Positions 1-57,122 of a DNA stretch of 57,122 nucleotides are shown one piece after another. The notes under the pieces are model-generated. The model did not search any database, was not told the origin of the DNA, and was given only the letters and a program-made list of their open reading frames with translations. The number at the start of each line of letters is the position of its first letter. Within the stretch, counting starts at the first letter, position 1. The translations under genes and the position numbers were made by a program. Source of the stretch: a virus (taxonomy: Duplodnaviria; Caudoviricetes); the IMG/VR virus record IMGVR_UViG_3300005537_000315, positions 1 to 57,122 of that record; one strand, written 5' to 3'.

Positions 1-474
1 GGGCAGCGTGCCCCATTTCCAAAGGTCTTGGGCCTCAATGTAATTGACCCACCACGGGCGAGGTAATGACCCGTACACGTCTATGTTCTCTCGTTCATCG
101 CGCTCGACGTGCATCACTTTGTAATCAGAATCTTTTCCAAACAGATAGTCCCACGTCAGCCCAGCGCCACTGCGATTCATGTCGAATACGGCGTATGACG
201 CTCCTTCCAGCGTCGCTTGAGCGGTCTTGTGATGATCGAGAATTCGAAACGACTTCGCAGCCGCAGCCAAACGGTCGTTTTGTTCCCTAGTGCGGAACGA
301 AAAATCCGTCATAAGGACGTCGTTATTCCAGCTTCTGTTGGTGAAGGCAGCAATCTTATCGTCGGTTAAACCGTGATCGAGAAAAATCACCTCAGCCTTT
401 GGATATCGGCGACGTGCTATCAAAGCGGCGGTGAAACCGTCAGGACAGTGCCCGTGAGAGAAAATGATATCCAT
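1..474 (-). CDS. DHH-family phosphoesterase (runs off window edge)
   Basis: Manual translation [17 protein letters not shown]...TDFSF...ILDHHKTA...FDMNRSGAGLTWDY...PWWVNYIEAQDLWKW. It has the CxDG, DF and DHH motifs. Not in the ORF track because it has no stop in the window. Confidence 0.85.
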   Translation of the reverse strand, partial: MDIIFSHGHCPDGFTAALIARRRYPKAEVIFLDHGLTDDKIAAFTNRSWNNDVLMTDFSFRTREQNDRLAAAAKSFRILDHHKTAQATLEGASYAVFDMNRSGAGLTWDYLFGKDSDYKVMHVERDERENIDVYGSLPRPWWVNYIEAQDLWKWGTLP

Positions 475-749
475 TAAATTGTCTTTCCTCCGTGCATGTA
501 GGGTCGGCCTTCGTTGTAATTCATTTTCTCGATTACCGCCGCTCGAAGGTCGATTCCGAGAATCCCCGCAAGATCCAGCGATTCGGCTAGTTCACTCACG
601 GCCAGCATCAGCTTGGTGGGAATTACGTACTCCAGCGGCACTTCTTTATCTTTTTCGTGAAAACCCTTTGACTCAGAGTTGTCCCCGGCTGACTGCATGT
701 CGGCGATAGTCAAGCCGCCGCCCTTCAGCAAGAAAGTATTAACGCCCAT
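474..749 (-). CDS. MazG-like nucleotide pyrophosphohydrolase, apparently internally shortened
   Basis: [12 protein letters not shown] and [31 protein letters not shown] match small phage MazG-like proteins. The second EExAD helix is missing. Confidence 0.6.
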
Positions 750-1038
750 CTTCGCTCTCCAACACCGCCTGAATTTCCTCTTCGCGAAGAATCAGCAGTT
801 CCTGATTGTCAATCTTAATCTCGGTGCCGCTATACTTTCCAAAAAGAATGCGGTCGCCAGCCTTTACGTCGAGAGGAACCAGCGTGCCATTTTCGCGGCG
901 GCCTGTACCTGTGGCTATAACTTCGCCTTCTTGCGGCTTTTCTTTTGCGACCTCGGGAATAAAGAGACCATTTCTCATCGTCTCCGATTCCTCGATACGC
1001 TTCACGACTACTCGATCATGTAAGGGCCTGATTTTCAT
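739..1038 (-). CDS. groES: co-chaperonin GroES
   Basis: [14 protein letters not shown]...[14 protein letters not shown]...[20 protein letters not shown] is a canonical Cpn10 sequence. Confidence 0.97.
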
Positions 1039-1047
1039 TCTGATCTC

Positions 1048-1332
1048 CTATTTAATAGCCGGAACACTTTCAATCCGGCGAATTCTCATCGTATTATCCG
1101 GTGGAAGCACAACTCGAAACTTGATATAACTCGGGTCAGGACAATCGCACAAGTCCTCCACCAAAATCTGAACACCGTCGCAGCACGGACAATTAGCAAT
1201 CAACGCTCGGCTCTTGCCGCCGCTTTTGTGTCCGCCACAAATGCAGTCTTCCGGTTTCCCAGTCGGCGGCGTGAAGTTCTCCGGCTTCGCGAAGAGGTGG
1301 ATATGCTTTCCGATAATATCTTCGTGCGCCAC
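1048..1332 (-). CDS. hypothetical Cys-rich protein
   Basis: ORF packed in the operon, CxC motifs. Confidence 0.6.
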   Translation of the reverse strand: MAHEDIIGKHIHLFAKPENFTPPTGKPEDCICGGHKSGGKSRALIANCPCCDGVQILVEDLCDCPDPSYIKFRVVLPPDNTMRIRRIESVPAIK

Positions 1333-2006
1333 TAACGACCTCGATTGATTCTTCGACTTTCGCGCTGCTGCTTCCTGATTCTCTTCGCTTCTGCCTCGTT
1401 GCGGTTGCGCAACGTGTTGACCGCCATGCGACGGGCTTCCAGCATCTGGGCCTCTTCTGTTGTGAATCGTTCCTTATTTACGTATGGCATTAACTGGCGC
1501 GTGATCTCGACAAGATGCAACCCGACCGGACTCGGGCGGCGCTTCTTGCGTTTCTTAGCGAAAAACGCAGCGCCAAGGATCGCCTTAGGCGTTCCCTTCT
1601 GCCCAGGCAGCGGGACAGTGGCGTATTGAATCGACAATTCACCAGTCTCCAAATCTTCGTCGACCCACATCTGCTTGAAGACCTGTTTGCAGTCCCTGGC
1701 TAACGGCAGAAGAGTCACAGTCTTTTTGCCGTTCTCGTCGAAGTGCTCGCGATAAACCACGTCGACCTTGCGATGGCGACGGTTGCACACGCGGCAGTTT
1801 ATCATCTTTCCGAGTTCGGAGTTACGGCCTGAGAAAGAACGGTTCGTGATGCTTTCTAACGCGGATGCCGCTGCGGCGAGAGCCTCGGGCGACGCCTTGA
1901 ATTCTGTTCCAGACGCGTCTGTGACGTTTTCGCTTATCACATCGAACGTGCCATTATTTTCAGGGCTAGCGCCGGATACATGCGCCTGTTTTTGTTCGTC
2001 TATCAT
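1332..2006 (-). CDS. hypothetical protein
   Basis: 224 aa ORF with overlapping start and stop with neighbours. Confidence 0.75.
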   Translation of the reverse strand: MIDEQKQAHVSGASPENNGTFDVISENVTDASGTEFKASPEALAAAASALESITNRSFSGRNSELGKMINCRVCNRRHRKVDVVYREHFDENGKKTVTLLPLARDCKQVFKQMWVDEDLETGELSIQYATVPLPGQKGTPKAILGAAFFAKKRKKRRPSPVGLHLVEITRQLMPYVNKERFTTEEAQMLEARRMAVNTLRNRNEAEAKRIRKQQRESRRINRGR

Positions 2007-2356
2007 ATCGTCCAGTCTCCGTCGATCTCTCCGAGTGACCTAGAGAAGGCAAGGTATTTGTTCATCTTCTCGATCTTTTTCGCCTTAATGTCATCGTAAT
2101 CGAAGCCCGTTGGAGGAGGAGCCAACTGACCCGCGTCTTCGAGTAGTTCGCAAATGATCGTCATATCGATCAACTCATTGACTAGTCGCTGACGATTGGT
2201 CAAGCCAGCTTCTCCGCTAGGAGGGGCGACGCCGTCTTTAACTTCGTTTCCTTTTTGAACTTGGTCTGCGCCGTATTGAACCTGCTTCAGCGCTCGTTGT
2301 GCTACCTCAGCGCATTCTTCAGCCAACTTGTTCAATAGAAACTGCTCGCGCCTCAC
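2003..2356 (-). CDS. MazG-like helical protein
   Basis: LAEECAEVAQ...ELID pattern. Confidence 0.55.
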   Translation of the reverse strand: MRREQFLLNKLAEECAEVAQRALKQVQYGADQVQKGNEVKDGVAPPSGEAGLTNRQRLVNELIDMTIICELLEDAGQLAPPPTGFDYDDIKAKKIEKMNKYLAFSRSLGEIDGDWTI

Positions 2357-3060
2357 ATCGCCCTCCCATAATCTACGCTTCGACCGTCAAGATTCCACCA
2401 CCAGCTTTTGTTCTTCGTACCGTCTTTGAAAGTGATTGATCCCGGTGGATATCCGATTCGTGTATCGTTCGGCTCCGGTCTCCCAGGTTTCACGATTTCG
2501 ACTTTCTGCGTTTCGGGATTGATTGCTTTAAGTTCTGCTCCAAACTCACCCAGTTCTTCTTGGATCATTGTCCTGTACTCTTCGATTCGCTGGGCAGCAT
2601 ATTTCAGGTTGTCGATGTAAGCACGAATGATGTGCTTTTTCTCAATGGTAGGGACGCGAGGCGTTTTGGCTCGCGTATTCCAACGATATTTTTTATTCTT
2701 TGGATCAACCGAAACGCTAGACAGCAGAACGATGTCATTGTTGTAGCTCGGAATCTCGCGAGGTTCCTTAACTTTACCTGTGCCGCCACACTCTCCGCAT
2801 ACGATCAAGGTCTTCTTTTCAACCTCGGTCTTTTTCGAACAAAGGGAGCAGTCGACTTCCGCTTCCACGGCCTTCACGGACGTGATGACCCAAGAGGCCT
2901 CGTTTCGCTTCACGAGTTCATTGGCGTACGCGTAATCGACCAGCTTTTTGCAGCGGCATGGAGGGGCTGGAGGCTCGGCGAGGCGCTTCGCTACCAGTTC
3001 CTGACCCATGCAGCCGGAGTGCATTTTGACTTTTCTCGACATGAGGTGGGCTATTTCCAC
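2353..3060 (-). CDS. hypothetical protein with DnaJ-type zinc-finger motif
   Basis: CSLC and CGECGGTGKV. Confidence 0.7.
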   Translation of the reverse strand: MEIAHLMSRKVKMHSGCMGQELVAKRLAEPPAPPCRCKKLVDYAYANELVKRNEASWVITSVKAVEAEVDCSLCSKKTEVEKKTLIVCGECGGTGKVKEPREIPSYNNDIVLLSSVSVDPKNKKYRWNTRAKTPRVPTIEKKHIIRAYIDNLKYAAQRIEEYRTMIQEELGEFGAELKAINPETQKVEIVKPGRPEPNDTRIGYPPGSITFKDGTKNKSWWWNLDGRSVDYGRAM

Positions 3061-3065
3061 TAAAA

Positions 3066-3455
3066 CTACTGAACCAGGGCACGGCTTTTCTTAGGGCGGC
3101 CTCTTTTTGCCCCTAATGCGCCTGTGCCGTTAGCCCTTAACCCTTTGGAAACACGGAAGATACTACGCACTACGAAGTGAACTTTTGTCGTAGTTGAGCC
3201 AATCTCTTCGGCCACTTGAGACTCTGTATACCCCATACGGAAATACAGGTGGATCACTGCCCCCCATCGCGCTGCCCCCTCGTGTTGCTTTTTGTCCGAA
3301 GCCATTTTAGGGAAACTACGCAGCAACAGGTCTCGAACCTTTCGGTCGTTAAATGCCCAAGACGGTGCTTTTCGTTTATACGAGCGTGCGTGTACAATCC
3401 TGTGAGCGCCGACAAACGAATCGCTTTGATCTATGACATTCTTTAGTTTTCGCAT
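3066..3455 (-). CDS. helix-turn-helix DNA-binding protein (sigma region 4-like)
   Basis: VIHLYFRMGYTESQVAEEIGSTTTKV and a C-terminal KRGRPKK AT-hook-like motif. Confidence 0.65.
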   Translation of the reverse strand: MRKLKNVIDQSDSFVGAHRIVHARSYKRKAPSWAFNDRKVRDLLLRSFPKMASDKKQHEGAARWGAVIHLYFRMGYTESQVAEEIGSTTTKVHFVVRSIFRVSKGLRANGTGALGAKRGRPKKSRALVQ

Positions 3456-3724
3456 CGACCGTCAGACCTCAAAATTTTAAGGATTTCTTCTTTGTTCTCG
3501 TGTCCGTCCAACGCTTTCTCGGCGTCTTTGAGGCGTTTGCTTTTCGCCTTTTGCGCACCTTTCAAAATAGACCTATCGAATTTCTTGTCGGGCAACGATC
3601 CGCGCCAATATGCGAGTGGATCGGTGCCCCCGAGAGTGTCATCAAACTGTTGCTCTTGAAAAAAATCCTCTTGCTCCGCTGGCGGACAAATGATGACCGC
3701 CACTTTCTTAGCCGGATCATTCAT
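3443..3724 (-). CDS. hypothetical protein
   Basis: Likely start MNDPAKK, coupled to the upstream stop. Confidence 0.6.
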   Translation of the reverse strand: MNDPAKKVAVIICPPAEQEDFFQEQQFDDTLGGTDPLAYWRGSLPDKKFDRSILKGAQKAKSKRLKDAEKALDGHENKEEILKILRSDGRCEN

Positions 3725-4919
3725 CAGCATCACCGCCATAGTCTGAGAACAAATCATCGAAGTCATCCCCTGTTTTGGTGAAATTTTGATTGCGAAACAT
3801 TTCGTCCTTTTGAACGAAAGCGCGGAAGTAAGGATCGGATGTGTTATCACTTGGATAGCGAATACCGAAACGATTCTCCCACACTCCTCGAATGCGCGAG
3901 TTCACGATATTGATGATCTGACGGCCCGCAATTTCACCTGCATCGTTCGCAGATTCGATGGTCACGAATCCAGCGTTGAATTGCAGGCGCTGCTTAGTCA
4001 GAAAATTAACATGGACAAGCGCCCCAAACTTTGACAGCCACTCGTCGCGACGGGCCTTGGCGACCTTCGTTTGTTCTAACTTGCCGTCTTCCTTGCGGCC
4101 CTGGATGCGTTCCATTTCAGCAATCATAGACTCGTTGGCGAGCACGACTATGTTCTCGCCTTCGGCTGCCGCCACAATAGCCTCTTGTCCAGCCACAAAG
4201 GCTCCCGCTGGCTCAAGGAAAGTTACAAGCGACCCTTTCTCAATCTTGTGGCCTTTCTTCACAAACCACAGGAGGGCGACGTCGCGAATTCCCGTGTGCC
4301 AAGAGTAGCGGCGTAACTGAGTGTCGTGTGCCGACATTCCGTACTGTTCAGGAAAATTGTTGCCTGCCGTTTTGATATCAATTACCACTGGTCGAAACGG
4401 GCCATATTCGGGACGCCAGTTGACCTTTGGCAGCATTGGATGATTCGGATCAACGTAAGCGATAATGTCAACCTTGCCGCCATCTTCGATGCCGCCGTAA
4501 TTCGGGTCTCCTGGGAACACTTCCTTATAAAACTCTTTTTGAAATAACGTTTGACCGCCGAGAGGAATCGGCAGACTCGGCTGGCGTACGATGTACAACT
4601 TCACCATCTCGACGCCTGTCTTGTAAAGCGTGGCCCAGTCCTTCTCTACTTTCGTATACGTCAGTTCCTTATTTCCCGCATGCTCACGCCACTTTTCTAT
4701 GAAGTGATTGACTGCGCCTTCACCGTTGTGCTCATGATGCCACTGAATCGCCTCTTCTAAAGCGCGGCCAAATAGGAATCGAGCCTTCGTTTCACGCTCT
4801 TTCCATCCTTCTACCTTCATCAAGTAGTACTTCAGAGGGCAGTGGTCGAAGACATTCCCGGCACTGTAGCTGTGTTTTCGCCATTCTTGGCCTTTTTGAT
4901 TTATGTATAAATATGCCAT
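3717..4919 (-). CDS. PD-(D/E)xK exonuclease (RecB/AddB-like)
   Basis: SYS...CPLKYYL, GRALEEAI, GKVDII, VIDIKT, QLRRYSW motifs. Confidence 0.85.
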   Translation of the reverse strand: MAYLYINQKGQEWRKHSYSAGNVFDHCPLKYYLMKVEGWKERETKARFLFGRALEEAIQWHHEHNGEGAVNHFIEKWREHAGNKELTYTKVEKDWATLYKTGVEMVKLYIVRQPSLPIPLGGQTLFQKEFYKEVFPGDPNYGGIEDGGKVDIIAYVDPNHPMLPKVNWRPEYGPFRPVVIDIKTAGNNFPEQYGMSAHDTQLRRYSWHTGIRDVALLWFVKKGHKIEKGSLVTFLEPAGAFVAGQEAIVAAAEGENIVVLANESMIAEMERIQGRKEDGKLEQTKVAKARRDEWLSKFGALVHVNFLTKQRLQFNAGFVTIESANDAGEIAGRQIINIVNSRIRGVWENRFGIRYPSDNTSDPYFRAFVQKDEMFRNQNFTKTGDDFDDLFSDYGGDADE

Positions 4920-4920
4920 T

Positions 4921-5409
4921 TTAGCCTTTCACTTGCGCTCTGCGTCTTACGATTTCTCGTAAAACAGGAGCAAGCAGCATCATTTCTTCATAAGATAGAT
5001 CGTGCATCTTTTTCTGGTTACAGCTTCTACAGCATGGAACGACATTGAAGCCAACGTGCCCGATTTCATTATTCATGCAATCTAGCCCCGCTCCGTATAA
5101 GTTCAGAGGCCCGAAGCAGTAATGACAAATGCCGTCTTGAATCAACGCCGTATAAAACTCTAACGACCACAGAGGGTCTTTGCGTGAAATTTTTTCTTTT
5201 CTCAAAGCGACTTTTAGAACGCTGTGTCGCCCTCGAAACGTTCTGCGATACGCAAGCTTCTCCTCCTTATGAATCAAGTACTGCTCTCTTCCTCGTTTTC
5301 TATGCAGAACGACATTGCCGTGGTATCGTTTGTTCGACTTCTTTAAGATACGTTTCCGATTCTTGCGATAGTATCTCTTTTTCTGCTCGGATTTTTGAGT
5401 CGAGTACAT
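4921..5409 (-). CDS. HNH homing endonuclease
   Basis: CHYC...GLDCMNNEIGH..FNVVPCCRSCNQKK with a basic N-terminus. Confidence 0.85.
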   Translation of the reverse strand: MYSTQKSEQKKRYYRKNRKRILKKSNKRYHGNVVLHRKRGREQYLIHKEEKLAYRRTFRGRHSVLKVALRKEKISRKDPLWSLEFYTALIQDGICHYCFGPLNLYGAGLDCMNNEIGHVGFNVVPCCRSCNQKKMHDLSYEEMMLLAPVLREIVRRRAQVKG

Positions 5410-5410
5410 T

Positions 5411-6169
5411 TTATGCTGCCTTTTTCTCCTCGACCCGCAAGTCGGCCCCGCATTCCCGGCACTCATCGCCGCCTGGATTGTACTTACCGCACTGCTCGCA
5501 CTTCGTGAATTCCTTCTTGAGTTCCATAAGTTCCTTTCTTAGTCGCATATTTTCGTTCTTCAAATCTAAAGGGTTGCAACCTGGGCAAGCAAAACCACGA
5601 ACTTCTCCCGTCTCGTGGTCATGATCACAATGAGGCGTTTTACCCAAACCTAGGTTGTTCCAATCGAGGGCCTTTCCACAAAACACGCATGGTTGATCCA
5701 TTAATGGGCGAATTGTAGAATGCGGTATGTCGAGTCTGATTGGAGCGTATCCACGTTTTTGTTTTTTCCTATCACCAGAATTAGAAGCATAAAGTATCGT
5801 CTGAACACGACAAAGCCAGCCGCCTGTTCTTGCAACCGCGAAGACATTCGATCCATCGCTGCGCTCAGGAAGCATCCCTGAACACCCACACGAAAATGTA
5901 TGAACATTGCCCGATCTTTGTGCATAAAAAGAACTTATCTTTTGACCGTGTTCCTGCCTAATCCGCAGGCCCCGACAGTCTCGACATTCCCCTCTGTTTT
6001 TTAGCCACATATTCAGAGAAGTATTTGCGCTGATCAATCGAATCCCGCACCCAGAACAAGTTCCGTTCGAACAGCGACAGAGGTGTCCTGCGTGCGCCGT
6101 GCAAAAACCTCGATTAGCGCCGCTTCTCGCTTTCGGCATTGGCTTGCCACATGTCCGATGCTTGCTCAT
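5411..6169 (-). CDS. endonuclease VII-like HNH protein
   Basis: CVFCG...HCDHDHETGEVRGFACPGCN. Confidence 0.8.
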   Translation of the reverse strand: MSKHRTCGKPMPKARSGANRGFCTAHAGHLCRCSNGTCSGCGIRLISANTSLNMWLKNRGECRDCRGLRIRQEHGQKISSFYAQRSGNVHTFSCGCSGMLPERSDGSNVFAVARTGGWLCRVQTILYASNSGDRKKQKRGYAPIRLDIPHSTIRPLMDQPCVFCGKALDWNNLGLGKTPHCDHDHETGEVRGFACPGCNPLDLKNENMRLRKELMELKKEFTKCEQCGKYNPGGDECRECGADLRVEEKKAA

Positions 6170-7881
6170 ACCAGTCCTAGTGCCAATTCAGCGGCGCTGG
6201 CCTTGTGTCTTGTAGATTCAGCGGCGCGACGCAGCTTCTCGCCGCCAAGGTCTTTGTACTCGTCTGATTCGTCCGAGAACACGGCGACGTCGGCCAGCAG
6301 CGTCGGGTCTAAGAATTCGCTGCGCGGGCCGTCGTAGCTGATTTGCAAACGGTCAGCAGCGCGACTAGCCGCTACAAAGAAGATGCGCTTTTCTTCCGTG
6401 ATCTCGCCATCTGTGTGCGGCATTTTGCCTTGCCTACAACCGATGACGAAGACGTTTTTCCATTCTCGACCTTTGGCTTGGTGAACTGTGGTGAGGGCGA
6501 GGGTAGGATTTTCGGCTCTGCGATCATAACCGGGAGACTTGGCCGCTTCGCATGCGTAAGTGATTCGATTAAGCCATTTGAGGAATTCGCTAACAGTGCC
6601 GCGACTAGTGCTGAGTTTGACGAAATCATTAAGATTTTCAACGGGCGGTTTTTCATTCGGCCCTCCTGTGTTGCGATAAACGTGAGTCAGATTGTGCTGG
6701 GTCATCGCCTGCGTCAGAACTTCGTGTGCGGGACGGGTATCCGATTTCAGCGGCTTGACCAAATCTATCAAGTGCTTTACTTCGGTTGTCTGCCACAAAT
6801 CTTTCTTCCCAAGGATCATCGACTTGATCCCTTTCGACATAGCCCAGCGCTGCGCCGTTCGCAATTGACGATTCGTTCTAGCTATAATCGCGGTGTTATT
6901 CGGGTCTGTGATCTGATTCATGATGCGAAAGCACTCAGAGTCCTCGTTGTCGTACTTTACGATCTTGGGCTTTTCTCCTTCTTGTCGCATGGATCGCATG
7001 TGACTGGCAAGTCCATTGTCGACGGGGAGAATTTTCTTGAGGAAGCTGACGATAGCTCCTGTGCTGCGGTAATTTGCTCCAAGATATAATGTACGGCTGC
7101 CTGGGAAATGATTGGTAAAGTTCGAAAGGTTTCCAGCCACAGCACTGCGCCATTCGTAGATGAGTTGATTTTCGTCTCCCACCACGAATATGTTCCCGCC
7201 ATAGATAAGTTGGAGCAGCCTGAACTGAACCACGTCGGTGTCTTGACACTCATCGACACAAATGTACTTCCTAATCCACCTCGAACGAACGGCATCGTTG
7301 GTCTCCAAAAGCTTCACCGTCTCGCGCATTAGCGAATCGAAATCCAGCCAGCCTTGCTGACGGCACTCGACCTCGTAGTCGCGATACGCGGTGGCGTAAA
7401 AAAATCCGCCTTTCTTGTCGTAGTACATGTCTTGCATCGCTTGCTCAGGCGATACATTCGACGACTTCCACTCGGCTATGCGATCCCTTAACGAATTGAA
7501 CGTCGTGATTGCCGGATATCGCTTGATTAGGTCTTTCAGCAACTGAAAGTCCTGGCCGTATTTTGGAAGGATGAACTCGTTTGCTTGAAAAGGCAGATTG
7601 AGTCTTTCCTTCTGGATCAAGTCGAGGGCGAACGAGTGGAACGTGCGAAAGACTTCTTTCGCGCCGAATAAACCGACGCGCTCCACCATGTTCTTCGCCG
7701 CTTCAGACGTGAACGTCAGATTTAGAATGTTCTCGGGGCGAATACAATGCGTCGAGATCATGCGGACATAACGGTTCGTCAAGACGGTCGTCTTGCCCGT
7801 GCCGGGGCCTGCGATCACCACGACGTTGCCTTGTATCGCTTCGGCGGCGGCTTCTTGTTCTGTGTTTAGCGGTACGATCAT
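6166..7881 (-). CDS. UvrD/PcrA-like SF1 DNA helicase
   Basis: AGPGTGKT, VDECQD, VGDENQLIYEWR, NYRS, TVHQAKGREW, EEKRIFFVAASRA. Confidence 0.95.
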   Translation of the reverse strand: MIVPLNTEQEAAAEAIQGNVVVIAGPGTGKTTVLTNRYVRMISTHCIRPENILNLTFTSEAAKNMVERVGLFGAKEVFRTFHSFALDLIQKERLNLPFQANEFILPKYGQDFQLLKDLIKRYPAITTFNSLRDRIAEWKSSNVSPEQAMQDMYYDKKGGFFYATAYRDYEVECRQQGWLDFDSLMRETVKLLETNDAVRSRWIRKYICVDECQDTDVVQFRLLQLIYGGNIFVVGDENQLIYEWRSAVAGNLSNFTNHFPGSRTLYLGANYRSTGAIVSFLKKILPVDNGLASHMRSMRQEGEKPKIVKYDNEDSECFRIMNQITDPNNTAIIARTNRQLRTAQRWAMSKGIKSMILGKKDLWQTTEVKHLIDLVKPLKSDTRPAHEVLTQAMTQHNLTHVYRNTGGPNEKPPVENLNDFVKLSTSRGTVSEFLKWLNRITYACEAAKSPGYDRRAENPTLALTTVHQAKGREWKNVFVIGCRQGKMPHTDGEITEEKRIFFVAASRAADRLQISYDGPRSEFLDPTLLADVAVFSDESDEYKDLGGEKLRRAAESTRHKASAAELALGLV

Positions 7882-8208
7882 TATGTCAGAATCACTGCCT
7901 TCAAATAGCTCTTTCCTTCATTGTCGGGTTGAAAGGCTTCTACGAGCACGATTTTCTTGTAAAGAGCATAAGCCATTCCTAAATCGAAATGCGATGACGT
8001 CCCAGAACACATGAACTTCGTCTGCTTTTATCATAGCGTCGCGGTGCATTGTGTTAATGACTTTTCCAGTCGGATCATCCTGCGGGACATCATCAGGCGG
8101 ATAATGAACGTCGTGCCCGTTCAATTTTAAGAAATTGACGTAGCCGCGCATTCGTTCTATAACAACGGGATCGGCGTTACGAACTGGACAAATAATGTAA
8201 ATTCTCAT
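7881..8208 (-). pseudogene. nucleoside 2-deoxyribosyltransferase-like gene, frameshifted
   Basis: MRIYIICPVR...ADEVHVFWDV, then SHFDLGMAYALYKKIVLV continues in another frame to a TAA overlapping the helicase ATG. Confidence 0.65.
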
Positions 8209-8387
8209 TTTCCCCTCGCATTCTGGTTCACGAACTCGATGTAGCTCAAGTGCTTTTTTCTCTCGCCTTCATGGTCGTTCAAAATGGCATCCATGTACCC
8301 GAGTGGAAACCGAAAAACGAACCCACATCCTTTTAGATGCGACGGGCCGCTGTAAAGACAGCCTGGGCAAAAGATAGGAATCGTCAT
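8205..8387 (-). CDS. hypothetical protein
   Basis: ATGA-coupled small ORF. Confidence 0.55.
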   Translation of the reverse strand: MTIPIFCPGCLYSGPSHLKGCGFVFRFPLGYMDAILNDHEGERKKHLSYIEFVNQNARGK

Positions 8388-9775
8388 TTCGCACCGATCA
8401 CGTCGTTGATGTATTTCACGAGACCCTTGTCGCTGTTGCGCTCGCGGAAAGACTTCATCCCTTCGAAGAATTCATCCCAGTCTTCCACGGTCATTTGCTG
8501 CGTCGGTTTGCCTGCCATGCGCTCAGCGTAGACGCGCAATTTTGCGCTCGGGCCACCAACGCCTGGGCTGGGCACCATGCCAGCACCAGGGAGGATAACG
8601 TTCGAGTATTCGCGCAAACGCTCGCGGTACAAAGTCTCTTGTTCCTTAGACGGCTTGCCGGGAAAATCGGTTACAGGCGCTGGCTGCGGCGGCGCGAGAA
8701 TCGGTTGATGCGGCGTAGGCGGTGCTGGGAGAGTCATTGTCATGTGTTCTGGGTGCGGCACGGCGGTTACCACAGAAGCTAACGGTAACGCAACAGGATT
8801 TACTTGCGTTGGCACAGCAGGATTTGCTTGTACTGATACAACAGGATTCGCTTGTTTAGACTCACAAACCAAAGCGCTGTTAATCATCCTGTGCACGCTG
8901 AGAGGCAAGCCGCAGTCGATGCACTTGACTGGGGGCGTCGGCTCGACTTCAACGAGCGCGGGGATTTCAACGTTTGCTGAAACCTGCTCTGGGGCTGAAA
9001 TGTCGACGGTGTTCTTCTTGCGTGCGCGTCGCTTCTTAGGCTCTGCGGGAGCCTCTGAAGGACTAGGCAAAGCAGGTAAGGTCTCAGGTGCTATCGACAG
9101 CGGTGCGAGGCTAGGAGCCACGCTGGGCTGCACAGTGGCGGCCTCTAGGGCCTTACGGCTAATCTCAGCGGCTTCGGCTTGGGCCTGGGCGATACTGTCG
9201 GCGGCGACGCGCTCCTTCGGGTCTACCATCTTGCCGGGGGCTGTGCTAGGCGTCGGTAGGCTCGGAGTGAATATCGGGGCCGGGGCCACGGCGGCCAAAT
9301 CGGCAGGGCTGGCTTTGACTTCCACGGGGTCGGTCACTTCAGTGTAGTCGAGGATGCCTAGGCCGCAAAACTTGAGAGTCAAGCGCCTGCCAGCGCGAGT
9401 CTCGGCAGTCGACACAGCGGCGGCCAGTTTCTCGCCTTTAAGACCTTCAGTCGAATGCGCTCCTACGGCGATCTCTTCGCGACCAGTCGCGTCCTTGCCC
9501 TTAGCCGTGAACGAAACGTAGCCTGGGCCGTCGTGTTGCGCCATTTCCGTGATGCTAATCTTACGACGGTCACGCAGAACGTCCGTGGTTCCGCGACGTG
9601 CGTATAGCTGGCGGCGACGGAGACTCGTGTCGGGGTCCGTCATCCACAATACATCGAACCAGTTCATCGACGGATCGAGGCCGAAATATGCCGAAACGTC
9701 GACCTTGTATTTTTCGATGGTAGCGTCGTCCAAGCCTTCGAGATTGTAAATGATCTTAAACGTAGTTGTGCTCAT
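8384..9775 (-). CDS. putative single-strand annealing/recombination protein with Pro/Ala-rich linker
   Basis: LYARRGTTDVLR and AETRAGRRLTLKFCGLG resemble phage RecT/Bet-like proteins. It lies near the helicase and exonuclease genes. Confidence 0.5.
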   Translation of the reverse strand: MSTTTFKIIYNLEGLDDATIEKYKVDVSAYFGLDPSMNWFDVLWMTDPDTSLRRRQLYARRGTTDVLRDRRKISITEMAQHDGPGYVSFTAKGKDATGREEIAVGAHSTEGLKGEKLAAAVSTAETRAGRRLTLKFCGLGILDYTEVTDPVEVKASPADLAAVAPAPIFTPSLPTPSTAPGKMVDPKERVAADSIAQAQAEAAEISRKALEAATVQPSVAPSLAPLSIAPETLPALPSPSEAPAEPKKRRARKKNTVDISAPEQVSANVEIPALVEVEPTPPVKCIDCGLPLSVHRMINSALVCESKQANPVVSVQANPAVPTQVNPVALPLASVVTAVPHPEHMTMTLPAPPTPHQPILAPPQPAPVTDFPGKPSKEQETLYRERLREYSNVILPGAGMVPSPGVGGPSAKLRVYAERMAGKPTQQMTVEDWDEFFEGMKSFRERNSDKGLVKYINDVIGAK

Positions 9776-9783
9776 GGTTCTCC

Positions 9784-9812
9784 ACCCTATCATACTTTCG
9801 GATTTCTGTCAA
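9784..9812 (-). promoter_or_regulatory. sigma70-like promoter
   Basis: TTGACA-17-TAGGGT, very similar to the promoter at 35950. Confidence 0.6.
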
Positions 9813-10261
9813 GAGGGTAATATCGAAACCCCTCTAAATTCAACTATCGGCGCAACGTCCGAGATCGGCTGTACCATTCTACGACGCTTCCACCGAGGAG
9901 CAAGACTAAATACGGCAGGTCTCATCGTTTGTTCCACCACGACGTCACCATTCTCTCCTGCACGATGTGCTAAAAAGCCTTCCATACGAGCGCGTTTCGC
10001 CATAAGCTGTAGCTGAACCTCTTCAGGAACTTTGGAGAAAAAGTTCGGATGCAACATCATCCGCGCTAAGCGATTAAGCGATTTCTTAGCGTCCCGGCGA
10101 TTGTATGCGTTGCCGATGTGCCAGCCTTCACAATATTTACACGGATACGCGTTGATCTTGGCGTAAGGATTTTTAAACTGCATCCTCCACGCCGACATTA
10201 GCGCCGCGTATGACGTGTCGCACCGCACTTTACGACGACAGTTTTCAAGACTCCCGCTCAT
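9809..10261 (-). CDS. hypothetical protein
   Basis: AYPCKYCEGWHIG zinc-ribbon motif common in phage proteins. Confidence 0.65.
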   Translation of the reverse strand: MSGSLENCRRKVRCDTSYAALMSAWRMQFKNPYAKINAYPCKYCEGWHIGNAYNRRDAKKSLNRLARMMLHPNFFSKVPEEVQLQLMAKRARMEGFLAHRAGENGDVVVEQTMRPAVFSLAPRWKRRRMVQPISDVAPIVEFRGVSILPS

Positions 10262-10466
10262 TCTGTTTTTTCCTAATGTCGTCCATCATCACCTTCACCG
10301 TTTCATACGGAGTTTGGCGAATCATTTCCGTTTCCCAATGCATGAATCTATCGATCTCTTCTTGAGTAAAAAGATCGAATTTCTTGATGTCCTCATCCGT
10401 AAGTTCAACCTCGGCGGGTTGTGCGCCGAAAGCAATCCTCGGGTCTGTTCCGCCATTGTTGTTCAT
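10245..10466 (-). CDS. hypothetical protein
   Basis: Coupled ORF with RBS. Confidence 0.6.
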   Translation of the reverse strand: MNNNGGTDPRIAFGAQPAEVELTDEDIKKFDLFTQEEIDRFMHWETEMIRQTPYETVKVMMDDIRKKQNERES

Positions 10467-10903
10467 TTGTTCCTCGTTATCTTGCTTATGTCTCTACGAA
10501 GTTTAGGATTGTGCGGACAATACCCATGAAATCCTAAAGACATATTGCAATTATAGCAGGCGGGCTGATATCGCTTAGGAAATTTCTGTTTAACAATCAG
10601 ACGATAAAGAGAGCCTGAATTCAATTTTTTACCGAGTCTTTTTCTCTCTTCTGCCCCATCATTTTTGACATGGTCGAATGACAGGAATTCAAAACGAGTC
10701 TCTCCACAACAAAAACACTTGTGCCCATATCCATCGAGAGCCGCCTTTTTGAGCCTACGAAGATACCCACAATATCGAGCAGCACAATCTACACACGTCA
10801 GCTTACCTTTGCGATTTGCTGGCTGAACACCGCACATTGAACACAGTCCTGCTTTTTTCCAGCGTCGACGAATTTCTTTCTGGTATTCTTTGCTTGATGA
10901 CAT
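10463..10903 (-). CDS. HNH endonuclease
   Basis: CFCCGETRFEFLSFDHVKNDG...CYNCNMSLGFHGYCPH. Paralog of 41368..41793. Confidence 0.85.
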   Translation of the reverse strand: MSSSKEYQKEIRRRWKKAGLCSMCGVQPANRKGKLTCVDCAARYCGYLRRLKKAALDGYGHKCFCCGETRFEFLSFDHVKNDGAEERKRLGKKLNSGSLYRLIVKQKFPKRYQPACYNCNMSLGFHGYCPHNPKLRRDISKITRNK

Positions 10904-10904
10904 A

Positions 10905-11999
10905 CTATTTCCTGTAAAACGACCCTTCGAATCCGTCCGCTCCTAAAAGCAGCCCCGGTGCCCAATCAATGGGCGTGCTCATAATCTCGATCATTTCTTC
11001 TAGACCAAGACTAAACGGGTCTTTTGGCGTCAGCGTGATCCCTTCGTCGTGAACGTGGCCCACGCACGGCATATCACGCTCTTCGAAGTCCAGCAGCTTG
11101 ACAGCTAGAACGTCTCTCGCGAACCCTTGGACAATATTCTCGAAAATCTTTCCCCCATGAGTGTCGACGACGTCCCAATCTCCTTTCAAGTTCTCTTGGT
11201 GGTAATGCAGCGCTGGACGAGAAACGGGATTGCCATCCTTGTTTGTCCACGGCATTTCTTTTTCCGCGACGAACGCGTCCATATAGTGCAGCTTGCGTCC
11301 GCTCGGCAAGTGAATGCGCATCATCGGCTGACGACCTGCGATATTCAAACGGTCGATTAAAATACACCCGTTGGGACCGACGCGACGCTTTGTGTTCACC
11401 GCTTCGGGCTGCATCACGTCCAGCACGGCCTCTTCTAGCTGAACCCAGATTCCTTTCGGCTCACCGTTATATCCGTTGCCGCAGATTTCTCCGTACGATT
11501 TGCGAAAGACGTCGGTGACCATGTGGGCGTCTTTCATTTCCATATCGACGCCTTGACCGTAAGCAAATCCCCACAAGCCTGTTCTGATGCGGTCGTAAAT
11601 TCTCGGGCACGCGCATTTTGGCGATTTCTTTTTGGCCTCGGAGCACCCCTCTGCGTGCTCGACGTATGATGCCGTCCCGTTGCCCCATCCGCCGCCGCCC
11701 ATACGATAAATCGATCCCAACACGCCAATCTTTCCAAACTGGCGCTTGATTTTTGCTTCGGCCTTCGCCTGTTTCCCGTTAACGCCTTCTTTGTCAAGAA
11801 ACAGTCTTTCGTACGTGTACTGCGGATAAATCTTCGTTGCAAACGCGATGTATGAATCCTTCCCGTTACGACGGTACTTTCCCAAAGGATCGGTGTATGG
11901 ACGAAACACTTCGTGCAGCGAATGGCACTGAGCCACATAGGCTCCGACCCTGGTTTCGATTGCGTTCAGGTCGCATACGTTTAGGCGTTGCTCAGTCAT
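10905..11999 (-). CDS. DNA polymerase family A, C-terminal (palm/fingers) half
   Basis: Motif A DLNAIETRV, motif B RQFGKIGVLGSIY, ENIVQGFARD, motif C HVHDE. Confidence 0.92.
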   Translation of the reverse strand: MTEQRLNVCDLNAIETRVGAYVAQCHSLHEVFRPYTDPLGKYRRNGKDSYIAFATKIYPQYTYERLFLDKEGVNGKQAKAEAKIKRQFGKIGVLGSIYRMGGGGWGNGTASYVEHAEGCSEAKKKSPKCACPRIYDRIRTGLWGFAYGQGVDMEMKDAHMVTDVFRKSYGEICGNGYNGEPKGIWVQLEEAVLDVMQPEAVNTKRRVGPNGCILIDRLNIAGRQPMMRIHLPSGRKLHYMDAFVAEKEMPWTNKDGNPVSRPALHYHQENLKGDWDVVDTHGGKIFENIVQGFARDVLAVKLLDFEERDMPCVGHVHDEGITLTPKDPFSLGLEEMIEIMSTPIDWAPGLLLGADGFEGSFYRK

Positions 12000-12556
12000 A
12001 AACAGATCCTTTTGAGAAAGTCGCTAACTAACTTATCGCACGTTTCGGGAAAAAAGTTTTTAAAGAAGCGCAATCGTTGCCCTGGAGTGAGCTTCGAGAT
12101 CATGCCTTCCGCATGATTGCACGACGGATGACAAAAACCAAAAACGTAGCCTGTCTTGTGATCGTGATGAAGATGTGGGGTTCTCTTTGTTTTCCAGTCC
12201 AGCACTCCTCCGCAACCTACACAGAACTTACTCGTTTTCATAAGATGCAAAAGTTTTTCCGGTGATATGTTCGGTATAACGTGCCCTCTTCGCTTTGCCT
12301 GTGTGTTAAACAACAGCAGCCTATTTTTCGCGAAACTAAAAGGCAAACATTTAAAACACCACACGCGACGAATGCCGTGTGCGCAAATGCTGCCGCCACC
12401 GCAGTCTTTGCATCCGCTTCTTTGCTTTTTGTGCTGGCACGTTTGGCTTCCGCCGCACTCAACGCATTGAATTTTTATTTTCTTATGTTCACAAGTTGCA
12501 GAGCCGCCACATTCGACACAGCGGCTCTTTCTTCTACCGTGCTTGCATTCACTCAT
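11996..12556 (-). CDS. endonuclease VII-like homing endonuclease inserted in the polymerase gene
   Basis: Repeated CxHxxxxxxCxxCGG zinc modules, then HLHHDHKTGYVFGFCHPSCN. Confidence 0.85.
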   Translation of the reverse strand: MSECKHGRRKSRCVECGGSATCEHKKIKIQCVECGGSQTCQHKKQRSGCKDCGGGSICAHGIRRVWCFKCLPFSFAKNRLLLFNTQAKRRGHVIPNISPEKLLHLMKTSKFCVGCGGVLDWKTKRTPHLHHDHKTGYVFGFCHPSCNHAEGMISKLTPGQRLRFFKNFFPETCDKLVSDFLKRICL

Positions 12557-13790
12557 GCTGTGCACTCCCAGGAGCGACGAAAACCGTTCTGATTACAGAT
12601 TTAATCACTTCAAGAACGTTTCCATACTTTTCAACAATTCCTTGGTAGTCTCTTCTGTAAATCAATCTGCGTGCATCTTTAAGGGTGTCTATGTCTTCAA
12701 AATCAGCGCCTTTAACCTTTTTTGGTTGAGAAGGCCGAGGCATATTGTGCAATTGAACGGATGATCCTGACCATCGTCCGCATCTACTGCTGCCTAGATA
12801 TATAAATTGATTTCTTAAACGCCCATCGGGACATAAATGTCTCTTTACGGCATCAAGTTTGGTGTAGCTGGTTGATCCAGCCGACAACCTCTCTTCTAGA
12901 ACCGCTCGGCATTCCGGTGTCATCGTGTACTGTATGTCGCCTAGAGCGGCTTCGACGAACGCTTTATTCAGCGTGTTGTACGGATAACCACGACTGCGTA
13001 CCCACGGTAATAGTTGATCACGAGAGTTTGAATTTTCCAAACCTGTGATGGCGTTTTGTTTTTCTAACGCGATACGTTTCGCTTCCGTCGCGATCCACAA
13101 CGCGGCTTCGACAAACTCAAGATCAACAGGCATGCCTCGATCATTAACGTTTTGATCGAACAACCACACGCGACGCTCAAAATCAGACATCGGCCACGCT
13201 TGCAGAATTTCTTCGCGGCGAAGCAGTTCTTCCTCGGCATCCACGTCTCGCATGCAATACGCGCCAAATTGCGACCACTCCGCAGGATGAGAATTCCAAT
13301 CGTTGAAATATGTGCGAGGGTCGGGATTTTTCTTGGTTTTCTTTTCGACTATGGGTTCACAGAAGAGATTAATGAGGGCTGCGCCGCGCTTATCTTTGGC
13401 TAGGTGCACGGGAACGTCTAGGATAGAGCACATCGACTCCAAGTCAGGAGGCAAGCACAAATAGCGGCCCGCCACCTGGGGGTCGATGAATCTATCCGGG
13501 GCAATCTTTTTGCCTAGCTGAAACCATAGAACATAGCGCTCGAACGCGCTGTTAAACGCTTCGATCTGCACGTTCGGATCGTCCAGAGCGTCGTTAAGGT
13601 CTTTAGGCATCGGGCCTTCATGCGGCATCCACAAACGACGACACGGCCCTGTGTCGCCTGGGAGTTTGTAGCCCTGCATCAAAACCGAGGTGGTCGGGTG
13701 CGTCATATAATTAAATAAGCCGACACCCGTGCTGCCGCCGATTAAGACGTGGCTACGTGTTTCGAAGTCCGTTTTAAGAACTTGAGTCAT
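12549..13790 (-). CDS. DNA polymerase family A, N-terminal (3'-5' exonuclease/thumb) half
   Basis: DFET, AFNSAFER, YCMRDV, GRWSGSSVQLHNMPR. It ends at IRTVFVAP, just before motif A. Confidence 0.92.
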   Translation of the reverse strand: MTQVLKTDFETRSHVLIGGSTGVGLFNYMTHPTTSVLMQGYKLPGDTGPCRRLWMPHEGPMPKDLNDALDDPNVQIEAFNSAFERYVLWFQLGKKIAPDRFIDPQVAGRYLCLPPDLESMCSILDVPVHLAKDKRGAALINLFCEPIVEKKTKKNPDPRTYFNDWNSHPAEWSQFGAYCMRDVDAEEELLRREEILQAWPMSDFERRVWLFDQNVNDRGMPVDLEFVEAALWIATEAKRIALEKQNAITGLENSNSRDQLLPWVRSRGYPYNTLNKAFVEAALGDIQYTMTPECRAVLEERLSAGSTSYTKLDAVKRHLCPDGRLRNQFIYLGSSRCGRWSGSSVQLHNMPRPSQPKKVKGADFEDIDTLKDARRLIYRRDYQGIVEKYGNVLEVIKSVIRTVFVAPGSAQHE

Positions 13791-15852
13791 CCGATTCCAT
13801 TCTGATCAAAATCTGTACTCTGCGCGGGTCTGTTCTGCCGCCCGTGCCTAGCACTCGAACGATACCCGCTTTCTGCAACCCGTAAAACGCCTGACTCCAA
13901 GCCGTTGTGCCCTCGCGATCAGCGTGGCACACGCGCTTCAACTCACGTTCAAGCAGTTCACCTTTCTTCATTTCTAGTGCCTGTCGGATTCGTAATTGTA
14001 GCGCAGCTTCTCGATTCTTGGCATCGTAAGTTCTTAGAAACTGCTTGACCTTGATCTCGTAACGAACGATATCGCAGCCACGGTCTATACACTCGTCGTC
14101 AATAATCGATATTCCCAAGTCTACGGCGATAGCCAAAGCCCACTTAACGGCGCGGCTAACATAGCGATCTCCGAGAGGCACCAACGCTTGTAGCTTCGTA
14201 TTGTTCCAGTTTTCTACTTCGAACACGCCTTGCTGAATTGCGCGGTCGATCAACTGTCGAGTCTGCGTAGCATTTTCGAAAATATTTACTTCCTCTTTTA
14301 TTCTACGCTCAGGGAGAACCTCGGGTTCAAGAAGAAACATAGTACGGTCGTTCAAGCCCGTATCATTGCCGTTCAGTCGAGACCACAGGTCTTGAAATGT
14401 CTCAGTCGTACAGCAAGTGATCAAACTTACGCAGTACGACCCTGGATCAAGCGAAAACTTTTCTTTCGCGTGCTTCACCGAGTTTCCAAATTTTTTCGAT
14501 TCATACAAAGTCAACAACTGAGACGATAACGTGCTTCCATCAACGCCAGCCTTCTTAATCAACTGCGAAAGTTCATCGTAAAAAATCAAGGCGTTTTTGC
14601 AGTTTGTTCTCTGCATATCGATGCCCAGACCTTCCGCAGAGCCGGGTGTCCACACGATAGTCTTGCCGTCTGCGGTCTTCAAGCCGCCGTCGTGAGACAA
14701 GCAGCCGATGTAATTGAAGTAGCTCATCGCGTCTTCCACGCACGATGATTTGTTTGTCAAACCGCGCTTTCCGATCACGACTAGATACTGGCTCATGTTC
14801 AAGGCTTTTTGCGCAAACTGCCCTTTCAGTTGAACCTTGGTGCCAAGATAGTTCGACATCGTCGCCATCGCAGGCAGCCACATGAAATAATCGATGCGGC
14901 TGTTGTGCTTGCAAACAGGCTTTACTAAATTCTCGTACAGCGACGTGTTTGAGAAAACGTAAGTCGGAAACTGCGGATACTCCGCGTCTTCGAAAACAGG
15001 AACTTCGATGTCTTCCGCAGCCGAGACAATGTTTTCATCTGGGCGCTGATTCAATTGCAGCGCCATCGACGCGGCTGGATTCGGCTCGTAGCGCTCAAAC
15101 GAACGTGCTACTTGACGAACTTTTGTTTCGTCGATTGGCGGCTCGCAATTCGCGTGTACCAACCCAATGAGTGTTTGTTCGAGAGTAGGAATATCCATTC
15201 CCATCTCGCGCAGACGACCTGCTTGCGAAACCAGCCAACCATGAATGTATCCATGTGGCACTAGACCGCGTTCGCTTCTCGGCTCAGCACCGCCTTTGGC
15301 TACCACGGGTTTTTTCTCGGTGCGCTGGTCTATCAACCACTGCACAAACCAATCCGGCGCGTGCACAGGAGCCACGCCAGGAGTCAAGCAAACGTACGGC
15401 TGCCCAGAGTCTGGATGGATCGATCCCGCAGCCACGACGTATTGATTACGAACGCGGACAGAAAAGTCGCCGCCGCGCACATAGGTCTGGGGCAGATTGC
15501 CCATCTCAAGAGCGAGCGGCGTGTTGCGAAAGTAAACGTGTCCGCGCCCCATGCGTGAACGCACGAGATACGTCTTTACTTCACCTAGCAGATTGTGCCC
15601 CGTGTCGGCCTGGATGCGGTCAAACACACGAGGGTCGTCGGCTTCAAAAAAGAATATGCCGTCTGATGCGCCGCTCGCTACCGCACCGCAGTTAATGTCG
15701 CCGTACATTCGATCCCAGATTTCAATTTGTTGTGGGTCGGTGGTCGCAGAGGTGGGCCAGTCTGGAAGGAATGCGGCCTTCGAGTTTGCTCTGATAGGAG
15801 TGACAGGAATACCTAAAGCCGCTGTCGGAAGCGCTATGTCGCGAAAACTCAT
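13774..15852 (-). CDS. bifunctional primase-polymerase domain protein with C-terminal helicase-like domain
   Basis: Prim-Pol N-terminus (GIPVTPI..SK...W...ATTD, GRGHVYF, YVVAAGSIHP) and a PriCT-like region. The C-terminus is a degenerate P-loop domain (TNKSS, FYDELS). Confidence 0.85.
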   Translation of the reverse strand: MSFRDIALPTAALGIPVTPIRANSKAAFLPDWPTSATTDPQQIEIWDRMYGDINCGAVASGASDGIFFFEADDPRVFDRIQADTGHNLLGEVKTYLVRSRMGRGHVYFRNTPLALEMGNLPQTYVRGGDFSVRVRNQYVVAAGSIHPDSGQPYVCLTPGVAPVHAPDWFVQWLIDQRTEKKPVVAKGGAEPRSERGLVPHGYIHGWLVSQAGRLREMGMDIPTLEQTLIGLVHANCEPPIDETKVRQVARSFERYEPNPAASMALQLNQRPDENIVSAAEDIEVPVFEDAEYPQFPTYVFSNTSLYENLVKPVCKHNSRIDYFMWLPAMATMSNYLGTKVQLKGQFAQKALNMSQYLVVIGKRGLTNKSSCVEDAMSYFNYIGCLSHDGGLKTADGKTIVWTPGSAEGLGIDMQRTNCKNALIFYDELSQLIKKAGVDGSTLSSQLLTLYESKKFGNSVKHAKEKFSLDPGSYCVSLITCCTTETFQDLWSRLNGNDTGLNDRTMFLLEPEVLPERRIKEEVNIFENATQTRQLIDRAIQQGVFEVENWNNTKLQALVPLGDRYVSRAVKWALAIAVDLGISIIDDECIDRGCDIVRYEIKVKQFLRTYDAKNREAALQLRIRQALEMKKGELLERELKRVCHADREGTTAWSQAFYGLQKAGIVRVLGTGGRTDPRRVQILIRMESDDSSS

Positions 15853-15864
15853 TGTTCCCCTTCG

Positions 15865-15893
15865 TGTATACCACGAATCGGCAAAAAAGTCAA
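15865..15893 (-). promoter_or_regulatory. sigma70-like promoter for the replication operon
   Basis: TTGACT-17-TATACA. Confidence 0.6.
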
Positions 15894-15954
15894 GGGGGAG
15901 TTCTCTCACTCCCCAGTCACACCACTTTGAGCAGGTGTCGCTGCCGAGGGAAAA

Positions 15955-16620
15955 TTAGAAGGGACGGGTCGGGTCTGCTGGCGCTCCAAGATTGACGGTG
16001 TTACCCGCCTTGCTTTGGGCTGCCAGGAAAGCCGCGATCTGTTCCGGCGTTGGCTGCGCCACAGGTGCTGCCGCAGGTAATGTGGCGGCTGCTGCGGCTT
16101 GTGGCGTCGCGTATGTCTGAACAGGCTGGCCGTTCGGTCCTGCTACGGTCTTGGCGCGGTTCTTGAAGCGCACGTAGCCTTGCGGAACCGGAGGCGGCGC
16201 AGGCATCCCTGGAGGGATCGGGCCGATGCCGTCAACGTTGGCAAATGGATCGTTAACGTCCTTCGGGTTCGGCGCGTGAACGACGACAATGATGCTGGAA
16301 CGACCGAGAACCAATCCTTCAAGTTGCTCGGTTGAGGTGATGACTGGGGGTGCTTGCCCCAGAATCTGAGTTAGACGCTTTGGCAATTCGGCCTTCGCGC
16401 CCATGTTGGCATTCAATTGAAGAGTTGCTTCAATCGCCTTGCCGCCTTCCTTGCTGAGATACAACTGTCCGTTCAAGTGAGCCAGCACCCAGTGGAAGCG
16501 TAGACGATCTTTCGTGCCGTATTGCGTTTGCACTTGCGGCAGATCAACGACGTCCACCAACGTTGCCAAATACATTCCGGGCGCGGGGCGCTCGAATTTT
16601 GCTCCTTGTGCGATTTGCAT
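15955..16620 (-). CDS. putative single-stranded DNA-binding protein
   Basis: FERPAPGMYLATLVDVVDL beta-rich domain with a flexible tail ending PF, next to primase. Confidence 0.55.
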   Translation of the reverse strand: MQIAQGAKFERPAPGMYLATLVDVVDLPQVQTQYGTKDRLRFHWVLAHLNGQLYLSKEGGKAIEATLQLNANMGAKAELPKRLTQILGQAPPVITSTEQLEGLVLGRSSIIVVVHAPNPKDVNDPFANVDGIGPIPPGMPAPPPVPQGYVRFKNRAKTVAGPNGQPVQTYATPQAAAAATLPAAAPVAQPTPEQIAAFLAAQSKAGNTVNLGAPADPTRPF

Positions 16621-17091
16621 TTATTTCTCCTTTTTAAGTCTTTCGACTTTTAGTTTTAGTCCTTCGACTTGTCTTTCGAGTCCTTTGATTCGGTGTTTTT
16701 GTCTCCCTAAAATCTTAATCAGTTGTTGATACGTTTGATTTCTTGGAGATGTCCACACTAAATTGCCAGGAACGAAACCTTTTTTGTGATCAATAACGTG
16801 TAGTGTACTTCCAGTTGGCCTTCTTCCTAAATTTGCTATTATCCAATCAGCACCAGCTTTTAAAGACCCGTTCTTCTTTGGATTCCAGCCATCGAAAAAA
16901 GGCATGCCTTTGTAGTTTCTGTTTTTAGGGTTTTTCTTATCAAAAATCCTATGGTAGTGTCCCTGAACCGAAGTGTGCTCTATGTTCTTTTCTCGCCATT
17001 TGGCTTTATACAGTTTTCTCTCTTCTTTGTGCTCTTCGTAATATTTACGGGCTTGTTTTCTCCTCTTAATCAGATGCCCTCTTTTAGTCAC
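16621..17091 (-). CDS. HNH-like endonuclease
   Basis: LGRRPTGSTLHVIDHKKGFVPGNLVW resembles the SLDRIDN..GYxPGNxRW class. Confidence 0.7.
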   Translation of the reverse strand: MTKRGHLIKRRKQARKYYEEHKEERKLYKAKWREKNIEHTSVQGHYHRIFDKKNPKNRNYKGMPFFDGWNPKKNGSLKAGADWIIANLGRRPTGSTLHVIDHKKGFVPGNLVWTSPRNQTYQQLIKILGRQKHRIKGLERQVEGLKLKVERLKKEK

Positions 17092-17833
17092 GTAGGTTCT
17101 CCAGCAGAAAATCCTTCGTGATAGAGATGTCGAACGGCACGCTGGATTTCAGCTTGTCGAAGTCGCACTCTTTCACGCCCTGCCACCACACACGAAAGTC
17201 TGGATTCCAGCGGAAACCCGCTTTCTTCGCGACTTTGTTTGTGGCCTTGCTATTCGCTTGATGACTCAAGACAACGAATGTCGGAGATATAGCTCGCGCC
17301 ATAATTCCGTCAAGGTCGTGCCAGAGAATCAATCGAAGCACCGCTTTGGTGTCATCGAGGGCGCAATGCTTGTCGTAAGTGAAGCTTACGTCTCGACCTG
17401 TTTTGGGGTCTCGCGCGTTGGCACACATTTTGACGAGGGCCTCCCCTTTGACGCCGGGAATGTCCGTCATCGTGTCAACGCCGATTTTCTCAGGCAGAGC
17501 GAGGCCGAGGCGCTTGGCGGTGTTCCTTAAAAGAGGAAGGTCGAACCACGTTATATTGTGACCTATCACCGCGTCGGCTGCGCTAAAATATTCGGCACAT
17601 GCCTCAACCGCGTCTGTCTGAGTGTACCCAAATCTATTCACCATATCTTGATCAATCCTGCTAATCTCGGCGGCCTCGCCTTCAATCACCTTGTCGGTGT
17701 CGGTCACCAAGAAGCTGGTTTGCTCAAGAATTCGTTCGCGTCCTGTTGAATACAGCGCCAACCCGACTTCGCGAATACGATCTTCGTTCGGGTTAGTTCC
17801 GGTCGATTCAAAATCGAAGGACGCTAAAATCAT
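17084..17833 (-). CDS. DEDDh 3'-5' exonuclease (DnaQ-like)
   Basis: FDFESTG, GHNITWFD, HCALDD. Confidence 0.9.
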   Translation of the reverse strand: MILASFDFESTGTNPNEDRIREVGLALYSTGRERILEQTSFLVTDTDKVIEGEAAEISRIDQDMVNRFGYTQTDAVEACAEYFSAADAVIGHNITWFDLPLLRNTAKRLGLALPEKIGVDTMTDIPGVKGEALVKMCANARDPKTGRDVSFTYDKHCALDDTKAVLRLILWHDLDGIMARAISPTFVVLSHQANSKATNKVAKKAGFRWNPDFRVWWQGVKECDFDKLKSSVPFDISITKDFLLENLRD

Positions 17834-18186
17834 TGAATTGTTACATCCTTTCCGCTCGGCACAATCGATTTGCCTTCGGCTTCACTGTACACAGGAACCT
17901 CGCCTGCGAGAAGTTGCACTCGATACGACAAGTGAGTGATCATGTGCAATGGCACCGTGATCCACTGATCGAGTTTTCCGATTTGTCGTTTGTTCGGGTC
18001 GCGATAGGCTTTCATGGCACCAGAGCCTGCAATATCCGCCATCCGGTCATCGATGAAACTGTTTAGTTGGGCATCGGAATCCGCGTCGACATTGAACACT
18101 TGTACGATTTCTTTAGGAAGACTTCCGTCTGGCGGCATCCTCCAAAGATCGATGTGGCCTACAATGCTGACGCGGTATCCCGGCAT
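17830..18186 (-). CDS. hypothetical protein
   Basis: Operon-packed ORF. Confidence 0.7.
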   Translation of the reverse strand: MPGYRVSIVGHIDLWRMPPDGSLPKEIVQVFNVDADSDAQLNSFIDDRMADIAGSGAMKAYRDPNKRQIGKLDQWITVPLHMITHLSYRVQLLAGEVPVYSEAEGKSIVPSGKDVTIQ

Positions 18187-18190
18187 GACT

Positions 18191-18583
18191 TTATCCCTGG
18201 ACGAGAACCGGGCCGCCCGTGCCTGTTTTCAAATTGGCATCCGATTGACGCGCCGCGTCTGCCGCTGCTGCCGCTGCCTTCACTGCCGCTGGCGTTGCGT
18301 TATCGATGATGCGCTTCTGCTCGGGAGGGTTATGAACGCCACTCTTGATCTGTTCGATCTCGCAGATGTCGCCGCAGTATAAAAACTCGCGGCCATCTTG
18401 GGTCTTGACAAATCGAATACTCGCCAACCAAAGATTGTTCTTCTTGATTTCCTCGACGGCGACTTTGTCCATAGCATTGTAACTCGCTTCGTTTGTGCAG
18501 CCGGGGCGGTCACATTTAACGATTGACGTAGCAGCCGAAGGTCTTTCCTGTCCTACCACCTGAGTGATGATATTCGTGATCAT
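18191..18583 (-). CDS. hypothetical Cys-motif protein
   Basis: GGAG RBS, CDRPGC and YCGDIC. Confidence 0.7.
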   Translation of the reverse strand: MITNIITQVVGQERPSAATSIVKCDRPGCTNEASYNAMDKVAVEEIKKNNLWLASIRFVKTQDGREFLYCGDICEIEQIKSGVHNPPEQKRIIDNATPAAVKAAAAAADAARQSDANLKTGTGGPVLVQG

Positions 18584-18599
18584 TCTTTATGCTCCTGTA

Positions 18600-19184
18600 T
18601 TAGATAGACCAATCAAAAACATCTTGTGGCCTACACAATTTGTTGAATCGTGAGAGATAGAGGAGTTTGTTCTGATGGAACGTCCTCTCCGTGATAATCA
18701 CGTCGGCAGCTTTCTCGTCGTCAGACCACTTGAACGTGAATTCTTTTGTCGGCATCAATTGTGCCTTTTCCGCGTATAGCATCCAGTTATCGACCGCTTT
18801 GATACAAGGTGGCTCATGCGGATCGAGTCCGTATTTAACGTAAATCAAATCCTGAATCACCTTCTCAACTTTTCGATACTCTAAACCAACGGGTGTGAAG
18901 TGCTTCAAAGGACGATTGACGTCGCTTATATAACTTTCACTGGCGTCGTGCAATAAAAATTTAAGCGCGTGTTCTCTATCGCTGGCGCAAGTGCAGTCTT
19001 CTGGACGAATAAAGCTACCCAGATACTCGTGCTGCGTCACAGGGTACGGAAATTTGCAATGTCCCGTGAATCGATTCATCTGACTTCCTGCGTGTGCGAT
19101 ATCCTCAATACAAATCATATCCATTATCGGACTGAGAATATCGAACATCTTGCCAGTGAACGTCTGAATCGTAGCTTGACTCAT
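18600..19184 (-). CDS. HD-domain deoxynucleotide phosphohydrolase (YfbR-like)
   Basis: IEDIAH...RFTGH...VTQH...LLHDASESYISD. Confidence 0.88.
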   Translation of the reverse strand: MSQATIQTFTGKMFDILSPIMDMICIEDIAHAGSQMNRFTGHCKFPYPVTQHEYLGSFIRPEDCTCASDREHALKFLLHDASESYISDVNRPLKHFTPVGLEYRKVEKVIQDLIYVKYGLDPHEPPCIKAVDNWMLYAEKAQLMPTKEFTFKWSDDEKAADVIITERTFHQNKLLYLSRFNKLCRPQDVFDWSI

Positions 19185-19185
19185 T

Positions 19186-19485
19186 TTATCCCTTCGCTAC
19201 TTTCTCCTCATAATGGCGCGGTGCAAATTGGCCGTTTGCTCTGAGGTTCTCCAAGGCCGAGATAGCGAGACCCGCGACCTTGATTAATTTCTGTTCTGCT
19301 TCGCTTGGCGGCGTTTTCATCTTGGCCGCATCGCCAGCATACATGACGATGTAGGCGACCCAATCGTTTAGTGTGTTTTTAGAATCGAACTCGGTGCCCC
19401 ACTTCTCACGAGAGTATTCAAGTTCTTTTTCAATGTCTCGATATAGATTGAGACGAACAGCCTGCCGTTCTTGTTCAAATGCCAT
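19186..19485 (-). CDS. hypothetical protein, possible MazG-like fold
   Basis: ELEYSREKWG...LIKVAGLAISALE. Confidence 0.5.
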   Translation of the reverse strand: MAFEQERQAVRLNLYRDIEKELEYSREKWGTEFDSKNTLNDWVAYIVMYAGDAAKMKTPPSEAEQKLIKVAGLAISALENLRANGQFAPRHYEEKVAKG

Positions 19486-20167
19486 GTAAGCCTCTCAAAT
19501 ATTCAACGTACGTGATCGCTAGCTCTCCAGTCAACGCCGCGTGCCCGTCCGAGTTAACGATCTTCAAATCCCACGCCCAACTGTCCAACGCTGTTTCGGA
19601 TATGTGATTCGCTGGGCGATCCGGCGCGACAAAAAGTGAACCGTCCGCGTTCAACCGCGTAACGTTGAAGGTGTACCCGCCCAAGTCCTTAACTGCTTGA
19701 GCCTCGTTCGGGAAGCGCGTGTCGGTGATCAAGGCCACGTCGGGGTTTTCTTTTTTGATTTGCGCGACGGTTTTATCTACCCAATAGTTCTCGCCAAAAC
19801 ATACGCGACGAAGGTCAGTGCCCCACCACTGAAGTAATGCGCCCCATTTACCGTACGGGGCAGCACCGCTCTTCGGAAGCGTCGGGGCTTCTAACACCCA
19901 TTTAGGAAGCCCGAATGGAATACCATCGACGAACACCGCGCCTTTTTCACGAAGTGCGTCTATTCCGCCAGCTTCCGCTATTGCGCCATTAGCCTCGGCG
20001 TACAACGCGTCGGCCCACTTGTAGATTTTGGCGTTAATGATCTTGGAGCCGATCTGCCCGTGCTTGTGAAACAGCTTCGCGTGCCTTTCGTAGTAATCCC
20101 GAACCGCCTCGCCTGCGGTGTCTTTCCCGTGCCTCGCTTTATTTCCAAACCCAATGACCAGTGTCAT
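19475..20167 (-). CDS. deoxynucleoside monophosphate kinase
   Basis: GNKARHGKDT P-loop, LQWWGTDLRR, ITDTRFPNE, HISE. Confidence 0.88.
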   Translation of the reverse strand: MTLVIGFGNKARHGKDTAGEAVRDYYERHAKLFHKHGQIGSKIINAKIYKWADALYAEANGAIAEAGGIDALREKGAVFVDGIPFGLPKWVLEAPTLPKSGAAPYGKWGALLQWWGTDLRRVCFGENYWVDKTVAQIKKENPDVALITDTRFPNEAQAVKDLGGYTFNVTRLNADGSLFVAPDRPANHISETALDSWAWDLKIVNSDGHAALTGELAITYVEYLRGLHGI

Positions 20168-20344
20168 TCAAACACTCCCGTTATGCGAATTTCTTCATCC
20201 AGTACGTCGCCTTGGAGCCTCATCAAGCTGCGATTTCGACATCTGCTTTGCCTTTTGTAGCCCCTCTTCTAAAGAGTCTGCGGGAATCTGGGCCTCGTAA
20301 AGACCTTCGATCTTGTAGTGAACTGTGACTTTTTTCTGCTTCAT
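20164..20344 (-). pseudogene. small hypothetical gene with a 1-nt frameshift
   Basis: MKQKKVTVHY...DEAP, then GDVLDEEIRITGVFE in a shifted frame, ending in an ATGA overlap with the kinase start. Confidence 0.5.
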
Positions 20345-20622
20345 CGAATACTCCCTAGTTCGTGTTCCCTGATTTTGTTTACGACGTACTTTTCGATGGT
20401 CAGAACCCCAACTTGATCCCACGCCATCTCACGCACTTCGTTGCGTAGCTTCTCCCGAAAACCGATGCTCACGAAATTCGATCCAGCTGTGTCGATACGC
20501 TTGTAAATCTCGGCCAGCTTCGCTCGCGCCCATTCCTGAGTGCCGCGCTTAGGCTGATTTGCCTGTGGCTCCTGGGGTTGCTCGTCTTTCGGGACGATTG
20601 GTTTGTCAAACAAATGGCCCAC
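20341..20622 (-). CDS. hypothetical protein
   Basis: Operon-packed ORF. Confidence 0.65.
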   Translation of the reverse strand: MGHLFDKPIVPKDEQPQEPQANQPKRGTQEWARAKLAEIYKRIDTAGSNFVSIGFREKLRNEVREMAWDQVGVLTIEKYVVNKIREHELGSIR

Positions 20623-22284
20623 TTATGCCTTCCACTTCCCCGCGTATTGCGTGATGATCGCACGCTTCCCGTTCTTGTACGTCAGAATGTTGCTGTGACT
20701 TTGAGAATTCGGCCCCTTCATGTAGTCCCAACGGCACTTTGCCAAGGTTCCGGCCACGTACAGCCCGTCGTATATCCCAGCGCTATGAGTGTGCGCCGTA
20801 TTAGCGCGGCGAGCCATTTTCGATAGGTTCTCAGGCGTTCCGAATCGACCCGATGGCCCCAGATGTCCGTGCATGCCGCATTCGATCTTACCACCAGCGA
20901 TCTTGTAAGATTCGTCGGCAATCAAAAACTTCGCCGGAGCCTTATATCCGCCGACTTCTCGCAAAGCATATTCGAGAACGTTAATGTCTCGCACCATTTT
21001 TGGATTCGCAGTGCGAGCACGCGACTGTTCATCGGTTACGCCGTTGCGAATCTGCCCGTACAGATACGCTTGCAGCTTCAAAAAGACCTCAGTATTGGGC
21101 GGGTCTTTTCGATAGTCATACTCGCGGAGCCAGCGCTTCAACCACACGTCATCGTGGTTCGAGTCGACGATCACGGTCTTAACGTCTGGGCGATCAAAAG
21201 CAGCCATGATTTTCGCAGTGTCGACTAATTCATTGTCCAGTTTGTGATAACCGCGAAGCCAAGTGTGAAACTTCTCGTGATTCGTTTGGTATCGGCGCTG
21301 ATGCGGATTAACCGCCGCGCCTTCCATAACATCATGCAAAAACTGAACACGAGGACGAAGTGAATCCAGCATGTTCAAAGATAAACGAACAGCCTCTTCA
21401 TCTGCGAACGTGCCGTGAAGGTCGCCATACGTGATAGCCTCGACCGATTCGTTCTTGCTTACAATATTTCCGCCTTGCGCGAGAATATTCAAATCCTGAA
21501 TCGTGTCGGTACCCTGGTCGTAGTTCAACTGTCGAACGAACCAGTTACCATCGCTGTTCACCTCGACAAGCAAACCACCATAGATGTGGTGAAACTCGGC
21601 CTTGAGTCCTTCGCGTTTTTGAATGTAGTTCTTCTGCGTCACCGTGCCTGTGGTGTAGCTCAGCTTCACACCTTCGCCTTGCATCGTCGGCAGGCTGCGC
21701 ATTGCCAGCTTCGCGTGAGGGAAAATAGCAGACTTGCGTCCCGAGTACGCCTCGAAGCCCGCTAGCGGGTTCACCGCTGTGGGCAGCGTGTTCATCTCGC
21801 CGCACCACACGAGGCCATTAGCTAGCTCGATTCGCCTATCCGCAAAATACGGAGATACATTTGGATCATACCAAAGCAGTCTTCCGGTAGGCTTATGTTT
21901 GCCGCGCTTGACACTCAGTTGGCCGTACGCGTTCTGGTTATAAGTGTACGTGCCAATCAAGATTCGTGCGTTGTAATACTTCGCCAAGGCCTTCAGGTTG
22001 GCCCACACTTCGTCGTGCACTTTGGTGTTGTTCTGCGCAGACGACAGGATGTAGCGGTACACCTCGCCGCTTGGAGGCAGAGGCAGCTTTTCGGTTTCAG
22101 TTCCTAGGATCGTTCCGCCTGATAATGGCTTGCCCATCAGCCCTGTGTTCGCCAGCTTGCGGCGCACAGAGGAACGACTGATGCCCAGTTCCTTCGCCGT
22201 CTTTCTAATGTTGCCTTTGTTACTGTTGAATACCGCAGACACTTCGTCCACGGTCAGCCTATCGGCCTTCGGTACGTTGCTCAT
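20623..22284 (-). CDS. HTH plus metallophosphoesterase-like protein, T5 A1-like
   Basis: N-terminal Fis-type HTH (NIRKTAKELGISRSSVRRKL) and GDLH, HD, SNHD, HGH, HTHS metal-binding motifs in 553 aa. The A1 likeness is from recall. Confidence 0.65.
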   Translation of the reverse strand: MSNVPKADRLTVDEVSAVFNSNKGNIRKTAKELGISRSSVRRKLANTGLMGKPLSGGTILGTETEKLPLPPSGEVYRYILSSAQNNTKVHDEVWANLKALAKYYNARILIGTYTYNQNAYGQLSVKRGKHKPTGRLLWYDPNVSPYFADRRIELANGLVWCGEMNTLPTAVNPLAGFEAYSGRKSAIFPHAKLAMRSLPTMQGEGVKLSYTTGTVTQKNYIQKREGLKAEFHHIYGGLLVEVNSDGNWFVRQLNYDQGTDTIQDLNILAQGGNIVSKNESVEAITYGDLHGTFADEEAVRLSLNMLDSLRPRVQFLHDVMEGAAVNPHQRRYQTNHEKFHTWLRGYHKLDNELVDTAKIMAAFDRPDVKTVIVDSNHDDVWLKRWLREYDYRKDPPNTEVFLKLQAYLYGQIRNGVTDEQSRARTANPKMVRDINVLEYALREVGGYKAPAKFLIADESYKIAGGKIECGMHGHLGPSGRFGTPENLSKMARRANTAHTHSAGIYDGLYVAGTLAKCRWDYMKGPNSQSHSNILTYKNGKRAIITQYAGKWKA

Positions 22285-22295
22285 ATTCCCTCTGT

Positions 22296-23030
22296 TTATC
22301 GATGTAAGCCGTAGCCAATGACAGCACTGATGATCGCGATAAGGATATTGCGCTTCCTTGCTTGTGCTTTCACGTCTTTGATCTCGGCGTCTTTCGTTAC
22401 GATTGTTTGCTTACAGGTGTCATTATCAGACGTGTGGGCCTTTTTCTCATCCTCGAACTTCGTTTGATTGTTCGTAGCGATTTGCATCTCCGCAGTGAGT
22501 GAGGCTTTCAAATCTGTATTGTCCTTCGACAACACCGGAACTTGTATGAGTGCGTCAACCGACTTTTGTGCGAGCGGCAGCGGCACATCGAAATCGCCGT
22601 TCGTGCTGATTGTCGGCGCGGCCTCGTTTGCTGCTGCTCCCCACTTAGTGGCTAACTGAGATGGCGGGAGAGTCTTGATGTCCTGACGATCTTTAAATAG
22701 CTGTGCATCACGAGCCACGATGGACGCACTTAGGCCTGTCAGTTGCGTTTGGAGATTCGCGTTTTGCTGTGTGAGCGTGTCGATCTGCTTCTGTGTCGTG
22801 GCCTGTGTTTGCTCATTCGCTTTTTGCATCTGAGCCAATAGCGCCATGTCTTCGACGTGTTGATCGTGTGCTCTGCGTGCAAGAATGCTCTCTATACCAT
22901 AGATCGAACCTATTACCAATACGCCAACAGCTAGCAAAAGGAAGAGGTGGTGTCTGGCCCAGTCAATGTCCCTGGTTACGACGTTTTGAACCTGTGTGTC
23001 TGTGCTCATTTTTGGTTTGCTACCTTCCAC
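22296..23030 (-). CDS. membrane-anchored coiled-coil protein
   Basis: Hydrophobic segments at both termini flank a Q/T-rich coiled coil. Confidence 0.7.
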   Translation of the reverse strand: MEGSKPKMSTDTQVQNVVTRDIDWARHHLFLLLAVGVLVIGSIYGIESILARRAHDQHVEDMALLAQMQKANEQTQATTQKQIDTLTQQNANLQTQLTGLSASIVARDAQLFKDRQDIKTLPPSQLATKWGAAANEAAPTISTNGDFDVPLPLAQKSVDALIQVPVLSKDNTDLKASLTAEMQIATNNQTKFEDEKKAHTSDNDTCKQTIVTKDAEIKDVKAQARKRNILIAIISAVIGYGLHR

Positions 23031-23038
23031 TAAAACAG

Positions 23039-23473
23039 CTATTGTATGGCACGAATTTTCTTTCGCTTTTCTTTCTCTATTCGTCTCAACATGAGACGGT
23101 GCTTCTTGGTGTTGACCTTGCCGGGATAGCCGTAGTGGGCGTAACCGAGAGCGGTCGTCGCCGGGGGCGTCTGCACGTAGGCCAGGAGATTGCGAACGAA
23201 TTCAACGAAGGACACAGACTCTTGCCTGTGCATGCCTAGGCGAACCCAGGCATTTTCTAGCTTGCCTAGGATCGGGTTACACTGCGAACAAAGAAGTCCT
23301 CGGAACAGCCCGTCTAAGTGAGAGTGATCGGTAGCTAAGCGCTTACCTGTATGGCACGGTCGACCGCACAACGCGCAAACGCCGCGTTGATACGTGTTGA
23401 CAGTTTCCCATTTTTCGATGGTCAGCTTAAAGCCATCCATCAAACGCTTGGCGCGTGCTTTATCGTTCTCCAT
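23039..23473 (-). CDS. endonuclease VII family protein
   Basis: QRGVCALCG...LATDHSH..GLFRGLLCSQCN. Confidence 0.88.
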   Translation of the reverse strand: MENDKARAKRLMDGFKLTIEKWETVNTYQRGVCALCGRPCHTGKRLATDHSHLDGLFRGLLCSQCNPILGKLENAWVRLGMHRQESVSFVEFVRNLLAYVQTPPATTALGYAHYGYPGKVNTKKHRLMLRRIEKEKRKKIRAIQ

Positions 23474-23605
23474 GTCACTAAAACAGGAAAACTATGGCAC
23501 GATTTTTATCCCGGCGTACCCCCATCGTAAAATCTGTTTTGTCGAATGCTCACGCGGCCACTCAAACGAAATTCTCTGAACCAAAATTTGTCTCGCGCCA
23601 AGGTT

Positions 23606-23788
23606 CTAGTACGTCTCGCGCGACAAATAGTTAATGAAGCCCCAACCATACATAGCGCGGATGTTGCGAATAATCTCCACCTCTGGTCCGTCATCGGCTG
23701 GATCGTATGCACACTCATTCCCCGCAGGCGATTTGTAAAACGCCGTCGCGTGCCCACTTGTGTTACTGAAGTCTAGTCGTTCGTACAT
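23606..23788 (-). CDS. hypothetical protein (frame stays open past TAG to 23492)
   Basis: AGGAG RBS. Confidence 0.5.
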   Translation of the reverse strand: MYERLDFSNTSGHATAFYKSPAGNECAYDPADDGPEVEIIRNIRAMYGWGFINYLSRETY

Positions 23789-24072
23789 TTGTCAATTCTC
23801 CTTAACACATTCTTGACATGCGTCGCGCAGCACGCCATTCTTGTCAGGCTTCTGATACCCCGCGATGCGCTCGGGGTGATCTTCGTCTGGCCTTTTCTTG
23901 CAAAAGAAACACACATCTTCCCCGTAGGGACCTAGGTCTTCTGACATGACATTCCTTTCCACGGCACGATCCGGCCACCTTCAAAAGTCACAGGCGCGAT
24001 ACCACACGACTTTAGAAAATCATTGTTTTGGCGATAGCTGCGTTGCTCATTTGGTGGTGCCTCCTATTCATG

Positions 24073-24123
24073 AGTATACGCCTATCCTAAGAGAATGCAA
24101 TAGTACGAATGGCCTAGTACTTT
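24073..24123 (-). promoter_or_regulatory. promoter with upstream AAAGTACTAGGCCATTCGTAC box
   Basis: TTGCAT-16-TATACT. The box is identical to that at 29709-29729. Confidence 0.65.
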
Positions 24124-24235
24124 CTCTCCGGGGGCTTTGGGGCGCGTCGGTCAGACTGGCTGGCTATGACGCACAGAAACAGGCCAAATAAGCCTATAAC
24201 AAGCCCTAGAAATGCTGCGACCGTGATTAAAGTCT

Positions 24236-24640
24236 TCATTCCTCGTTCCCCTCTTTCTTGTGCTTCCTAGGAATAAGACCTACATTGCGCACACCATAAC
24301 GATCCATGCCACAGCGTAGGTACAGCTTAGGACCTTCGTTGTACGGTCTGCACAACACGAGAGCATCGTCAGACAGAGGCGCGGGATGACTACCCTCTAT
24401 CGGCTCAATTGTATAAGCGATGCGTACGTCCTGAGCCTCCATCACGTAACGACCAACAGAATCACGATGGTCAAGCTTGAAAACAACCTGCTCGCCTACG
24501 TGAGCCTCTTGCGCCGAGGCGGGTTTCAAATACCAAATAGCCCAGCCTGAAAAGCCAAACAGCACAGCATAGGAACAAATTGTCAGTCGAACGATCCCTT
24601 TGATTTGTTTTTGCGTTAATCCGGGTACGCGAATTTTCAT
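24236..24640 (-). CDS. hypothetical membrane protein
   Basis: GGAGAGG RBS, N-terminal transmembrane segment. Confidence 0.65.
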   Translation of the reverse strand: MKIRVPGLTQKQIKGIVRLTICSYAVLFGFSGWAIWYLKPASAQEAHVGEQVVFKLDHRDSVGRYVMEAQDVRIAYTIEPIEGSHPAPLSDDALVLCRPYNEGPKLYLRCGMDRYGVRNVGLIPRKHKKEGNEE

Positions 24641-24867
24641 AAAATCACCTCTCCTCGTGTGTCAGCGTAAAACTGATTCGTACTACGTGTAGCGTCCTTC
24701 GCTCCTACAATCCTGACAGCACACTCAGGACAATAAGGGCCATTTAGTGGCGTGCTATCTTTTTCGATAAACCAGTCGCTCCCGTTGTCCTCTGCGCTGC
24801 ATCCTCGACATCGCAGAACACGAAAGCGCTTGATAGCTTCGCGCCACGATATGAGAACCATCCGCAT
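24637..24867 (-). CDS. hypothetical zinc-ribbon protein
   Basis: CRGC and CPEC. Confidence 0.6.
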   Translation of the reverse strand: MRMVLISWREAIKRFRVLRCRGCSAEDNGSDWFIEKDSTPLNGPYCPECAVRIVGAKDATRSTNQFYADTRGEVIL

Positions 24868-25286
24868 TTAAATAATCCCCTGCCCGTAATCCGGCGAAGT
24901 CGTGAAGTTGTCAACGTAATCCTTAGACTCCTTTAAACCCATCGCCGTAGCCGCACGGCTTTTATGGCGTTGATTTTATTTCCCGTCGCCAATTCGCGGG
25001 CAACAATTTCGTTAACCTCTCGGCGGTTGGCACGGTTCTTCAAAGCGTACGCGAGACGATCAAATCCCACGGCAACAATTTCGTTAACCTCTTGACGGTT
25101 GGCAAGGTTCTTCAAAGCGTACGCGAGACGATCAAATCCCACGGCGTCATTTTCAAAAGCCTTGGCAAGATACCGCGAGGCAACTTGATTAGCGACACTC
25201 CTGTATTCTTCCGCCGCAGCTTCTACGGCGAGAAGCAATTCATCGCGTTCCTGCTTGGTGATCTTTAGTGTAAAAAGTTTGTCCAT
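24868..25286 (-). pseudogene. protein with ribosomal bL12 C-terminal-like domain, frameshifted, containing a 72-bp duplication
   Basis: NKINAIKAVR, then ATAMGLKESKDYVDN in a shifted frame, matching KIxxIKxVRxxTGLGLKEAKDLVE. Confidence 0.65.
24999..25145. repeat. 72-bp tandem duplication
   Basis: Two near-identical copies starting at 24999 and 25071 (VGFDRLAYALKNxANRxEVNEIVA). Confidence 0.95.
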
Positions 25287-25305
25287 GTTTTCTCCTTGAA
25301 AAATT

Positions 25306-26622
25306 TTAGCCCCAGGCTACTGTCTTGAGAAACTTTTTCAAATCCACCGCTTCTTTTTGTGCGACCTTCTTGGCGGCTACTTCTTCCGCCGTTGGTTGCA
25401 CCGTCGCGCGAGTAATCATGGTCTGCTTGACTTCGTCGCGAACTTCATGTCGCTTTACGGAAGCTTTGAACGGTGCCACCGTCTGGCCTTGTTCCCAGCC
25501 CATATCGTTCGATGCGAAGTAGGCCAGAACGTTGTTGCCTTGCTTCATTTTGTAAAAGTGTGTCACGCCAAAATCTGATTCGTACGTGTTGGTGTAGACC
25601 ACGAGTACATTCTCGAAAATCATGCGCTCGCCAACCACGCCGACGAACTCAGAATTCTTGTCAGACTCGATCCGGGCATTGCGGCGAATAGTGCGTTCTT
25701 TCTCTCGGGAATAAGCACTGATTGCGGAGACCGCGTATCCGAATTCCTTAGAACGAATAGCCGTTGTGCGAGACAGAAGAGACAGGTTGTACAAGTAGTC
25801 GTCTGTCGTGTTCGCGTCGATTGTGCCCAGCCATTCCATCGTCTCGGCGACTAGGGCTTTATCCTCTTCGCTCACCGTCAGCTTATGTTCGAAATTTTCG
25901 CGAGTCTTGGGGCCACCAAACATCCAATCTCGTGTGCGCTGCGCCGTCGAAGTTTTGTCGAACTCACGCGCCGACTTCCCAGACAGCCAGCCATATTGAC
26001 GGATAGCAGATGCGCCGATTTCGAGCACTTCAGACATCAAGTAGCGATCCAGCGCAGAAGAGCCGCCACCGCCAAAACCTTCATCCTCTGCCATCCCCAT
26101 CAAATCATCCGCGTCGATCAAAATCTGTGCTAGTTCTGCGAGAGTCTCGGGATTCGTCAGTCCCAGATAATACGCGAGACAGTTGCGACCGATTTGGCGA
26201 AAACCATTTTCGTTCGCAATCACGAACGTTTCAAGACGGCGACGGTGCGTCTTGCAGTGGTCACAGTAATTGTCTGCGTTGCGGAAGTGCTCAGGAATAC
26301 TGCCCTCGAATCCAGGAACTTGACGCATGACATTGCCCAAGAGATTACCGTTTTCATCGAACGCAGGCGACAGCACAGCGGCAAACTCATACCCGTTGAT
26401 CTTGGGGCGACCTTCAGACCGGAGAGTCACAGAGTAGATGCGGCGCACCACTTTGACATATTCGTCGAACTCATTCAGCTTGCTATGCGTTTCCTCGCGG
26501 TACTCACCAACCGTCATCACAGGCGCGGCAATTTTGGCGCGATTGCAGCGGCGCGTCAGCCTGTCCATTTGCACCCGTAGCTTATCGAGATTCTGCTCGG
26601 GAACTTGGTAGGTGTTTTCCAT
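25306..26622 (-). CDS. hypothetical protein, possible C-terminal OB-fold
   Basis: 438 aa, CDHCKTHRRR, C-terminal SEFVGVVGER beta-rich region, own promoter. Confidence 0.8.
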   Translation of the reverse strand: MENTYQVPEQNLDKLRVQMDRLTRRCNRAKIAAPVMTVGEYREETHSKLNEFDEYVKVVRRIYSVTLRSEGRPKINGYEFAAVLSPAFDENGNLLGNVMRQVPGFEGSIPEHFRNADNYCDHCKTHRRRLETFVIANENGFRQIGRNCLAYYLGLTNPETLAELAQILIDADDLMGMAEDEGFGGGGSSALDRYLMSEVLEIGASAIRQYGWLSGKSAREFDKTSTAQRTRDWMFGGPKTRENFEHKLTVSEEDKALVAETMEWLGTIDANTTDDYLYNLSLLSRTTAIRSKEFGYAVSAISAYSREKERTIRRNARIESDKNSEFVGVVGERMIFENVLVVYTNTYESDFGVTHFYKMKQGNNVLAYFASNDMGWEQGQTVAPFKASVKRHEVRDEVKQTMITRATVQPTAEEVAAKKVAQKEAVDLKKFLKTVAWG

Positions 26623-26628
26623 GCCCTT

Positions 26629-26656
26629 AGTCTACGCTTATCCTCGCCAGTGTCAA
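26629..26656 (-). promoter_or_regulatory. sigma70-like promoter
   Basis: TTGACA-16-TAGACT just upstream of the ATG at 26622. Confidence 0.6.
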
Positions 26657-26669
26657 CAACAAAAAAGTA

Positions 26670-26903
26670 CTAGGACTCTAGCTCTGTCATCGCTTCAAAC
26701 GTTCGTACTAGGTCTGAAACATCAGCCTCGGGTAACTCATCTACGGTCGGCCACATTTCAGGTTTAGTACTGGTAATCACCTGAATCATTTTGTCGATTC
26801 TATCCATTGGTATCCTTTGCATTTCTAAATTTTGTCGAGCCTCCTGCCGCCTGGGCAAATACTGCCTGGGGTGTGGATTTTTGCGTCCTGGGCCTTCAGT
26901 CAT
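26670..26903 (-). CDS. hypothetical protein
   Basis: 77 aa ORF directly after the large structured RNA. Confidence 0.45.
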   Translation of the reverse strand: MTEGPGRKNPHPRQYLPRRQEARQNLEMQRIPMDRIDKMIQVITSTKPEMWPTVDELPEADVSDLVRTFEAMTELES

Positions 26904-27405
26904 GCTGCCTACCTTTCGAGTAGGCCACCTAGCTCCCCTTCACCTTCGCAGGTCGTTTCTAAGGCAGTGATAACGGCTCGGTCGAACCCTTTGCCCTGAT
27001 TCACGCTGGCTCACAGCCCGTGTTCCCATTGTGACGACTGTGCATTTCTGCCTTTTGCGTCACGGGTAACGTTTTCTCGGGTGACATGCCTCTGCGCTCA
27101 GTCGCCGTGGTTCTCTACTACTTCCGACGAACTCACATCGAGTGTGAGCGCTTGCCGGAAAATCGGTTTTGGTGAGTAGCCCGAGGTAGGCGCGGATGAG
27201 TCGCCTCGTTCTCAGTGTTATGCTCCCCCCGCCAGGATTCGAACCTAGGTCTTCCGCGTAGTGTTTGCAAGTGTCTAGGGCACTTTGGTGAAGACCTAGA
27301 AGCTTCACCGCATCACGTACGGACGTTCTAAACCGCTAAACTACGGGGGGCCAGTTTGAATGGCTCCCTAACACTCCTGAGCCACTCACCAAAACCAATT
27401 TACAA
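26900..27405 (-). ncRNA. candidate large structured RNA containing a tRNA-like domain (27224-27350)
   Basis: 7-bp acceptor stem, D arm, TTCGAAT T-loop, 23-bp enclosing helix, many further hairpins, no credible ORF. Confidence 0.7.
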
Positions 27406-27409
27406 ATTC

Positions 27410-27438
27410 AGCTTACATGAAACACAAAACCTTGTCAA
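27410..27438 (-). promoter_or_regulatory. sigma70-like promoter of the structured RNA
   Basis: TTGACA-17-TAAGCT with an A-rich UP element. Confidence 0.7.
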
Positions 27439-27586
27439 GCACTTTTTTCAATTTTTTCGTCTTCGGGCTTTTGCCACAAGTTCTCAAGGTTTTGTTGAAA
27501 ACGCTTCTCTTCCTCTTCGACGCGACGGCTTGCCTGAAGTTCAAAATACCTATCAATCCAATCCAGAATTTTATTAAACGGCCACA

Positions 27587-27802
27587 TTACCGCTTCCTCC
27601 CTTTGTTCTGTGCTTCTCGACTAGCTCGGCACGCATCGCAGCGCGTCCTACGTTCTGCCTTGCGTGTGCAGCATCGAAGGCACCAAAGTTTTTCCTGGGG
27701 GCCTCCGTTCAAAGCTTGGACGCGCAAACGCTCGTTATCGTCCCTGAATCCTGCACGTCGAAAACGCGTTGGCAAGGCGAGGGTCACAACCCGCGTCTCC
27801 AT
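27587..27802 (-). CDS. hypothetical zinc-finger protein
   Basis: CLRC and CDAC. Confidence 0.5.
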   Translation of the reverse strand: METRVVTLALPTRFRRAGFRDDNERLRVQALNGGPQEKLWCLRCCTRKAERRTRCDACRASREAQNKGRKR

Positions 27803-27978
27803 GTTCCCATAAGCTGATTCGCGATTGCACCAAAAAATTCGCTGCCCAGGTAACCCTGCACGTACAGTCCAGCTTTCACGGCGTGAAGCGCTGCCTCGTC
27901 GAGAAGCATAATCAGCTTACACAAATTCTGGCGCTCCTCTTCGGTCTTCGGTATATTGACTGCCATTCCTATTTGCAT
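27784..27978 (-). CDS. hypothetical protein
   Basis: GGAGG RBS, TAATG coupling. Confidence 0.6.
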   Translation of the reverse strand: MQIGMAVNIPKTEEERQNLCKLIMLLDEAALHAVKAGLYVQGYLGSEFFGAIANQLMGTWRRGL

Positions 27979-28485
27979 TATGGTTTTCCTCCTTCCTTCA
28001 TTGAAAAGAACTTATCAGGGACGCAGGTCGCCGTATCGCTACAATAAAACGCCTTGTATGGTGTGCCTTCGATGTCGGCATACATCAGCCCGGAATTCTT
28101 GCGCGATCCGCACGCGAGGCACTGCACGATACAAGGTATCGAGTCCGGGCTGTCCATCGGAATTAAGAGCATATTCTCCAGCCTTCTTGACGCATGCGCG
28201 TCACGTCCTGTTTCCAACACGTTTGTAGCCATTCGCAAAAAATATCGAAGTGTGCGTACGATATTACCAATACCCGCAAGCCTGTGGGCAGTTTATACGT
28301 GCCTATCCATCTTCTGTCTTCCTTCTTAATCGTGACCCGCATTCGTAACATTTAGCGTACCGCCCTCCGGTAGAACTGAATAAGAAACAGACCGACGCGG
28401 CCAATTATCCAGCCGCGTGCTTGCAGCCGCTCGGCTTGCTTGAGTCCCTTGAGAGTGCTCGTGTCAACTGTACGGTATTCAATCC

Positions 28486-28917
28486 TCACGATTGCGCCTC
28501 CGTGTTGCGAACTCGAATTGTCTGATACGCGAGCATATTCTTCCGTGCCTCGCCGATAGCCTCACGAATCATATCGTGAAAATAAGAGCCACAGCGACCG
28601 AGACTACCAGGAGTCAGCTTCTGGCGCTTCTCGCGACGCGCGTACTTGGCATTCTGTACACCACACTCGCGGTGATTCATGAAGTCTTCAAGCGATTTGT
28701 ATATGCAGCCTCCCAAGTAATCGGTGCCTACTTCGTGGCCTTGAAAGAAAACGCGCACACGAGCCACAAACGCCATTAGCTCGCCGGATTGCAGTCCTTT
28801 AAGCGTGCTGCCGTCTTCGTCAAAAGACAAGTCTAGGTCGTTCTCCTCAAGCGCGTCGCAGACGACCTTGAAGTTTTTCGTGTTGAACTCCCGCATGGTG
28901 CCAATTTTGTGACTCAT
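28486..28917 (-). CDS. hypothetical protein
   Basis: GAGGAG RBS, downstream of a promoter. Confidence 0.75.
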   Translation of the reverse strand: MSHKIGTMREFNTKNFKVVCDALEENDLDLSFDEDGSTLKGLQSGELMAFVARVRVFFQGHEVGTDYLGGCIYKSLEDFMNHRECGVQNAKYARREKRQKLTPGSLGRCGSYFHDMIREAIGEARKNMLAYQTIRVRNTEAQS

Positions 28918-28957
28918 TTTTTATCTCCTCGCTCGCCCTTTGGGCTTGCGTGATACC

Positions 28958-28996
28958 ATCATACGCTTCTGAGTACCGAAGTCAATGGTACGAATG
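28958..28996 (-). promoter_or_regulatory. promoter with partial upstream box
   Basis: CATTCGTACCA-TTGACT-16-TATGAT. Confidence 0.65.
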
Positions 28997-29081
28997 TACT
29001 ACCTTCTGAATCCAAACGTGCGGGTATCGTCGCGCACTTCCCATGAGCAGACCTGACAGGTGCCGAGGTGTGTGGCTTTGG

Positions 29082-29330
29082 TCATTGCGCCGCCTTGACA
29101 TCAGGACACTGAGCCGTTTGTGACCCTTGACATACGTGGCAATACGTCTTCTTTGGCTCGACGTGAAAAACTTCGGCGTTGACTGAGCCGACTTTGTGCT
29201 GTGTCCCGCGCTCGTCCTCATACCCTCGCGCCGACATCTTGGTGCAGCGCAGATAAAAACTGTTGTACATGGGCTTGGCGTCGTTGAGCCAGTCGAACGT
29301 GTCGCCTACTTTCAAGTCGCGAAATTTCAT
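29082..29330 (-). CDS. hypothetical protein
   Basis: GGAGG RBS before MKFRDLKVGDTF. Confidence 0.65.
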   Translation of the reverse strand: MKFRDLKVGDTFDWLNDAKPMYNSFYLRCTKMSARGYEDERGTQHKVGSVNAEVFHVEPKKTYCHVCQGSQTAQCPDVKAAQ

Positions 29331-29659
29331 GCTGTCCTCCGGTTGTCGAATCGACCGTGACGAAAGCGGTCGCGAAACAGAACAGAGCCATCGAACTCGG
29401 GGTCGTTTACGTCGCCAGCGATTTTCTTTTTGTCTGGCGTGCCATAGCCCTTGATGCCATAGATGATGCCTGTTGAAATTTCCACCATCCATGCTCCTGA
29501 TCCGCCGACGTCTAAGCGGATGTACTTCGCGCCTTCATGCGTGTGCTTCTGTTCCTGGGTGTCGAACGTAGCCATGAGGTTGGTGTATCCGCGACGTACG
29601 AAGTCTTGACGGTGCGCTTCGTGCCACTGTGAGAGAATCTGATTGAGTCGCTCGGTCAT
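29327..29659 (-). CDS. hypothetical protein
   Basis: AGGAG RBS before MTERLNQ. Confidence 0.7.
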   Translation of the reverse strand: MTERLNQILSQWHEAHRQDFVRRGYTNLMATFDTQEQKHTHEGAKYIRLDVGGSGAWMVEISTGIIYGIKGYGTPDKKKIAGDVNDPEFDGSVLFRDRFRHGRFDNRRTA

Positions 29660-29678
29660 GGTGTTTTCTCCTGCCACC

Positions 29679-29729
29679 ATCATACTCCAGCGAGTTTAGA
29701 AGTCAATGGTACGAATGGCCTAGTACTTT
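29679..29729 (-). promoter_or_regulatory. promoter with upstream AAAGTACTAGGCCATTCGTAC box
   Basis: TTGACT-16-TATGAT. Confidence 0.7.
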
Positions 29730-29739
29730 AGGCTTCCCT

Positions 29740-29946
29740 TTATTGCACCTCTTCAATCTCTTCGAAGTTTGCCACGCGTTCGACGATGCGCAAAGTGGCC
29801 TTCTCTGCGGCTTGGTCTGATTCGTCATTGCTAGTCTCGCTAAAGTAAATGGCGCGACCGAGCAGAGTGTTTAAATCGTCGGCTACTTCGTTCTTCCATT
29901 GTTCATCGTGTTCAGTGCTAAACATCGTGTGAATTGTGGTTTTCAT
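29740..29946 (-). CDS. hypothetical acidic protein
   Basis: AAGGAG RBS. Confidence 0.65.
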   Translation of the reverse strand: MKTTIHTMFSTEHDEQWKNEVADDLNTLLGRAIYFSETSNDESDQAAEKATLRIVERVANFEEIEEVQ

Positions 29947-30317
29947 TTTTGTCTCCTTGTGCGTAGTGTGACAAATCTCGAATTGAATGTCAAGAAGAAA
30001 CTACGAGCGACTCAAAACTTCCGTACACAATCCAGCCAATGGGTGTAGGTTGCTCATGAGAACAGCGCCACGAATTCAGACCACTGAATGATGAGCGAAT
30101 CGGCAGCGCGTCGATACGTACGCTTGCGGTCTTCTTTCAGTCGAGACCACGTCGCGTCATCATAACCTGACAGCTTCTTGGCGATGGTCTCCTGTGTTGG
30201 CCGGGTCGCCGACACTGGGAAGGTAGGCGTAAGGCGAGCGTCTAATTCTTTCACCCACCCTGCGGCCGTCGCGGACAAAGTCCTCAAGCTTTTCGTAATC
30301 GTGGTAGAAGTCGGCCA

Positions 30318-30755
30318 TCAGGCTTTCATCCTTTCTAAGATGTGCTGAGCCAGAATCGGCATCTCGCGCTCTAACATCTCAACCACAGTGGCTGCCTTAA
30401 TCACCTCTCCATTCGGGGATTTCCATTCCCCTGTCGGCTTCTCTTTGGCATTGACTAGCACCTTGCCTTGCCAGTCGTAAAAGCTTTTCAATATGTCAAC
30501 CGAGGTATGCTCGTAGACTTCCACGTCGTAATAAGGATTCTCCAAAGTGAATGGCTTGAGCACGCCTGCCCTGATTTTCTTCTGCTCGTGGTATATCTGC
30601 CTACGGCGATCCGACTCACAAACACGACACACACGTTGTCCATCACCGCGAACGCGCACGTTCGGGTTACCTTCGGCCATCGAGTGACCTTTACGACACG
30701 TCGTATAAATACCGTGGCGGCGCTCGGGCTGCCTCGTCTCGCTAAACTTTGTCAC
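30318..30755 (-). CDS. hypothetical protein with HNH-associated zinc-binding module
   Basis: TCRKGH...RVCRVC, GGAGG RBS, promoter TTGACT-17-TAGGCT at 30777-30805. Confidence 0.7.
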   Translation of the reverse strand: MTKFSETRQPERRHGIYTTCRKGHSMAEGNPNVRVRGDGQRVCRVCESDRRRQIYHEQKKIRAGVLKPFTLENPYYDVEVYEHTSVDILKSFYDWQGKVLVNAKEKPTGEWKSPNGEVIKAATVVEMLEREMPILAQHILERMKA

Positions 30756-30812
30756 TGTGCTGTCCTCCAGCCTGGGAGCCTATCACAAACACCTGAAGAA
30801 GTCAAGAGTTTT

Positions 30813-31060
30813 TTGACGTTATTGTCGGTGATTCGCGGTGAACACGGTGACGAACGAGGAGTACTACACAGAGAAAACAGCCAACACGAGCGCACGCCAA
30901 GTTAACCATAATCTGAGCATATTTAATAACTCTTTTATTATCATATAGTTACAAGATAAAACATAAGTTGGACATACAGAAATAGGACAAAACGAACAAT
31001 TAAAGACTCTGCGTGTAGTACGTCTCGTTCATCACCGCGACCACCGACAATCACCGTCAA
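30813..31060. repeat. imperfect ~55-bp inverted repeat flanking an AT-rich core
   Basis: 30813-30873 pairs with 31006-31060. Confidence 0.8.
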
Positions 31061-31164
31061 TCGCTACTAAAACGAAGTGTCACCAATTGTTTGGTGTTCG
31101 CTATTTATTCTCTGCACCAAAGTTTTGGTGGTGTCAAGATTGACACAGTGTCACACTAGCGATC

Positions 31165-32037
31165 CTGAGACAGCCGAAAAGCGAGCGTATCAGATTGAGA
31201 CGATGAGATTTGAGACGTCTTACGAGCTTGAGACACAGACTAGTCGACTTGAGACGTCACGTCAGGACGCGACAAATAGTGAGACAAGCACGTAACTCCA
31301 ACAAAATAAAGGGTATATAAGTTTCGTGAATTGGAAACAAGGCAACGGGTCATCCAGGCGAGAGGTGCGCGAGTGCAATAATTACACAAAATCACGCAAT
31401 AATTTTCGCTTTTTGTTCTACGATGGAGAATAATTAGTTCTCCAGCGCTTCGCAAACCCGCGCAAGTTGTTGATTCGGCGTGAGTTAAGCTTCGCAATCG
31501 TATTCTGCAACGCGCAACGCAGGCAGCAACCGATCCGCGCTGAGGTCGCGCAACGCAACGAGGCGAACCTTGGGCGAAGCAATTGCTGTTGAAAACAAAG
31601 GAGTTAGCCTTTGGTCGTTCAGTTGCTCCCCTAGCAATTCGGTCGCCAAAGTTCAATGGGGCCGGGGGGTGGCGGGTCGTACCCGCCCCCGACGCCTTGA
31701 GGCTCAGGCCGACGTCGACGTGGCTCACCCGCACCTTTCCCTAACAGTGACCGTCACGCCAGAAGTCCCCTGTTATCAACTATTTAAAATCGGTGCCATG
31801 CTTCATCTGTTTTAGTGGAGGGCTACAACCCTCCTGGCAGTACTGCGACCTCCCTGTCGATACCAACGCAAACTCGCAAATGCCTCGTCTCAAAATGAGA
31901 TGAGAAACAGGGATTTCTCGACACAGGCCAGTCGTACTCGCCCCAGGGGCGTCTCATTGTGAGACGACCTCAACGTGGCTCATCTCAATCTGAGACGGGT
32001 GGGACACGTCACGTCTCAAAATGAGACAGTAGTCTCG
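31165..32037. repeat. TGAGAC / GTCTCA-N3-TGAGAC repeat clusters in the non-coding strand-switch region
   Basis: About six direct TGAGAC copies at 31165-31290, and four palindromic or near-palindromic copies at 31887-32030. Confidence 0.85.
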
Positions 32038-32065
32038 TGGTGAATCAAAGAATAGGTGTCTACAA

Positions 32066-32332
32066 ATGGTTCCTGATCCGATTTTTATCGAAGACGGCGA
32101 CACGATTGTTGTGATTGCGAAGACTTTTGGCCCGACAGTATCTGATTCAGCCGATGCGCACCCGTACGTCTCTAAAGCTTATCGCGTTGTTGCTGATCGT
32201 TCTGGGCCTACCTTGGCTCTTGTACCGCTCGGCGAGAGAGCGACTCGGGTGTCTCAAGTTGAGATTGACCAGTTCGAAGCGCGGAAGAATCGCGAGAGTG
32301 TCGTCCAAAATAATGTAACGAGTGGATCGTGA
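32066..32332 (+). CDS. hypothetical protein
   Basis: First ORF of the right arm, AGGTG RBS. Confidence 0.6.
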   Translation: MVPDPIFIEDGDTIVVIAKTFGPTVSDSADAHPYVSKAYRVVADRSGPTLALVPLGERATRVSQVEIDQFEARKNRESVVQNNVTSGS

Positions 32333-32628
32333 ATCGCCGATCATTTCTAAAGTGGCTTGGTATTGGAGTTTCCGCCGCAGTGGCGGTCGCCCCCAGGGCC
32401 GTCGAAGCGGTGTGCAGTTGTACGCGTGGCTCAAAGCCACTAATAGGCACCGCTGAAGAGTGGTGTGACATTCATGGAACCCCGCTCGTCGAATGCAGTC
32501 CTGTCGTTAAGAACTATTACGAGTACGCCAGCTTTTCTGAGTTCGCGAATTGCGAAGCCATTGATGAGTGCGTCATGAAAGTGGCTGAAGAGTTGGGTCG
32601 CTCCGCAGGTGAAGCAGCAGGCTGGTGA
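32329..32628 (+). CDS. Tat-signal-like protein with a capsid-like C-terminal segment
   Basis: MNRRSFLK twin-arginine motif. The C-terminus aligns to this phage's major capsid protein. Confidence 0.65.
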   Translation: MNRRSFLKWLGIGVSAAVAVAPRAVEAVCSCTRGSKPLIGTAEEWCDIHGTPLVECSPVVKNYYEYASFSEFANCEAIDECVMKVAEELGRSAGEAAGW

Positions 32629-32631
32629 TCC

Positions 32632-32826
32632 GTGCCATTTTATTACATGCCTGTGGACTGGAGCGCTCCCGAGAAGGGACTGCTTTACACGAACGAAGAG
32701 TTTAACAAAAGGATCGCAGCGAACGTTGAGGCGCTAGGTCTTCAACCAGGAACCAACGAATACGCGATCATCAACGATACCCAGTTTTTCCTACTGGACA
32801 AGTTGTTCAACGGAGCGCCGAACTAA
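32632..32826 (+). CDS. hypothetical protein
   Basis: Operon-packed ORF. Confidence 0.5.
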   Translation: MPFYYMPVDWSAPEKGLLYTNEEFNKRIAANVEALGLQPGTNEYAIINDTQFFLLDKLFNGAPN

Positions 32827-32840
32827 GGCGAGGAGATTTC

Positions 32841-33113
32841 ATGGCATCGACAGTCACAGGAAGTTTGGGCGCAGCGAACAACGGTGCGATTGTCAGTGCC
32901 ATCAAGTTGCTGAACAACGTTCCCGCTGGTGTCATAACGTCCGACGTGGTAGCGAGCGGAAACTTTTCTCTAAGCGGACTCGCCGCTGGTACGTATTAAA
33001 TCAAGGCCGTGCTTGCCAACGGAAACATTTCTAGGCAGGCGGGTTCCGACATCACTAACGTTTTGTTCGTGAACACGATCACGGTCGACGGATCGACGAC
33101 TTACAAACTGTAA
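32841..33113 (+). pseudogene. small beta-sandwich (carboxypeptidase-regulatory-like) gene with in-frame TAA
   Basis: GAGGAG RBS. ...SGNFSLSGLAAGTY*IKAVLANG... has its stop at 32997-32999, inside the conserved GxYxIxA motif. Confidence 0.6.
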
Positions 33114-33176
33114 GCGGATCGAGTCCATAAATTTTGTAAGCAGTACTACAACTTAATCTGTGTCTAGGAGAAACTT

Positions 33177-33449
33177 ATGTCCCAAGTCGCTTCTCAGGCC
33201 CTTAGTCTTAATGTTGCTGCTGTGCCCGTATTGCAGATTACAACCACGTCCTTACCGGATGCCGTTGAATTTTCTGCTTACTCTCAGCAGCTTCAAGCAA
33301 CTGGTGGAACGGCACCGTACTTCTGGTCTTTGGCTTCTGGCGCGTTGCCAGCGGGTTTGTCGTTATCTCAGAACGGTACTTTGCAAGGTATTCCGACAGC
33401 GTCGGGGCCGTTCAATTTCACGGTTCACGTTCAAGATTCTGGTGCTTAA
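33177..33449 (+). CDS. putative Ig (He_PIG-type) domain protein
   Basis: LQITTTSLP...YSQQLQATGGTAPYFWSLASGALPAGLSLS..GTLQGIPTASGPFNFTVHVQDS. Confidence 0.85.
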   Translation: MSQVASQALSLNVAAVPVLQITTTSLPDAVEFSAYSQQLQATGGTAPYFWSLASGALPAGLSLSQNGTLQGIPTASGPFNFTVHVQDSGA

Positions 33450-33568
33450 TGCAGGCTAGCAAAGCCCTGACATTAAGAGTTGTAAAAAAGAAACATCCGA
33501 GGGGGATTAAGTCCCCCTCACTAATTCCGTCGTGGTTGAGAAAACTAATCGTAGGAAAAAATAAGTGA
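33449..33568 (+). CDS. small peptide beginning with an Ig G-strand-like sequence
   Basis: TAATG-coupled, MQASKALTLRV. Confidence 0.4.
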   Translation: MQASKALTLRVVKKKHPRGIKSPSLIPSWLRKLIVGKNK

Positions 33569-33740
33569 GTCTTAAAAACATTGTCCATCGCGAAGTGAAG
33601 GATGGCCGCGAGCACATCACGTTCAAGACCGACACGCACGAGCACACGTACTCGTTCGACAAGCGACAACAGAAGAGTTTGAAAAACGGCGCTGATCCAT
33701 CCGACCTGAAAGGCCGACTGGAGAAATCGAAGAAACTGTA

Positions 33741-34454
33741 ATGAGAGTTCTTGTTGGCATCTTGGCTTGTGAAAAAGACAGATGGGCGCACGACAGCGTC
33801 CTTCAGATGTGGGTGCCAAACAACGTAGACAACTGGGAACATGCGGGGCACGTAGCCACTTTCAGATTTTTCGTTGGCGCTGGCCGCAAAGAATATTCTA
33901 ACGAATTCATCAACACAGAAGTGGCCGACGAAAACGGAACTGGAAAAACAAGGCGTATGATAAAGTACGCTCTCGACAAAGGCTTCGATTATTTGTTCAA
34001 GTGCGACGTAGACACATTTGTTCGAGTTTGCAGCCTTCTAGAATCTGGATTTGAAAAGCATAATTGGCTTGGTGGTTACGGTAGCAAAGACATCGGCCCG
34101 TACGGCGGCAGCGGTTATTGGCTCAGCAGGAAAGCGATGGGTCAATTACAAGACGACGTAGAAGACGCCCGTACGCCAAGACCTTGGGATGAAGATCGTT
34201 GGGTCGGAGCCAATTTGATTTACAAGGGTTTATCTCCAGATTTAGACGAAAGGTATGACTCGGTTGGGGAGCCGCACAACATCAGGGAAGATTTTATAAC
34301 GTCCCATTTGTATGCTAGACGTGGCTCGTATTCTGGCCCGATAGCACCACCCCCAGTGCTTCTTTCTTCAAACGACAGATTGCAATTGATGCATGAGTAT
34401 CATCAAAGATTCAAGGAGATAAGACGAGCACAACTTATTCCGCAGAGTCACTAG
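33741..34454 (+). CDS. glycosyltransferase (GT-A, fringe/galactosyltransferase-like)
   Basis: DYLFKCDVDTFV (DxD), GGSGYWLSRKAM, EDRWVG. Confidence 0.85.
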   Translation: MRVLVGILACEKDRWAHDSVLQMWVPNNVDNWEHAGHVATFRFFVGAGRKEYSNEFINTEVADENGTGKTRRMIKYALDKGFDYLFKCDVDTFVRVCSLLESGFEKHNWLGGYGSKDIGPYGGSGYWLSRKAMGQLQDDVEDARTPRPWDEDRWVGANLIYKGLSPDLDERYDSVGEPHNIREDFITSHLYARRGSYSGPIAPPPVLLSSNDRLQLMHEYHQRFKEIRRAQLIPQSH

Positions 34455-34456
34455 GG

Positions 34457-34837
34457 TTGGCGTCTGGTTCAGCTTTCTTCGGGTACGTTAAAAATCTTTT
34501 CGTTGATACGACAGAAGTACATGTGCCGTTGATTGGTTCCGGTTTGGATACACCTTTGGTTCTTTATGATGTGACTAGTGTCGGCGGGCATCTTCTTGTT
34601 CGTCTAACGTCTCCGCTAGATAGCAACATCACTGGCAATCTCAAAGTTTACGTAAAGAATTTAACCACCTCGGGGATTTTGGGATACATTAACATCGGGG
34701 CTGGCGGACAAGAAGGGTATGTCAACACTTCTTCTGTTGCCGTTAACAACGGCGATCAAGTGGCTCTAGTGATTGTATCTACGGCTGGAAGCGGATTCGT
34801 TCCGTTTTTGTCTTGGGAAATTGGAGAGAGCGAATAA
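34457..34837 (+). CDS. hypothetical beta-rich protein
   Basis: 126 aa ORF, start uncertain. Confidence 0.55.
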   Translation: MASGSAFFGYVKNLFVDTTEVHVPLIGSGLDTPLVLYDVTSVGGHLLVRLTSPLDSNITGNLKVYVKNLTTSGILGYINIGAGGQEGYVNTSSVAVNNGDQVALVIVSTAGSGFVPFLSWEIGESE

Positions 34838-34848
34838 GCGAGTTAATT

Positions 34849-35145
34849 ATGGCGAAAGCGAACAACCCCGATGCGTCCTTGAAGAAGGACATGAAAGCGT
34901 TTGACGCTGCAAGTGAAGGCACTCGCGGAGGCAAGAGCGCAGGCGAGACGGCCACGCTTCGCAGCGGCAACCTCCCGAAGGCTGAAGCCGTGCGTGAAGC
35001 GAAATGTGATGAAGGCGCAGCCGTTCGTTGCGCTCAGAAACAGAACACGAGTGATGGCGGCGAATATCCGAAGCACCGCAATGTGATTCCGAACAAGAGC
35101 GATGAGTCGCTTGTTGTAACGGCGGTGGCGAAAGTCAAGGAGTAA
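34849..35145 (+). CDS. hypothetical protein
   Basis: Operon-packed ORF. Confidence 0.6.
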   Translation: MAKANNPDASLKKDMKAFDAASEGTRGGKSAGETATLRSGNLPKAEAVREAKCDEGAAVRCAQKQNTSDGGEYPKHRNVIPNKSDESLVVTAVAKVKE

Positions 35146-35148
35146 GCC

Positions 35149-35379
35149 GTGCCCTGGATGAAGGTGACGGTCGGCATGAAAGACGGTGATCAACCCGTCG
35201 AGAGCATAGTCAACACCGACACGATCATTCGTTTCCAATCGTCGACCGGGGGAACGTGGATCAAGTTTGTTGATGGATCGAATCTCGAAGTCCTCGATCC
35301 GATAGACGAAATTACCGAGGCCGTACTGAAGGCCGACGCTAAGAAGGCAAATAATGGTCTACCAACTAACCAGCGATGA
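35149..35379 (+). CDS. hypothetical protein
   Basis: AAGGAG RBS. Confidence 0.65.
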   Translation: MPWMKVTVGMKDGDQPVESIVNTDTIIRFQSSTGGTWIKFVDGSNLEVLDPIDEITEAVLKADAKKANNGLPTNQR

Positions 35380-35557
35380 CTTGATTCTGGTTATGGGCGG
35401 ACACGCGAAGCCAGGATTTGGATCGCAGCGACACTTACCAATTTTCCGAGGCGAAGACGGCGTAGAATATGTGAGTCTCAACGGACAAACACTGACGCCG
35501 ATTTCAAATCTACAAACGGATCGATACACACGTCGAGAAAACGTGCAAAGGGGATAA
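35354..35557 (+). CDS. hypothetical protein
   Basis: Operon-packed ORF. Confidence 0.55.
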   Translation: MVYQLTSDDLILVMGGHAKPGFGSQRHLPIFRGEDGVEYVSLNGQTLTPISNLQTDRYTRRENVQRG

Positions 35558-35559
35558 CA

Positions 35560-35802
35560 ATGTTCGTAGCACTCGCAGTTGTGGCAGCCGCAGCAGGCTT
35601 GCTTGATATTGGCTACATGTTCGGCGCTCGCGCTAAGGCGAAGGCCGTTCAGATTGAGCAAGAAGCGAAGCAACTTTACGTTAAGGCCCATAGCAAAGTC
35701 AGCGTAAAGCTGGCTGCTGTCAAGGCAGAAGTTGCAAAGCTGGAAGCGGAAGCCAAGGCCGAAGAGAAGGCCGTGGTCGCACGCATCAAGTCTCTTCTGT
35801 AA
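35560..35802 (+). CDS. membrane-anchored Ala/Lys-rich protein
   Basis: N-terminal hydrophobic helix followed by a coiled coil. Confidence 0.65.
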   Translation: MFVALAVVAAAAGLLDIGYMFGARAKAKAVQIEQEAKQLYVKAHSKVSVKLAAVKAEVAKLEAEAKAEEKAVVARIKSLL

Positions 35803-35809
35803 AAAGTTC

Positions 35810-35839
35810 TTGACAAGTCGCCATCTTTCGTAGTAAGAT
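35810..35839 (+). promoter_or_regulatory. promoter of the tRNA array
   Basis: TTGACA-18-TAAGAT. Confidence 0.7.
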
Positions 35840-35851
35840 GTTTGTGTCTAC

Positions 35852-35928
35852 GGCGGATGAGGCGAAACAGGTGACGCGCTCGACTGTGAATCGGGCTAGA
35901 GTGGGTTCGAGTCCCATCGTCCGCCCCA
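35852..35928 (+). tRNA. tRNA-His(GTG)
   Basis: Cloverleaf, G-1, CCA. Confidence 0.92.
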
Positions 35929-35949
35929 AAACATTTTTGAAGAAAGCTC

Positions 35950-35978
35950 TTGACAGAATTCCAAATCCATGATAGGCT
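35950..35978 (+). promoter_or_regulatory. second promoter in the array
   Basis: TTGACA-17-TAGGCT. Confidence 0.65.
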
Positions 35979-36001
35979 TCTTTTGAGAGTGAGGGCTGCT
36001 C

Positions 36002-36148
36002 ATGAAAAAGATTGCAGTCACGGATTCGTTGAAAGACCTGAAGTTGAAGGTCGGTGATAAAGTGGAGTTGTTCAAGAGGGTCTGGCAGTACGGCGAAACG
36101 ACCGATAAGAACGGCAAGGTCTCATCGCGCTATCTCGACCCGCTCTAA
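36002..36148 (+). CDS. small hypothetical protein
   Basis: GAGG RBS, MKKIAVTDSLKDLKLKVGD. Confidence 0.5.
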   Translation: MKKIAVTDSLKDLKLKVGDKVELFKRVWQYGETTDKNGKVSSRYLDPL

Positions 36149-36215
36149 AGTTTTTACGAGTTCTCAACTGGCGGCCCTTGCTGGAGGTTTAAATCCTTCA
36201 ACCCCGACCAATTTT

Positions 36216-36353
36216 ATGATTTGTCAACGTTGTCATCAAGAAAAAGCAACAGTCGTGCCTCGTCTCAACCCGTACGATGAAGATGTACGTGGGGAACAGA
36301 ACGAAGAGATTCTTTGCGACGGATGCTACGACGCGTTGTGTGACGAGATTTAA
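36216..36353 (+). CDS. small zinc-finger protein
   Basis: CQRC...CDGC. Confidence 0.55.
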   Translation: MICQRCHQEKATVVPRLNPYDEDVRGEQNEEILCDGCYDALCDEI

Positions 36354-36354
36354 T

Positions 36355-36439
36355 CCGCTGCTGGTGGAACGGCAGACACGTCAGTCTTAGAAACTGATGC
36401 CCTTGTGGCGTGGGAGTTCGAATCTCTCGCGGCGGACCA
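36355..36439 (+). tRNA. tRNA-Leu(TAG)
   Basis: Cloverleaf with V arm, CCA. Confidence 0.92.
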
Positions 36440-36445
36440 AGTTTT

Positions 36446-36531
36446 GCGCGTGTGGCGGAATGGCATACGCAGGGGACTTAAAACCCCCGGCCCGAAAGGG
36501 ATTGTGAGTTCGACTCTCGCCTAGCGCACCA
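36446..36531 (+). tRNA. tRNA-Leu(TAA)
   Basis: Cloverleaf, two acceptor mismatches. Confidence 0.88.
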
Positions 36532-36625
36532 AGTTTTACGAGCGTGATTGGCAGACGTGCCAGTCCTCGGCCATCGACGGATGGTTTGAGTTTAAGCCCA
36601 GCACGCAACACTGGCTGGCAGATCA

Positions 36626-36724
36626 GACGGAGACCTTGGTTCGAATCCAAGTTGGTTCAATGAGCGTGGTCGGCCTTGCATGAGGCGCGTCTCGAACCTG
36701 TCGTCTAGAGGATAGGACGCCGTC
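36626..36724 (+). ncRNA. circularly permuted tRNA-like RNA (YrlA-like topology)
   Basis: T arm precedes D arm, and GACGG/CCGTC closes the structure. Confidence 0.7.
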
Positions 36725-36732
36725 AAAAATTT

Positions 36733-36807
36733 AGCCCTGTCGTTCAACGGACAGGACACACGGCTTCTACCCGTGTAATCTCGGTTCGAATCCGAGTGGG
36801 GCTACCA
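36733..36807 (+). tRNA. tRNA-Arg(TCT)
   Basis: Cloverleaf, CCA. Confidence 0.92.
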
Positions 36808-36968
36808 ATCTTCCCGTGTCGTGGGATACGTCGGCACATATCATGATTCGCTACGCGTTGTTCCGTGGCGAGAGGAAACAGACTTTCTCGATCCGTCTCT
36901 TTGGAATCGCATATACGGATCGAACGACGCGATACGGCAACACGAAGAGCGCGTCGTTGGTTTTAAGT

Positions 36969-37043
36969 GGACTGTTCGTTCAACGGATAGGATAGTGGTC
37001 TACGAAACCACGGATAGAGGTTCGAATCCTCTACGGTCTACCA
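36969..37043 (+). tRNA. tRNA-Arg(ACG)
   Basis: Cloverleaf, CCA. Confidence 0.92.
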
Positions 37044-37049
37044 GATTTT

Positions 37050-37124
37050 GCACCTGTCGTTCAATGTACAGGACTCGGCCCTCCGAAGGCCGTGATCTGG
37101 GTTAGATTCCCAGTGGGTGCTCCA
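37050..37124 (+). tRNA. tRNA-Arg(CCG)
   Basis: Cloverleaf, variant T-loop TTAGATT. Confidence 0.88.
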
Positions 37125-37127
37125 GGT

Positions 37128-37189
37128 TTGATGCATCAAGGGAAGGGATGCCCTAACACCCCAACCCACTCTTTAGGGAGAGTGAGATG
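37128..37189 (+). promoter_or_regulatory. kissing-loop leader of HNH gene (copy 1)
   Basis: Loops CCCTAA/TTAGGG, SD inside hairpin 2. Confidence 0.8.
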
Positions 37190-37567
37190 AAAATCTGTAG
37201 TCGATGTATTTTGTCGAAACACGAGAAAGATTTTTATACCCAAAGCGGCAGGTCGACAAAAATGTCTTGGTGTAAGGCCTGTTTGAAAGATTACAGGTCT
37301 GAGACTCAACTCGCTAATAAAAAGAGGGCAGTTGAATTATTGGGTGGGAAATGCGTTCGCTGTGGGTATTCGAAATGTTTGGGTGCCTTAGAATTTCATC
37401 ACGTAAACCCAGCAGACAAGTCCACGTACACGGGACTTAAAAACAGAAGTTGGAACACGATATCGGAAGAAATTAAAAAGTGTATTCTTCTATGTGCTAA
37501 TTGTCACAGAGAAGAGGAAGAGAAATTAAGGCCACGTAGCGCAGCGGACAGCGCAACTCTTTCCTAA
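37187..37567 (+). CDS. HNH endonuclease
   Basis: CVRCGY...LEFHH...EEIKKCILLCANCHRE. Confidence 0.9.
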   Translation: MKICSRCILSKHEKDFYTQSGRSTKMSWCKACLKDYRSETQLANKKRAVELLGGKCVRCGYSKCLGALEFHHVNPADKSTYTGLKNRSWNTISEEIKKCILLCANCHREEEEKLRPRSAADSATLS

Positions 37568-37605
37568 AGAGTGGGTCGTGAGTTCGAATCTCACCGAGGC
37601 CTCCA
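37530..37605 (+). tRNA. tRNA-Arg(CCT)
   Basis: Cloverleaf, overlapped by the HNH 3' end. Confidence 0.9.
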
Positions 37606-37718
37606 GATTTGAGCGGTGGGTAGCGAGTGGCTAACCAGTGATTCGGGCCGGAGTAGGGCGTGAAACTCGCCAACGTGTCGCGCAGCGGACAAGGCTCAGG
37701 CGCTCAAAAAGTTTACGT

Positions 37719-37805
37719 GCCTTTGTGGTGGAACAGGCAGACGCGCCGCACTCAAAACGCGGTGGGCTAACGCCCGTGTCAGTTCGAGTCTGACCAGAGG
37801 CACCA
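37719..37805 (+). tRNA. tRNA-Leu(CAA)
   Basis: Cloverleaf with V arm, CCA. Confidence 0.92.
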
Positions 37806-37811
37806 AAGTTT

Positions 37812-37886
37812 GCACAGATCGACAAGTGGCTAAGTCAATCGTCTGCAAAACGATTACCGTGAGTTCGAATCTCACTCTGTGCTCCA
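37812..37886 (+). tRNA. tRNA-Cys(GCA)
   Basis: Cloverleaf, U73, CCA. Confidence 0.92.
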
Positions 37887-37888
37887 AG

Positions 37889-38209
37889 TTGGTTGTCCAG
37901 ATGTTCGCGAAGGTCCGATCCCTTCGAGGAAGTTCAGGACACGAGTCAACACCGTGCCGTGGAAGTTGCGGGACGCGTAAGCGTACGGGTAAGCCTCGGT
38001 AGTGGACTGGGTAACGCACTCGAAAGAGTCGAGCACCAGCACCACTCATTGGAGCCGAGACAATCCACACGAGTGCAACTGCAAATAGGCGCAGAGGACT
38101 TTGTTGGCGTTCAGTGACAGCGCGGGTAGCAGGCTTCGCCTTCGGGCGACTAGAGAGGAATGAACGTCACCGCGTAAGCGGAAACAGAATCCTGGCTACG
38201 GACGACCAA
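37889..38209 (+). ncRNA. rnpB: RNase P RNA (bacterial type)
   Basis: P1 GGTTGTCC/GGACGACC, P2 ATGTTC/GAACGT, P3 GAAGG/CCTTC. CR-I GAGGAAGTTCAGGA pairs with CR-V ACAGAATCCTGGCTA to form P4 with a bulged U. Also GTGCAACTGCAAATAGG and AGAGGAATGA. Confidence 0.9.
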
Positions 38210-38210
38210 A

Positions 38211-38582
38211 GTGATGGGCAAGAAAGAAGATCAAGCTAAGTGGTATAGAAACCACCGAGAAAAGCACATGGAAAACTGTGCTGCTCGAAAAGCAGAACAG
38301 ATTGTTCGAAATCAGCAAATGATTATCGACTATTTGTTGCAGCATCCTTGCCTCGATTGTGGTGAAACAGATATAATGGTTCTTCAATTTGACCACGTTC
38401 GCGGAGAGAAGAGAGACGACATGAGTCGTTTGCTTTCGTTCTCAGAGAAAACGGTTCGTGAAGAAATTGAGAAATGTGAAGTACGTTGTGCTAATTGTCA
38501 TCAAAGAAAGACGGCAGAACGAAAACAAAGCTATAAGGTTCTATGGGTCGCAGGTGTTAGCGGCAACATTCCTCCCTCTTAA
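38211..38582 (+). CDS. HNH endonuclease
   Basis: HPCLDCGE...LQFDHVRG...EEIEKCEVRCANCH. Confidence 0.9.
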   Translation: MMGKKEDQAKWYRNHREKHMENCAARKAEQIVRNQQMIIDYLLQHPCLDCGETDIMVLQFDHVRGEKRDDMSRLLSFSEKTVREEIEKCEVRCANCHQRKTAERKQSYKVLWVAGVSGNIPPS

Positions 38583-38620
38583 GGAGCGAGTTCCGAGTTC
38601 AAGTCTCGGGCAACCCACCA
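38545..38620 (+). tRNA. tRNA-Lys(CTT)
   Basis: Cloverleaf, atypical positions 8-9, overlapped by HNH. Confidence 0.82.
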
Positions 38621-38623
38621 AGT

Positions 38624-38672
38624 TTTGTCAACTTATAGGTTGACGTTTGACAACTGTTTGTCAACTTATAAG
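38624..38672. repeat. TTTGTCAACTTATA direct/inverted mini-repeat spacer
   Basis: Two direct copies plus inverted GTTGAC and TTGACAA. Confidence 0.75.
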
Positions 38673-38680
38673 TGTACAGT

Positions 38681-38755
38681 GGGCTGCGGATGCGAGCGGC
38701 AGCAATGGGGCCTTTTAAGCCCAATGTCCGAGTTCGAGCCTCGGGCGGCCCACCA
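38681..38755 (+). tRNA. tRNA-Lys(TTT)
   Basis: Cloverleaf, atypical D region. Confidence 0.82.
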
Positions 38756-38763
38756 AAAGTTTT

Positions 38764-38839
38764 AGCCGACTAGCAAACTGGTCGTATGCGCCTCTCCTAC
38801 AAAGAGGTGGGCACGGTTCGATTCCGTGGTTGGCTACCA
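38764..38839 (+). tRNA. tRNA-Val(TAC)
   Basis: Cloverleaf, C at position 33. Confidence 0.88.
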
Positions 38840-38929
38840 AGTTCTGTGGGAAGAGTGACGGGATGTCCCAGATCGTATGCTGGGGTGCTGCCCCGTAATG
38901 GGTAACCATCCCCCGTCTTCTCAGCCTTT

Positions 38930-39019
38930 AGTCGGTAGCATGGGTATGCAGCGCGGCCTTATAAACCGCGAGCACCCGATTAGTGCGCCGAGTCGGTTCG
39001 AGTCCGACACCGACTACCA
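38930..39019 (+). tRNA. non-canonical tRNA with TAT anticodon (Ile?) and long V arm
   Basis: AGTCGGT/ACCGACT acceptor, tiny D arm, CTTATAA loop, GCAC/GTGC V arm, CCA. Confidence 0.75.
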
Positions 39020-39026
39020 AGTTTGT

Positions 39027-39100
39027 GGGGTTATCGTTTAGTGGCAGGACGCTCGGTTCTCAGCCGAATAGCCGGGGTTCGAATCCCCGTAGCCCTACCA
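39027..39100 (+). tRNA. tRNA-Glu(CTC)
   Basis: Cloverleaf, CCA. Confidence 0.9.
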
Positions 39101-39109
39101 AGTTTCAGC

Positions 39110-39185
39110 GGAGTTATCAGCTAGCGGCCTAGGCTGCCACCCTTTCAAGGTGGTCACATCGGTTCGAATCCGATTAGCTCTGCCA
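39110..39185 (+). tRNA. tRNA-Glu(TTC)
   Basis: Cloverleaf, CCA. Confidence 0.92.
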
Positions 39186-39200
39186 ATTTTAGGAGTGAAC

Positions 39201-39296
39201 ATGAGCGGACAGCTTGCAGTTATTTTCGGAGCGATTGCCGCAGCGGTGGCACTCGTGGTATACTTGCTGAACAAGTACGTGACGAAGAGCAAGTAA
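39201..39296 (+). CDS. small single-pass membrane peptide
   Basis: AGGAG RBS, MSGQLAVIFGAIAAAVALVVYLLNKYVTKSK. Confidence 0.55.
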   Translation: MSGQLAVIFGAIAAAVALVVYLLNKYVTKSK

Positions 39297-39452
39297 TGAG
39301 TTTTCAAGATTGGTTAGAGAAGCATCCGAAGATTCAAAACGTTGTTGAGTTTTTTGTTTTCATCGCGGAAGTGACCGCGTCGCCGTTCATCGACTTGTAT
39401 AATCGAGTCGCCGTGAAGTTCGGCTGGAAGGTCTATCAGTAAAAGTTTTCGT

Positions 39453-39528
39453 GGGCAGTTAGTAGCAACTGGGAAAACGCCTCGCTTGCACCGAGGAGTT
39501 GAGGGTTCGAATCCGTCACCGTCCACCA
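39453..39528 (+). tRNA. tRNA-Ala(TGC)
   Basis: Cloverleaf with G3:U70. Confidence 0.92.
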
Positions 39529-39538
39529 AATTTTATGT

Positions 39539-39612
39539 AGTCGGTTCGTTCAACGGTAGGACCGTTGCCTGATTAGCGACTGATGAGGGTTCGATTCCTT
39601 CACCGACTACCA
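39539..39612 (+). tRNA. tRNA-Ile(GAT)
   Basis: Cloverleaf, U at position 37. Confidence 0.88.
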
Positions 39613-39629
39613 AGTTTTTAGGAGAAGAG

Positions 39630-39830
39630 ATGGCCGCAAATTCAAACATTCCAGCAGTGAACGCAAAGAATCTTGCGCTGTCAAACGATACGGCGCTGGA
39701 TGTGAAAGCGATTGAATTGGAAGATACGGAGATCGTGAAGGCATTGGTGGCTAACCCGAATCGCCCTGACGCTGGAAAGCTGAACGCAAGACGCGGCTCG
39801 ATAGCAACGGCCAAAAAGAATCACGAATAA
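39630..39830 (+). CDS. hypothetical protein
   Basis: AGGAG RBS. Confidence 0.6.
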   Translation: MAANSNIPAVNAKNLALSNDTALDVKAIELEDTEIVKALVANPNRPDAGKLNARRGSIATAKKNHE

Positions 39831-39843
39831 GAAAGATTTTAAT

Positions 39844-39921
39844 TGCGGGTTAGCACTTCTGGTGAAGTCACCTGTCTCATAAGCAGGTCTAGGCTGGGTT
39901 CGATTCCCGCATCCGCAACCA
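39844..39921 (+). tRNA. tRNA-Met(CAT)
   Basis: Cloverleaf, CTCATAA loop. Initiator, elongator or Ile2 identity is unresolved. Confidence 0.85.
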
Positions 39922-40096
39922 TCTTGACACATCGGTTTCGCTGGTGAGACGCTAAGGTCGTCGACGACCAAGCTGGCGAGACTTTATCGGTTGAAGCGCG
40001 GGTTGCTTATAACAATCTGGGCATTCATAGCCTGACCAGCCCTCATTGAAAAGGCGTTCGGTTCGAAACGTTTTCCTTGGGGAATACAGTTTTTGA

Positions 40097-40170
40097 GCGG
40101 GTGTGGTGTAACGGTAGCACCTCATTATTCCAAGTTGAGTGTCGGGGTTCGAGTCCCCGTACCCGCTCCA
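40097..40170 (+). tRNA. tRNA-Gly(TCC)
   Basis: GCGGG acceptor, U73, weak anticodon stem. Confidence 0.85.
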
Positions 40171-40257
40171 AGTTCGAACGCACACGTTCCTTGCCGTCGT
40201 ACGGCGGTTGTGTGGTAACCAGTTGAAGAGGACGATAACACTGGTGTAAATTTCTGA

Positions 40258-40331
40258 GCGAGTTTGGCGTAGTGGTAGCGTGGAACCTTGCCAAGGTTCA
40301 GGCGCGGTTTCGATTACCGCAATTCGCTCCA
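40258..40331 (+). tRNA. tRNA-Gly(GCC)
   Basis: Cloverleaf, CCA. Confidence 0.92.
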
Positions 40332-40339
40332 AGTTTTGA

Positions 40340-40415
40340 GCATGGTTCGTCTAGCGGTTTAGGACATCCGGCTTGTACCCGGAGAACGTAAGTTCGAATC
40401 TTACACTTTGCTCCA
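40340..40415 (+). tRNA. tRNA-Thr(TGT)
   Basis: Cloverleaf, CCA. Confidence 0.9.
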
Positions 40416-40423
40416 AGGTTTAT

Positions 40424-40672
40424 ATGCCCAACGAATTTCTTTACTCCATAGCCCATAAGGCTCGTAAAGGCCCAAAGATAACGATGGGCAAAGGCATGCA
40501 GAGAGTTGAAACGCCTGACCCGATGCGCGGCGTGACTGATCCAGCGAAGTTGTTGAAGTCGGACACCCAGCGCATAGATAGGAACGTCGGCACTCCTGAT
40601 TTGATGTGGCAGAGGTCTCCCGCGACAGGGTCTTCGTCCGATGCAGCGGGACTGGAAATAAAAAAGATTTGA
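40424..40672 (+). CDS. hypothetical protein
   Basis: ORF exactly fills the gap between two tRNAs. Confidence 0.55.
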   Translation: MPNEFLYSIAHKARKGPKITMGKGMQRVETPDPMRGVTDPAKLLKSDTQRIDRNVGTPDLMWQRSPATGSSSDAAGLEIKKI

Positions 40673-40746
40673 GCACTGTTGATCTAATGGCATGATGCGG
40701 CCCTCGTAGCGCCGACGCCGTGGTTCGATTCCACGACGGTGCTCCA
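40673..40746 (+). tRNA. tRNA-Thr(CGT)
   Basis: Cloverleaf, CCA. Confidence 0.88.
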
Positions 40747-40753
40747 AGTTTGA

Positions 40754-40827
40754 GCAGGGATGATGTAATGGTAGCCTAGTTCCTTGGTAAGGAACCTGTC
40801 CGGGTTCGAGTCCCGGTTTCTGCTCCA
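40754..40827 (+). tRNA. tRNA-Thr(GGT)
   Basis: Cloverleaf, CCA. Confidence 0.9.
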
Positions 40828-40835
40828 AATTTTAC

Positions 40836-40923
40836 GGAGAGGTTCGGTAGCGGCAAACTAGGCAGGCTGTAACCCTGCCGTCCCTTGCGGACTTCCAAGG
40901 TTCGAGTCCTTGTCTCTCCACCA
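40836..40923 (+). tRNA. tRNA-Tyr(GTA)
   Basis: Cloverleaf with V arm. Confidence 0.92.
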
Positions 40924-41061
40924 GTTTCTACGGGGGTGTGTGAGTAGCTCTCACATCCGTAGCGAGCAGAGTGCGACGCGATCTCGGCAGAGATCGAACG
41001 GCACGTAACGATCTGACTGCACGATGCGGATTGCTGCATCCCCACCGATTTAGTTTTCTGT

Positions 41062-41136
41062 TGTAGGTTCGTCTAACGGTAAGACGGGGCACTGTTAATG
41101 CCTACGATGAAGGTTCGAATCCTTTGCCTACAGCCA
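41062..41136 (+). tRNA. tRNA-Asn(GTT)
   Basis: Cloverleaf, G73. Confidence 0.92.
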
Positions 41137-41145
41137 ATTTTCTTT

Positions 41146-41220
41146 TCACGATTAGCTCCAACGTAGAGCGGCTCCCTGTTAAGGAGAAGGTTCTTGGTTC
41201 AAGTCCAAGATCGTGAGCCA
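41146..41220 (+). tRNA. tRNA-Asn(GTT), second divergent copy
   Basis: Cloverleaf, G73. Confidence 0.9.
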
Positions 41221-41228
41221 TTTTCAGC

Positions 41229-41304
41229 AGGGAAGTCGTATAGCGGCCATTACGTACGTCTCCAAAACGTTAAGACGGGAGTTCGAGTCTCTCCTCCCCT
41301 GCCA
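41229..41304 (+). tRNA. tRNA-Trp(CCA)
   Basis: Cloverleaf, G73. Confidence 0.9.
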
Positions 41305-41306
41305 TT

Positions 41307-41370
41307 TTGAACGTTCAATTGGGTGGGCGACGCCGACACGTCGCCCCTCGCCTTGTCGGAGGCCGAGATG
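41307..41370 (+). promoter_or_regulatory. kissing-loop leader of HNH gene (copy 2)
   Basis: Loops CCGACA/TGTCGG. Confidence 0.8.
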
Positions 41371-41793
41371 AACCTGTGTCAAGTAGAAGGCTGCAATAGA
41401 GAAGTTGGTTTTCATTTAAGAAAGACCTGCTCCCAAGAGCACAAGGCCCTATACAGGCAGCAATTTGACCGTGGGCGATATGCTCGGCTGAGAGATAAAG
41501 TCTTAGAACACTACGGCAAAAAGTGCGTTTGTTGCGGTGAGACTAGAAAAGAATTTTTGGCTCTCGATCATAAAAATGGTGAAGGTCAAAAACATAGAAG
41601 AGAGTTAGGTGGCGGTGCCTTTAGAATGTATCGATGGGCGGTCAGAAACGGCTATCCTGATACATTTCAAATTCTTTGCCATAATTGTAATATGGCACTT
41701 GGATGTTGTGGCTATTGTCCGCATCAAAAAGAAAAGACCGAACAGAGGGCTTCTACAGAAGGCGGTCATTCGGACGGTAGTGCTCTGAACTGA
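41368..41793 (+). CDS. HNH endonuclease
   Basis: CVCCGETRKEFLALDHKNGEG...LCHNCNMALG..GYCPH. Confidence 0.9.
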   Translation: MNLCQVEGCNREVGFHLRKTCSQEHKALYRQQFDRGRYARLRDKVLEHYGKKCVCCGETRKEFLALDHKNGEGQKHRRELGGGAFRMYRWAVRNGYPDTFQILCHNCNMALGCCGYCPHQKEKTEQRASTEGGHSDGSALN

Positions 41794-41814
41794 GCCGTTC
41801 GTAAAGGTGCCCTT

Positions 41815-42651
41815 ATGAGACGTGTGCTGTCTGTGCTTTTAGCGATGGTTCTTTCTGTTGCGCCTGCGTTTGCAAACGTCAAAGATTTGAAAGGCTTTGA
41901 CAAGAAGGTTTACGACGGCGCTCTTGCGTTGTACGCGAGTTCGCACGACCTGGGCATTCGTGATCGTTTTATTTGCACGGTTCAAGTCATCAGTAAAGCT
42001 GGCGACCGAGGCTACTATTTGTTGGGCGCAGGACATTGCACCCCGGCGAATCCCGATTTGCCGAAAGACATGGAGTTCTCAGTCGCCGAAGATATCAACG
42101 GGTCGTTAACTCCCGTGACGTTGCTTCAATCAGCGATGAACGAACCGCTTGATTACGCTGAGTATTATTTGCGCACCGACAAGAAGTATCCAGTCACGCC
42201 GCTCGGAGACGAGGGCGATGCTCGCATCGGCGACCAAACGATTGACGTCAACTTCAGTCTTGCTCTAGGCAAGTTCGCAAGTAACGGTCGCGTCTCTTCT
42301 AAAGTAGCTCAAAGCGGAGAGATGAAAGGGTTTTTCGGCGTCGACGAATTCGATTCTCATGGCGCATCTGGAAGTTCGGTTGTCGACAAGCGCACGAAGA
42401 AAGTCATCGGTATCGTGATCGCTGGTGTGGATGGCGCTACGGTTTCTACCTGGGTCGAGCCGATATCAGTGATTAAGAAAGAGCTAGCAAGGGTGACCTT
42501 GCCTCGTTCAACAAAACCGTACGTTCGTTCGAAGTCCCCAGTATCCGTGCCTAGTGTGGACGACAGCATGCCTAAGCTGCCAGTGGGTACGCCAGAAACG
42601 GCCCCTGCTATCGGCGTGGTGGCTGATCAAAACAAGCACTATGATGAGTGA
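41815..42651 (+). CDS. secreted trypsin-like serine protease
   Basis: Signal peptide ending APAFA, catalytic GAGHC, DYA, HGASGSSV. Confidence 0.82.
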   Translation: MRRVLSVLLAMVLSVAPAFANVKDLKGFDKKVYDGALALYASSHDLGIRDRFICTVQVISKAGDRGYYLLGAGHCTPANPDLPKDMEFSVAEDINGSLTPVTLLQSAMNEPLDYAEYYLRTDKKYPVTPLGDEGDARIGDQTIDVNFSLALGKFASNGRVSSKVAQSGEMKGFFGVDEFDSHGASGSSVVDKRTKKVIGIVIAGVDGATVSTWVEPISVIKKELARVTLPRSTKPYVRSKSPVSVPSVDDSMPKLPVGTPETAPAIGVVADQNKHYDE

Positions 42652-42835
42652 TTATCGTGAGATGAGAAAGTGGCGCAGGCTAGCGATTGCGTCCTTCTTA
42701 GCGTTCTTGTTTACTGGCTTGGTCAGCATGTGGCAGAATCATGTGATTCAAGTTCAACGCAAACAGATATTCGAACTTTGGGACGCGTATCAAAGTGTTG
42801 CGCACGGTTGTGGCGACAAGAATTTTGTTCTATAA
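42644..42835 (+). CDS. small membrane protein
   Basis: Hydrophobic segment LAIASFLAFLFTGLV, start approximate. Confidence 0.5.
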   Translation: MSDYREMRKWRRLAIASFLAFLFTGLVSMWQNHVIQVQRKQIFELWDAYQSVAHGCGDKNFVL

Positions 42836-42839
42836 TTTT

Positions 42840-42926
42840 GGATCAGTGGCGAAATTGGTAGACGCAATAGTTTGCTAAACTATCAACCGAAAGGTTGTGG
42901 GGGTTCGAGTCCCTCCTGATCCGCCA
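42840..42926 (+). tRNA. tRNA-Ser(GCT)
   Basis: Cloverleaf with V arm. Confidence 0.92.
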
Positions 42927-42930
42927 GTTT

Positions 42931-43021
42931 GGAGAGCAGCACTGAATGGTCGGTACTCGTCTCGAAAACGATGACGCGTTCGAAAGGGCGCGACAGAGTT
43001 CGATTCTCTGGCTCTCCTCCA
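42931..43021 (+). tRNA. tRNA-Ser(CGA)
   Basis: Cloverleaf with long V arm, atypical D region. Confidence 0.85.
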
Positions 43022-43032
43022 GTTTTGTGTTA

Positions 43033-43123
43033 GGAAGGCGGCGAGCGATGGCGTTCATCCGTCTTGAAAACGGCGACACGTTCGAGAGGGCGTGACTCGG
43101 TTCGATTCCGGGGCCTTCCTCCA
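43033..43123 (+). tRNA. tRNA-Ser(TGA)
   Basis: Cloverleaf with long V arm, atypical D region. Confidence 0.85.
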
Positions 43124-43124
43124 T

Positions 43125-43198
43125 CCTCGCTTGGTGTAGTGGTTGCACTCCTGTTTGAAACACATGAAGTCGTGGTTCGATTCCACGGGCGAGGGCCA
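43125..43198 (+). tRNA. tRNA-Phe(GAA)
   Basis: Cloverleaf, CCA. Confidence 0.88.
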
Positions 43199-43206
43199 TT
43201 TTCTGA

Positions 43207-43270
43207 ACCGTCGATAATCGTCATTAAGGACAACGCGAAAGTGCACGGTGCAACTCCGTCGATGGCTCCA
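43207..43270 (+). ncRNA. 64-nt D-armless tRNA-like RNA
   Basis: CCGTCG/CGATGG acceptor, ACGG-TGCAACT-CCGT T arm, TCCA end. Confidence 0.55.
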
Positions 43271-43279
43271 ATTTTCTGT

Positions 43280-43355
43280 TGGAAGATAGTGTAATTGGTA
43301 GCACGGCTGACTTTGAATCAGTCAGGTGAAAGTTCGAGTCCTTCTCCTCCAACCA
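43280..43355 (+). tRNA. tRNA-Gln(TTG)
   Basis: Cloverleaf, CCA. Confidence 0.9.
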
Positions 43356-43360
43356 AGTTT

Positions 43361-43609
43361 ATGCAGAAATCACATGAAGTAGCAAAGCAATTGTTGCAGT
43401 CATTGAAGAACGTGCCTTGCAAGGATTGCGGAATACAATACCCGCACTACGTGATGGAATTTGATCACCTTATTCCACGCAACGGCAGTCTAACGATTGC
43501 AGCCCTTTCTCAGAAGGTCGGTCTGAAAAAACTTCTTGAATTGGTTTCTCAGTGCGAAGTAGTTTGTGCGAACTGCCACAAAATCCGTACGTATTTTCGT
43601 CGTAAATAA
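43361..43609 (+). CDS. minimal HNH endonuclease
   Basis: PCKDCG..YPHYVMEFDH...CEVVCANCHKIRT. Confidence 0.85.
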   Translation: MQKSHEVAKQLLQSLKNVPCKDCGIQYPHYVMEFDHLIPRNGSLTIAALSQKVGLKKLLELVSQCEVVCANCHKIRTYFRRK

Positions 43610-43714
43610 GTTTTTGCCGCTGATCCGGTAGTCAGTAAGGCTCTGCCTAGGTAACAGCCAGGACTGATGAAAAGTGATCCCTTCGCCCTTGTGGGGGCGG
43701 CAACGTTTTTCTGT

Positions 43715-43789
43715 TGGGATGTCTTTCAATCGGTAGGAAGCGCGGCTCTGAACCGCGTAATAGTGGTTCGAGTCCACTCGCCCCAACCA
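43715..43789 (+). tRNA. tRNA-Gln(CTG)
   Basis: Cloverleaf, CCA. Confidence 0.9.
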
Positions 43790-43806
43790 AAATATTTTGT
43801 TCAACG

Positions 43807-43832
43807 AAACCCCCTCGCAAAGGGGGTTTTGT
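43807..43832 (+). terminator. intrinsic terminator closing the tRNA array
   Basis: AAACCCCCT-CGCAA-AGGGGGTTTT. Confidence 0.85.
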
Positions 43833-43870
43833 GTATTAGACTGTTAGCCGCGTCGCGGCAAGGAAAAAAC

Positions 43871-44215
43871 ATGGCAGCCACTTTACAAGCAATGCTGGGT
43901 CGTCTTCAAGGGACTTCCTGGGCCACCGCGCTAGCGAATAACGTTCAGGCGTTGGACATGATTCAAATCGTCGATCACAGTGGCAACATTCTTGTGAACG
44001 TCGATCAAAACGGCGTGGTCAATAAGCCAGCGTCTAGCCCGACGAACGGAACGCACTATGGCCCGTATTACACCCGTTTGACTAGCTCGGCTTCTCTTGC
44101 AGCGATCTTCGCTGACGCATTCAGTGACTTCGATAATTCCGATATTCTTCAGTTGATCTCTCCTACTGGCGGTTCAATTCTCAAGTGGATTGACAATCAG
44201 GGCGTTTCTCACTAA
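43871..44215 (+). CDS. hypothetical protein, possibly virion-associated
   Basis: AAGGA RBS, MAATLQAMLGRLQ. Confidence 0.7.
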   Translation: MAATLQAMLGRLQGTSWATALANNVQALDMIQIVDHSGNILVNVDQNGVVNKPASSPTNGTHYGPYYTRLTSSASLAAIFADAFSDFDNSDILQLISPTGGSILKWIDNQGVSH

Positions 44216-44314
44216 CTAGTCCTGCGGGGGTTCCATGTGGGAACGTCGCTGTCCGAGATGTGGCGCGACTTTGAGAAAGAAAAACCCTTGGGACGTAGTA
44301 GTGTGCGTATGTAA

Positions 44315-44638
44315 GTGGGTGTGGAAGTGAATAAGGTTAAGAAACTCGAACTCGAAATTCAAAAGCTGAAGGATTTAGTTCTTCAGCTTCAGTCGCAAGT
44401 CATTATGCTGCAAGCACGCGACACGACGATCTTGATGCCACCGATTACGGTGCCACCTATTCAAACAACACCATCGATTCCCGTTCCAACAACGTGGTCG
44501 CCATTTGGCCCGTTTATTGGTGATACTCCGCCAATGTGGCAGGGAACACAGAAGCCAACAATTATCTGTGGTGAGGTGATCTCTGGTAACAGCACCAACA
44601 GTGCCAATAACACCCAGGTTAGTCGTTGCATTAAATAA
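44315..44638 (+). CDS. hypothetical protein (coiled coil plus Pro/Thr-rich tail)
   Basis: ORF track. Confidence 0.55.
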   Translation: MGVEVNKVKKLELEIQKLKDLVLQLQSQVIMLQARDTTILMPPITVPPIQTTPSIPVPTTWSPFGPFIGDTPPMWQGTQKPTIICGEVISGNSTNSANNTQVSRCIK

Positions 44639-44767
44639 AAGTTTCCCCGCGACGCGGGGGATGAATGGTATTGCTAGACGCGAGAGCGTCAATCCAAAGC
44701 GATCCCATAAAAGCGGTCTCCGATTTGTGATCCGAGTCGGATATCGTACACTAAAAGGAAAGCACTC

Positions 44768-45403
44768 ATGTTTTTAATTCAAGACTTCGGCGTGAACGGG
44801 CAATTCCCGTCATCCGTAGGCGGAACTGGAACGGCGATTAAATATTTCGGTCGCAACGCCGCGTTCGCAGCAGGTGCAACGTGGACTAACCCAGCAACTC
44901 CGTCGTCGAGCAACGCTAACGGCGCGTTGATCGTTCCAGCAGACAACAAGCTGAACGGCCAGTTGATTGAAGTCGTAGCGAGCGGCGCATTCTTGCCTTC
45001 TTCGGCGATCACCTCGTCGGAAACGGTCAAGGTTGAGTTGTACGCGGTAACTGGTTCATTCGCCAGCCCGACCTACACTTTGCTAGCTGACATCAACGGC
45101 GGATTCGCTCCGGGCGTTGACGGCATCTGGTACAACTACGCGTTCGATGTTTGCCTACAGGGCAACAACGACAGCGGCATCGTCGGCGGCTTCTACACCT
45201 CGCTTGTCAACAACACTGTTGAGCGCAATAACGTTGCGTTGCAGAACTCGTTGACTGGCATTGTGTTCGGCTCATCGAGCGGCGCTTCGAACCAGCTTCC
45301 TGGTGCGTTGGGCGGCCCGTTCGGCTTGGTTGTTGGCGTGACCTTCAGCCAGAGCGACGCAGGCAACAAGGCAAAGCTGTACGAATTCTCGATCAGCGCC
45401 TAA
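44768..45403 (+). CDS. hypothetical beta-rich protein, possible virion decoration protein
   Basis: G/S/A/N-rich, AAGGA RBS, followed by a terminator-like hairpin at 45410-45437. Confidence 0.75.
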   Translation: MFLIQDFGVNGQFPSSVGGTGTAIKYFGRNAAFAAGATWTNPATPSSSNANGALIVPADNKLNGQLIEVVASGAFLPSSAITSSETVKVELYAVTGSFASPTYTLLADINGGFAPGVDGIWYNYAFDVCLQGNNDSGIVGGFYTSLVNNTVERNNVALQNSLTGIVFGSSSGASNQLPGALGGPFGLVVGVTFSQSDAGNKAKLYEFSISA

Positions 45404-45545
45404 AACCATCGGGGGTCGGAGATGGCCCCCATTTTATTCTGAGTGGTAGTGAGAGCCTCATGCGTGAGGCGCACCCCCAGAAGACCGTGTGGAATCCACA
45501 GCCTAGGACGGTAATAGCCCGACCTACATTTTTCCCAGGGACATC

Positions 45546-45827
45546 ATGCTCAACCCAGGTCAGTTGACTATAGGTGAGTTGAGTTCCGCTGTAAAAGACT
45601 ACGGAATTTTTATCACGGTGGTTGTCGTCGGCTGGAAAAGTCGAGCCGCAATTCAACCGTGCATCGATTTCGTTAAGAAAGTCAGCGACTTCATTGATAA
45701 GGTCGACGCTCGTTTCATGAGAGCCGATAAACACATGTCGCTCATGGAAGCCAACATGAGTACTTTGTTGAACAATCATCTATCGCACTTAAAGTCTGAC
45801 GCGGAGCCAACCAAAAAGTCGGAGTAA
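45546..45827 (+). CDS. membrane protein (holin-like)
   Basis: One transmembrane segment followed by a coiled coil. Confidence 0.5.
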   Translation: MLNPGQLTIGELSSAVKDYGIFITVVVVGWKSRAAIQPCIDFVKKVSDFIDKVDARFMRADKHMSLMEANMSTLLNNHLSHLKSDAEPTKKSE

Positions 45828-45833
45828 GTTTTT

Positions 45834-45903
45834 GTGGCCGTAAGGCTGCGAGGTTTGGGTGGTGCCTCTATCACCGCCCTTACTCTATAGAGGAGAGTAA
45901 ATG
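45834..45903 (+). promoter_or_regulatory. kissing-loop leader of endonuclease gene (copy 3)
   Basis: Loops CCTCTAT/ATAGAGG. Confidence 0.85.
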
Positions 45904-46320
45904 CCGTACAAAAATAAGGCAGAAAGAAACGCGCACGCTCGTCGGTGGAGAAGAAAGCATCCAGAAGTGAGTAGGCGTTGGAGAAAGAACAACCTACTTC
46001 AAAACAGAAATATTCAATTAGAAGATACAGCCAAACGCAGATATGGACTGACTCGTAAAGAACAGAGGGTACTTCACGAGAAAGTTTGTGATATTTGTGG
46101 AAAACGCGCTAAGAAAATGTGCGTAGACCATTCTGTCCCTAAAACCCATCGCGGGGTTTTGTGTCAGCAGTGTAATACGCGTTTAGGCTGGTTAGAAAAA
46201 CACGCAGATGTAATTTTGAGTTACATCAAGAGAGGGCCTTGTGCCTGCTGTATCACAAAAACAAGCAATCGCCATGCGTATCGCAGAGCACGAGCCAGAA
46301 AAGCTATACGAAAGAAATAA
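45901..46320 (+). CDS. endonuclease VII family protein
   Basis: RRYGLT...CDICG...CVDH...HRGVLCQQCNTRLG. Confidence 0.88.
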   Translation: MPYKNKAERNAHARRWRRKHPEVSRRWRKNNLLQNRNIQLEDTAKRRYGLTRKEQRVLHEKVCDICGKRAKKMCVDHSVPKTHRGVLCQQCNTRLGWLEKHADVILSYIKRGPCACCITKTSNRHAYRRARARKAIRKK

Positions 46321-46432
46321 AGGCATGGCGGACATGAGCCACAAGCAATTGCACGAATTTGCTTCAACTCCCAATAAGGGCTTACCCACGTACGCTCACG
46401 CGCATAAGGCACGACAGGCTCATGGCGGATAA
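46241..46432 (+). CDS. DUF3008-like small protein
   Basis: MPAVSQKQ...MSHKQLHEFAST..KGLP, overlapped by the endonuclease 3' end. Confidence 0.6.
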   Translation: MPAVSQKQAIAMRIAEHEPEKLYERNKGMADMSHKQLHEFASTPNKGLPTYAHAHKARQAHGG

Positions 46433-47045
46433 ACTGGTACAAATCAAATCCGTTATTGGTGTGCAGAGATGGGCGCTGGCCTTCGTCGGCGGTAAAGATA
46501 CAGGCAATCAGCCGAAGTCGTGTTTCAATTGTCCGTTTCTATACATAAACCAGAAGCGATGCCAGATTCACGGCCCGGACATTGTTATTGATCGAGCCAT
46601 GAAGGACGGAGAAGCCTATACGCCCGTGTGCGTTTACCAGCGTGGTGGGACTCCTCTCGCGGTTGCAGATAGCGAAGTGGTCTATAACGTCAACACGCTA
46701 GGCGACAAGGCGGCGGATCAGACTGGATTGGAATGGGCTAAGAGTCCTACTGGAACCAACTGCGGTGGATTTAAGCAGGGCGCTCCTTGCAAGCATTTCG
46801 TTTCAACAGACGACAAGGGGAAAGACGGCATTTGTCTTCTTATGTCTGAGAAACAAGATGAAGCCAGCGACGCCATGTCGGAGCACAAAGGCCGAGGCGT
46901 CGATTGGGACGACTGCTGTGACGGGCACGAAGGCGAAAACATCTCCTGGCGAGAAGCACAGAAACTCATGCCGTCACACGATAAAGAACAAGAAGAGGAT
47001 TTTGGCGGCGGCTACAAATACCGTCGCGGCGAAAAGAAACCATGA
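46422..47045 (+). CDS. Cys-rich hypothetical protein
   Basis: Two Cys clusters (SCFNCPF...RCQ and NCG...PCKHF...GIC...DCC). Confidence 0.7.
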   Translation: MADKLVQIKSVIGVQRWALAFVGGKDTGNQPKSCFNCPFLYINQKRCQIHGPDIVIDRAMKDGEAYTPVCVYQRGGTPLAVADSEVVYNVNTLGDKAADQTGLEWAKSPTGTNCGGFKQGAPCKHFVSTDDKGKDGICLLMSEKQDEASDAMSEHKGRGVDWDDCCDGHEGENISWREAQKLMPSHDKEQEEDFGGGYKYRRGEKKP

Positions 47046-47674
47046 AGAGGATCGTCGCATTTTTCGTCAGACACGGTGAGACCGATCTGAATGATCCCCC
47101 AGACGGCGGCAAAGAAAGATTTCGCGGCGACGCGGATGTTCTTCTGAACGACAGCGGCAAGAAACAGGCAGAAGCGCTTGTTCCTTTATTCAACGCCAGG
47201 GACTTCAGTGCAGCGTTTCACAGCGGCATGCAAAGGACTGCGCAAACTCTAGAGCCTTTGATGAAGGCCAAGGGAATGGAAGCGCACGAGATCGAGGGCT
47301 TGAACAGTCTTAACACTGGTGACTTCACGGGCATGCCGAAGAGTGAAGAGAACAAAGAAAAACTAGAGTACTACCGAAAGAATCCGAGTGTACGAATCCC
47401 CGGTGGCGAGAGCGTGAATGAGTTTCGAAAGCGAGTTGATCCTCGTTTGATGAGGATTATTCGACTGGGAGAAGAATCGGGTAAGCCGACCATTAGCGCT
47501 ATGCACGGCTCGATCATGAAAGAATTGTCTCGCCTGTTGTGTGGCGGGGATTACAAAGCGGCCAGAGTCGATCCGGGCGGCGTAGTCGCCGTTTATAAAG
47601 ACTCAGACGGCTACAGCGCCGTTCCGATTTTGAGAGAAAGTCTCGTAGACGAAGATGTTGAGCCAGGAAGTTGA
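47042..47674 (+). CDS. histidine phosphatase (phosphoglycerate mutase family)
   Basis: RHGET, R..QT, PGGES, HG motifs. Confidence 0.92.
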   Translation: MKRIVAFFVRHGETDLNDPPDGGKERFRGDADVLLNDSGKKQAEALVPLFNARDFSAAFHSGMQRTAQTLEPLMKAKGMEAHEIEGLNSLNTGDFTGMPKSEENKEKLEYYRKNPSVRIPGGESVNEFRKRVDPRLMRIIRLGEESGKPTISAMHGSIMKELSRLLCGGDYKAARVDPGGVVAVYKDSDGYSAVPILRESLVDEDVEPGS

Positions 47675-47687
47675 TAAAGGACACACC

Positions 47688-47948
47688 ATGAAACACGCAG
47701 GACACGGCTTTACGCACACCGAGATCGAGATTCATAACGACGGCAGTGCGACGATGGAACATCATCACGAGAAGGGCGCGGATTTTAACAAGCGATACTC
47801 TAAGCCCGACCTCGACGGTATTCACGACGGCCTAGAAGAAAACCTTCGCGTCGATCCTGACAAAGAGGATGAGGACGAAGAGGCCGCTGAAGAAAAGGTT
47901 CACCCTAGCATTCACGAAGAAGTAAAGAAGATTGCCAAGGGAGAGTAA
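47688..47948 (+). CDS. His-rich hypothetical protein
   Basis: Paralog of the next gene (DLDGIHD). Confidence 0.65.
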   Translation: MKHAGHGFTHTEIEIHNDGSATMEHHHEKGADFNKRYSKPDLDGIHDGLEENLRVDPDKEDEDEEAAEEKVHPSIHEEVKKIAKGE

Positions 47949-47949
47949 A

Positions 47950-48219
47950 ATGGCGAAAAAGAAGCTACACAAGATTCGCATCGATCATCACAAAGACGGC
48001 AGCCACACTAAGACCCGTCACTACAAGCATGAAGACGGCTCGATGTCGTCAGAGAGTTCTGCACACCACGATCTAGATGGTGTTCACGATTCGTTGCAAG
48101 ACCACATGGGTATGCCTAACCCAGGTGAGATGGAAGCAGACGGCGGCCAGCACGGGGTTCCAGCGGCGCAAGCAGGCCCAGCGGGTTTGCCGATGCCGTC
48201 TCCAGCGGCAGGAGCATAG
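47950..48219 (+). CDS. His-rich hypothetical protein
   Basis: DLDGVHD, GGGAG RBS. Confidence 0.65.
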   Translation: MAKKKLHKIRIDHHKDGSHTKTRHYKHEDGSMSSESSAHHDLDGVHDSLQDHMGMPNPGEMEADGGQHGVPAAQAGPAGLPMPSPAAGA

Positions 48220-48224
48220 CAAAT

Positions 48225-48290
48225 TTGTAGTACTGCAATAGGCGGGGCGTGCCCTACACACGCCCTGTTATCCTGTAGGGGGATATCATG
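48225..48290 (+). promoter_or_regulatory. kissing-loop leader of HNH gene (copy 4)
   Basis: Loops CCCTACA/TGTAGGG. Confidence 0.85.
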
Positions 48291-48824
48291 CCGAGAAGAG
48301 GACAGATAAATCCTGCAATCAGAGATGAAGCAGGTAAAATTATTCCGTGGAAAAAGCGAAATAAAGAAGCGGCTAACGTAGCAGAGCGAGATCGTAGACG
48401 TAAAAGCCGAAATAGGATTCGTAAAGAGAATCGACTTTGGCGAGAACGGAATCCATTTGCCACCGCTGCCCTCGTCGCCAATGGCCGTGCTAAGAAATGG
48501 CACGCCGTTTCTACTCTTACAAAAGAAGAGTGGAGAATCGTTGTAGAGAAGCGTGGTTTTCTGTGTCATCTTTGCGGAGGACAAGTCTCGTTAGAGATCG
48601 GAAGTCCGTTTAGGTTGAGTCTTGACCATATTATACCGCTGTCAAGAGGCGGTGCAAACGTTAAAGAGAACGTTGCCCCCGCTCACAATCACTGTAATCA
48701 AAAGCGCTCAGACATGACGTTGAGTGAGTTCGACGAGTGGTTGGATAAAGTTTATGCGGCCCGGAGAATAAATCGTGGAGAAAGCAAAAAACCCCTCACT
48801 TTACAGGGCCATCCATCATCTTAG
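48288..48824 (+). CDS. HNH endonuclease
   Basis: CHLCG...SLDHIIPLSRGGAN..ENVAPAHNHCNQKR. Confidence 0.92.
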   Translation: MPRRGQINPAIRDEAGKIIPWKKRNKEAANVAERDRRRKSRNRIRKENRLWRERNPFATAALVANGRAKKWHAVSTLTKEEWRIVVEKRGFLCHLCGGQVSLEIGSPFRLSLDHIIPLSRGGANVKENVAPAHNHCNQKRSDMTLSEFDEWLDKVYAARRINRGESKKPLTLQGHPSS

Positions 48825-48969
48825 AAAAGGCGGTTTGCATCGCGCTCTTGGTGTTCCAGAAGGCGAAAACATACCGCAGGAAAAAGTCGAAGCGGCAACG
48901 CATTCGTCTAATCCACACGTTGTTCACATGGCGAATTTTGCCAAGACGCTGAAGGGATTCAAGAAGTAA
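48775..48969 (+). CDS. hypothetical protein
   Basis: KGGLHRALGVPEGENIP motif common in phage head-region genes. Confidence 0.6.
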   Translation: MEKAKNPSLYRAIHHLRKGGLHRALGVPEGENIPQEKVEAATHSSNPHVVHMANFAKTLKGFKK

Positions 48970-48983
48970 AAACGCAGGCACGC

Positions 48984-49259
48984 ATGTCTCTTCTTTCAAG
49001 AGCGCTTGATGACAAAGACAGTTCTGTAAATGCTGCGCATCTGACCGCGTTCATTCTAGTCATCGCCTCGATTTGCTGGGTGACATACTTGGTCCTTAGA
49101 AACGGAGCAATGCCGGATTTGTCGGGCATAGCGTATCTTCTAGGCGGAAGTGGGGCGATGAACGTTTGCTCAAAGGCAGAGTCTATCATCGCCAAGTTTA
49201 AGAAACAGCCCAACGACAATCCAGCGCCGCGCATCATACCGACACCGACGCCTGATTAG
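48984..49259 (+). CDS. two-TM membrane protein (holin-like)
   Basis: Two hydrophobic helices and a basic tail. Confidence 0.55.
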   Translation: MSLLSRALDDKDSSVNAAHLTAFILVIASICWVTYLVLRNGAMPDLSGIAYLLGGSGAMNVCSKAESIIAKFKKQPNDNPAPRIIPTPTPD

Positions 49260-49275
49260 TTGCAAGGATAATCGT

Positions 49276-49551
49276 ATGCCAAACGACGCAGTATCAGACG
49301 CATTGAACAGCGCAAAAGACACGTTGGCGAAAGCGAACAGGTTTACAGAATCAGTCGAAGGAAACTCGACATCTTCGTTCGCGCCAAAGAAGCCAGAAGC
49401 GCCGCATGTTCCACAGGCTCGCGCTCCCAAAGCGCCGTCGTATAGTTTGGCTCATCAAGCTAAAGCCCTGGTGAGTGGTTTCGGAAACGTCGCCGAGGGC
49501 TTGAAGAATCGACAAGAGAACGTGAAGCAGTACGCAGACGCGCAGAAGTAG
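49276..49551 (+). CDS. hypothetical protein
   Basis: AAGGA RBS. Confidence 0.6.
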   Translation: MPNDAVSDALNSAKDTLAKANRFTESVEGNSTSSFAPKKPEAPHVPQARAPKAPSYSLAHQAKALVSGFGNVAEGLKNRQENVKQYADAQK

Positions 49552-49587
49552 GCCCGCCAATCTAATAGGGCCAAGGACAATATTGAA

Positions 49588-51879
49588 ATGGCTCTATCAG
49601 CAGCAGAACGTAAAAGGAATCAGAGGGCGAGGGAGAAGCAGGAACGCGAAAAACTCGCGGCTCTTCAACCCGCAAGACCGACCGAGGAACAAATAACGAA
49701 TCGGTTGTCTCAACACGTCCGTGATTTGGAATGGGCGCAAGAGCAAGATGCGCTCGGGCTTTTCTATAAGAGTGAATGCCGACCGCTGGTTCAGCTTTTG
49801 GCGACCTACGAAGGCGCGAACATCAACGAGAAAGAACTAGAGGAAGAAGACGAGCCTCTCGAAAAGAAAAAGCGCGAGACAAAAAACAAGCAACGTCGTC
49901 CTAATCCGTCTGTAGACGCGGTGTCTATTCGCGCTGTTGAGTTGGTCGATAGCGGCATCACCGTTAAGATTGATCCTGATCAGTGGGAATATGAAACCCT
50001 GTCGGGACAAAAAGTCAATCTTCGTAAGCTGTACGAAGTGGACGAGGTGGTTTCATTTCGTCGCTGGCTAGACCTTCGCGACAAAGCCCGAAAGGATTTG
50101 TTCTGGCTATGCAGTCTTGTGAACATGAGAATGTTTCACAAGGCCCATCAGATGATCTGCGACATGTTCGTGCAGAAGAATTTTGACGGGTTGTTTTTTC
50201 CAAGTTTCTCCCGCGCAGATTTGCCTGTGATGTTTGACAAGCAGGTACGCGTAGCCCAAGACGGCAAGACGCCGACGAAGACGATGATGTTGTTTGCGCC
50301 CCGCTCGGGACGTAAATCGACTATTGACGGAATCGACGCAGTGCAGTGGATGTTGAATTGTCCTGACGTTCGTATTCTTATTGCTACGGCTTTTCGTGCT
50401 CTGGCTAAGCAGCTATTTGGCGAAATCAAAGGCTATTTTTATCTGCCCGTAAATGGCGAGCCTTCATCATTTCAGATTTTGTTTCCCGAGTATGTGCTGT
50501 ATGGTCGCGCAGGCGAATCGGATTCGTCGTTAAAATGTCCAGCCGCAATTCACAAGTCAAAAGACGCGCATGTTTGGAAGACGTCTATGGAATCGTCGTT
50601 TACGGGTATGCGCTGCGATATCCGAAAACTGGACGACGTCGTTGATTATTCGAACTCGAATACAGAAGAACTTCGACAAACGCTAGTTGGTAAAATCAAC
50701 AGCACTGGTGATATCGTCGAGGGCTGGGGCTTCACAGACGTAGTCGGCACGCGCTACTTTACCAAAGACTGGTACGGCACGCGCATGAACAGGGACGCAG
50801 ATAATAACGACCCAGAACCGTATTCGTTTTTGTCGATTTCAGCTTGGACTCCTAAACCACAGTACCGCGCCCTTTACGAGCAGTTGCTGAAAGAGCCGAA
50901 CGGCATGTTCAAGGTCACCGAAGAAATGGTTGACCTGTGGTGGCCGGAGAGCAAGAGCCACAACTTTAAAGCGCTGATGAGAAAGCTGAAAGAAAAGAAG
51001 GAAATTTCTTTCAAGAACCAGCAGCTTAACATCGCAACAGACCCGAAAGAAATCGATCTGTATATCAATCAGTTCGATCTCGATACGCTACGTGCTCATC
51101 AGTACGACCGCACGGCAGCGCCCCAGAACATGGAGATCATCCAGACCTGGGACATCGCGTACAGCGAGCACAGCCGCACGTCGGACTATTCAGTCGGCGT
51201 AACGCTGGGCATCTACAAAAACAAAAATAACGAATATTGCGTGGTCGTAATCGAAGTATTTCTTGATAAGTGGAAGGCGTCGGAATTGGCGTCTAACATG
51301 ATCAAGTACTACGAGAAGCACCGACCGAAGTGCGTCTACATCGAGAACTCGAATGGCGTGAACTTCTTGATGGAGAACATTAAGAACTACGCCAAGTTGC
51401 GCGGCTCGGACATTTTCTCCAATGTTCGACAGCGCCCAGTATCAAACAAGCCGAACGCAAAACGTGAGCGCATCAAGGACGCCGAATTCTTGTTGGGTCA
51501 CGACCGCTTGTGGTTTGTTAGCGGGCACTGGATCGACGAGACGTACAAGCAATTAACCGAATATACGGGCGGAAAGAGCACGACGTATCGTAAGGACGAT
51601 ATCCCAGACGCTCTATCACTGGGAATCACATCGCACTTACCATCAACGGCGTTGCAGCACAACCCCGACCCGAAAGACGTGGAGAAGGAACACGAACAGC
51701 GTCAAGCCAAGGCGGCAAAAGATGCCGCGTACAATCGCATGTTCGGTAGTAATTCTCCGACAAAACCATCAGGTGGTGCGCCACCAGCGGCAGCGCCAGC
51801 ACAACCGCCAGTTAACCCTAGAGCGGAGCAATTGAAGAAATTACTCGGCAAAATCCTGCCGCCTGGAATGAGGTACTAA
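49588..51879 (+). CDS. terL: terminase large subunit
   Basis: APRSGRKST Walker A, LDDVVD Walker B, VGTRY coupling motif, TWDIAYS and DDIPDALS nuclease motifs. Confidence 0.92.
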   Translation: MALSAAERKRNQRAREKQEREKLAALQPARPTEEQITNRLSQHVRDLEWAQEQDALGLFYKSECRPLVQLLATYEGANINEKELEEEDEPLEKKKRETKNKQRRPNPSVDAVSIRAVELVDSGITVKIDPDQWEYETLSGQKVNLRKLYEVDEVVSFRRWLDLRDKARKDLFWLCSLVNMRMFHKAHQMICDMFVQKNFDGLFFPSFSRADLPVMFDKQVRVAQDGKTPTKTMMLFAPRSGRKSTIDGIDAVQWMLNCPDVRILIATAFRALAKQLFGEIKGYFYLPVNGEPSSFQILFPEYVLYGRAGESDSSLKCPAAIHKSKDAHVWKTSMESSFTGMRCDIRKLDDVVDYSNSNTEELRQTLVGKINSTGDIVEGWGFTDVVGTRYFTKDWYGTRMNRDADNNDPEPYSFLSISAWTPKPQYRALYEQLLKEPNGMFKVTEEMVDLWWPESKSHNFKALMRKLKEKKEISFKNQQLNIATDPKEIDLYINQFDLDTLRAHQYDRTAAPQNMEIIQTWDIAYSEHSRTSDYSVGVTLGIYKNKNNEYCVVVIEVFLDKWKASELASNMIKYYEKHRPKCVYIENSNGVNFLMENIKNYAKLRGSDIFSNVRQRPVSNKPNAKRERIKDAEFLLGHDRLWFVSGHWIDETYKQLTEYTGGKSTTYRKDDIPDALSLGITSHLPSTALQHNPDPKDVEKEHEQRQAKAAKDAAYNRMFGSNSPTKPSGGAPPAAAPAQPPVNPRAEQLKKLLGKILPPGMRY

Positions 51880-51883
51880 CCGC

Positions 51884-54010
51884 ATGTCATTGGACGCGCA
51901 GGAACAGAGGATCGAGCAAAAGCTGCACGACCTCTACATTGACCCGTCCGCCGAAATAACCAGGGACGACATAGCGGTCTCAGACGAGACCGATGTGCTT
52001 CAGTTTAAGGATTCGGCAGCAGTCAAGTTGGTTATCGACGACGTAGCCGAGGCCGACAACTATATCAATATTCAGCAGTGGTCGAACGGCTGGACGATGG
52101 CCGACTTGTTGTATCAGTCGCCAGCGACTCAGTCAGCGTTTGACGGCGGAAACGTCGGCAACGCTTCGGTACCAAAGTACATGGTATCGAATCACATTTC
52201 GTCAATTGTTCCCAAGGTTATGGGGGGTCTCTTCTATGAAGACCCTCCGTTCTCGCTTCGTCCTCGTCCATCAGTGACACAGGACATGGTGAGATCAAAA
52301 ACGGCGATCTTTGCCGCGCAATTGGGCGCGATGCGCTTCGAGGAAGAGGTAGAGCGTACGCTTGAACAGGCCGCATTGTTGGGCACTGGTATCATGAAGT
52401 ACGGCTACGTTGAGTACAACAAGAGGATGCGTCGTTACAAGAGGAAGGGCGAGCGTCAGGCTCTTGAACAGCCAGACGGCACGATCAAGTTGATCGACAC
52501 CCCCGACTCAGACGATTACGAAGTCGAGTTTTACAACAAGAAAATCTCGCATCCGTGGATCAAGTGGACGGACATTCGTACCGTTCTCGTGAACCCAGGA
52601 TGTCGTGTCGGAGACATTCGCCGCGCGGGTTGGGTCGTGTATCGCGATTACGCGACATACGCGGACTTAGATCAGCTACGTGGCGTGGATGGCTACAACA
52701 TCCCAGATGAGTCTGTTTTGAAACAGATTTTCTTTGGTGAGAAGCCAACATCCGGCCCAGATAATATTACCATGACGTTGCCAGAAGGCATGATGGGATA
52801 CATCCAGCATGCACTTCCGCGCAGCTACAAGACATCAGCGGACCCGACAAAGGCTCCGATTGAAATCTTGGAACGTTGGGACGACGAGAAGGTCATCGTT
52901 ATTCTTTCGTTCAATGGTCGCAACATTCTTATTCGCAATGAAGAGAATCCGTACGGAAGAATTCCGTTCTTCTCGTTCAACTGGCGCAACATCCCAGATT
53001 GTTTTTATGGACAGGGGTTGGGCCTGCTAATCGGAAGTGAACAGATCGTGGAACAAGGCGTAACAAACCTTGCACTCGATCTTCTTGCTTATGGTTTGCA
53101 GCCGACCGCAGTTCGTAAGAAAGGGTTCAACACGTTAAGCCAAGACGTCAGATGGCGTCAGGGCGGCATCATCGATGTGGAAGAGGACGTCGACAAGGCG
53201 TTCAAGTTCCTTCAGATGCCTCAAGTCCCAGGCGAGGCGTGGCAGTTCATCGCACAAGCACAGCAGTCGGGTGCATCCACTTCGGGCGCAAACGAGCAAG
53301 TAATTCAGGGCGCAGGTGCCGCTGGTGTTCGTACCACGGGCATGCGTTCAGGGACGGGTGCAGCGGCGGTCATTCAGGCCAACGCATCGCGTCTTGACGG
53401 CCCAACAGGCCGTTTTGTTCGTCAAGTGTTCGAGCCGTGGTTGTACCAGATGGACGAACTAAACAACTTGTTGTTGCCGACTTCGGTCATCCGCGACATG
53501 TTGGGTGACGAACTCGGCGAACCGAACTTGATTGACCACATGGATTTCCGTGAGGCCAACATCGAGTATGAAGTCCTTGCAGGCGCTAAGCTTGGTGCCA
53601 AGAAAGAAATGGCCCAGGCACTTCCGATCATCATCCAGTTGTTGAACAACCCAACGTTCGTGCAAAACGCGAACGACGCGGGATATGAGTTCGACGCGGT
53701 GGCGATCTTCAAGGCTTTCACGGACGCAGCGGGTTGGAAGTTCAGCCAGTCGTTCTTGAAGCCGATGACACCAGAGCGAAAGGCTCAGCATCAAGCGAAC
53801 TCGCCAGCAGCATTGCAGGCGAATCAGCAGAAGTTCATGCAACAGCAGTCGGAACGTCAGTTCGCGCATGAACAGCAAATTGAGCAAGCGAAGCAGTTGG
53901 GCAAGGCGGGCAATGAGGCGTTCCGTCAAGCCATTGAAAAATCAACAGCCCCAGAGTTGGTTACAGGGCAGCCGGGAAATGAATCGTTTGGGTCTACAAC
54001 AGCGTTGTAG
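51884..54010 (+). CDS. portal protein
   Basis: 708 aa, follows terL, ENPYGRIPFF...FYGQGLG motif typical of podovirus-type portals. Confidence 0.88.
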   Translation: MSLDAQEQRIEQKLHDLYIDPSAEITRDDIAVSDETDVLQFKDSAAVKLVIDDVAEADNYINIQQWSNGWTMADLLYQSPATQSAFDGGNVGNASVPKYMVSNHISSIVPKVMGGLFYEDPPFSLRPRPSVTQDMVRSKTAIFAAQLGAMRFEEEVERTLEQAALLGTGIMKYGYVEYNKRMRRYKRKGERQALEQPDGTIKLIDTPDSDDYEVEFYNKKISHPWIKWTDIRTVLVNPGCRVGDIRRAGWVVYRDYATYADLDQLRGVDGYNIPDESVLKQIFFGEKPTSGPDNITMTLPEGMMGYIQHALPRSYKTSADPTKAPIEILERWDDEKVIVILSFNGRNILIRNEENPYGRIPFFSFNWRNIPDCFYGQGLGLLIGSEQIVEQGVTNLALDLLAYGLQPTAVRKKGFNTLSQDVRWRQGGIIDVEEDVDKAFKFLQMPQVPGEAWQFIAQAQQSGASTSGANEQVIQGAGAAGVRTTGMRSGTGAAAVIQANASRLDGPTGRFVRQVFEPWLYQMDELNNLLLPTSVIRDMLGDELGEPNLIDHMDFREANIEYEVLAGAKLGAKKEMAQALPIIIQLLNNPTFVQNANDAGYEFDAVAIFKAFTDAAGWKFSQSFLKPMTPERKAQHQANSPAALQANQQKFMQQQSERQFAHEQQIEQAKQLGKAGNEAFRQAIEKSTAPELVTGQPGNESFGSTTAL

Positions 54011-54020
54011 AAACTAAACA

Positions 54021-54072
54021 GGGTTGAGGGGTGCCTTTACCACCCCTCGATCATCTCTGTAAAGGAGGGATG
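54021..54072 (+). promoter_or_regulatory. kissing-loop leader of endonuclease gene (copy 5)
   Basis: Loops CCTTTAC/GTAAAGG. Confidence 0.85.
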
Positions 54073-54486
54073 ATGACTGCGAAAGAAAACAAAGAATACC
54101 ACAAAAGAAAATCCAGCGAGTGGGAAAAGAAGCACAAGCGATGGCGTACTGCTAAACGAAAAAAGTATATAAGAGAAAGGTACGAATCTGGCGATCAGAT
54201 GAAAGTAGCCAGAAAACATAGGTACGGAATGACGCACGAGGATTATAAAAAACGCGTCAAAAAACAAAATAATCGATGCGCTGTTTGTCGTAGAAAAGAA
54301 CGACACATCAATCCGTACACGGGAAAAAGGCAGGCTCTCGCCGTCGACCACGATCATAGAACTAATCGTGTTCGTGCCTTGCTTTGCGCTGATTGCAATC
54401 GCGGCATCGGCCTGTTTAATGAAAATCCAGTTTTGTTGTTACGGGTAATCAAATATCTGAAGAAACACAAGAGAGTCCAATGGTGA
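54070..54486 (+). CDS. endonuclease VII family protein
   Basis: RYGMT...QNNRCAVC...LAVDHDH.TNRVRALLCADCNRGIG. Confidence 0.92.
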   Translation: MMTAKENKEYHKRKSSEWEKKHKRWRTAKRKKYIRERYESGDQMKVARKHRYGMTHEDYKKRVKKQNNRCAVCRRKERHINPYTGKRQALAVDHDHRTNRVRALLCADCNRGIGLFNENPVLLLRVIKYLKKHKRVQW

Positions 54487-54941
54487 ATAAGAAACCTGAA
54501 AAGGAAGCACAGTCAATTTTAAGTCCAGACATGACGCAAGGCGAAAAGGTCTTAGTGGCTCAGACCGTTATGACCCCTGGCTGGAAAGTCATAGTCAAGA
54601 TGGCAAATGACGCATGTGCAAGATTCACTCAGGACGTTATCAAAGTCGACCCAGAAAGTCTCGATGCGGAGCATGTCGTTTCCGAAAGGCAGCGACGTGC
54701 TCGTATCGCCATCGAATTTTCAGACCTCCTAATGAGGTCAGTCTATGCGCACGCGGATTCGATCCGACACGTAGACAGGAAAGAAGAGGAAGAGGCCGTG
54801 AGCCGCGTCGCTGAGATGTTTGGAATTCACCCAGCCGCTCCTTCCGATAAAGGGAAAGCACCAATAGACGCAATCACGCGCACATTCGGAATTCACCCAT
54901 CACGACCAAAGGCCAAGAAATCCCCTGCCGAGGGGAAGTAG
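54480..54941 (+). CDS. hypothetical head-region protein
   Basis: Lies between portal and scaffold. Confidence 0.7.
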   Translation: MVNKKPEKEAQSILSPDMTQGEKVLVAQTVMTPGWKVIVKMANDACARFTQDVIKVDPESLDAEHVVSERQRRARIAIEFSDLLMRSVYAHADSIRHVDRKEEEEAVSRVAEMFGIHPAAPSDKGKAPIDAITRTFGIHPSRPKAKKSPAEGK

Positions 54942-54970
54942 TACGAATCGAATTTTTGGAGAAATGAATC

Positions 54971-56314
54971 ATGAGACTATTGACTATCGAGCAGATCAAC
55001 CTTGATTGGTTGAAATCTGCCAATCTCGAAGAACTAAAGAACGCGATGCGTTCCGGTGGTGCCGTATTGGGCGCTGTCAACGCGTTGCTTCAAACTCCCG
55101 AAGGCAAGAAAATTGCCTACGAGATGATGAACGATCCCGACTACGTGCCGTTCTCGCAGCGCCAACCCGACTCGGAAGAGGCCGCACAGATCGCAGCAGA
55201 TGAAGCCGAAGCCGCTCGTCAAGCCGCCGTATCAGAGGCTGCTCGTCAGGCCGATGAGTTGGCTGCGAATCAGCCAGAATCAGTCGAGGCCGTAGCGGAA
55301 ACTCCTACGGTTGAGGAAAAGAAAAAGTACGCCATCGATTATCAAGTGACGGATGAGGACTCAGGGCGTCCTATCGGACGCGCCACGCACTTCGAGTTTT
55401 TTGGGACTGAAGTCGAAGCACTACGTGTCTTCGTTGAGAAATTGAAAGCGGCGCACATTAACGCCGTCCGATACGCTGAGCGTATCAAATCCAACAGATT
55501 TAAGCAGTCCGCTGCCGCGCTGGAAGCAACAGAGCGCAGCGTGGCCGCGAACGCAGCCCAAGCAGAGAGTGATCGTCTCGCTACTGAAGCCGCGAAGGAA
55601 CAAGACCCAGCCAAGATGCAGGAAGCCGTTAAGAAAGCAACGGCTGCCCAGCGCGACGCTGATATTGCCCGTAAAGCCAGTCTCGAACACGGGCGCATCA
55701 TCGCCGCTACTTGGATGGAAGATCACAAACACGATTTTCTACCGTGCGATGCCTCGACGAACATCATGGGCGATTATCTAAAGGCCAACAATTTGGTCCT
55801 TTCCTATGACAATCTCGAAAAGACATTTGCAGCGGTAAAACACCAGTTGCCACCTGTAAAGGATGGACAACAAGGTGCAGCAACTGATGTAACAACATCT
55901 GCTGTCACTGTGGACAATTCCCAGTCGGCAGCCGCAGCAGCTTCCGCCGCGCCAGCGTCGTCAATCACGCCGCCCGTGGCCGCAGCAGCCGCGCCAGAAA
56001 CAACTAGCCAGTCGTCAGTGGCACCTCCCGCATCGACGACCACGGCACAGGCTTCTACGCCTGCCGCGTCTAATCAGACACCAGCGGCCCGTAAGCCTGC
56101 GGTCAACGGTGGATTGCAACCCGGACAGCTAAGTGCACAGCGCCCGAGTGCGTCGACAACGACGCAGCAAGACCCCGCAGCGACCCGTGCCCAACTACTC
56201 CGAGAAATCGGCAAGATGAACCCCGCAATTTATCGCAAGAAGCTCGCAACGGACAAAAATTTCCGTGAGAGATTGATTGCAGCGGGAATTCAGGTAGTAG
56301 GACACCGCTCGTAA
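54971..56314 (+). CDS. putative capsid scaffolding protein
   Basis: Ala-rich, helical and low-complexity, directly upstream of the capsid gene. Confidence 0.65.
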   Translation: MRLLTIEQINLDWLKSANLEELKNAMRSGGAVLGAVNALLQTPEGKKIAYEMMNDPDYVPFSQRQPDSEEAAQIAADEAEAARQAAVSEAARQADELAANQPESVEAVAETPTVEEKKKYAIDYQVTDEDSGRPIGRATHFEFFGTEVEALRVFVEKLKAAHINAVRYAERIKSNRFKQSAAALEATERSVAANAAQAESDRLATEAAKEQDPAKMQEAVKKATAAQRDADIARKASLEHGRIIAATWMEDHKHDFLPCDASTNIMGDYLKANNLVLSYDNLEKTFAAVKHQLPPVKDGQQGAATDVTTSAVTVDNSQSAAAAASAAPASSITPPVAAAAAPETTSQSSVAPPASTTTAQASTPAASNQTPAARKPAVNGGLQPGQLSAQRPSASTTTQQDPAATRAQLLREIGKMNPAIYRKKLATDKNFRERLIAAGIQVVGHRS

Positions 56315-56354
56315 AACAGCGTAACAGTCAGAGGTCTTAGATGGATATGATCCG

Positions 56355-57122
56355 ATGAGCGGGCCAACACCATCAGCTTCAAACGTAGGAAACGTACTCA
56401 CCGCGCAGGCGATCCTTTTCGACAAGGAATTGATCCCGAACCTAAAGGGTGAGACCGATGCATTTGTGACCGTCGCTGAACGTCGTGTTCAGGGACTTCA
56501 CATGGGCATCAACCGTCAGTTCTTCCAGTACAACACCTTGGTTGGTGACACTGCGCAAGCTGCTGACGGAAACGTGGGCGCTCCTGAAGTCGTGAGCCAG
56601 ATCACTGCACCTGCAACCGTGGGTGAGTGGAACAACTACACGAACTTCTCGGCGTTCGCAATTGCGGCGTCGATTGACGAATTGGTAGGCAACTCGGCAG
56701 TTGAGTTGGGCTATCAAGCAGGTCAGTCGATCAGCGAGTTGTACAGCGCGGTTGCTGACTCGGCTTCGACAGTCGACGGCAACGTGAGCCAGAACGGGTT
56801 GCTTTCTTCGCCTTTCACGCTAGACCTAGCCACGGTTCGTGAAATGAAGCAGCAGCTTGTGTCGATTGACGTACTGCCTTGCAAGAAGGGCATGTACTAC
56901 GGGGTTATCAGCCCGAACGTGTTGGGAGACATCTACAACGCAACGACTGTTAACAACTCGATCATCGACAACTGGAAGCACACGGAAAGTGGACAGAAGA
57001 AGTTCGACGAAATGGCTGGCAGCGACCAGACCAAGGAAATCGTTCTTCCTGGCACGAACATCCTCTTCCGTCAGACCCCGTTCGTGACCAAGACCGCCAA
57101 CTTCAGCGGCACCAAGACTGGT
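56355..57122 (+). CDS. major capsid protein (N4-gp56-like, truncated by window end)
   Basis: Manual translation MSGPTPSASNVGN...QFFQYNTL...GEWNNYTNFSAFAIAASIDELVGNSAVELGYQAGQSI...YYGVISPNVLGDI, open to the window end. Confidence 0.85.
   Translation, partial: MSGPTPSASNVGNVLTAQAILFDKELIPNLKGETDAFVTVAERRVQGLHMGINRQFFQYNTLVGDTAQAADGNVGAPEVVSQITAPATVGEWNNYTNFSAFAIAASIDELVGNSAVELGYQAGQSISELYSAVADSASTVDGNVSQNGLLSSPFTLDLATVREMKQQLVSIDVLPCKKGMYYGVISPNVLGDIYNATTVNNSIIDNWKHTESGQKKFDEMAGSDQTKEIVLPGTNILFRQTPFVTKTANFSGTKTG

Follow-up and report, generated by a model that had tools for sequence, protein, structure and literature searches.

YrlA, a bacterial Y RNA-like RNA that does not decode, is built of a tRNA-like domain and a long terminal stem; its termini enter through the anticodon-stem side, and its acceptor end is closed. 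In rRNA operons, leader and trailer form stalks in which a long, near-perfect duplex flanks a stable RNA, and these stalks are substrates of RNase III. tRNA scaffold design puts an RNA of interest in the place of a tRNA's anticodon arm and so stabilises it in vivo.

Here we analyse a locus on the minus strand of a 57-kb viral contig (the whole stretch of DNA studied, hereafter the window; estimated completeness 54%), in which a promoter is followed on its 3′ side by about 596 nt without a conserved open reading frame (ORF). Our best reading, adopted tentatively and a little short of even confidence, is that these bases specify a tRNA mimic that is processed but does not decode, forming a cassette at the 5′ end of a leader that is conserved and structured. 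Like YrlA as it is commonly described, the RNA would possess a long stem joining its 5′ and 3′ ends and a tRNA-shaped domain, but here the domain keeps the canonical order and it is the acceptor end from which the stem continues; a scan of 70 ORFs gave no Ro/TROVE protein. The flanking duplex is similar to that of the rRNA stalks, except that it encloses a single tRNA-like RNA and that its cleavage is a prediction. The GOLLD and ROOL RNAs are likewise large non-coding phage regions in tRNA-bearing genomes, whereas the present region matches no model of these classes, is modular and measures only about 600 nt. In outline, engineered tRNA scaffolds have the same architecture, a structured RNA grafted on the anticodon stem of a tRNA (PMC3753655); those are laboratory constructs, while the present sequence is natural, and a full-text literature search gave no natural phage tRNA with such a structured insert.

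Results

A shared promoter precedes a region without conserved ORF

The locus lies within the early and replication gene block of the contig, whose features are collected in Table 1. The protein of 438 aa encoded downstream has 106 relatives, the closer ones including P0003–P0008 with 75–87% identity, and 132 loci surrounding such genes were compared with the window. By nhmmer and blastn, DNA similarity to the region is confined to one of the 132, L003, whose protein is 91% identical. The sequence-only reading had proposed that a strong promoter fires into a region with no credible ORF, and this description is borne out at the level of the sequence: the promoter is present in the sequence, it belongs to a promoter family of the window, and no reading frame is shared with L003. 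A generic consensus scan omits the promoter because its −10 hexamer, TAAGCT, agrees with TATAAT at 3 of 6 positions only. The pattern TTGACW-N16-18-TANNNT, of which it is a member, has 11 occurrences in the window, where shuffled sequences give 1.79 ± 1.31, and one of these sites directly precedes the first tRNA of the tRNA cluster. In several sites of the family, the −10 position reads TGATAGGCT or TGATAGGGT. From the position of the promoter, transcription likely starts at about 27403–27401, at the foot of the stem described below. Among the public sequencing runs listed, none of RNA contains the region; one DNA run contains it in full and may be the sample of origin.

The promoter is contained in a block of 58 nt (27457–27400) that is 91% identical in L003, and the DNA on either side of this block is unrelated. 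The genes located 5′ of the shared promoter (27435–27587 on the minus strand of the window; 1–315 in L003) are unrelated between the two phages and alike only in a few terminal codons (…EKSA) that overlap with the −35 region.

Table 1. Positions of the features discussed, in window coordinates, with the basis of each assignment.
Feature	Position	Strand	Basis or remark
Sigma-70-type promoter, TTGACA-17-TAAGCT	27438-27410	minus	sequence
Second promoter, TTGACA-16-TAGACT, before the 438-aa gene	26629..26656	minus	scan, promoter family
Sites of TTGACW-N16-18-TANNNT	9784-9812, 19505-19534, 26629-26656, 27410-27438, 28958-28985, 29679-29706, 30777-30805	minus	
Sites of TTGACW-N16-18-TANNNT	19176-19203, 27956-27984, 35810-35839, 35950-35978	plus	
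Clamp stem, 5′ arm	27369..27401	minus	MFE pair list, inverted repeat I1, duplex energy against shuffles
Clamp stem, 3′ arm including side hairpin 27187-27213	27160..27220	minus	MFE pair list, duplex energy
Swappable cassette, no counterpart in L003	27163..27398	minus	nhmmer and blastn breakpoints
tRNA-shaped RNA	27224..27350	minus	Rfam RF00005, 46.5 bits, E 8.5e-7 in the whole window
54-nt insert in place of the normal anticodon loop	27263..27316	minus	Rfam alignment, ARAGORN, constrained fold, I2
Conserved non-coding module 2	26808..27162	minus	comparison with L003
First hairpin of module 2, UUUUCCGGC...GUCGGAAG, with inner CUCACAC/GUGUGAG-type stem	27121..27161	minus	RNAalifold, MFE fold
Hairpin domain, outer 6-bp helix 27064-27070 with 27022-27027	27022..27070	minus	two compensatory changes against L003
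Small ORF, 45 aa	26670..26807	minus	AAGGA Shine-Dalgarno 5 nt upstream; C-terminal half conserved in L003
438-aa gene	25306..26622	minus	PHROG 2319, family of unknown function
Endonuclease_7/HNH ORFs	23039-23473, 5411-6169, 11996-12565	minus	
Endonuclease_7/HNH ORFs	45901-46320, 54031-54486, 48288-48824	plus	
Gene content of the contig: terminase, SU10-type portal, primase-polymerase, UvrD-like helicase			

A long stem clamps a tRNA-like RNA

A 23-bp helix with G-U wobbles (27379–27401 with 27160–27182) and an AGUGUUA/UAACACU pairing had been proposed to clamp the tRNA-like domain. The helix is exact, with 23 contiguous pairs of which three are G-U, and the 7-bp helix is found after 3 further pairs, so that the MFE fold contains a stem of 33 bp in total (23 + 3 + 7), formed around a side hairpin and enclosing the Rfam tRNA match. 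The duplex of leader and trailer has an energy of −52.6 kcal/mol, compared with −30.6 ± 4.1 in 1000 shuffles (minimum −49.2), and the cassette folds with a z-score of −4.22, none of 200 shuffles being equally stable. Cofolding of the stem gives −55.2 kcal/mol on the transcribed strand and −43.6 on the other strand, an advantage that is due to the three G-U pairs. By the stem energy and the Rfam match, both the clamp and the tRNA-like fold inside it are real. At the DNA level, the arms of the cassette are terminal inverted repeats of 21 nt with 90% complementarity, as in MITE-like elements. The multiple or dispersed copies that such a mobile element would have were not found: the arms occur at a single site in the window, and the 3 single-arm matches found in the viral collection carry no further similarity.

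The match of the enclosed RNA to the tRNA model exceeds the gathering threshold of 29 and spans model positions 1–71. Its four stems are intact and paired throughout (acceptor 7 bp, D 4 bp, anticodon 5 bp, T 5 bp), its T loop reads UUCGAAU and its D loop contains GG; in cloverleaf order, stems, T loop and D-loop GG it is the same as canonical tRNA (RF00005) and as the tRNA-Thr(UGU) of the phage. Reading of the sequence places U8, A14, G15, C48, G18, G19, U54, U55, C56, A58, G26, A44 and G53-C61 all in position, and the pairs U8-A14, G15-C48, G18-U55, G19-C56, U54-A58, G26-A44 and G53-C61, which we take to be the usual tertiary pairs of tRNA, can all form. In contrast with canonical tRNA, the strands of the anticodon stem are separated by 61 nt rather than the normal 7 (63 nt against 9 in the Rfam alignment, counting the last stem pair and the loop), U33 is absent and CCA is not encoded: A73 is followed by GCA, whereas CCA is encoded by 32 of the 32 other tRNAs of the window. 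A host enzyme may add CCA to the RNA. These 32 tRNAs form a cluster on the plus strand (35853–43789), while the tRNA-like RNA lies on the opposite strand, about 8.5 kb away, with a promoter and a 33-bp stem of its own. At positions 8–31 it matches the phage tRNA-Thr(UGU) (40340–40415) at 20 of 24 bases, the next best tRNA reaching 13 of 24. This match points to an origin by duplication, and the tRNA-like RNA is probably derived from the phage's own tRNA-Thr(UGU).

When the cloverleaf is imposed, the insert is predicted to form a pair of hairpins at a three-way junction. Complementarity over ten bases links the insert to the strand that comprises the tRNA's own variable loop and T stem (inverted repeat I2). 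The unconstrained fold of the 127-nt RNA uses this pairing and reaches −46.9 kcal/mol, against −32.7 for the cloverleaf.

The sequence CTAG occurs 113 times in the window, about half as often as expected (223). Inside the tRNA-like RNA, a stretch of 52 nt contains three copies (27245, 27275 and 27296), and the unrelated cassette of L003 described below has five (374, 509, 649, 658 and 670).

We considered whether the RNA is a decoding tRNA from which an intron of 54 nt is spliced. ARAGORN, which misses the RNA in normal mode, calls exactly such a tRNA in intron mode, and Asp and Pro tRNAs are missing among the 32 encoded in this half-genome. We nevertheless regard this explanation as extremely unlikely, on several grounds. 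Firstly, the formal splice produces the loop ACACUAC, with C at position 33, and U33 is unavailable for any 7-nt loop that the RNA could form. Secondly, the formal anticodon is ACU (Ser), yet the long variable arm of bacterial tRNA-Ser is lacking. Thirdly, ARAGORN sets the intron at its positions 34–35, inside the anticodon, whereas tRNA introns usually lie after position 37. Fourthly, 54 nt are far too short for a group I intron, no Rfam intron family matches at E ≤ 10, and a Pfam scan of 70 ORFs gave neither an RNA ligase nor a splicing enzyme. A suppressor tRNA based on CUA in an insert loop was rejected as well: TAA, TGA and TAG end 20, 19 and 9 of 48 long ORFs, so that all three stop codons are in normal use and a suppressor is not called for.

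The Rfam searches returned no other family. Between 26400 and 27700, nothing except tRNA matches at E ≤ 10, apart from one sub-threshold CRISPR-repeat match (E 0.92). The analogy with GOLLD and ROOL drawn in the sequence-only reading fails, since neither class reaches E ≤ 10 in this interval or the gathering score in the whole window; the group I intron and tmRNA models that it had named for checking are equally unmatched, and the tmRNA mode of ARAGORN is empty. At gathering score, Rfam finds nothing in 20 related loci.

The clamped cassette is exchanged as a unit in L003

In L003, the promoter block is retained, and similarity resumes at 27162 and continues from there, with about 340 nt at ~93% identity. 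In the place of the cassette, it carries 352 unrelated bases (351–702) with no ORF of note. At either end, the limit of this non-homologous segment falls no more than 3 nt from that of the unit enclosed by the stem. Local alignment of the two cassettes gives a score of 18, compared with 17.8 ± 2.2 in shuffles, and the L003 cassette shows no similarity to any other locus and no Rfam match at E ≤ 1. It folds as a chain of hairpins (z −2.3), including one perfect palindromic hairpin on CCUAGG. A relaxed ARAGORN match in this cassette was discarded, since 225 of 300 shuffles also give one.

Since L003 swaps the cassette but keeps the promoter and the downstream 340 nt, the two halves evolve as separate modules. 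The region had been proposed to encode a single structured RNA of about 500 nt, of unknown class, and the swap contradicts this. On the evidence of the window and L003, we think it possible, somewhat below an even chance, that a promoter-driven non-coding RNA of about 600 bases is composed of two separable modules, the clamped tRNA-like cassette and a conserved leader. It may still be argued that the whole ~600 nt form one large ornate non-coding RNA of a new class, of which the tRNA-like domain is an integral part. There is one promoter and no ORF until 26807; stretches of 521 nt and 594 nt are more stable than their shuffles (z −2.96 and −2.56); and 14 nt at the 5′ end (27397–27410) are complementary to 26818–26831, just before the ribosome-binding site (inverted repeat I3). 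L003, however, removes the tRNA-like half wholly and keeps the rest, and the low z-scores originate from the cassette stem, module 2 alone having a z-score of −1.12. With, in addition, no GOLLD, ROOL or other Rfam match, and a module 2 model that is empty in 96 further sources and in 5 related contigs, we judge the single large RNA improbable.

The comparative basis is two full sequences for the leader (window and L003) and one for the cassette. No homologue of the cassette was found in the 132 related loci, in 5 whole related phage contigs or in pattern scans of the viral collection; the latter gave only the 3 single-arm matches mentioned above, which we attribute to chance, the other scans being empty. 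A blastn search of the phage collection with 1.1 kb of the region gave no match. In the pattern scan of the genome collection, one 22-nt match in a Hymenobacter contig was judged to be due to chance and set aside. The 5 related phage contigs contain 110 tRNA matches, none longer than 89 nt, and so no comparable insert. As no cassette homologue exists in the collections searched, nothing shows that the cassette is under selection. Four related phages (G001–G004) have 25–28 tRNA matches each, in one cluster apiece. G003, a complete relative, has in addition a solitary partial tRNA match far from its cluster (G003:C1:19936-19992, minus strand; 29.5 bits, model positions 6–65).

The cassette might hence be functionless debris, that is, a duplicated tRNA gene with an insertion in the anticodon loop, lodged in a fast-changing slot downstream of a strong promoter, with the stem as a leftover inverted repeat. 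In agreement with this, the cassette is a singleton that neither the nearest relative nor any collection searched contains; it lacks an encoded CCA and U33; an alternative fold is favoured over the cloverleaf by a predicted 14 kcal/mol; and the genome is mosaic, with five Endonuclease_7-domain ORFs and one HNH ORF. Against it, pairing is complete in all four stems of the tRNA and the positions of the tertiary pairs are intact, each of the three mismatches in the 23-bp helix is a G-U pair in the transcript, and the cassette begins at the predicted transcription start. Nor does the window contain a second copy of the arms (a single site is found at up to 3 mismatches) or a visible target-site duplication. 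Taking both sides together, we consider debris unlikely.

Module 2 is conserved and leads into a small ORF

Downstream of the cassette, module 2 differs from L003 by 22 substitutions over 336 nt (93.5% identity) and by indels of 4 nt and 1 nt. In the neighbouring gene, the identity to L003 is 0.945, 0.954 and 0.702 at codon positions 1, 2 and 3, respectively. No frame is open across module 2 in both the window and L003. The one candidate, an ORF of 77 aa at ATG 26903, is not conserved, as expected from a region described as devoid of credible ORFs: the ATG is AAG in L003, and the 1-nt indel also shifts the frame. Because its identity lies above the 70% of third positions and no frame is shared, module 2 is, by this sequence comparison, non-coding and conserved well beyond synonymous sites. 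Instead of selection, a recent exchange of the segment within this mosaic genome could also account for such identity. The small ORF beside it shares only ~50% identity with L003.

Module 2 runs directly into a ribosome-binding site and the ORF of 45 aa (ATG 26807). Since it continues into the Shine-Dalgarno sequence and the small ORF, it may be a 5′ leader; we consider that it is most likely a cis-acting leader and not a free-standing RNA. Searched against 98 sources, a covariance model of its first 179 nt recovers the two sequences used for training and nothing else, the next matches having E-values of 1, 2.9 and 9; it matches none of the 5 related whole contigs.

The many helices noted downstream of the tRNA-like domain stand as complementary stretches, but the 333 nt that contain them fold no better than chance, 14 of 100 shuffles being as stable. 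Individual helices behave differently in the comparison. The UUUCCGGC/GUCGGAAG helix has one pair-keeping change in L003 (G-U to G-C), as has the GCCUAC/GUAGGC helix (C-G to U-G), whereas the GGCGACUG/CAGUCGUC helix gains an A-A mismatch there. The ACCU/AGGU hairpin loses 2 of its 4 pairs in a third contig, a low-depth contig of 253 nt from another soil sample, which covers 26860–27022 with 21 differences and 4 gaps. The consensus fold of module 2 contains two compensatory changes (RNAalifold columns 97:143, U-A to C-G, and 101:140, C-G to U-A) and four one-sided pair-keeping changes, with 0 broken pairs, and RNAalifold gives an equal tally of kept pairs on the opposite strand. In the MFE fold of the window, 1 pair is broken by the substitutions of L003, compared with 7.0 ± 1.7 when the same substitutions are randomly placed and with 8 in the opposite-strand fold. 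With the MFE fold of L003 itself as reference, 3 pairs are lost on each strand. When energies are compared without reference to a structure, the result is non-significant: random substitution sets are as good as the real one in 9.5%, 7%, 43% and 68% of cases. Regarding the structural conservation in related phages to which the sequence-only reading had tied its proposal, two sequences and a fragment give a divided answer for the downstream half.

Conservation of module 2 might instead reflect an element acting at the DNA level, such as a replication origin or a recombination site. The region is located among replication genes (those for the primase-polymerase, the UvrD-like helicase and the OB-fold protein), and the two compensatory changes are symmetrical between strands. 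Yet there are no iterons or notable direct repeats, module 2 has no AT-rich stretch (GC 51–56%), the conserved promoter points into the region, and the count of broken pairs in the window MFE folds favours the transcribed strand. We find a DNA element very unlikely.

Neighbouring genes

The protein of 438 aa belongs to no Pfam family and has no sequence match in the PDB. Its structure is modelled confidently (mean pLDDT 85.5); the fold matches are weak and mostly to OB-fold single-strand-binding proteins (best E 0.009), and its viral matches are uncharacterised save one annotated as an ssDNA-binding protein. With OB-fold domains in the model, it is possibly a single-stranded-DNA-binding protein. 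Elsewhere in the contig, a GroES-like Cpn10 co-chaperonin is encoded at 739–1038 on the minus strand. The five Endonuclease_7-domain ORFs and the HNH ORF amount to an unusually high load of homing-endonuclease-like genes for 57 kb, and this load fits the mosaic structure seen in the comparison with L003.

Discussion

The anatomy of the locus, its tRNA match and stem, the modular swap and the sequence conservation are direct observations; transcription, processing and the functions of both modules we infer as follows. An early phage promoter would start a non-coding transcript of about 596 nt, made of two independent modules. Module 1, the first ~240 nt, would be a self-contained cassette in which a leader-trailer stem of 33 bp surrounds a tRNA paralogue. 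Host RNase III would cut the long stem, and RNase P and 3′ trimming would then act on the tRNA body. The released product would be a stable, tRNA-shaped RNA unable to decode, which may act as a mimic or as a scaffold displaying the insert, and these cleavages would also define the 5′ terminus of the downstream RNA. Module 2, the next ~355 nt, would serve as a partly structured leader before the ORF of 45 aa, upstream of the OB-fold gene.

A bolder proposal, to which we give a rather low probability, is that the slot is a cassette site for interchangeable self-folding RNAs on a constant RNA of 340 nt, occupied here by a natural tRNA scaffold that displays an active two-hairpin RNA of 54 nt. In such a slot, processing and stability would be provided by the tRNA body together with the RNase III stalk, and the insert might, for example, serve as a decoy for a defence nuclease of the host that targets tRNAs, or for some other factor that binds tRNA. 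The ten complementary bases would then let the RNA switch between a tRNA-like and a rod-like fold.

If the cassette is merely a disabled tRNA copy, it is ordinary, and the remainder of the locus is a conserved but narrowly distributed leader before a small ORF and an OB-fold gene. If, as we tentatively favour, it is expressed and processed as a non-decoding tRNA mimic, the tRNA scaffold of the laboratory would have a counterpart in nature, and a phage tRNA paralogue would have been turned to non-decoding use. The cassette would then bear on the role of tRNA-shaped RNAs of phages, for instance against host systems that attack tRNAs. The presence of two unrelated, ORF-free cassettes at the same position suggests a site at which phages exchange RNA modules, as they do protein-coding accessory genes.

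What the first reader, a model, noticed from the sequence alone, without database searches (positions are those of the whole stretch)
27224..27350. tRNA scaffold whose anticodon is replaced by a pair of kissing hairpins
Seen on the minus strand: acceptor CCCCCCG/CGGGGGG, D arm GTTT-AGCGGTTTA-GAAC, T arm CTAGG-TTCGAAT-CCTGG, and a 3' end AGCA rather than NCCA. The anticodon stem (TCCG/CGGA) opens into about 60 extra nt holding hairpins GGTGAAG-CTTCTAGGT-CTTCACC and AAGTG-CCCTAGA-CACTT, whose loops are complementary (TCTAGG/CCTAGA). The second hairpin is one base from hairpin 1 of the HNH leader at 48249 (GTG-CCCTACA-CAC), with the hairpin order reversed. Inference: a non-decoding tRNA mimic displaying the same kissing module. 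It could be a decoy for anticodon nucleases or a trans regulator or protein sponge for the endonuclease leaders.
Basis: partly seen in the sequence, partly recalled or inferred. Interest (0 to 1): 0.85.

Follow-up and report, generated by a model that had tools for sequence, protein, structure and literature searches.

The report
Orphan tRNA-shaped RNA gene in phage
A soil phage carries one stand-alone gene for an RNA that has the body of a tRNA but a branched two-hairpin structure where the anticodon should be, so it probably cannot decode, and its role is still a guess.

Summary
At 27224-27350 (-) Rfam's tRNA model scores 46.5 bits, with 63 nt where 9 are expected. The insert alone folds into an extended stem that splits into two hairpins. 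Their loops share 6 Watson-Crick complementary bases, p about 0.002.

It is unlikely to be a normal decoder. No excision gives a U33 anticodon loop. It ends GCA, whereas 32 of 32 array tRNAs encode CCA. No BHB motif, group I core, splicing endonuclease or RNA ligase was found.

It looks like a self-contained gene. A TTGACA-17-TAAGCT promoter-like site lies upstream, and a 21-nt inverted repeat closes a roughly 240-nt unit.

No homolog of the insert exists. Five related phage records lack the element. The only scaffold relative is an archaeal intron-bearing tRNA-Tyr.

Predicted folding is bistable, with a rival 10-bp helix at probability 0.66. The link to the HNH leader is weak.

Best reading: a non-decoding tRNA-shaped ncRNA, confidence 0.45. 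A decoy role is inferred and untested. A disrupted pseudo-tRNA remains a serious rival. Interest is moderate.

The parts
27410..27438 (-). Promoter-like site TTGACA-17 nt-TAAGCT. The predicted start falls about 27402-27403, at the first bases of the terminal inverted repeat.
   Evidence: one of 7 matches to TTGAC[AT]-N15-18-TA..[CA]T in the window, all co-directional with local genes. The stricter scan did not list it, because its second hexamer matches only 3 of 6.
27381..27401 (-). 5' arm of the terminal inverted repeat (AAATTGGTTTTGGTGAGTGGC).
   Evidence: repeat I1: 21 nt, 90% complementary, 200 nt between arms; the 261-nt fold has z = -4.18, with 0 of 200 shuffles as stable.
27351..27380 (-). 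5' leader between the terminal stem and the tRNA-like body. Part of it pairs with the 3' trailer UAACACUGAG.
   Evidence: Fold; sequence.
27224..27350 (-). tRNA-like body: acceptor 27344-27350/27225-27231, D arm 27325-27341, T arm 27232-27248, discriminator A at 27224. It is followed by GCA, not CCA.
   Evidence: Rfam tRNA, 46.5 bits; sequence; 32 of 32 array tRNAs end in CCA.
27257..27319 (-). 63-nt insert replacing the anticodon loop. It consists of extension helices UA/UA, GUG/CAC and UGC/GCA, then a three-way junction with one unpaired A.
   Evidence: 63 nt against 9 in the model; fold of the insert alone.
27287..27309 (-). Hairpin 1: GGTGAAG-CTTCTAGGT-CTTCACC. Its loop and 3' strand are also a 10-nt perfect complement of GAAGACCTAG, which spans the anticodon-stem 3' strand, the variable loop and the T-stem 5' strand.
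   Evidence: repeat I2 (19 nt, 79%); (alternative helix probability 0.66).
27269..27285 (-). Hairpin 2: AAGTG-CCCTAGA-CACTT, a 5-bp stem with a 7-nt loop. The loop complements TCTAGG of the hairpin 1 loop.
   Evidence: the loop-loop duplex estimate is -7.8 kcal/mol.
27160..27180 (-). 3' arm of the terminal inverted repeat, ending in AUUUU. It could act as a terminator-like end for the roughly 240-nt unit.
   Evidence: repeat I1; (sequence). The terminator scan listed nothing here; its rule allows loops of only 3-8 nt.

Best explanation
This is a self-contained gene for a tRNA-shaped RNA that does not decode. It lies among small leftward genes that carry sigma-70-like promoter motifs, in a phage with a roughly 32-tRNA array.

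Inferred steps:
1. Host RNA polymerase starts about 27402 and makes a roughly 240-nt RNA whose ends pair in a 21-bp stem.
2. The intact acceptor, D and T arms make the inner 127 nt a substrate for tRNA-processing enzymes: RNase P at the 5' end, and 3' trimming with possible CCA addition.
3. This gives a stable L-shaped RNA. Its anticodon arm is lengthened by about 8-9 base pairs and ends in two hairpins.
4. Without an anticodon loop it cannot read codons.

My most likely guess for its action is competition for proteins that recognise the tRNA body. Candidates are host tRNA-cleaving defence nucleases or tRNA-processing and tRNA-modifying enzymes. The complementary loops might lock the former anticodon end or join two molecules.

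Shown here: the tRNA scaffold, the structured insert, the lack of decoder features and the gene-like layout. Inferred: expression, processing, stability and any decoy action.
For: - tRNA scaffold at 46.5 bits with all four stems fully paired. The conserved tertiary positions U8, A14, G18 G19, G15-C48 and the UUCGAAU T loop can be read directly; the numbering comes from general tRNA knowledge.
- The insert folds on its own into a tight three-way junction. Loop complementarity has p about 0.002.
- It is not a decoder. ARAGORN's best excision leaves loop ACACUAC with C33, while 31 of 32 array tRNAs have U33 and 31 of 32 have R37. Of 52 insert-bearing viral tRNAs examined, 36 regain both U33 and R37 after excision; this one does not.
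- It has GCA instead of CCA, against 32 of 32 in the array.
- Layout is gene-like. A promoter-like site lies directly upstream, of the type shared by 7 co-directional sites. The terminal inverted repeat starts at the predicted transcript start and ends in a U run.
- It lies 8.5 kb from the array on the opposite strand.
Against: - No homolog of the insert was found, so there is no covariation and no sign of selection. The one scaffold relative has an unrelated insert.
- Five related phage records lack the element, and a syntenic junction in L011 has no such cassette.
- Predicted folding favours a rival helix that breaks the T arm: MFE -46.9 against -44.2 kcal/mol with the T arm enforced.
- A 19-nt imperfect inverted copy of the adjoining tRNA 3' half lies inside the insert (repeat I2). 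This fits an accidental origin.
- The promoter's second hexamer is weak.
- Nothing supports any particular protein partner.
Confidence: 0.45

Rival explanations
1. It is a disrupted pseudo-tRNA. A phage tRNA paralog took an insertion or inverted duplication in its anticodon loop and lost CCA. It is now inert, or a passive structured spacer.
For: - Part of the insert (CUAGGUCUUCACCAAAGUG) is a 79% inverted copy of the adjoining CACUACGCGGAAGACCUAG (repeat I2).
- GCA is one change away from CCA.
- There is no canonical loop.
- It is absent from five related records, with no homolog anywhere.
- The closest body among 216 phage tRNAs is the window's own tRNA-Thr(tgt), which shares the D loop and the UCCG/CGGA stem.
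Against: - All 40 modelled pairs are standard pairs and all tertiary positions are kept.
- It has its own promoter-like site, and a terminal stem starts at the predicted transcript start.
- The three-way junction is tight and the loops are complementary, p about 0.002. Neither is expected of junk.
Confidence: 0.25
2. It is a cis-acting processing or stability element. The long terminal stem (RNase III-like target) and the tRNA-like body (RNase P target) would punctuate or end the early transcript and protect neighbouring mRNAs. The RNA itself would have no job.
For: - A 21-bp flanking stem encloses the tRNA-like body.
- It lies between two small genes in a run of promoter-bearing early-type genes.
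- A U run follows the 3' arm.
Against: - A plain hairpin would do this job. It does not explain the elaborate insert or the loop complementarity.
- Related phages manage the equivalent junction with a short motif and no tRNA-like body.
Confidence: 0.13
3. It is a trans-acting regulator or sponge for the phage's hairpin-and-SD leaders (three HNH genes and one late gene). It would act through its C-rich loop CCCUAGA or through a protein that binds such hairpins.
For: - Hairpin 2 (GUG-CCCUAGA-CAC) matches the 48249 leader hairpin at 12 of 13 positions.
- It fits the leaders' UG-CC...CA form.
- Its own partner carries the matching change: CCCUAGA with UCUAGG, against CCCUACA with UGUAGGG.
- Loop 2 could pair with UAGGG of leader SD regions, -7.5 kcal/mol.
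Against: - The motif plus a nearby complement is expected 1.9 times by chance. 25 of 200 shuffles give 4 or more.
- The arrangement differs: the partner is upstream, and there is no SD or AUG.
- A window-wide scan for targets of either loop does not place the leaders among the best 14 sites.
- The leader's own loop binds its SD region better, -11.1 against -7.5 kcal/mol.
Confidence: 0.08
4. It is an intron-containing tRNA gene. The 54-nt insert would be removed to give a working tRNA, for example to fill the missing Pro or Asp.
For: - The window lacks tRNA-Pro and tRNA-Asp, while four related records have both.
- C1-G72 and A73 match the relatives' tRNA-Pro ends.
- Insert-bearing tRNA genes that regain a canonical loop on excision are common in viral contigs: 36 of 52.
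- The scaffold's nearest relative is an archaeal tRNA-Tyr whose insert follows CUGUAG, at the usual intron site.
Against: - No excision yields U33 or an NGG or GUC anticodon in loop context. The best is ACACUAC (my reading).
- My hand reading of the pairs finds no bulge-helix-bulge.
- At 54 nt it is far too short for a group I intron, and Rfam gives no hit.
- There is no tRNA_int_endo, RtcB or RNA_ligase in the window, though the record is only about 54% complete.
- It has none of the end motifs of the viral insert classes.
Confidence: 0.07

Closest known systems
YrlA / bacterial Y RNAs (tRNA-like domain plus terminal stem, partner Rsr/Ro60)
   Same: Both are non-decoding RNAs with a tRNA-like D/T 'elbow' inside a longer RNA whose 5' and 3' ends pair. 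That YrlA is handled by tRNA enzymes is recalled, not checked here.
   Different: - Rfam YrlA (RF02553) gives no hit here at E up to 10.
- The window has no TROVE gene.
- Here the terminal stem joins the acceptor end, and a full anticodon stem carries the extra module. As I recall it, in YrlA the terminal stem takes the place of the anticodon stem.
Engineered 'tRNA scaffold' for recombinant RNA (anticodon arm replaced by a cargo RNA)
   Same: The architecture matches: an intact acceptor, D and T body with a structured cargo grafted on the anticodon stem. The method appears in the search listing (PMC3753655; title and abstract start only).
   Different: That is a laboratory design. No natural phage counterpart turned up in 5 literature searches. 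The cargo here has no known function.
Archaeal intron-bearing tRNA-Tyr(GUA) (L029:6443-6568, identical in L038, titled 'MAG: archaeon')
   Same: It is the best scaffold match found: 56.2 bits to my model. Acceptor is CCCCCCU against CCCCCCG. The D arm, A73 and T loop agree, and the insert is of similar length (61 against 63 nt) at the same place.
   Different: - About 22 of the matching bases were forced by the search pattern.
- Its loop starts with the canonical CUGUAG, and CCA is encoded.
- The insert sequences are unrelated.
- Its host is archaeal (split Rpb2 gene; record title).
- The window has a bacterial-type class II tRNA-Tyr and sigma-70-like promoter motifs.
Insert-bearing tRNA genes in viral contigs (unnamed class seen here)
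   Same: These carry 18-64-nt inserts in the anticodon arm of otherwise normal tRNA genes, several of them in phage tRNA arrays.
   Different: Most regain a canonical loop on excision (36 of 52). Of 56, 27 carry conserved insert ends (CAGCAA or GTTACTT). The window's element has neither property.
The window's own hairpin-and-SD leaders (37149, 45863, 48250, 54032)
   Same: The hairpin form UG-CC...CA is shared, and a 6-7-nt complement of the loop lies nearby. Identity to the 48250 hairpin is 12 of 13.
   Different: In the leaders the complement lies 13-16 nt downstream of the hairpin and overlaps the SD before a start codon. Here it lies upstream in a second hairpin loop, with no SD or AUG.

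Membership tests
Canonical decoding tRNA | Cloverleaf with 7-bp acceptor stem, D and T arms, and conserved tertiary positions | tested here: met
   Rfam RF00005 gives 46.5 bits over model positions 1-71. The pairs are listed.
Canonical decoding tRNA | 7-nt anticodon loop with U33 and a purine at 37 | tested here: not met
   There are 63 nt in place of the loop. The best excision leaves ACACUAC with C33. In the array, 31 of 32 have U33 and 31 of 32 have R37.
Canonical decoding tRNA | 3' CCA, encoded in this phage's tRNA genes | tested here: not met
   GCA follows A73. 32 of 32 array tRNAs end in CCA. Addition after transcription cannot be excluded.
Archaeal-type (BHB) intron-containing tRNA | Bulge-helix-bulge at the exon-intron junctions | tested here: not met
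   My hand reading of the pairs finds internal loops on both sides of a 3-bp helix, not staggered 3-nt bulges around 4 bp. The motif definition is recalled, not taken from a tool.
Archaeal-type (BHB) intron-containing tRNA | Splicing endonuclease and ligase available | tested here: inconclusive
   PF01974, PF01139 and PF09414 are absent from the window. The record is only about 54% complete and the host is unknown.
Group I intron in a tRNA anticodon loop | Catalytic core of about 200 nt or more | tested here: not met
   The insert is 54-63 nt. No Rfam intron hit at E up to 10.
YrlA / Y RNA | Match to the family model, with an Rsr-binding stem | tested here: not met
   No RF02553 or Y_RNA hit at E up to 10 in 26900-27700.
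YrlA / Y RNA | Linked rsr (TROVE) gene | tested here: inconclusive
   PF05731 is absent from the window. The record is incomplete.
tmRNA | tRNA-like ends plus a tag reading frame | tested here: not met
   ARAGORN and Rfam report no tmRNA in the window.
Window's hairpin-and-SD leader family | Loop complement 13-16 nt downstream of the hairpin, overlapping an SD and a start codon | tested here: not met
   The complement lies 12 nt upstream of the hairpin, in another hairpin loop, with no SD or AUG.
Viral insert-bearing tRNA genes (classes seen) | Canonical loop after excision; insert ends CAGCAA or GTTACTT | tested here: not met

The most novel reading that the evidence does not exclude
A phage has built a natural 'tRNA scaffold' device. 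The tRNA body would secure processing and stability and attract tRNA-binding host proteins. The grafted three-way junction would switch between a tRNA-like fold and a rod-like fold, or pair two molecules through its complementary loops. The RNA would then trap tRNA-targeting defence nucleases early in infection without being cleavable at an anticodon.
Probability: 0.12. Interest if true: 0.8.

Novelty: new variant of a known kind. Interest (0 to 1): 0.45.

Why it matters
Phage tRNAs are now known to counter tRNA-cleaving host defences. A tRNA-shaped RNA with no anticodon would be a different tactic, using mimicry rather than replacement. It would also be a natural version of the laboratory tRNA scaffold.

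As it stands the element is a single copy in one metagenomic phage fragment, with no conservation or expression data. Its value is as a clear, cheap target for testing.

The search also turned up many viral tRNA genes with short, motif-bearing inserts. These may matter more widely than this one element.

Tried and rejected
- **RNA evidence.** The look-up of sequencing runs listed one DNA run, probably the source, and no RNA holder. Laying it gave a single identical contig and no variants.
- **Homolog searches that found nothing.**
  - blastn of 801 nt against GenBank phages.
  - Exact T arm plus acceptor in viral contigs.
  - Two degenerate 5'-half or gapped patterns in viral contigs.
  - blastn against 13 loci of related phages.
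  - Rfam and ARAGORN on those loci.
  - My model R1 on 5 related records.
  - Note that R1 was built from one sequence and my own structure, so it leans to sequence.
- **Synteny.** The 438-aa neighbour (phrog_2319, once annotated RecT-like) is widespread and not tied to the element. A tRNA upstream of its homolog in L002 was left as a probable coincidence.
- **Ribozyme or riboswitch.** No Rfam hit. I checked hammerhead core motifs by eye and rejected them.
- **Hidden decoder.** I looked by eye for NGG or GUC in a loop context, and for hairpin 2 acting as an anticodon arm (it would read CUA, but with C33). I rejected these as contrived.
- **Loop targets.** A window-wide scan found nothing pointing to the leaders.
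- **Generic 'hairpin loop with nearby complement' test.** It gives 463 hits in the window, so it is uninformative.
- **Downstream 266 nt.** Not significantly structured, z = -1.17.
- **The 77-aa downstream ORF.** No family and no Atlas lead.
- **Unavailable.** Earlier findings were not open. Relatives cannot be drawn for a virus record. L029 and L032 records are not held for whole-record search.
- **Literature.** Five searches and one passage look-up gave no description of such an element. I saw only listings and those passages. Supplements were not consulted.

Full report
**1. What is there**

In order:
- acceptor CCCCCCG, then UA
- D arm GUUU-AGCGGUUUA-GAAC, then G
- anticodon stem UCCG
- about 63 nt of insert
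- CGGA, then variable loop AGAC
- T arm CUAGG-UUCGAAU-CCUGG
- CGGGGGG, discriminator A, then GCA

Rfam's tRNA model matches end to end at 46.5 bits (E = 8.5e-7 over the window), with 63 nt where the model expects 9. Default ARAGORN finds 32 tRNAs at 35.8-43.8 kb on the plus strand and nothing here. In intron mode it calls 'tRNA-Ser(act)' with a 54-nt intron. This is the only such call in the window apart from one 2-nt oddity.

The positions that hold a tRNA together are all present in the sequence: U8, A14, G18 G19, G15 with C48, the UUCGAAU loop, and G53-C61. The numbering comes from general tRNA knowledge.

**2. The insert**

Folded alone, positions 27253-27323 give the same structure as MFE and centroid. 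That structure is:
- stem UCCG/CGGA
- short helices UA/UA, GUG/CAC and UGC/GCA
- a three-way junction with one unpaired A
- hairpin 1 (7 bp, 9-nt loop) and hairpin 2 (5 bp, 7-nt loop)

The energy is -22.3 kcal/mol, z = -1.98, with 9 of 200 shuffles as good.

The loops share six Watson-Crick complementary bases, UCUAGG and CCUAGA. Random loops of these sizes do so 0.18% of the time and permuted own loops 0.28%. With G-U allowed the figure is 2%. The duplex estimate is -7.8 kcal/mol.

Two cautions apply.
- With stems of 7 and 5 bp joined by one base, a full 6-bp kiss within one molecule looks strained. Pairing between two molecules is at least as plausible. This is my geometric judgement, not a computation.
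- The loop and 3' strand of hairpin 1 (CUAGGUCUUC) are a perfect complement of GAAGACCUAG in the tRNA body. This belongs to a 19-nt, 79% inverted repeat (repeat I2). In the 127-nt ensemble the rival helix has probability 0.66, against 0.33 for hairpin 1 and 0.01-0.04 for the T stem. The best fold with the T arm enforced is 2.7 kcal/mol above the MFE.

The RNA is therefore predicted to be bistable. The inverted copy also hints at how the insert arose.

**3. It does not look like a decoder**

- No way of cutting the insert out leaves a loop with U33. The options are ACACUAC, ACGCUAC, ACGUUAC and ACGUGAC (my reading; ARAGORN's choice).
- In the array, 31 of 32 tRNAs have U33, 31 of 32 have a purine at 37, and 32 of 32 encode CCA. 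This gene has GCA.
- The pairs do not form a bulge-helix-bulge (hand reading; the motif is recalled).
- The insert is too short for a group I intron, and nothing in Rfam matches at E up to 10.
- The window has no tRNA splicing endonuclease, RtcB, RNA ligase or CCA-adding enzyme family. The record is only about 54% complete, so this is weak evidence.

The array lacks tRNA-Pro and tRNA-Asp, while four related records have both. C1-G72 with A73 matches the ends of those relatives' tRNA-Pro genes. But no NGG or GUC sits in a loop context. I therefore give the intron reading 0.07.

**4. Layout**

- TTGACA-17 nt-TAAGCT lies at 27438-27410 (-). It is one of 7 sites of the form TTGAC[AT]-N15-18-TA..[CA]T, and all 7 are co-directional with local genes. 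Five of them lie at 26.6-30.8 kb on the minus strand. The stricter scan did not list it.
- A 21-nt inverted repeat (90% complementary) has arms at 27381-27401 and 27160-27180. The 261-nt fold has z = -4.18, with 0 of 200 shuffles as stable.
- The 5' arm begins where a transcript from that promoter should start, and the 3' arm ends in AUUUU.
- The unit sits between a 71-aa gene with homologs in relatives and a small ORF of no known family.

It therefore reads as a self-contained RNA gene of about 240 nt with the tRNA-like body inside. All of this is inferred from sequence.

**5. The phage and its relatives**

- The window is an IMG/VR record from soil, with GC about 0.50.
- It encodes a helicase, a primase, a DNA polymerase, a terminase, a portal protein and a 553-aa 'DNA transfer protein' family member.
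- Its terminase is at most 24% identical to any GenBank phage.
- Relatives at 59-74% identity in the 553-aa protein are 44-112 kb records. Two of them have direct terminal repeats, and five have 25-30 tRNA matches each.
- None of the five records searched with the Rfam tRNA model has a tRNA match longer than about 90 nt. None of the five searched with my model has a match.
- In L011 the homolog of the upstream 71-aa gene is followed directly by a promoter and a gene.

The cassette is thus specific to this phage among what is available.

**6. The only scaffold relative**

A gapped pattern (D loop, then 60-90 nt, then T loop) in metagenome contigs gave 18 loci. One of them, L029:6443-6568, matches my model at 56.2 bits. 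Its features are acceptor CCCCCCU, the same D arm, A73 and a 61-nt insert.
- About 22 of the matching bases were forced by the pattern. The acceptor, the UCC/GGA stem and the AGA variable loop were not.
- Its loop begins CUGUAG, which reads as a Tyr anticodon loop, and CCA is encoded.
- The locus carries a split Rpb2-type RNA polymerase gene.
- The identical sequence occurs in a record titled 'MAG: archaeon'. That was the only hit for the 5'-half pattern in 185,579 species genomes.

It is therefore an archaeal intron-bearing tRNA-Tyr. The two insert sequences are unrelated. The window's phage has a bacterial-type class II tRNA-Tyr and sigma-70-like promoter motifs. I treat the likeness as shared or convergent scaffold features, not as evidence of splicing.

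Among 216 tRNAs of this phage group, the closest body is the window's own tRNA-Thr(tgt).

**7. The HNH-leader link**

The window has four leaders with the same design. A G-rich hairpin has a loop of the form UG-CC.....CA. That loop is complementary to the Shine-Dalgarno region 13-16 nt downstream of the hairpin. The loop and its partner differ together from leader to leader:
- CCCUAA with UUAGGG
- CCUCUAU with AUAGAGG
- CCCUACA with UGUAGGG
- CCUUUAC with GUAAAGG

They lie at 37149, 45863, 48250 and 54032. Three precede ORFs with HNH matches; one of those matches is strong and two are weaker.

Hairpin 2 of the tRNA-like element matches the 48250 hairpin at 12 of 13 positions, and it has its own matching partner. 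However:
- The partner lies upstream in another hairpin loop.
- There is no SD or start codon.
- The stem is not G-rich.
- The motif with a nearby complement is expected 1.9 times by chance.
- 16 of 100 shuffles reproduce the 13-mer count at up to 2 mismatches.
- A scan of the window for the best partners of either loop does not find the leaders.

The likeness is a lead, not a finding.

**8. Context found on the way**

- There are 99 distinct sequences, and 56 have a paired acceptor stem.
- ARAGORN in intron mode of the 56 as whole tRNAs with 18-64-nt inserts. After excision, 36 of the 52 keep both U33 and R37.
- Two insert types recur, carrying CAGCAA (15 of 56) or GTTACTT-like (12 of 56) motifs near their 3' ends. 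In the examples I read by hand, the insert lies on the 5' side of the anticodon stem and starts with UA.
- Some lie in arrays with a bacterial tmRNA.

Short inserts in viral tRNA genes are therefore not rare. The window's element differs from them: it has no canonical loop on excision and none of these end motifs. I found no description of these inserts in five literature searches (listings only, plus the passages).

**9. Verdict**

The element is best read as a non-decoding, tRNA-shaped ncRNA gene (0.45). Any decoy action on tRNA-binding proteins is my inference. The rivals are:
- a disrupted pseudo-tRNA (0.25)
- a cis-acting processing or stability element (0.13)
- a regulator of the leaders (0.08)
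- a spliced tRNA (0.07)

With one copy, no relatives and no RNA data, the function cannot be settled here. I rate it a new variant of a known kind (tRNA-like ncRNAs), with interest 0.45.

Noticed in passing
window 37149, 45863, 48250, 54032 (+): Four leaders share one design. A G-rich hairpin has a loop (UG-CC.....CA) complementary to the Shine-Dalgarno region 13-16 nt downstream of the hairpin, and loop and partner change together between copies. Three precede ORFs with HNH matches and one precedes a late gene. This looks like a translational-control pseudoknot family.
   Followed up: partly
L039 onward (viral contigs), e.g. L077:957-1077, L065:3652-3786, L087:4344-4480, L048:2058-2177: Many viral tRNA genes carry 18-64-nt inserts in the anticodon arm: 56 distinct with a paired acceptor, of which 36 of 52 regain U33 and R37 on excision. 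Two recurrent insert types carry CAGCAA or GTTACTT motifs near their 3' ends; in examples read by hand they sit on the 5' side of the anticodon stem. Some lie in arrays with a bacterial tmRNA. No description turned up in 5 literature searches.
   Followed up: partly
window 35853-43789 (+): The 32-tRNA array has no tRNA-Pro or tRNA-Asp, while four related records have both. Where relatives have Asn-Asp-Trp, the window has Asn-Asn-Trp. Where relatives have His-Pro-Pro, the window has a promoter-like site and a small ORF.
   Followed up: partly
window 36557-36659 (+): A 103-nt stretch in the array has a perfect T arm (CTTGG-TTCGAAT-CCAAG) and a weak full-length match to my model (13.5 bits). ARAGORN makes no call and Rfam has no gathering-level hit. 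It may be a tRNA remnant.
   Followed up: partly
window 38930-39019 (+): A 90-nt 'tRNA-Ile(tat)' has its anticodon at position 31. In intron mode ARAGORN recalls it as Tyr(ata) with a 2-nt intron. It is an oddly built array member.
   Followed up: no
L002:3619-3691 (+): In the only viral-contig relative found with the 438-aa neighbour as query, a tRNA-Phe(gaa) call lacking positions 8-9 lies about 310 nt upstream of the homologous gene. This echoes the window's arrangement but is probably coincidence.
   Followed up: no
L032:29-155 (-) and L032:2745-2840 (-): Two insert-bearing tRNA matches (127 and 96 nt) lie in a 10-tRNA array that also has a near-threshold permuted-tmRNA match. The first seems to have a long extended anticodon arm and no clear 7-nt loop.
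   Followed up: no
window, whole: CTAG is about two-fold under-represented (113 seen, 223 expected from base composition). Yet three CTAG sites fall within 52 nt of the element, at 27245, 27275 and 27296.
   Followed up: no
window 26650-26685 (-) and L011:4010-4040 (+): A shared junction motif (tagtac, then a T run, then gttgTTGACA) marks gene ends followed by promoter-like sites in this phage and in a relative.
   Followed up: no

Follow-up and report, generated by a model that had tools for sequence, protein, structure and literature searches.

We describe a large, uncharacterized family of phage microproteins that, judged by sequence comparison, carry a Tat-type leader in front of an exchangeable middle and end in a tail derived from the major capsid protein. 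The joining of an export signal to a piece of capsid is conserved, and we know of no earlier description of it. The member that we analyzed is encoded in a stretch of soil phage DNA of 57,122 nucleotides (here called the window), which corresponds to 54% of a phage genome of approximately 100 kb. The features of the window that bear on the microprotein are collected in Table 1.

Table 1. Coordinates of the microprotein gene, its upstream neighbor, and the capsid gene in the window
Feature	Position	Strand	Description
Upstream 88-aa ORF	32066..32332	+	C-terminal part of relatives' coiled-coil protein
Microprotein gene	32329..32628	+	99 codons plus stop, GTG start; from ORF list and sequence
Predicted Tat-type leader, aa 1-27	32329..32409	+	R3 R4, F6 L7, Gly/Ala-rich h-region
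Cys/His-rich middle, aa 28-57	32410..32499	+	C29, C31, C46, H49, C56; specific to the window subgroup
Capsid-derived tail, aa 58-99	32500..32625	+	Homologous to capsid residues ~87-128; BLASTP, hhalign
Major capsid protein gene	56355..57122	+	First 256 of ~341 codons; the window end cuts the gene
Capsid block, aa 87-138	56613..56768	+	Homologous to the microprotein tail; hhalign

The microprotein gene and its family

The microprotein gene and the ORF before it share 4 nt, in which the GTG start of the former overlaps the TGA stop of the latter. Both ends of the encoded protein are exactly as quoted in the original prediction when compared with the ORF list and the sequence. The first search returned, apart from the microprotein itself, 16 homologs at E ≤ 0.01, with identities down to 43%. 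An exhaustive profile search then recovered 183 cluster representatives of the family at E ≤ 0.001, most of them 75 to 130 amino acids long; 82 also passed a limit of E ≤ 1e-10. Clusters were defined at 50% identity, and the count of 183 is a minimum. The fusion is conserved in related phages, a point that the original prediction had proposed to check. When a simple pattern was applied to the 147 newly listed representatives, 125 had the RR leader, 97 had the tail motif, and 84 had both; the remainder were mostly truncated entries or capsid proteins. Across 114 members, the net charge of the mature part of the protein, delimited approximately, has a median of -5, and in 97% of them it is below zero.

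The window microprotein had no match in PHROGs, and the sole PHROGs match of the homolog from the near-complete genome G001 was a family of unknown function (E = 6.5e-4). Beyond the leader, Pfam and NCBIfam returned no functional family for the microprotein. PADLOC-DB returned no defense family for either the window or the G001 protein, and the microprotein was present in none of 50,697 GenBank phage records. A search of solved structures with a microprotein profile (A2) gave no meaningful match, while every match in the ESM Atlas fell below 0.9 and is treated as a lead. A low-confidence structural model (pLDDT 56.6), used for helix propensity alone, predicted helix at residues 69 to 73 and 76 to 97. 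Neither a sigma-70-like promoter nor an intrinsic terminator was found in positions 30700..33200. Among listed sequencing runs, the one that contains the sequence is a soil metagenome, which may be the source of the window, and no RNA run contains it. Searches of openly accessible full-text articles found no comparable protein.

The capsid protein encoded in the window

The ORF at 56355 is, by its sequence matches, a major head protein of the N4-type HK97 class. It is placed after genes for terminase, portal, and a scaffold-like protein, and it matches phrog_1357 (E = 2.3e-7). Full-length capsid genes of 341 amino acids occur in the near-complete genomes G001 and G002 at 76 to 77% identity, and Tunturiibacter phage Tunturi_3 has an annotated major head protein with 36% identity to the window capsid. 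PMC11924767 describes Tunturi_3 as a cultured podovirus that infects Tunturiibacter. ESM Atlas neighbors of the capsid at 0.97 to 0.98 were clusters of Phage_capsid_3/4 and N4-gp56 capsids. Furthermore, one member of the capsid family (P0345) connects it distantly with TIGR04387, the N4-gp56 model (E = 4.9e-11, under the curated cutoff). Pfam returned no family for full-length capsids even at E ≤ 10, and searches of solved structures with two capsid profiles (A3 and A7) and with P0345 found neither a capsid nor any other meaningful match. An AlphaFold2 model of the capsid from a 30-sequence alignment was unusable (pLDDT 32.8); the capsid block is helical in that unusable model. Among 46 capsids with identities down to 30%, 16 columns are invariant, and S99, D108, and E117 lie in the block.

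HK97-class proteins usually begin with an N-arm and an E-loop; next comes a long P-domain helix, the "spine," and later strands rejoin the P-domain sheet. By this order, the segments corresponding to the microprotein tail and to capsid residues 251 to 270 (see below) would be P-domain elements, and the label "spine helix" that the original prediction gave to the block is likewise inferred.

Homology between the tail and the capsid

The original prediction had reported a gapless alignment between the end of the microprotein and the capsid protein, and this alignment is real. In a single BLASTP comparison, the last ~42 residues matched capsid residues 94 to 125 without gaps (15/32 identical, E = 2e-6). 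The Smith-Waterman score of 67 was reached by 0 of 2,000 shuffles, which scored 27.1 ± 4.5. The capsid was also the best non-self match among the 599 frames of the window, with a score of 67 versus 42 for the next. When shuffled microproteins were compared with all frames, the best score averaged 45.8 (SD, 6.0) and the top of 60 shuffles was 68, so that the pair taken alone is only modestly significant after a whole-window search.

Evidence at the level of profiles was decisive, and it indicates that the tail is a true homolog of the capsid segment. An alignment of 19 microproteins matched an alignment of 30 capsids over 49 columns (hhalign probability 97.7%, E = 1.4e-12), and a second microprotein subgroup matched capsid residues 87 to 138 over 52 columns (98.2%, E = 4e-14). 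These comparisons uphold the homology. A microprotein profile found the capsid block of Tunturi_3 (E = 9.2e-12). When a 114-member profile was run on 12 further capsid-bearing contigs, all 12 gave a match to the block (E of ~1e-20 to 1e-21, ~70 bits). Reciprocally, a capsid profile found the microprotein tail in all four contigs tested (E = 1.5e-12 to 4.2e-7). Three of the 114 microproteins matched the N4-gp56 model TIGR04387 directly.

The best-conserved columns of the tail are also the best-conserved columns of the capsid, including the polar residues S99, D108, and E117, which are kept at 82 to 96%. N113, Y120, and Q124, conserved at 93 to 98% in capsids, are not retained in tails. Of the whole capsid fold (N-arm, E-loop, and P and A domains), homology to the microprotein covers residues 87 to 138, plus residues 251 to 270 in one subgroup. 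The tail of the window protein is shorter at its C-terminal end than the tails of most relatives.

Chance resemblance, or an ORF that is not a real gene, has a negligible probability and can be considered refuted. The shuffle that scored 68 against an observed 67 is a point in its favor. Against it stand the two hhalign results, the reciprocal profile matches in independent genomes, the 183 cluster representatives, and conserved synteny.

Evolutionary relation of the tails to the capsid block

The capsid block is nearly invariant in seven genomes, whereas the tails differ from the block and among themselves, which rules out recent gene conversion. We constructed a tree from a 47-column block with 157 rows. 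No microprotein fell within the clade (SH-aLRT 91) that united 40 of the 46 capsid blocks, and six distant N4-like capsids were placed outside that clade. Two changes of label between capsid and microprotein were needed on the tree, and a single split between capsids and microproteins was not rejected (p-AU = 0.607). Because the block is short, the tree shows no more than that the data are compatible with a single old capture. The tails thus appear to be an old, separately evolving lineage and not recent copies of the resident capsid. Where the original prediction spoke of a copy of the capsid segment, the homology stands on the hhalign evidence, but a recent copy does not, as the tails form an old lineage of their own.

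The Tat-type leader

The twin-arginine core of the window protein reads N2 R3 R4 S5 F6 L7 K8, and R3, R4, F6, L7, G11, and G13 are invariant across 19 relatives. Arginines occupy positions 3 and 4 in 99 of 116 members, a set that was preselected for RR. In these 116 members, the uncharged stretch that follows has a median length of 16 residues, is rich in Gly, Ala, and Val with a mean hydropathy of 1.8, and usually ends in Ala-Pro. A putative signal-peptidase site in the window protein (V-E-A at residues 25 to 27) fits the small-x-small pattern as read from the sequence; many family members have no clear site.

The Tat signal claimed in the original prediction is supported as a Tat-type leader: the window protein scores 17.3 bits with TIGR01409, above the curated cutoff of 16.7, and 18.1 bits with PF10518, below the Pfam cutoff of 22.7. 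For the G001 protein, the relation is reversed, with PF10518 above its cutoff (23.0 versus 22.7 bits) and TIGR01409 below (16.4 versus 16.7). Among 114 members preselected for the RR motif, PF10518 matched 53 and TIGR01409 matched 71 at E ≤ 0.01. Export of the microprotein by the Tat pathway is predicted from this leader.

The window holds just one such leader, and in other phages the same leader type sits on unrelated small proteins. We also searched bacterial genomes, one per species, for prophage copies, using a subgroup alignment for locus finding since the wide family alignment (A4) was too diverse. Nine loci were returned, with no microprotein among them. Eight encoded host proteins that matched over the leader only; the remaining locus (L034) encoded, on inspection of its sequence, an unrelated Tat-leader protein of 171 amino acids.

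Swappable middle modules

At least four types of middle recur in the family: the Cys/His module of the window protein, "CxC..RSFWEGxC," "DPWCGS," and "YSTYVMGQDA." Some members have almost no middle. In 17 close relatives of the window protein, C29 and H49 are invariant and C31 and C46 are nearly so. In one subgroup, the "YSTYVMGQDA" middle aligns with capsid residues 251 to 270 (hhalign probability 88%, E = 3.1e-6). The other three middles were rejected as capsid derived (E = 0.64 for the window Cys module, 0.75 for "RSFW," and 0.3 for "DPWCGS") and serve as negative controls for this match. With a second capsid piece in front of the tail, the passenger of that one subgroup is a miniature, permuted mosaic of capsid elements, which would comprise one or more strands and a long helix. 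In a single variant sequence (G014), a third capsid-like piece is possible (probabilities of 79% and 63%), an assignment that is tentative. The G014 locus looks split into two ORFs.

Genomic context and distribution

The minus arm of the window is a replication module. The plus arm runs from small genes of no assigned function through a tRNA array and several homing endonucleases to terminase, portal, the scaffold-like gene, and capsid. The original prediction placed the microprotein among the first genes of the arm, and it is in fact the second ORF of the plus arm. The head genes are ~17 kb farther downstream; around the microprotein gene are small accessory ORFs, and the tRNA array comes after it.

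In closer relatives, a coiled-coil protein of 206 to 299 amino acids is encoded immediately before the microprotein, and the stop and start codons overlap. The window retains the last 88 codons of this coiled-coil gene, as read by eye from synteny and C-terminal similarity. We considered and rejected the coiled-coil partner as a relative of the scaffold (best BLASTP E = 0.28). Its matches in PADLOC-DB were weak (E = 1.4e-4 to 9.3e-3) and were to the coiled-coil parts of SMC-like proteins, and those in PHROGs were weak coiled-coil matches. PADLOC-DB returned no family for four neighboring ORFs.

The capsid family of the window is present in all seven contigs that were ascertained through the microprotein. 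Among the 12 further capsid-bearing contigs, a separate microprotein was found in three, and in none of the four near-complete genomes that they include. The near-complete genomes G001 and G002 do carry it, so four of six near-complete relatives with the same capsid are without the microprotein. The coiled-coil gene is absent from the same four genomes and is present in G010. We also scanned for the DNA pattern of the leader with no start codon requirement, which covers genes starting with GTG. The pattern had a single occurrence in each of G001 and G002 and none in G011, G012, or G017, which are three of the four near-complete genomes without the microprotein. Likewise, the microprotein was not found in Tunturi_3, where the capsid block is present. 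Absence from four of six near-complete relatives and from Tunturi_3 marks the gene as part of an accessory cassette and not as a core head gene, and the microprotein travels with its upstream coiled-coil gene as such a cassette.

Proposed function and alternatives

We tentatively propose that the microprotein would be directed to Tat and would replicate a capsid surface in free form, for use in phage-phage or phage-host conflict and not in capsid building, a reading that we consider plausible while stopping short of calling it probable. The precursor would be expressed from the start of the arm, whose later genes are those for terminase, portal, and capsid, and the leader would take it to the host Tat translocase. 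In the window protein, the leader would probably be cut after V-E-A at residue 27. An acidic passenger of ~70 amino acids would then reach the periplasm or the outer side of the cytoplasmic membrane. There it would present, detached from the capsid, a version of the surface that capsids conserve most and bind what normally recognizes that surface. The version that we prefer, itself unlikely, is that the protein would act in the periplasm against incoming related phages. It might do so, for example, by binding virion proteins that are stored on the capsid wall and ejected at infection, leading to superinfection exclusion or sensing. An explicit form, in which the exported capsid-wall mimic would capture or sense the ejected internal proteins of superinfecting relatives and so block DNA entry or signal superinfection, is decidedly doubtful. 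It is quite unlikely that the protein would instead be sent to the membrane as a decoy for a host sensor that detects capsid proteins. The original prediction had listed a decoy, an assembly modulator, and a superinfection-exclusion factor as candidate roles, and our results do not discriminate between the first and the last.

The absence of the gene from four of six near-complete relatives argues against an essential role in assembly and fits an accessory gene used in conflict. The partners of capsid surfaces that we know of are all cytoplasmic. Export and capsid mimicry therefore pull apart, which counts against a role in conflict, as do the failure of the tails to track the resident capsid and the loss of N113, Y120, and Q124. 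A complex prediction for the G001 capsid and the mature G001 microprotein, in which the fold of the partner was uncertain, gave a score of 0.00 and speaks neither for nor against binding. The old lineage of the tails fits mimicry no better than it fits an exapted mini-fold that keeps its residues for folding. Capsid ancestry would then be historical only, and the Tat-exported protein would have a role in the periplasm that has nothing to do with capsids, for example in modifying the envelope, controlling lysis, or binding metal, with residues retained for strand-plus-helix folding. We regard this, the main alternative, as somewhat unlikely. It agrees with the tree, in which the main capsid clade contains no microproteins, two label changes suffice, and a single split is not rejected, and with tails that do not follow the resident capsid. 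Conserved apolar positions recur every three to four residues, as on one face of a helix. In one subgroup, a capsid strand precedes the tail and could pack on it; the window subgroup has the Cys/His module in place of that strand, and C75 within the tail recurs in most close relatives by inspection of the alignment. Yet after the divergence of at least 183 clusters, the profile still matches capsid blocks at ~70 bits, the tails retain S99, D108, and E117, which are polar and invariant in capsids, and the capsid family accompanies the microprotein in 7 of 7 contigs ascertained through it. Together, these observations suggest a continuing link with capsids.

Another alternative is a factor in capsid assembly, with a tail that would bind capsid or scaffold in the cytoplasm and a leader that would tether assembly to the membrane or let a partner hitchhike through Tat. 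We consider this very unlikely. The tail does keep residues that are invariant in capsids, and the gene shares its strand and arm with terminase, portal, the scaffold-like gene, and capsid. Bacteria have small Tat-leader subunits that carry a larger partner, and one ESM Atlas neighbor of the microprotein, at 0.79 and hence a lead only, is the small subunit of a periplasmic [Fe] hydrogenase. However, four near-complete relatives with the same capsid have neither the microprotein nor its coiled-coil partner, so neither is needed for the capsid, and the cultured phage Tunturi_3 is also without the microprotein. The distance of ~17 kb from the head genes, among accessory ORFs and before the tRNA array, points the same way. 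The remaining probability belongs to functions outside the readings given here.

Comparison with known systems and significance

The leader resembles bacterial Tat signal peptides in its x-R-R-x-F-L-K core, its short Gly/Ala-rich h-region, and its Ala-Pro end, and its pattern retrieves ordinary host proteins with Tat leaders. Unlike bacterial Tat proteins, the microprotein belongs to a lytic-type phage and carries a passenger of ~50 to 100 amino acids of capsid descent, for which export is predicted from the leader. It is related to HK97-class capsids of the N4-gp56 type through the tail (residues ~87 to 138) and, in one subgroup, the middle (residues 251 to 270). It differs from them in having 50 to 70 of ~341 residues, in permuted order and behind an export signal. 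With so few capsid residues, no shell-forming fold is possible, and the protein is a homolog of a capsid fragment and not a capsid protein.

The small envelope proteins Imm, Sp, and RI of phage T4 act in superinfection exclusion or lysis inhibition. To our knowledge, none of them uses Tat or derives from a capsid protein. In our working model, the microprotein would be like them a small accessory phage protein with an N-terminal export or anchor signal that acts in the envelope against incoming phages. T4 exclusion systems are mentioned in PMC13128918. The microprotein shows no sequence similarity to proteins of exclusion or lysis inhibition: it belongs to no functional family in PHROGs or, beyond the Tat signal, in Pfam.

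Capsid segments are also known to trigger abortive infection, as in the sensing of the T4 Gol peptide with Lit and of capsid protein by CapRel. These systems resemble our proposal in that a short, conserved stretch of the major capsid protein would be what a partner recognizes. In contrast to the microprotein, the stretch recognized in Gol and CapRel acts within the capsid protein and activates a host sensor. We know of no stand-alone, phage-encoded copy of a capsid segment with an export signal. Satellites provide another comparison, since the SaPI proteins CpmA and CpmB and the PICI protein Ccm are capsid homologs or alternative scaffolds. They are likewise extra, capsid-related proteins of mobile elements, and they interfere with capsid assembly. 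Unlike the microprotein, they are cytoplasmic, consist of full capsid folds or scaffold mimics, and are encoded by satellites, whereas here the phage itself encodes a capsid fragment of ~50 amino acids with an export signal.

If our proposal is correct, a fragment of the most conserved structural protein has been turned into a separately exported phage effector, a form of self-mimicry for which we know of no precedent among capsid proteins. The proposal would also be the first clue to at least 183 clusters of unannotated phage microproteins from environmental metagenomes. The Tat pathway exports folded proteins, and its use by lytic-type phages for tiny passengers would follow. The passenger would represent a natural, minimal capsid subdomain for studies of folding and assembly, and if it is a capsid mimic, capsid mimicry would be used outside the cytoplasm. 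Finally, because Tunturi_3 has the matching capsid block and no microprotein, the function, whichever it is, can be tested there by supplying the gene in trans.

DNA upstream of the plus arm

A 15-nt palindromic motif of the type CGTCTCAAAATGAGA occurs six times between window positions 31186 and 32264, and four of the six copies (31886-32026) fall immediately 5' of the first open reading frame (ORF) of the plus arm. When we scanned window positions 30700 to 33200, no sigma-70-like promoter was found around these copies, which may be operator sites or phage-specific promoter sites. In the noncoding DNA 5' of the arm, in several relatives, a recurring 'FAPPAIRGPN'-like peptide is the translation of spurious ORFs. 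Because the peptide recurs in this manner, the sequences point to a noncoding DNA element that is conserved upstream of the arm among relatives, sometimes in two copies.

Features of the window and of compared loci

Feature	Location	Strand	Remark
Spurious ORF with 'FAPPAIRGPN'-like peptide	window 31583-31744		also in upstream regions of L003, L006, L017, and L019
Large tRNA array	window 35853-40824	+	18 Rfam tRNA matches
Single further Rfam tRNA match	window 27224-27350	-	unusual length, 127 nt
DNA polymerase region	window 10908-13790	-	
Unrelated small Tat-leader proteins	L004 4176-4879; L005 178-495; L021/L022 6001-6573; L023 2908-3333		other phages

Microprotein variant, downstream ORFs, and other Tat leaders

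The related genome G014 carries a variant of the microprotein locus on its minus strand (L137). There, a 101-amino-acid ORF contains the leader and two capsid-like strands and then stops, and the next frame encodes a Cys module and a tail without a leader; either the gene has been disrupted here or the locus is a form made up of two genes. Just 3' of the microprotein in the window, short ORFs at 32841-33449 contain fragments of carbohydrate-binding or Ig-type domains (He_PIG, E = 1.9e-12; a CarboxypepD_reg-like match at E = 0.0019, below the cutoff) and may be parts of a single surface-type protein.

The same type of Tat leader is also found on unrelated small proteins of other phages, and such proteins may represent a wider theme among them. 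Two occur in tandem in L004, and the gene in L023/L024 is flanked by terminase-like and portal-like genes.

Endonucleases and apparently interrupted genes

At least 10 ORFs of the HNH or EndoVII type are spread across both arms of the window. HNH endonuclease ORFs are interspersed among the plus-strand tRNA array, and the DNA polymerase is apparently encoded in two minus-strand ORFs (12552-13790 and 10908-11999), interrupted by an endonuclease-VII-like ORF (11999-12565).

In many related contigs (L063, L067, L068, L070, L100-L104, L110, and L112-L116, among others), the capsid gene match spans approximately 1,230 to 1,480 nt, versus 1,023 nt, for the same 341 residues. The greater length for an equal number of residues suggests that the capsid gene of these contigs contains inserted DNA, for example an intron or another element.

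Follow-up and report, generated by a model that had tools for sequence, protein, structure and literature searches.

A covarying structured leader of about 45 nt, real beyond chance, precedes five genes in the 57,122-nt stretch of phage DNA analysed here (the window). The leader matches no catalogued RNA family and is a member of a mobile cassette tied to nuclease genes. Related IMG/VR phage contigs and other viral contigs yield 102 unique leaders with 53 different loop sequences, their carriers being many uncultured phages from soil and other viral metagenomes. We infer that the leader acts as RNA, that its function is to damp translation, and the topology by which it does so. Among the selfish genes of phages, free-standing homing endonucleases are the most common and, to our knowledge, their tolerance by the phage is understood in only a few T4-type cases. 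Here one small architecture, presumably of RNA, is attached to four unrelated nuclease folds inside a mobile cassette and is kept by compensatory change.

The five leaders of the window

All five leaders sit where a preliminary description of this DNA had placed them (Table 1), and the shared two-hairpin architecture it described is seen in each. A G+C-rich hairpin, H1, displays a loop of the form CCnnnn(n) and is followed by a weak hairpin, H2, whose loop matches the reverse complement of that of H1 exactly in 5/5 copies, as had been claimed. The Shine-Dalgarno sequence (SD) is carried by the end of the H2 loop and the H2 3' arm, directly before the ATG. This placement had also been described beforehand and extends to the family, 93 of 102 leaders having an AGGA or GGAG core that overlaps the loop 2 end. 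In leader 5 the start codon itself falls within the H2 3' arm. RNAfold returns H1 plus H2 as the minimum-energy structure of copies 2-5, while H1 of copy 1 is weak, contains an A.C mismatch and has a z-score of 0.

Table 1. Coordinates of leaders, upstream elements (P0), loops (L1 of H1, L2 of H2) and nuclease genes in the window.
Feature	Position	Strand	Details and basis
P0 copy 1	37128..37139	+	Perfect 12-nt palindrome TTGATGCATCAA; sequence; P0s enriched family-wide
Leader 1	37145..37186	+	H1 37145-37162, H2 37167-37184, ATG 37187; covariance model 35.5 bits
Leader 1 loops CCCTAA/TTAGGG	L1 37151-37156, L2 37173-37178	+	
HNH endonuclease gene	37187..37567	+	PHROG phrog_2255 (2e-31); Pfam weakly
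P0 copy 2	41307..41318	+	Perfect 12-nt palindrome TTGAACGTTCAA; 3 nt after tRNA-Trp
Leader 2	41325..41367	+	H1 41325-41346, H2 41347-41367 (one bulge), ATG 41368; 19.3 bits
Leader 2 loops CCGACA/TGTCGG	L1 41333-41338, L2 41354-41359	+	
141-aa protein, probably HNH-like	41368..41793	+	CxxC..DH..CxxC pattern; HNH look-alike lead
P0 copy 3	45834..45849	+	Hairpin GTGGCC-GTAA-GGCTGC; sequence, folding
Leader 3	45857..45900	+	H1 45857-45879, H2 45880-45900, no linker, ATG 45901; 48.5 bits; z -2.71
Leader 3 loops CCTCTAT/ATAGAGG	L1 45865-45871, L2 45887-45893	+	
EndoVII-family nuclease gene	45901..46320	+	Family scan
P0 copy 4	48225..48238	+	Imperfect palindrome TTGTAGTACTGCAA; sequence, folding
Leader 4	48245..48287	+	H1 48245-48265, H2 about 48268-48286, ATG 48288; 29.9 bits
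Leader 4 loops CCCTACA/TGTAGGG	L1 48252-48258, L2 48274-48280	+	
HNH endonuclease gene	48288..48824	+	Family scan
P0 copy 5	53993..54011	+	8-bp hairpin containing the portal stop codon (54008-54010); sequence
Leader 5	54026..54074	+	H1 54026-54048, H2 54050-54074, ATG 54070; 43.5 bits; z -3.02
Leader 5 loops CCTTTAC/GTAAAGG	L1 54034-54040, L2 54059-54065	+	
EndoVII-family nuclease gene	54070..54486	+	Family scan
Whole copy 5 cassette (P0, H1, H2, EndoVII ORF)	53995..54474	+	Alignment to endonuclease-less allele L001
Left-arm endonuclease-like ORFs	4921-5466, 5411-6169, 10463-10903, 11996-12565, 23039-23473	-	No motif

When a covariance model of H1 and H2 was run over the whole window with filters off, only these five reached E<=1e-3, each on the + strand; the sixth match had E=0.09. 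As the five leaders are the seed of the model, they match by construction. A generic scan for tandem hairpins with weak stems gave 6 window matches on the two strands together, where 30 shuffles averaged 0.97, and a looser version gave many weak matches. The preliminary description had reported a short palindrome or hairpin upstream of four copies; these are real, and the fifth copy also has one, which had been missed.

The assignment of the downstream genes to HNH and EndoVII subfamilies holds for the ORFs starting at 37187, 45901, 48288 and 54070 but not for the 41368 ORF, which has no family match in profile scans. Endonuclease genes of the left arm had been said to lack the motif, and this was found for all five minus-strand ORFs, most of which overlap or abut the preceding ORF.

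The suggestion that the leader is not a named family withstood comparison with Rfam 15 at two stringencies: at gathering thresholds the window has 25 matches, every one a tRNA, and at E<=5 no match overlaps any leader between positions 37000 and 54300. No published account of such a motif was found in literature searches, whose reach ended short of supplements. The window has no near match among GenBank phages. BLAST against these phages with two leader-plus-gene regions and one 58-nt leader matched only coding parts or noise, and the HNH genes of Staphylococcus phage SEP9 and Lactococcus phage PMBT68 that it returned have no such leader upstream. Nor is there a leader in Tunturiibacter phage Tunturi_3 (portal 33% identical), the nearest named relative, where the best covariance-model match has E=0.79. 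The GenBank BLAST searches and the Tunturi_3 model scan thus found no cultured phage that carries the leader. Of the sequencing runs recorded as matching positions 45000-54900, three are soil DNA runs, one of which may be the source, and none is an RNA run.

Covariation and linkage to mobile nuclease genes

In an alignment of 57 leaders, 95.2% of cells in the three helices (H1, H2 and loop-loop) are paired, compared with 73.5% in shuffles, and both sides have changed in 16 of 19 pairs. Sliding the partners by 1-3 columns lowers pairing to 47-57%. This set had been selected for complementarity, so for the loop helix the result is circular. When IMG/VR was searched with a pattern for H1 only, 56 of the 121 matches had a perfect 7-nt complement in the 45 nt that follow, where we estimate that chance would give about 0.3; the same pattern in bacterial and archaeal genomes has a complement in 2/149, both G+C-rich junk. 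A second H1 pattern has one in 8/121. The covariance model, which carries no loop-loop term, found 18 further unique leaders outside the pattern matches, and in all 18, with 14 different loops between them, the loops are complementary over 7 nt. Likewise, 15,458 tandem hairpins gathered without any rule on the loops show 7-nt complementarity 33 times against 1.3 expected from permuted loops. A chance origin of the motif is rejected on the H1-only test, the bacterial control and the unselected covariance-model set. The covariation first read from five copies has held up against covariance-model and phage-contig searches, across 53 loop variants and in 18/18 of the unselected leaders.

The linkage to nucleases is equally a property of the family. 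EndoVII, GIY-YIG or HNH clusters take in 57 of 60 ORFs downstream of leaders, and in an independent set clustering and family scans identify 37 of 42 downstream proteins as nuclease-like. Almost all are free-standing HNH, EndoVII, GIY-YIG or LAGLIDADG nucleases. GIY-YIG and LAGLIDADG had not been on the preliminary list of leader-linked families. Conversely, 27 of 96 nuclease-like ORFs (those left after excluding 2 trypsin-like ones) have no leader, either to a strict detector using core-stem rules or by eye, so the leader is not required for such genes.

At copy 5, 480 bp replace 24 bp of an endonuclease-less allele (L001) whose flanks are 93.7% and 92.2% identical. As this allele is near-identical, leader and gene represent one 480-bp insertion. 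At the portal-downstream locus of 71 contigs, leader and nuclease occur together in 8, both are absent from 62, and 1 has the leader with a remnant ORF. The earlier proposal that the leader travels with endonuclease genes is borne out by both the empty allele and this co-occurrence. The leader could be used to annotate endonuclease cassettes and to mark where their borders lie.

Geometry of the leader and possible modes of action

Across the 102 leaders H1 has a median of 8 contiguous or 11 extended bp and H2 a median of 5 bp; mean energies are -15.2 kcal/mol for H1, -2.2 for H2 and -7.4 for the loop-loop duplex. At only -2.2 kcal/mol, H2 alone would hardly mask the SD, the 3' half of which is paired through the H2 3' arm. 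Loop 2 lies a median of 8 nt from the ATG. The two hairpins are separated by 0-5 nt and the two loops by 13-25 nt within one leader. The end of contiguous H1, a stem of median 8 bp, is a median of 9 nt (range 3-25) away from loop 2. If extended H1 is kept, only 4-5 nt, the H2 arm alone, remain in 47/102 leaders.

These distances bear directly on the preliminary view of the leader as a kissing-loop structure. Kissing complexes of known structure stack coaxially and place the bases of their two stems at opposite ends. Taken with the 0-5 nt between hairpins, this geometry would make a cis kiss with both stems intact sterically implausible, and the 47 leaders with the shortest spacing do not support it. 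Two other forms are more likely: a pseudoknot in alternation with H2, and loop pairing from one molecule to another.

The former is preferred, at about even confidence: the motif would serve a self-contained homing-endonuclease cassette as its 5' leader, and a cis H-type pseudoknot alternating with the H1 plus H2 form would damp translation. The cassette would run from an often self-complementary P0, through a promoter in some cases, to H1, H2 with the SD, and the nuclease ORF. The very stable H1 would display a 6-7-nt loop, CCnnnAA, for pairing with the loop UUnnnGG of the weak H2. In this arrangement the loop-loop helix would stack on the 8-bp H1 core, with the H2 5' arm as the crossing strand. 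The H1 loop would hold the first half of the SD (AGG), and the H2 5' arm the second (AGAG). Ribosome loading would be damped and the nuclease made at a low or conditional level.

Because the hairpins abut, a loop-loop helix within a single molecule is taken to be an H-type pseudoknot, and the leaders have one of its hallmarks, a hairpin loop complementary to a downstream strand, kept by covariation (18/18 unselected). Three covarying helices, however, probably cannot coexist in one monomer. H2 would have to melt, and its conservation would then lack an evident reason; where an extended H1 of 12-15 bp is followed by 4-5 nt to loop 2 (47/102) the lower H1 stem must open. The energies of the pseudoknot and of the H1 plus H2 form were compared by rough estimate.

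A rival form is pairing between molecules, which we regard as possible but rather improbable. Each leader would offer its H1 loop to the H2 loop, and its H2 loop to the H1 loop, of further copies of the same RNA. In the resulting dimers or chains both hairpins and both loop-loop helices would be present at once, with the SD fully paired. The three helices covary yet the linkers seem too short for a cis kiss, whereas a symmetric dimer needs no linker and tolerates any length of H1. P0 would nucleate the contact. A perfect Watson-Crick stem of at least 6 bp occurs no more than 42 nt upstream in 44% of 96 leaders, far above the 7% of 768 control segments, and in the window the P0s of copies 1 and 2 are perfect 12-nt palindromes. 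A palindromic loop hexamer is present in 23 of 39 unique P0 hairpins whose loops measure 6-10 nt (nine different hexamers) versus 5 of 242 control hairpins. The usual P0 layout, a 6-bp stem and a 9-nt loop read as 2+6+1, is that of the HIV-1 dimerisation loop. In the phi29 pRNA, loops complementary within one molecule nevertheless pair between molecules, and homo-oligomeric complexes of GOLLD RNA have been reported.

If pairing were intermolecular, translation would fall as mRNA and phage genome copy number rise. Such a dose-sensing brake, with P0 acting like a retroviral dimerisation loop and mRNA copies pairing loop to loop, would cap nuclease synthesis; it is a tentative reading and, if true, would represent a new translation control by RNA dose. 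On the other hand, mRNA-mRNA pairing is unusual as a translation control in bacteria, and the palindromes equally suit DNA-binding proteins. As they differ in sequence, P0 is unlikely to be the operator of one repressor. Leaders of the canonical-promoter class have P0 within the spacer of the promoter, where it would be transcribed only in read-through RNA. The summed helix length (H1+7+H2) is broad (19-30 bp), so no fixed geometry is evident, and one contig (L085) has two leaders with the same loop, giving no sign of selection for orthogonal loops.

A role in transcription or RNA stability is improbable. H1 would then be a read-through insulator or terminator and a protective 5' hairpin, with loop complementarity secondary. 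Its high stability (mean -15.2 kcal/mol) suits this, as do the 40/102 leaders with at least 5 T in the 8-nt window just after extended H1. At a threshold of at least 9/12 matches, with phage-specific promoters outside the scan, sigma-70-like promoters have a -10 element ending 0-29 nt upstream of the H1 core in 25/96 leaders, compared with about 1 per 10-nt bin elsewhere. Such sites would put H1 at the 5' end of the transcript, and its lower stem would form only in read-through RNA. A recognisable promoter is nonetheless present in only about a quarter of leaders, and in just 19/102 do the 3 nt directly behind H1 include 2 T or more. The intrinsic terminator scan lists no H1 hairpin of the five in the window, and no promoter was called upstream of these leaders. 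The three variable central loop positions, which always match (18/18), would be left unexplained. Loop 1 as a promoter -10 element was also considered and rejected, many loops being G+C-rich (CCGCGAA, CCGACA). The exact sequence TTTGTAGCTACAA occurs in 8/312 loci and lies directly upstream of a leader in 7/7 of those checked; when 3 mismatches are allowed, the window shows no enrichment of it, with 14 matches versus 13.3 expected.

That the motif acts as DNA, through hairpins or cruciforms or as an insertion, recombination or nuclease recognition site at the cassette border, is very unlikely: P0 does lie exactly at the left border of the 480-bp insertion, and at one locus GIY-YIG, HNH or EndoVII ORFs follow the same TTGACA-17-TAAGAT promoter and leader in different contigs (9 aligned), which points to exchange points at or near the ATG, as in the PeSL cassettes of T4-like phages (PMC4122927), but the motif is fixed relative to SD and ATG and strongly strand-specific (on the portal strand 69 matches have an ATG-ORF of 40 aa or longer, versus 2 on the other), its stems contain G-U pairs, its loops vary too freely for a conserved protein site, and it is common to four unrelated nuclease folds.

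The leader would constitute a portable, testable expression module, and its natural orthogonal 7-nt loop pairs may be useful in RNA design.

Relation to known regulatory structures

The pseudoknot of T4/T2 gene 32 joins a hairpin loop to a downstream stretch near the start site through a 7-bp second stem, with almost no bridging nucleotides. That pseudoknot sits 5' of the RBS and serves as the nucleus for protein binding, whereas the second stem proposed here contains the SD. Its 3' strand is the loop of another hairpin, unlike in gene 32, and no protein partner is implied.

Loops of 6-7 nt complementary over their whole length are known from ColE1 RNA I/RNA II and TAR-TAR*, where they pair between molecules. 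In phi29 pRNA the two complementary loops belong to one molecule and covary among phages; the complexes are intermolecular. The present leader resembles all three in its fully complementary loops, both of which lie in one mRNA leader. In the expression platform of the cobalamin riboswitch a loop-loop contact holds the RBS hairpin. This contact depends on a ligand-binding aptamer, while the leader described here has neither an aptamer-like domain nor an Rfam match.

Among phage elements, the PeSLs of T4-like phages are small composite regulatory modules, repeated in the genome and located at exchange points between unrelated genes (PMC4122927). They are described as terminator/promoter composites, with no loop-loop complementarity or tie to nucleases; the present leader has both. 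RBS-masking structures are known for the T4-type endonuclease genes I-TevI, I-TevII, I-TevIII, segB and mobE (PMC2988022). They share with the present family a structured leader abutting a homing endonuclease gene, an SD that is base-paired (here by prediction) and a presumed limit on expression. The T4-type structure consists of a single stable local hairpin, whose effect is lifted by a late promoter inside it, whereas the local hairpin here is weak (-2.2 kcal/mol). Unlike in the T4-type, the SD would also pair with the loop of a separate upstream hairpin, covarying over 53 loop variants, and promoter-like sites lie upstream of H1, outside the SD hairpin. Transcripts from the sigma-70-like sites (25/96) would therefore keep the H1 core, both loops and H2, in contrast to the T4-type promoter placement.

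Leader architecture and complementarity of the loops

The phage is uncultured and known from soil metagenome data; the window, a single contig of 57,122 bp with 32 tRNA genes, is the whole assembly. No near relative was found among GenBank phages, and its portal protein shares 33% identity with its counterpart in Tunturiibacter phage Tunturi_3. Transcription of the right arm is from the + strand. Each leader consists of a stable hairpin (H1) followed by a weak hairpin (H2) that bears the Shine-Dalgarno sequence (SD). All five lie where the preliminary description had placed them and, as it claimed, the H1 and H2 loops are exact reverse complements of each other in every case. H1 has a G-rich 5' arm, 6–8 bp and a 6–7-nt loop beginning CC. 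After a linker of 0–2 nt comes H2, whose loop ends in GG and whose 3' arm carries on the SD (AGGAGA-like), stopping 0–3 nt before the ATG or including it. RNAfold recovers H1 and H2 in leaders 2–5, while leader 1 has an H1 mismatch and folds no better than shuffles. The upstream palindrome or hairpin (P0) attributed to four copies is real but precedes all five. A covariance model of H1 and H2, run over every window position, returned only these five, all on the + strand, which as seed members match by construction; the next match has E=0.09.

The survey was extended to 80 IMG/VR loci retrieved with the portal protein (62–99% identity). The detector demanded a minimum of 6 paired positions out of 7 in the H1 core and of 4 out of 5 in the H2 core, together with a loop beginning CC and an exact match to its complement 10–45 nt downstream. 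Across the window and these loci (1.0 Mb) it found 78 sites on the strand of the portal gene and 48 on the opposite one, the latter mirror images for the most part; with an ATG-initiated ORF of at least 40 aa behind, the counts are 69 vs. 2. Eleven + strand sites do not stand at a nuclease-like ORF, five preceding truncated or short ORFs and six having no SD and ATG. The 57 unique leaders align well, and their three helices are 95.2% paired, compared with 73.5% in shuffled alignments and 47–57% with partners slid. Both partners vary in five of the seven loop-loop pairs; as this set was selected for loop complementarity, further tests were needed. Variants without CC/GG are still complementary (CACGAA/TTCGTG, CTATGAA/TTCATAG, CTGCAA/TTGCAG). 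When all sets are pooled, 53 distinct loops occur among 102 unique leaders, all metagenomic; no cultured phage carrying the leader was found in GenBank.

An exact pattern for H1 alone, scanned across all IMG/VR, gave 121 strand-specific matches in 108 loci. A perfect 7-nt complement of the match's own loop lies within 45 nt downstream in 56 of them, where ~0.3 is estimated by chance, and three more have a 6-nt and four a 5-nt complement. SD and ATG are also present at the sites with a downstream complement. In 120 loci of bacterial or archaeal genomes, 2/149 matches had a complement, both in low-complexity G+C-rich sequence. A second H1 pattern gave 8/121. The covariance model, which contains no loop-loop information, produced 71 unique matches at E≤1e-3 on 100 pattern-derived loci. 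Eighteen lack the H1 pattern and are leaders chosen by shape alone; all 18 have 7-nt complementary loops, in 14 different sequences.

A different repeated element occurs in L088, L089, L096, L097, L121, L153, L158, L161 and L177 of the IMG/VR loci. It has an H1-like hairpin with loop CCTCTAC, whose complement GTAGAGG lies upstream in a longer inverted repeat, and no SD or ATG follows the hairpin.

Downstream genes and the mobile cassette

The 60 ORFs behind leaders in the portal-related set cluster into 28 EndoVII, 15 GIY-YIG with NUMOD3, and groups of 7, 4, 2 and 1 HNH proteins (Pfam or PHROGs). The three ORFs outside these clusters encode the 41368 protein of the window, a 49-aa product and a trypsin-like protein; the leader site of the last is weak and probably spurious. 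In an independent set of 42 proteins, Pfam identified EndoVII (14), GIY-YIG (8), NUMOD3 (9), HNH_3 (4) and LAGLIDADG_2 (1), and clustering with PHROGs placed 37 in nuclease families. The remaining five comprise three without a family (L098, L179, L159), a weak endonuclease match (L085) and an apparently false site (L134). Conversely, among 4,034 ORFs that are 60 aa or longer, 98 resemble leader-linked proteins, two being trypsin-like. The strict detector finds a leader before 67 of the 98, and variant loops precede at least four more. Leaderless examples include a conserved ~190–226-aa HNH gene and the window's left-arm endonuclease genes, which had already been described as lacking the motif.

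Two further HNH-like ORFs of the window have no leader, and the true start or integrity of the second is doubtful because it overlaps tRNA-Gln. At three loci an intact-looking leader is followed by no more than a short ORF, probably because the endonuclease cassette is decaying and the leader has outlived the gene.

The leader is part of the mobile endonuclease cassette. Locus L001 provides an allele of the window that lacks the endonuclease: its flanks share 93.7% and 92.2% identity with those of the window, and 24 bp stand in place of the 480-bp insertion; leader and nuclease thus travel together, as had been proposed. It is this insertion that furnishes the final codons of the portal gene, together with the stop codon inside P0. 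Of 71 loci compared at the site downstream of the portal, 8 carry both the nuclease gene and the leader, 62 carry neither, and one has the leader with a 43-aa remnant. At one promoter-plus-leader locus, a GIY-YIG, HNH or EndoVII ORF follows depending on the contig, and loop variants are independent of nuclease family, indicating that ORFs are exchanged behind the leader.

Coordinates of leaders and other features in the window and IMG/VR loci
Feature	Sequence	Position	Remarks
Leader 1 ATG	window	37187	HNH
Leader 2 ATG	window	41368	41368 protein
Leader 3 ATG	window	45901	EndoVII
Leader 4 ATG	window	48288	HNH
Leader 5 ATG	window	54070	EndoVII
tRNA match	window	27224-27350 (-)	Rfam, 46.5 bits
Adjacent hairpins	window	27269-27310	within tRNA match
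RNase P RNA match	window	37889-38213 (+)	RF00010, 79.6 bits
HNH-like ORF	window	38211-38582 (+)	phrog_2255-like
tRNA-Gln	window	43280-43355	
HNH-like ORF	window	43295-43609 (+)	phrog_2255-like
Terminase	window	49588-51879	
Portal	window	51884-54010	
Insertion	window	53995-54474	P0, H1, H2, EndoVII ORF
Palindromic-spacer promoter	L010	8860-9080	
P0 hairpin, hexamer loop	L074	about 14915-14935	
P0 hairpin, hexamer loop	L008	about 4790-4810	
Leader, short ORF	L045	2706-2888	43 aa
Leader, short ORF	L043	1866-2064	49 aa
Leader, short ORF	L074	6776-6900	23 aa

Upstream elements and other candidate RNAs

Sigma-70-like promoters, defined by 9 or more matches out of 12, have a -10 ending 0–29 nt before the H1 core in 25/96 leaders, and elsewhere occur at ~1 per 10-nt bin; none was called upstream of the five window leaders. 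Among these, TTGACA-17-TAAGAT/TAGGAT with a palindromic spacer stands out most clearly as a class. Its sequence predicts that transcripts would start at the H1 core base, so that the lower H1 extension would be present only in read-through RNA. In L010 and eight other loci, the 17-nt spacer of a canonical TTGACA-17-TAAGAT promoter is palindromic almost throughout around a central TTGCAA, and this promoter is kept ahead of the leader while the nuclease family changes.

P0 is enriched upstream of leaders and is self-complementary as a rule, being either a perfect palindrome or a hairpin with a 6-bp stem and, within its 9-nt loop, a palindromic hexamer. Such a hexamer occurs in 23/39 unique P0 hairpins vs. 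5/242 control hairpins. The loop layout is 2+6+1, with TTATAA, TAATTA, TCATGA, TTCGAA, TGATCA and others as hexamers, and together with the stem recalls the HIV-1 dimerisation loop.

Within the tRNA cluster, directly upstream of a leaderless HNH gene, lies a candidate phage-encoded RNase P RNA. This full-length match to bacterial class A (E about 1e-23) is below the gathering score of 100; it keeps the conserved strands GAGGAA..UC and ACAGAA..CC, and its specificity domain is partly missing. Elsewhere, on the - strand at 27224-27350, an Rfam tRNA match extends over 127 nt and so holds a roughly 55-nt insertion; ARAGORN made no call there. The loops of its two adjacent hairpins are complementary over 6 nt.

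Mechanism and comparison with known systems

Mean energies are -15.2 for H1 (very stable), -2.2 for H2 (marginal) and -7.4 kcal/mol for the loop-loop duplex (intermediate). As the SD runs from the end of loop 2 into the 3' arm of H2, masking needs the loop-loop helix and H2 together. The preliminary description envisaged a kissing complex in cis. In solved structures of fully paired 6–7-nt loop complexes, the stems stack at opposite ends. In 47/102 leaders extended H1 is connected to loop 2 by 4–5 nt, namely the H2 arm itself; given this geometry, a cis kiss that leaves both stems whole is implausible. Favoured instead on prior grounds, at about an even chance, is an H-type pseudoknot that alternates with the H1+H2 form. 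The loop-loop helix would stack on the 8-bp H1 core, with the H2 arm as crossing strand (5–14 nt counting opened lower stem). The other remaining reading, judged distinctly less likely, is pairing of loops between molecules, which would let all helices coexist and give the self-complementary P0 a role. A purely transcriptional or DNA-level role would leave the loop covariation, strand and SD register unexplained. For the pseudoknot as for the leader in general, we infer both topology and effect on translation.

No Rfam family matches the leader, bearing out its suspected novelty, and searches of the main text of openly accessible papers returned no description of the motif. The RBS-masking hairpins of T4-type endonuclease genes offer a functional precedent (PMC2988022), and PeSL cassettes one for regulatory modules that are shared and sit at exchange points (PMC4122927). 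Beside these, the element is rated as an SD-masking leader that is linked to homing endonuclease cassettes of four folds and whose loop-loop architecture is both new and widely conserved.
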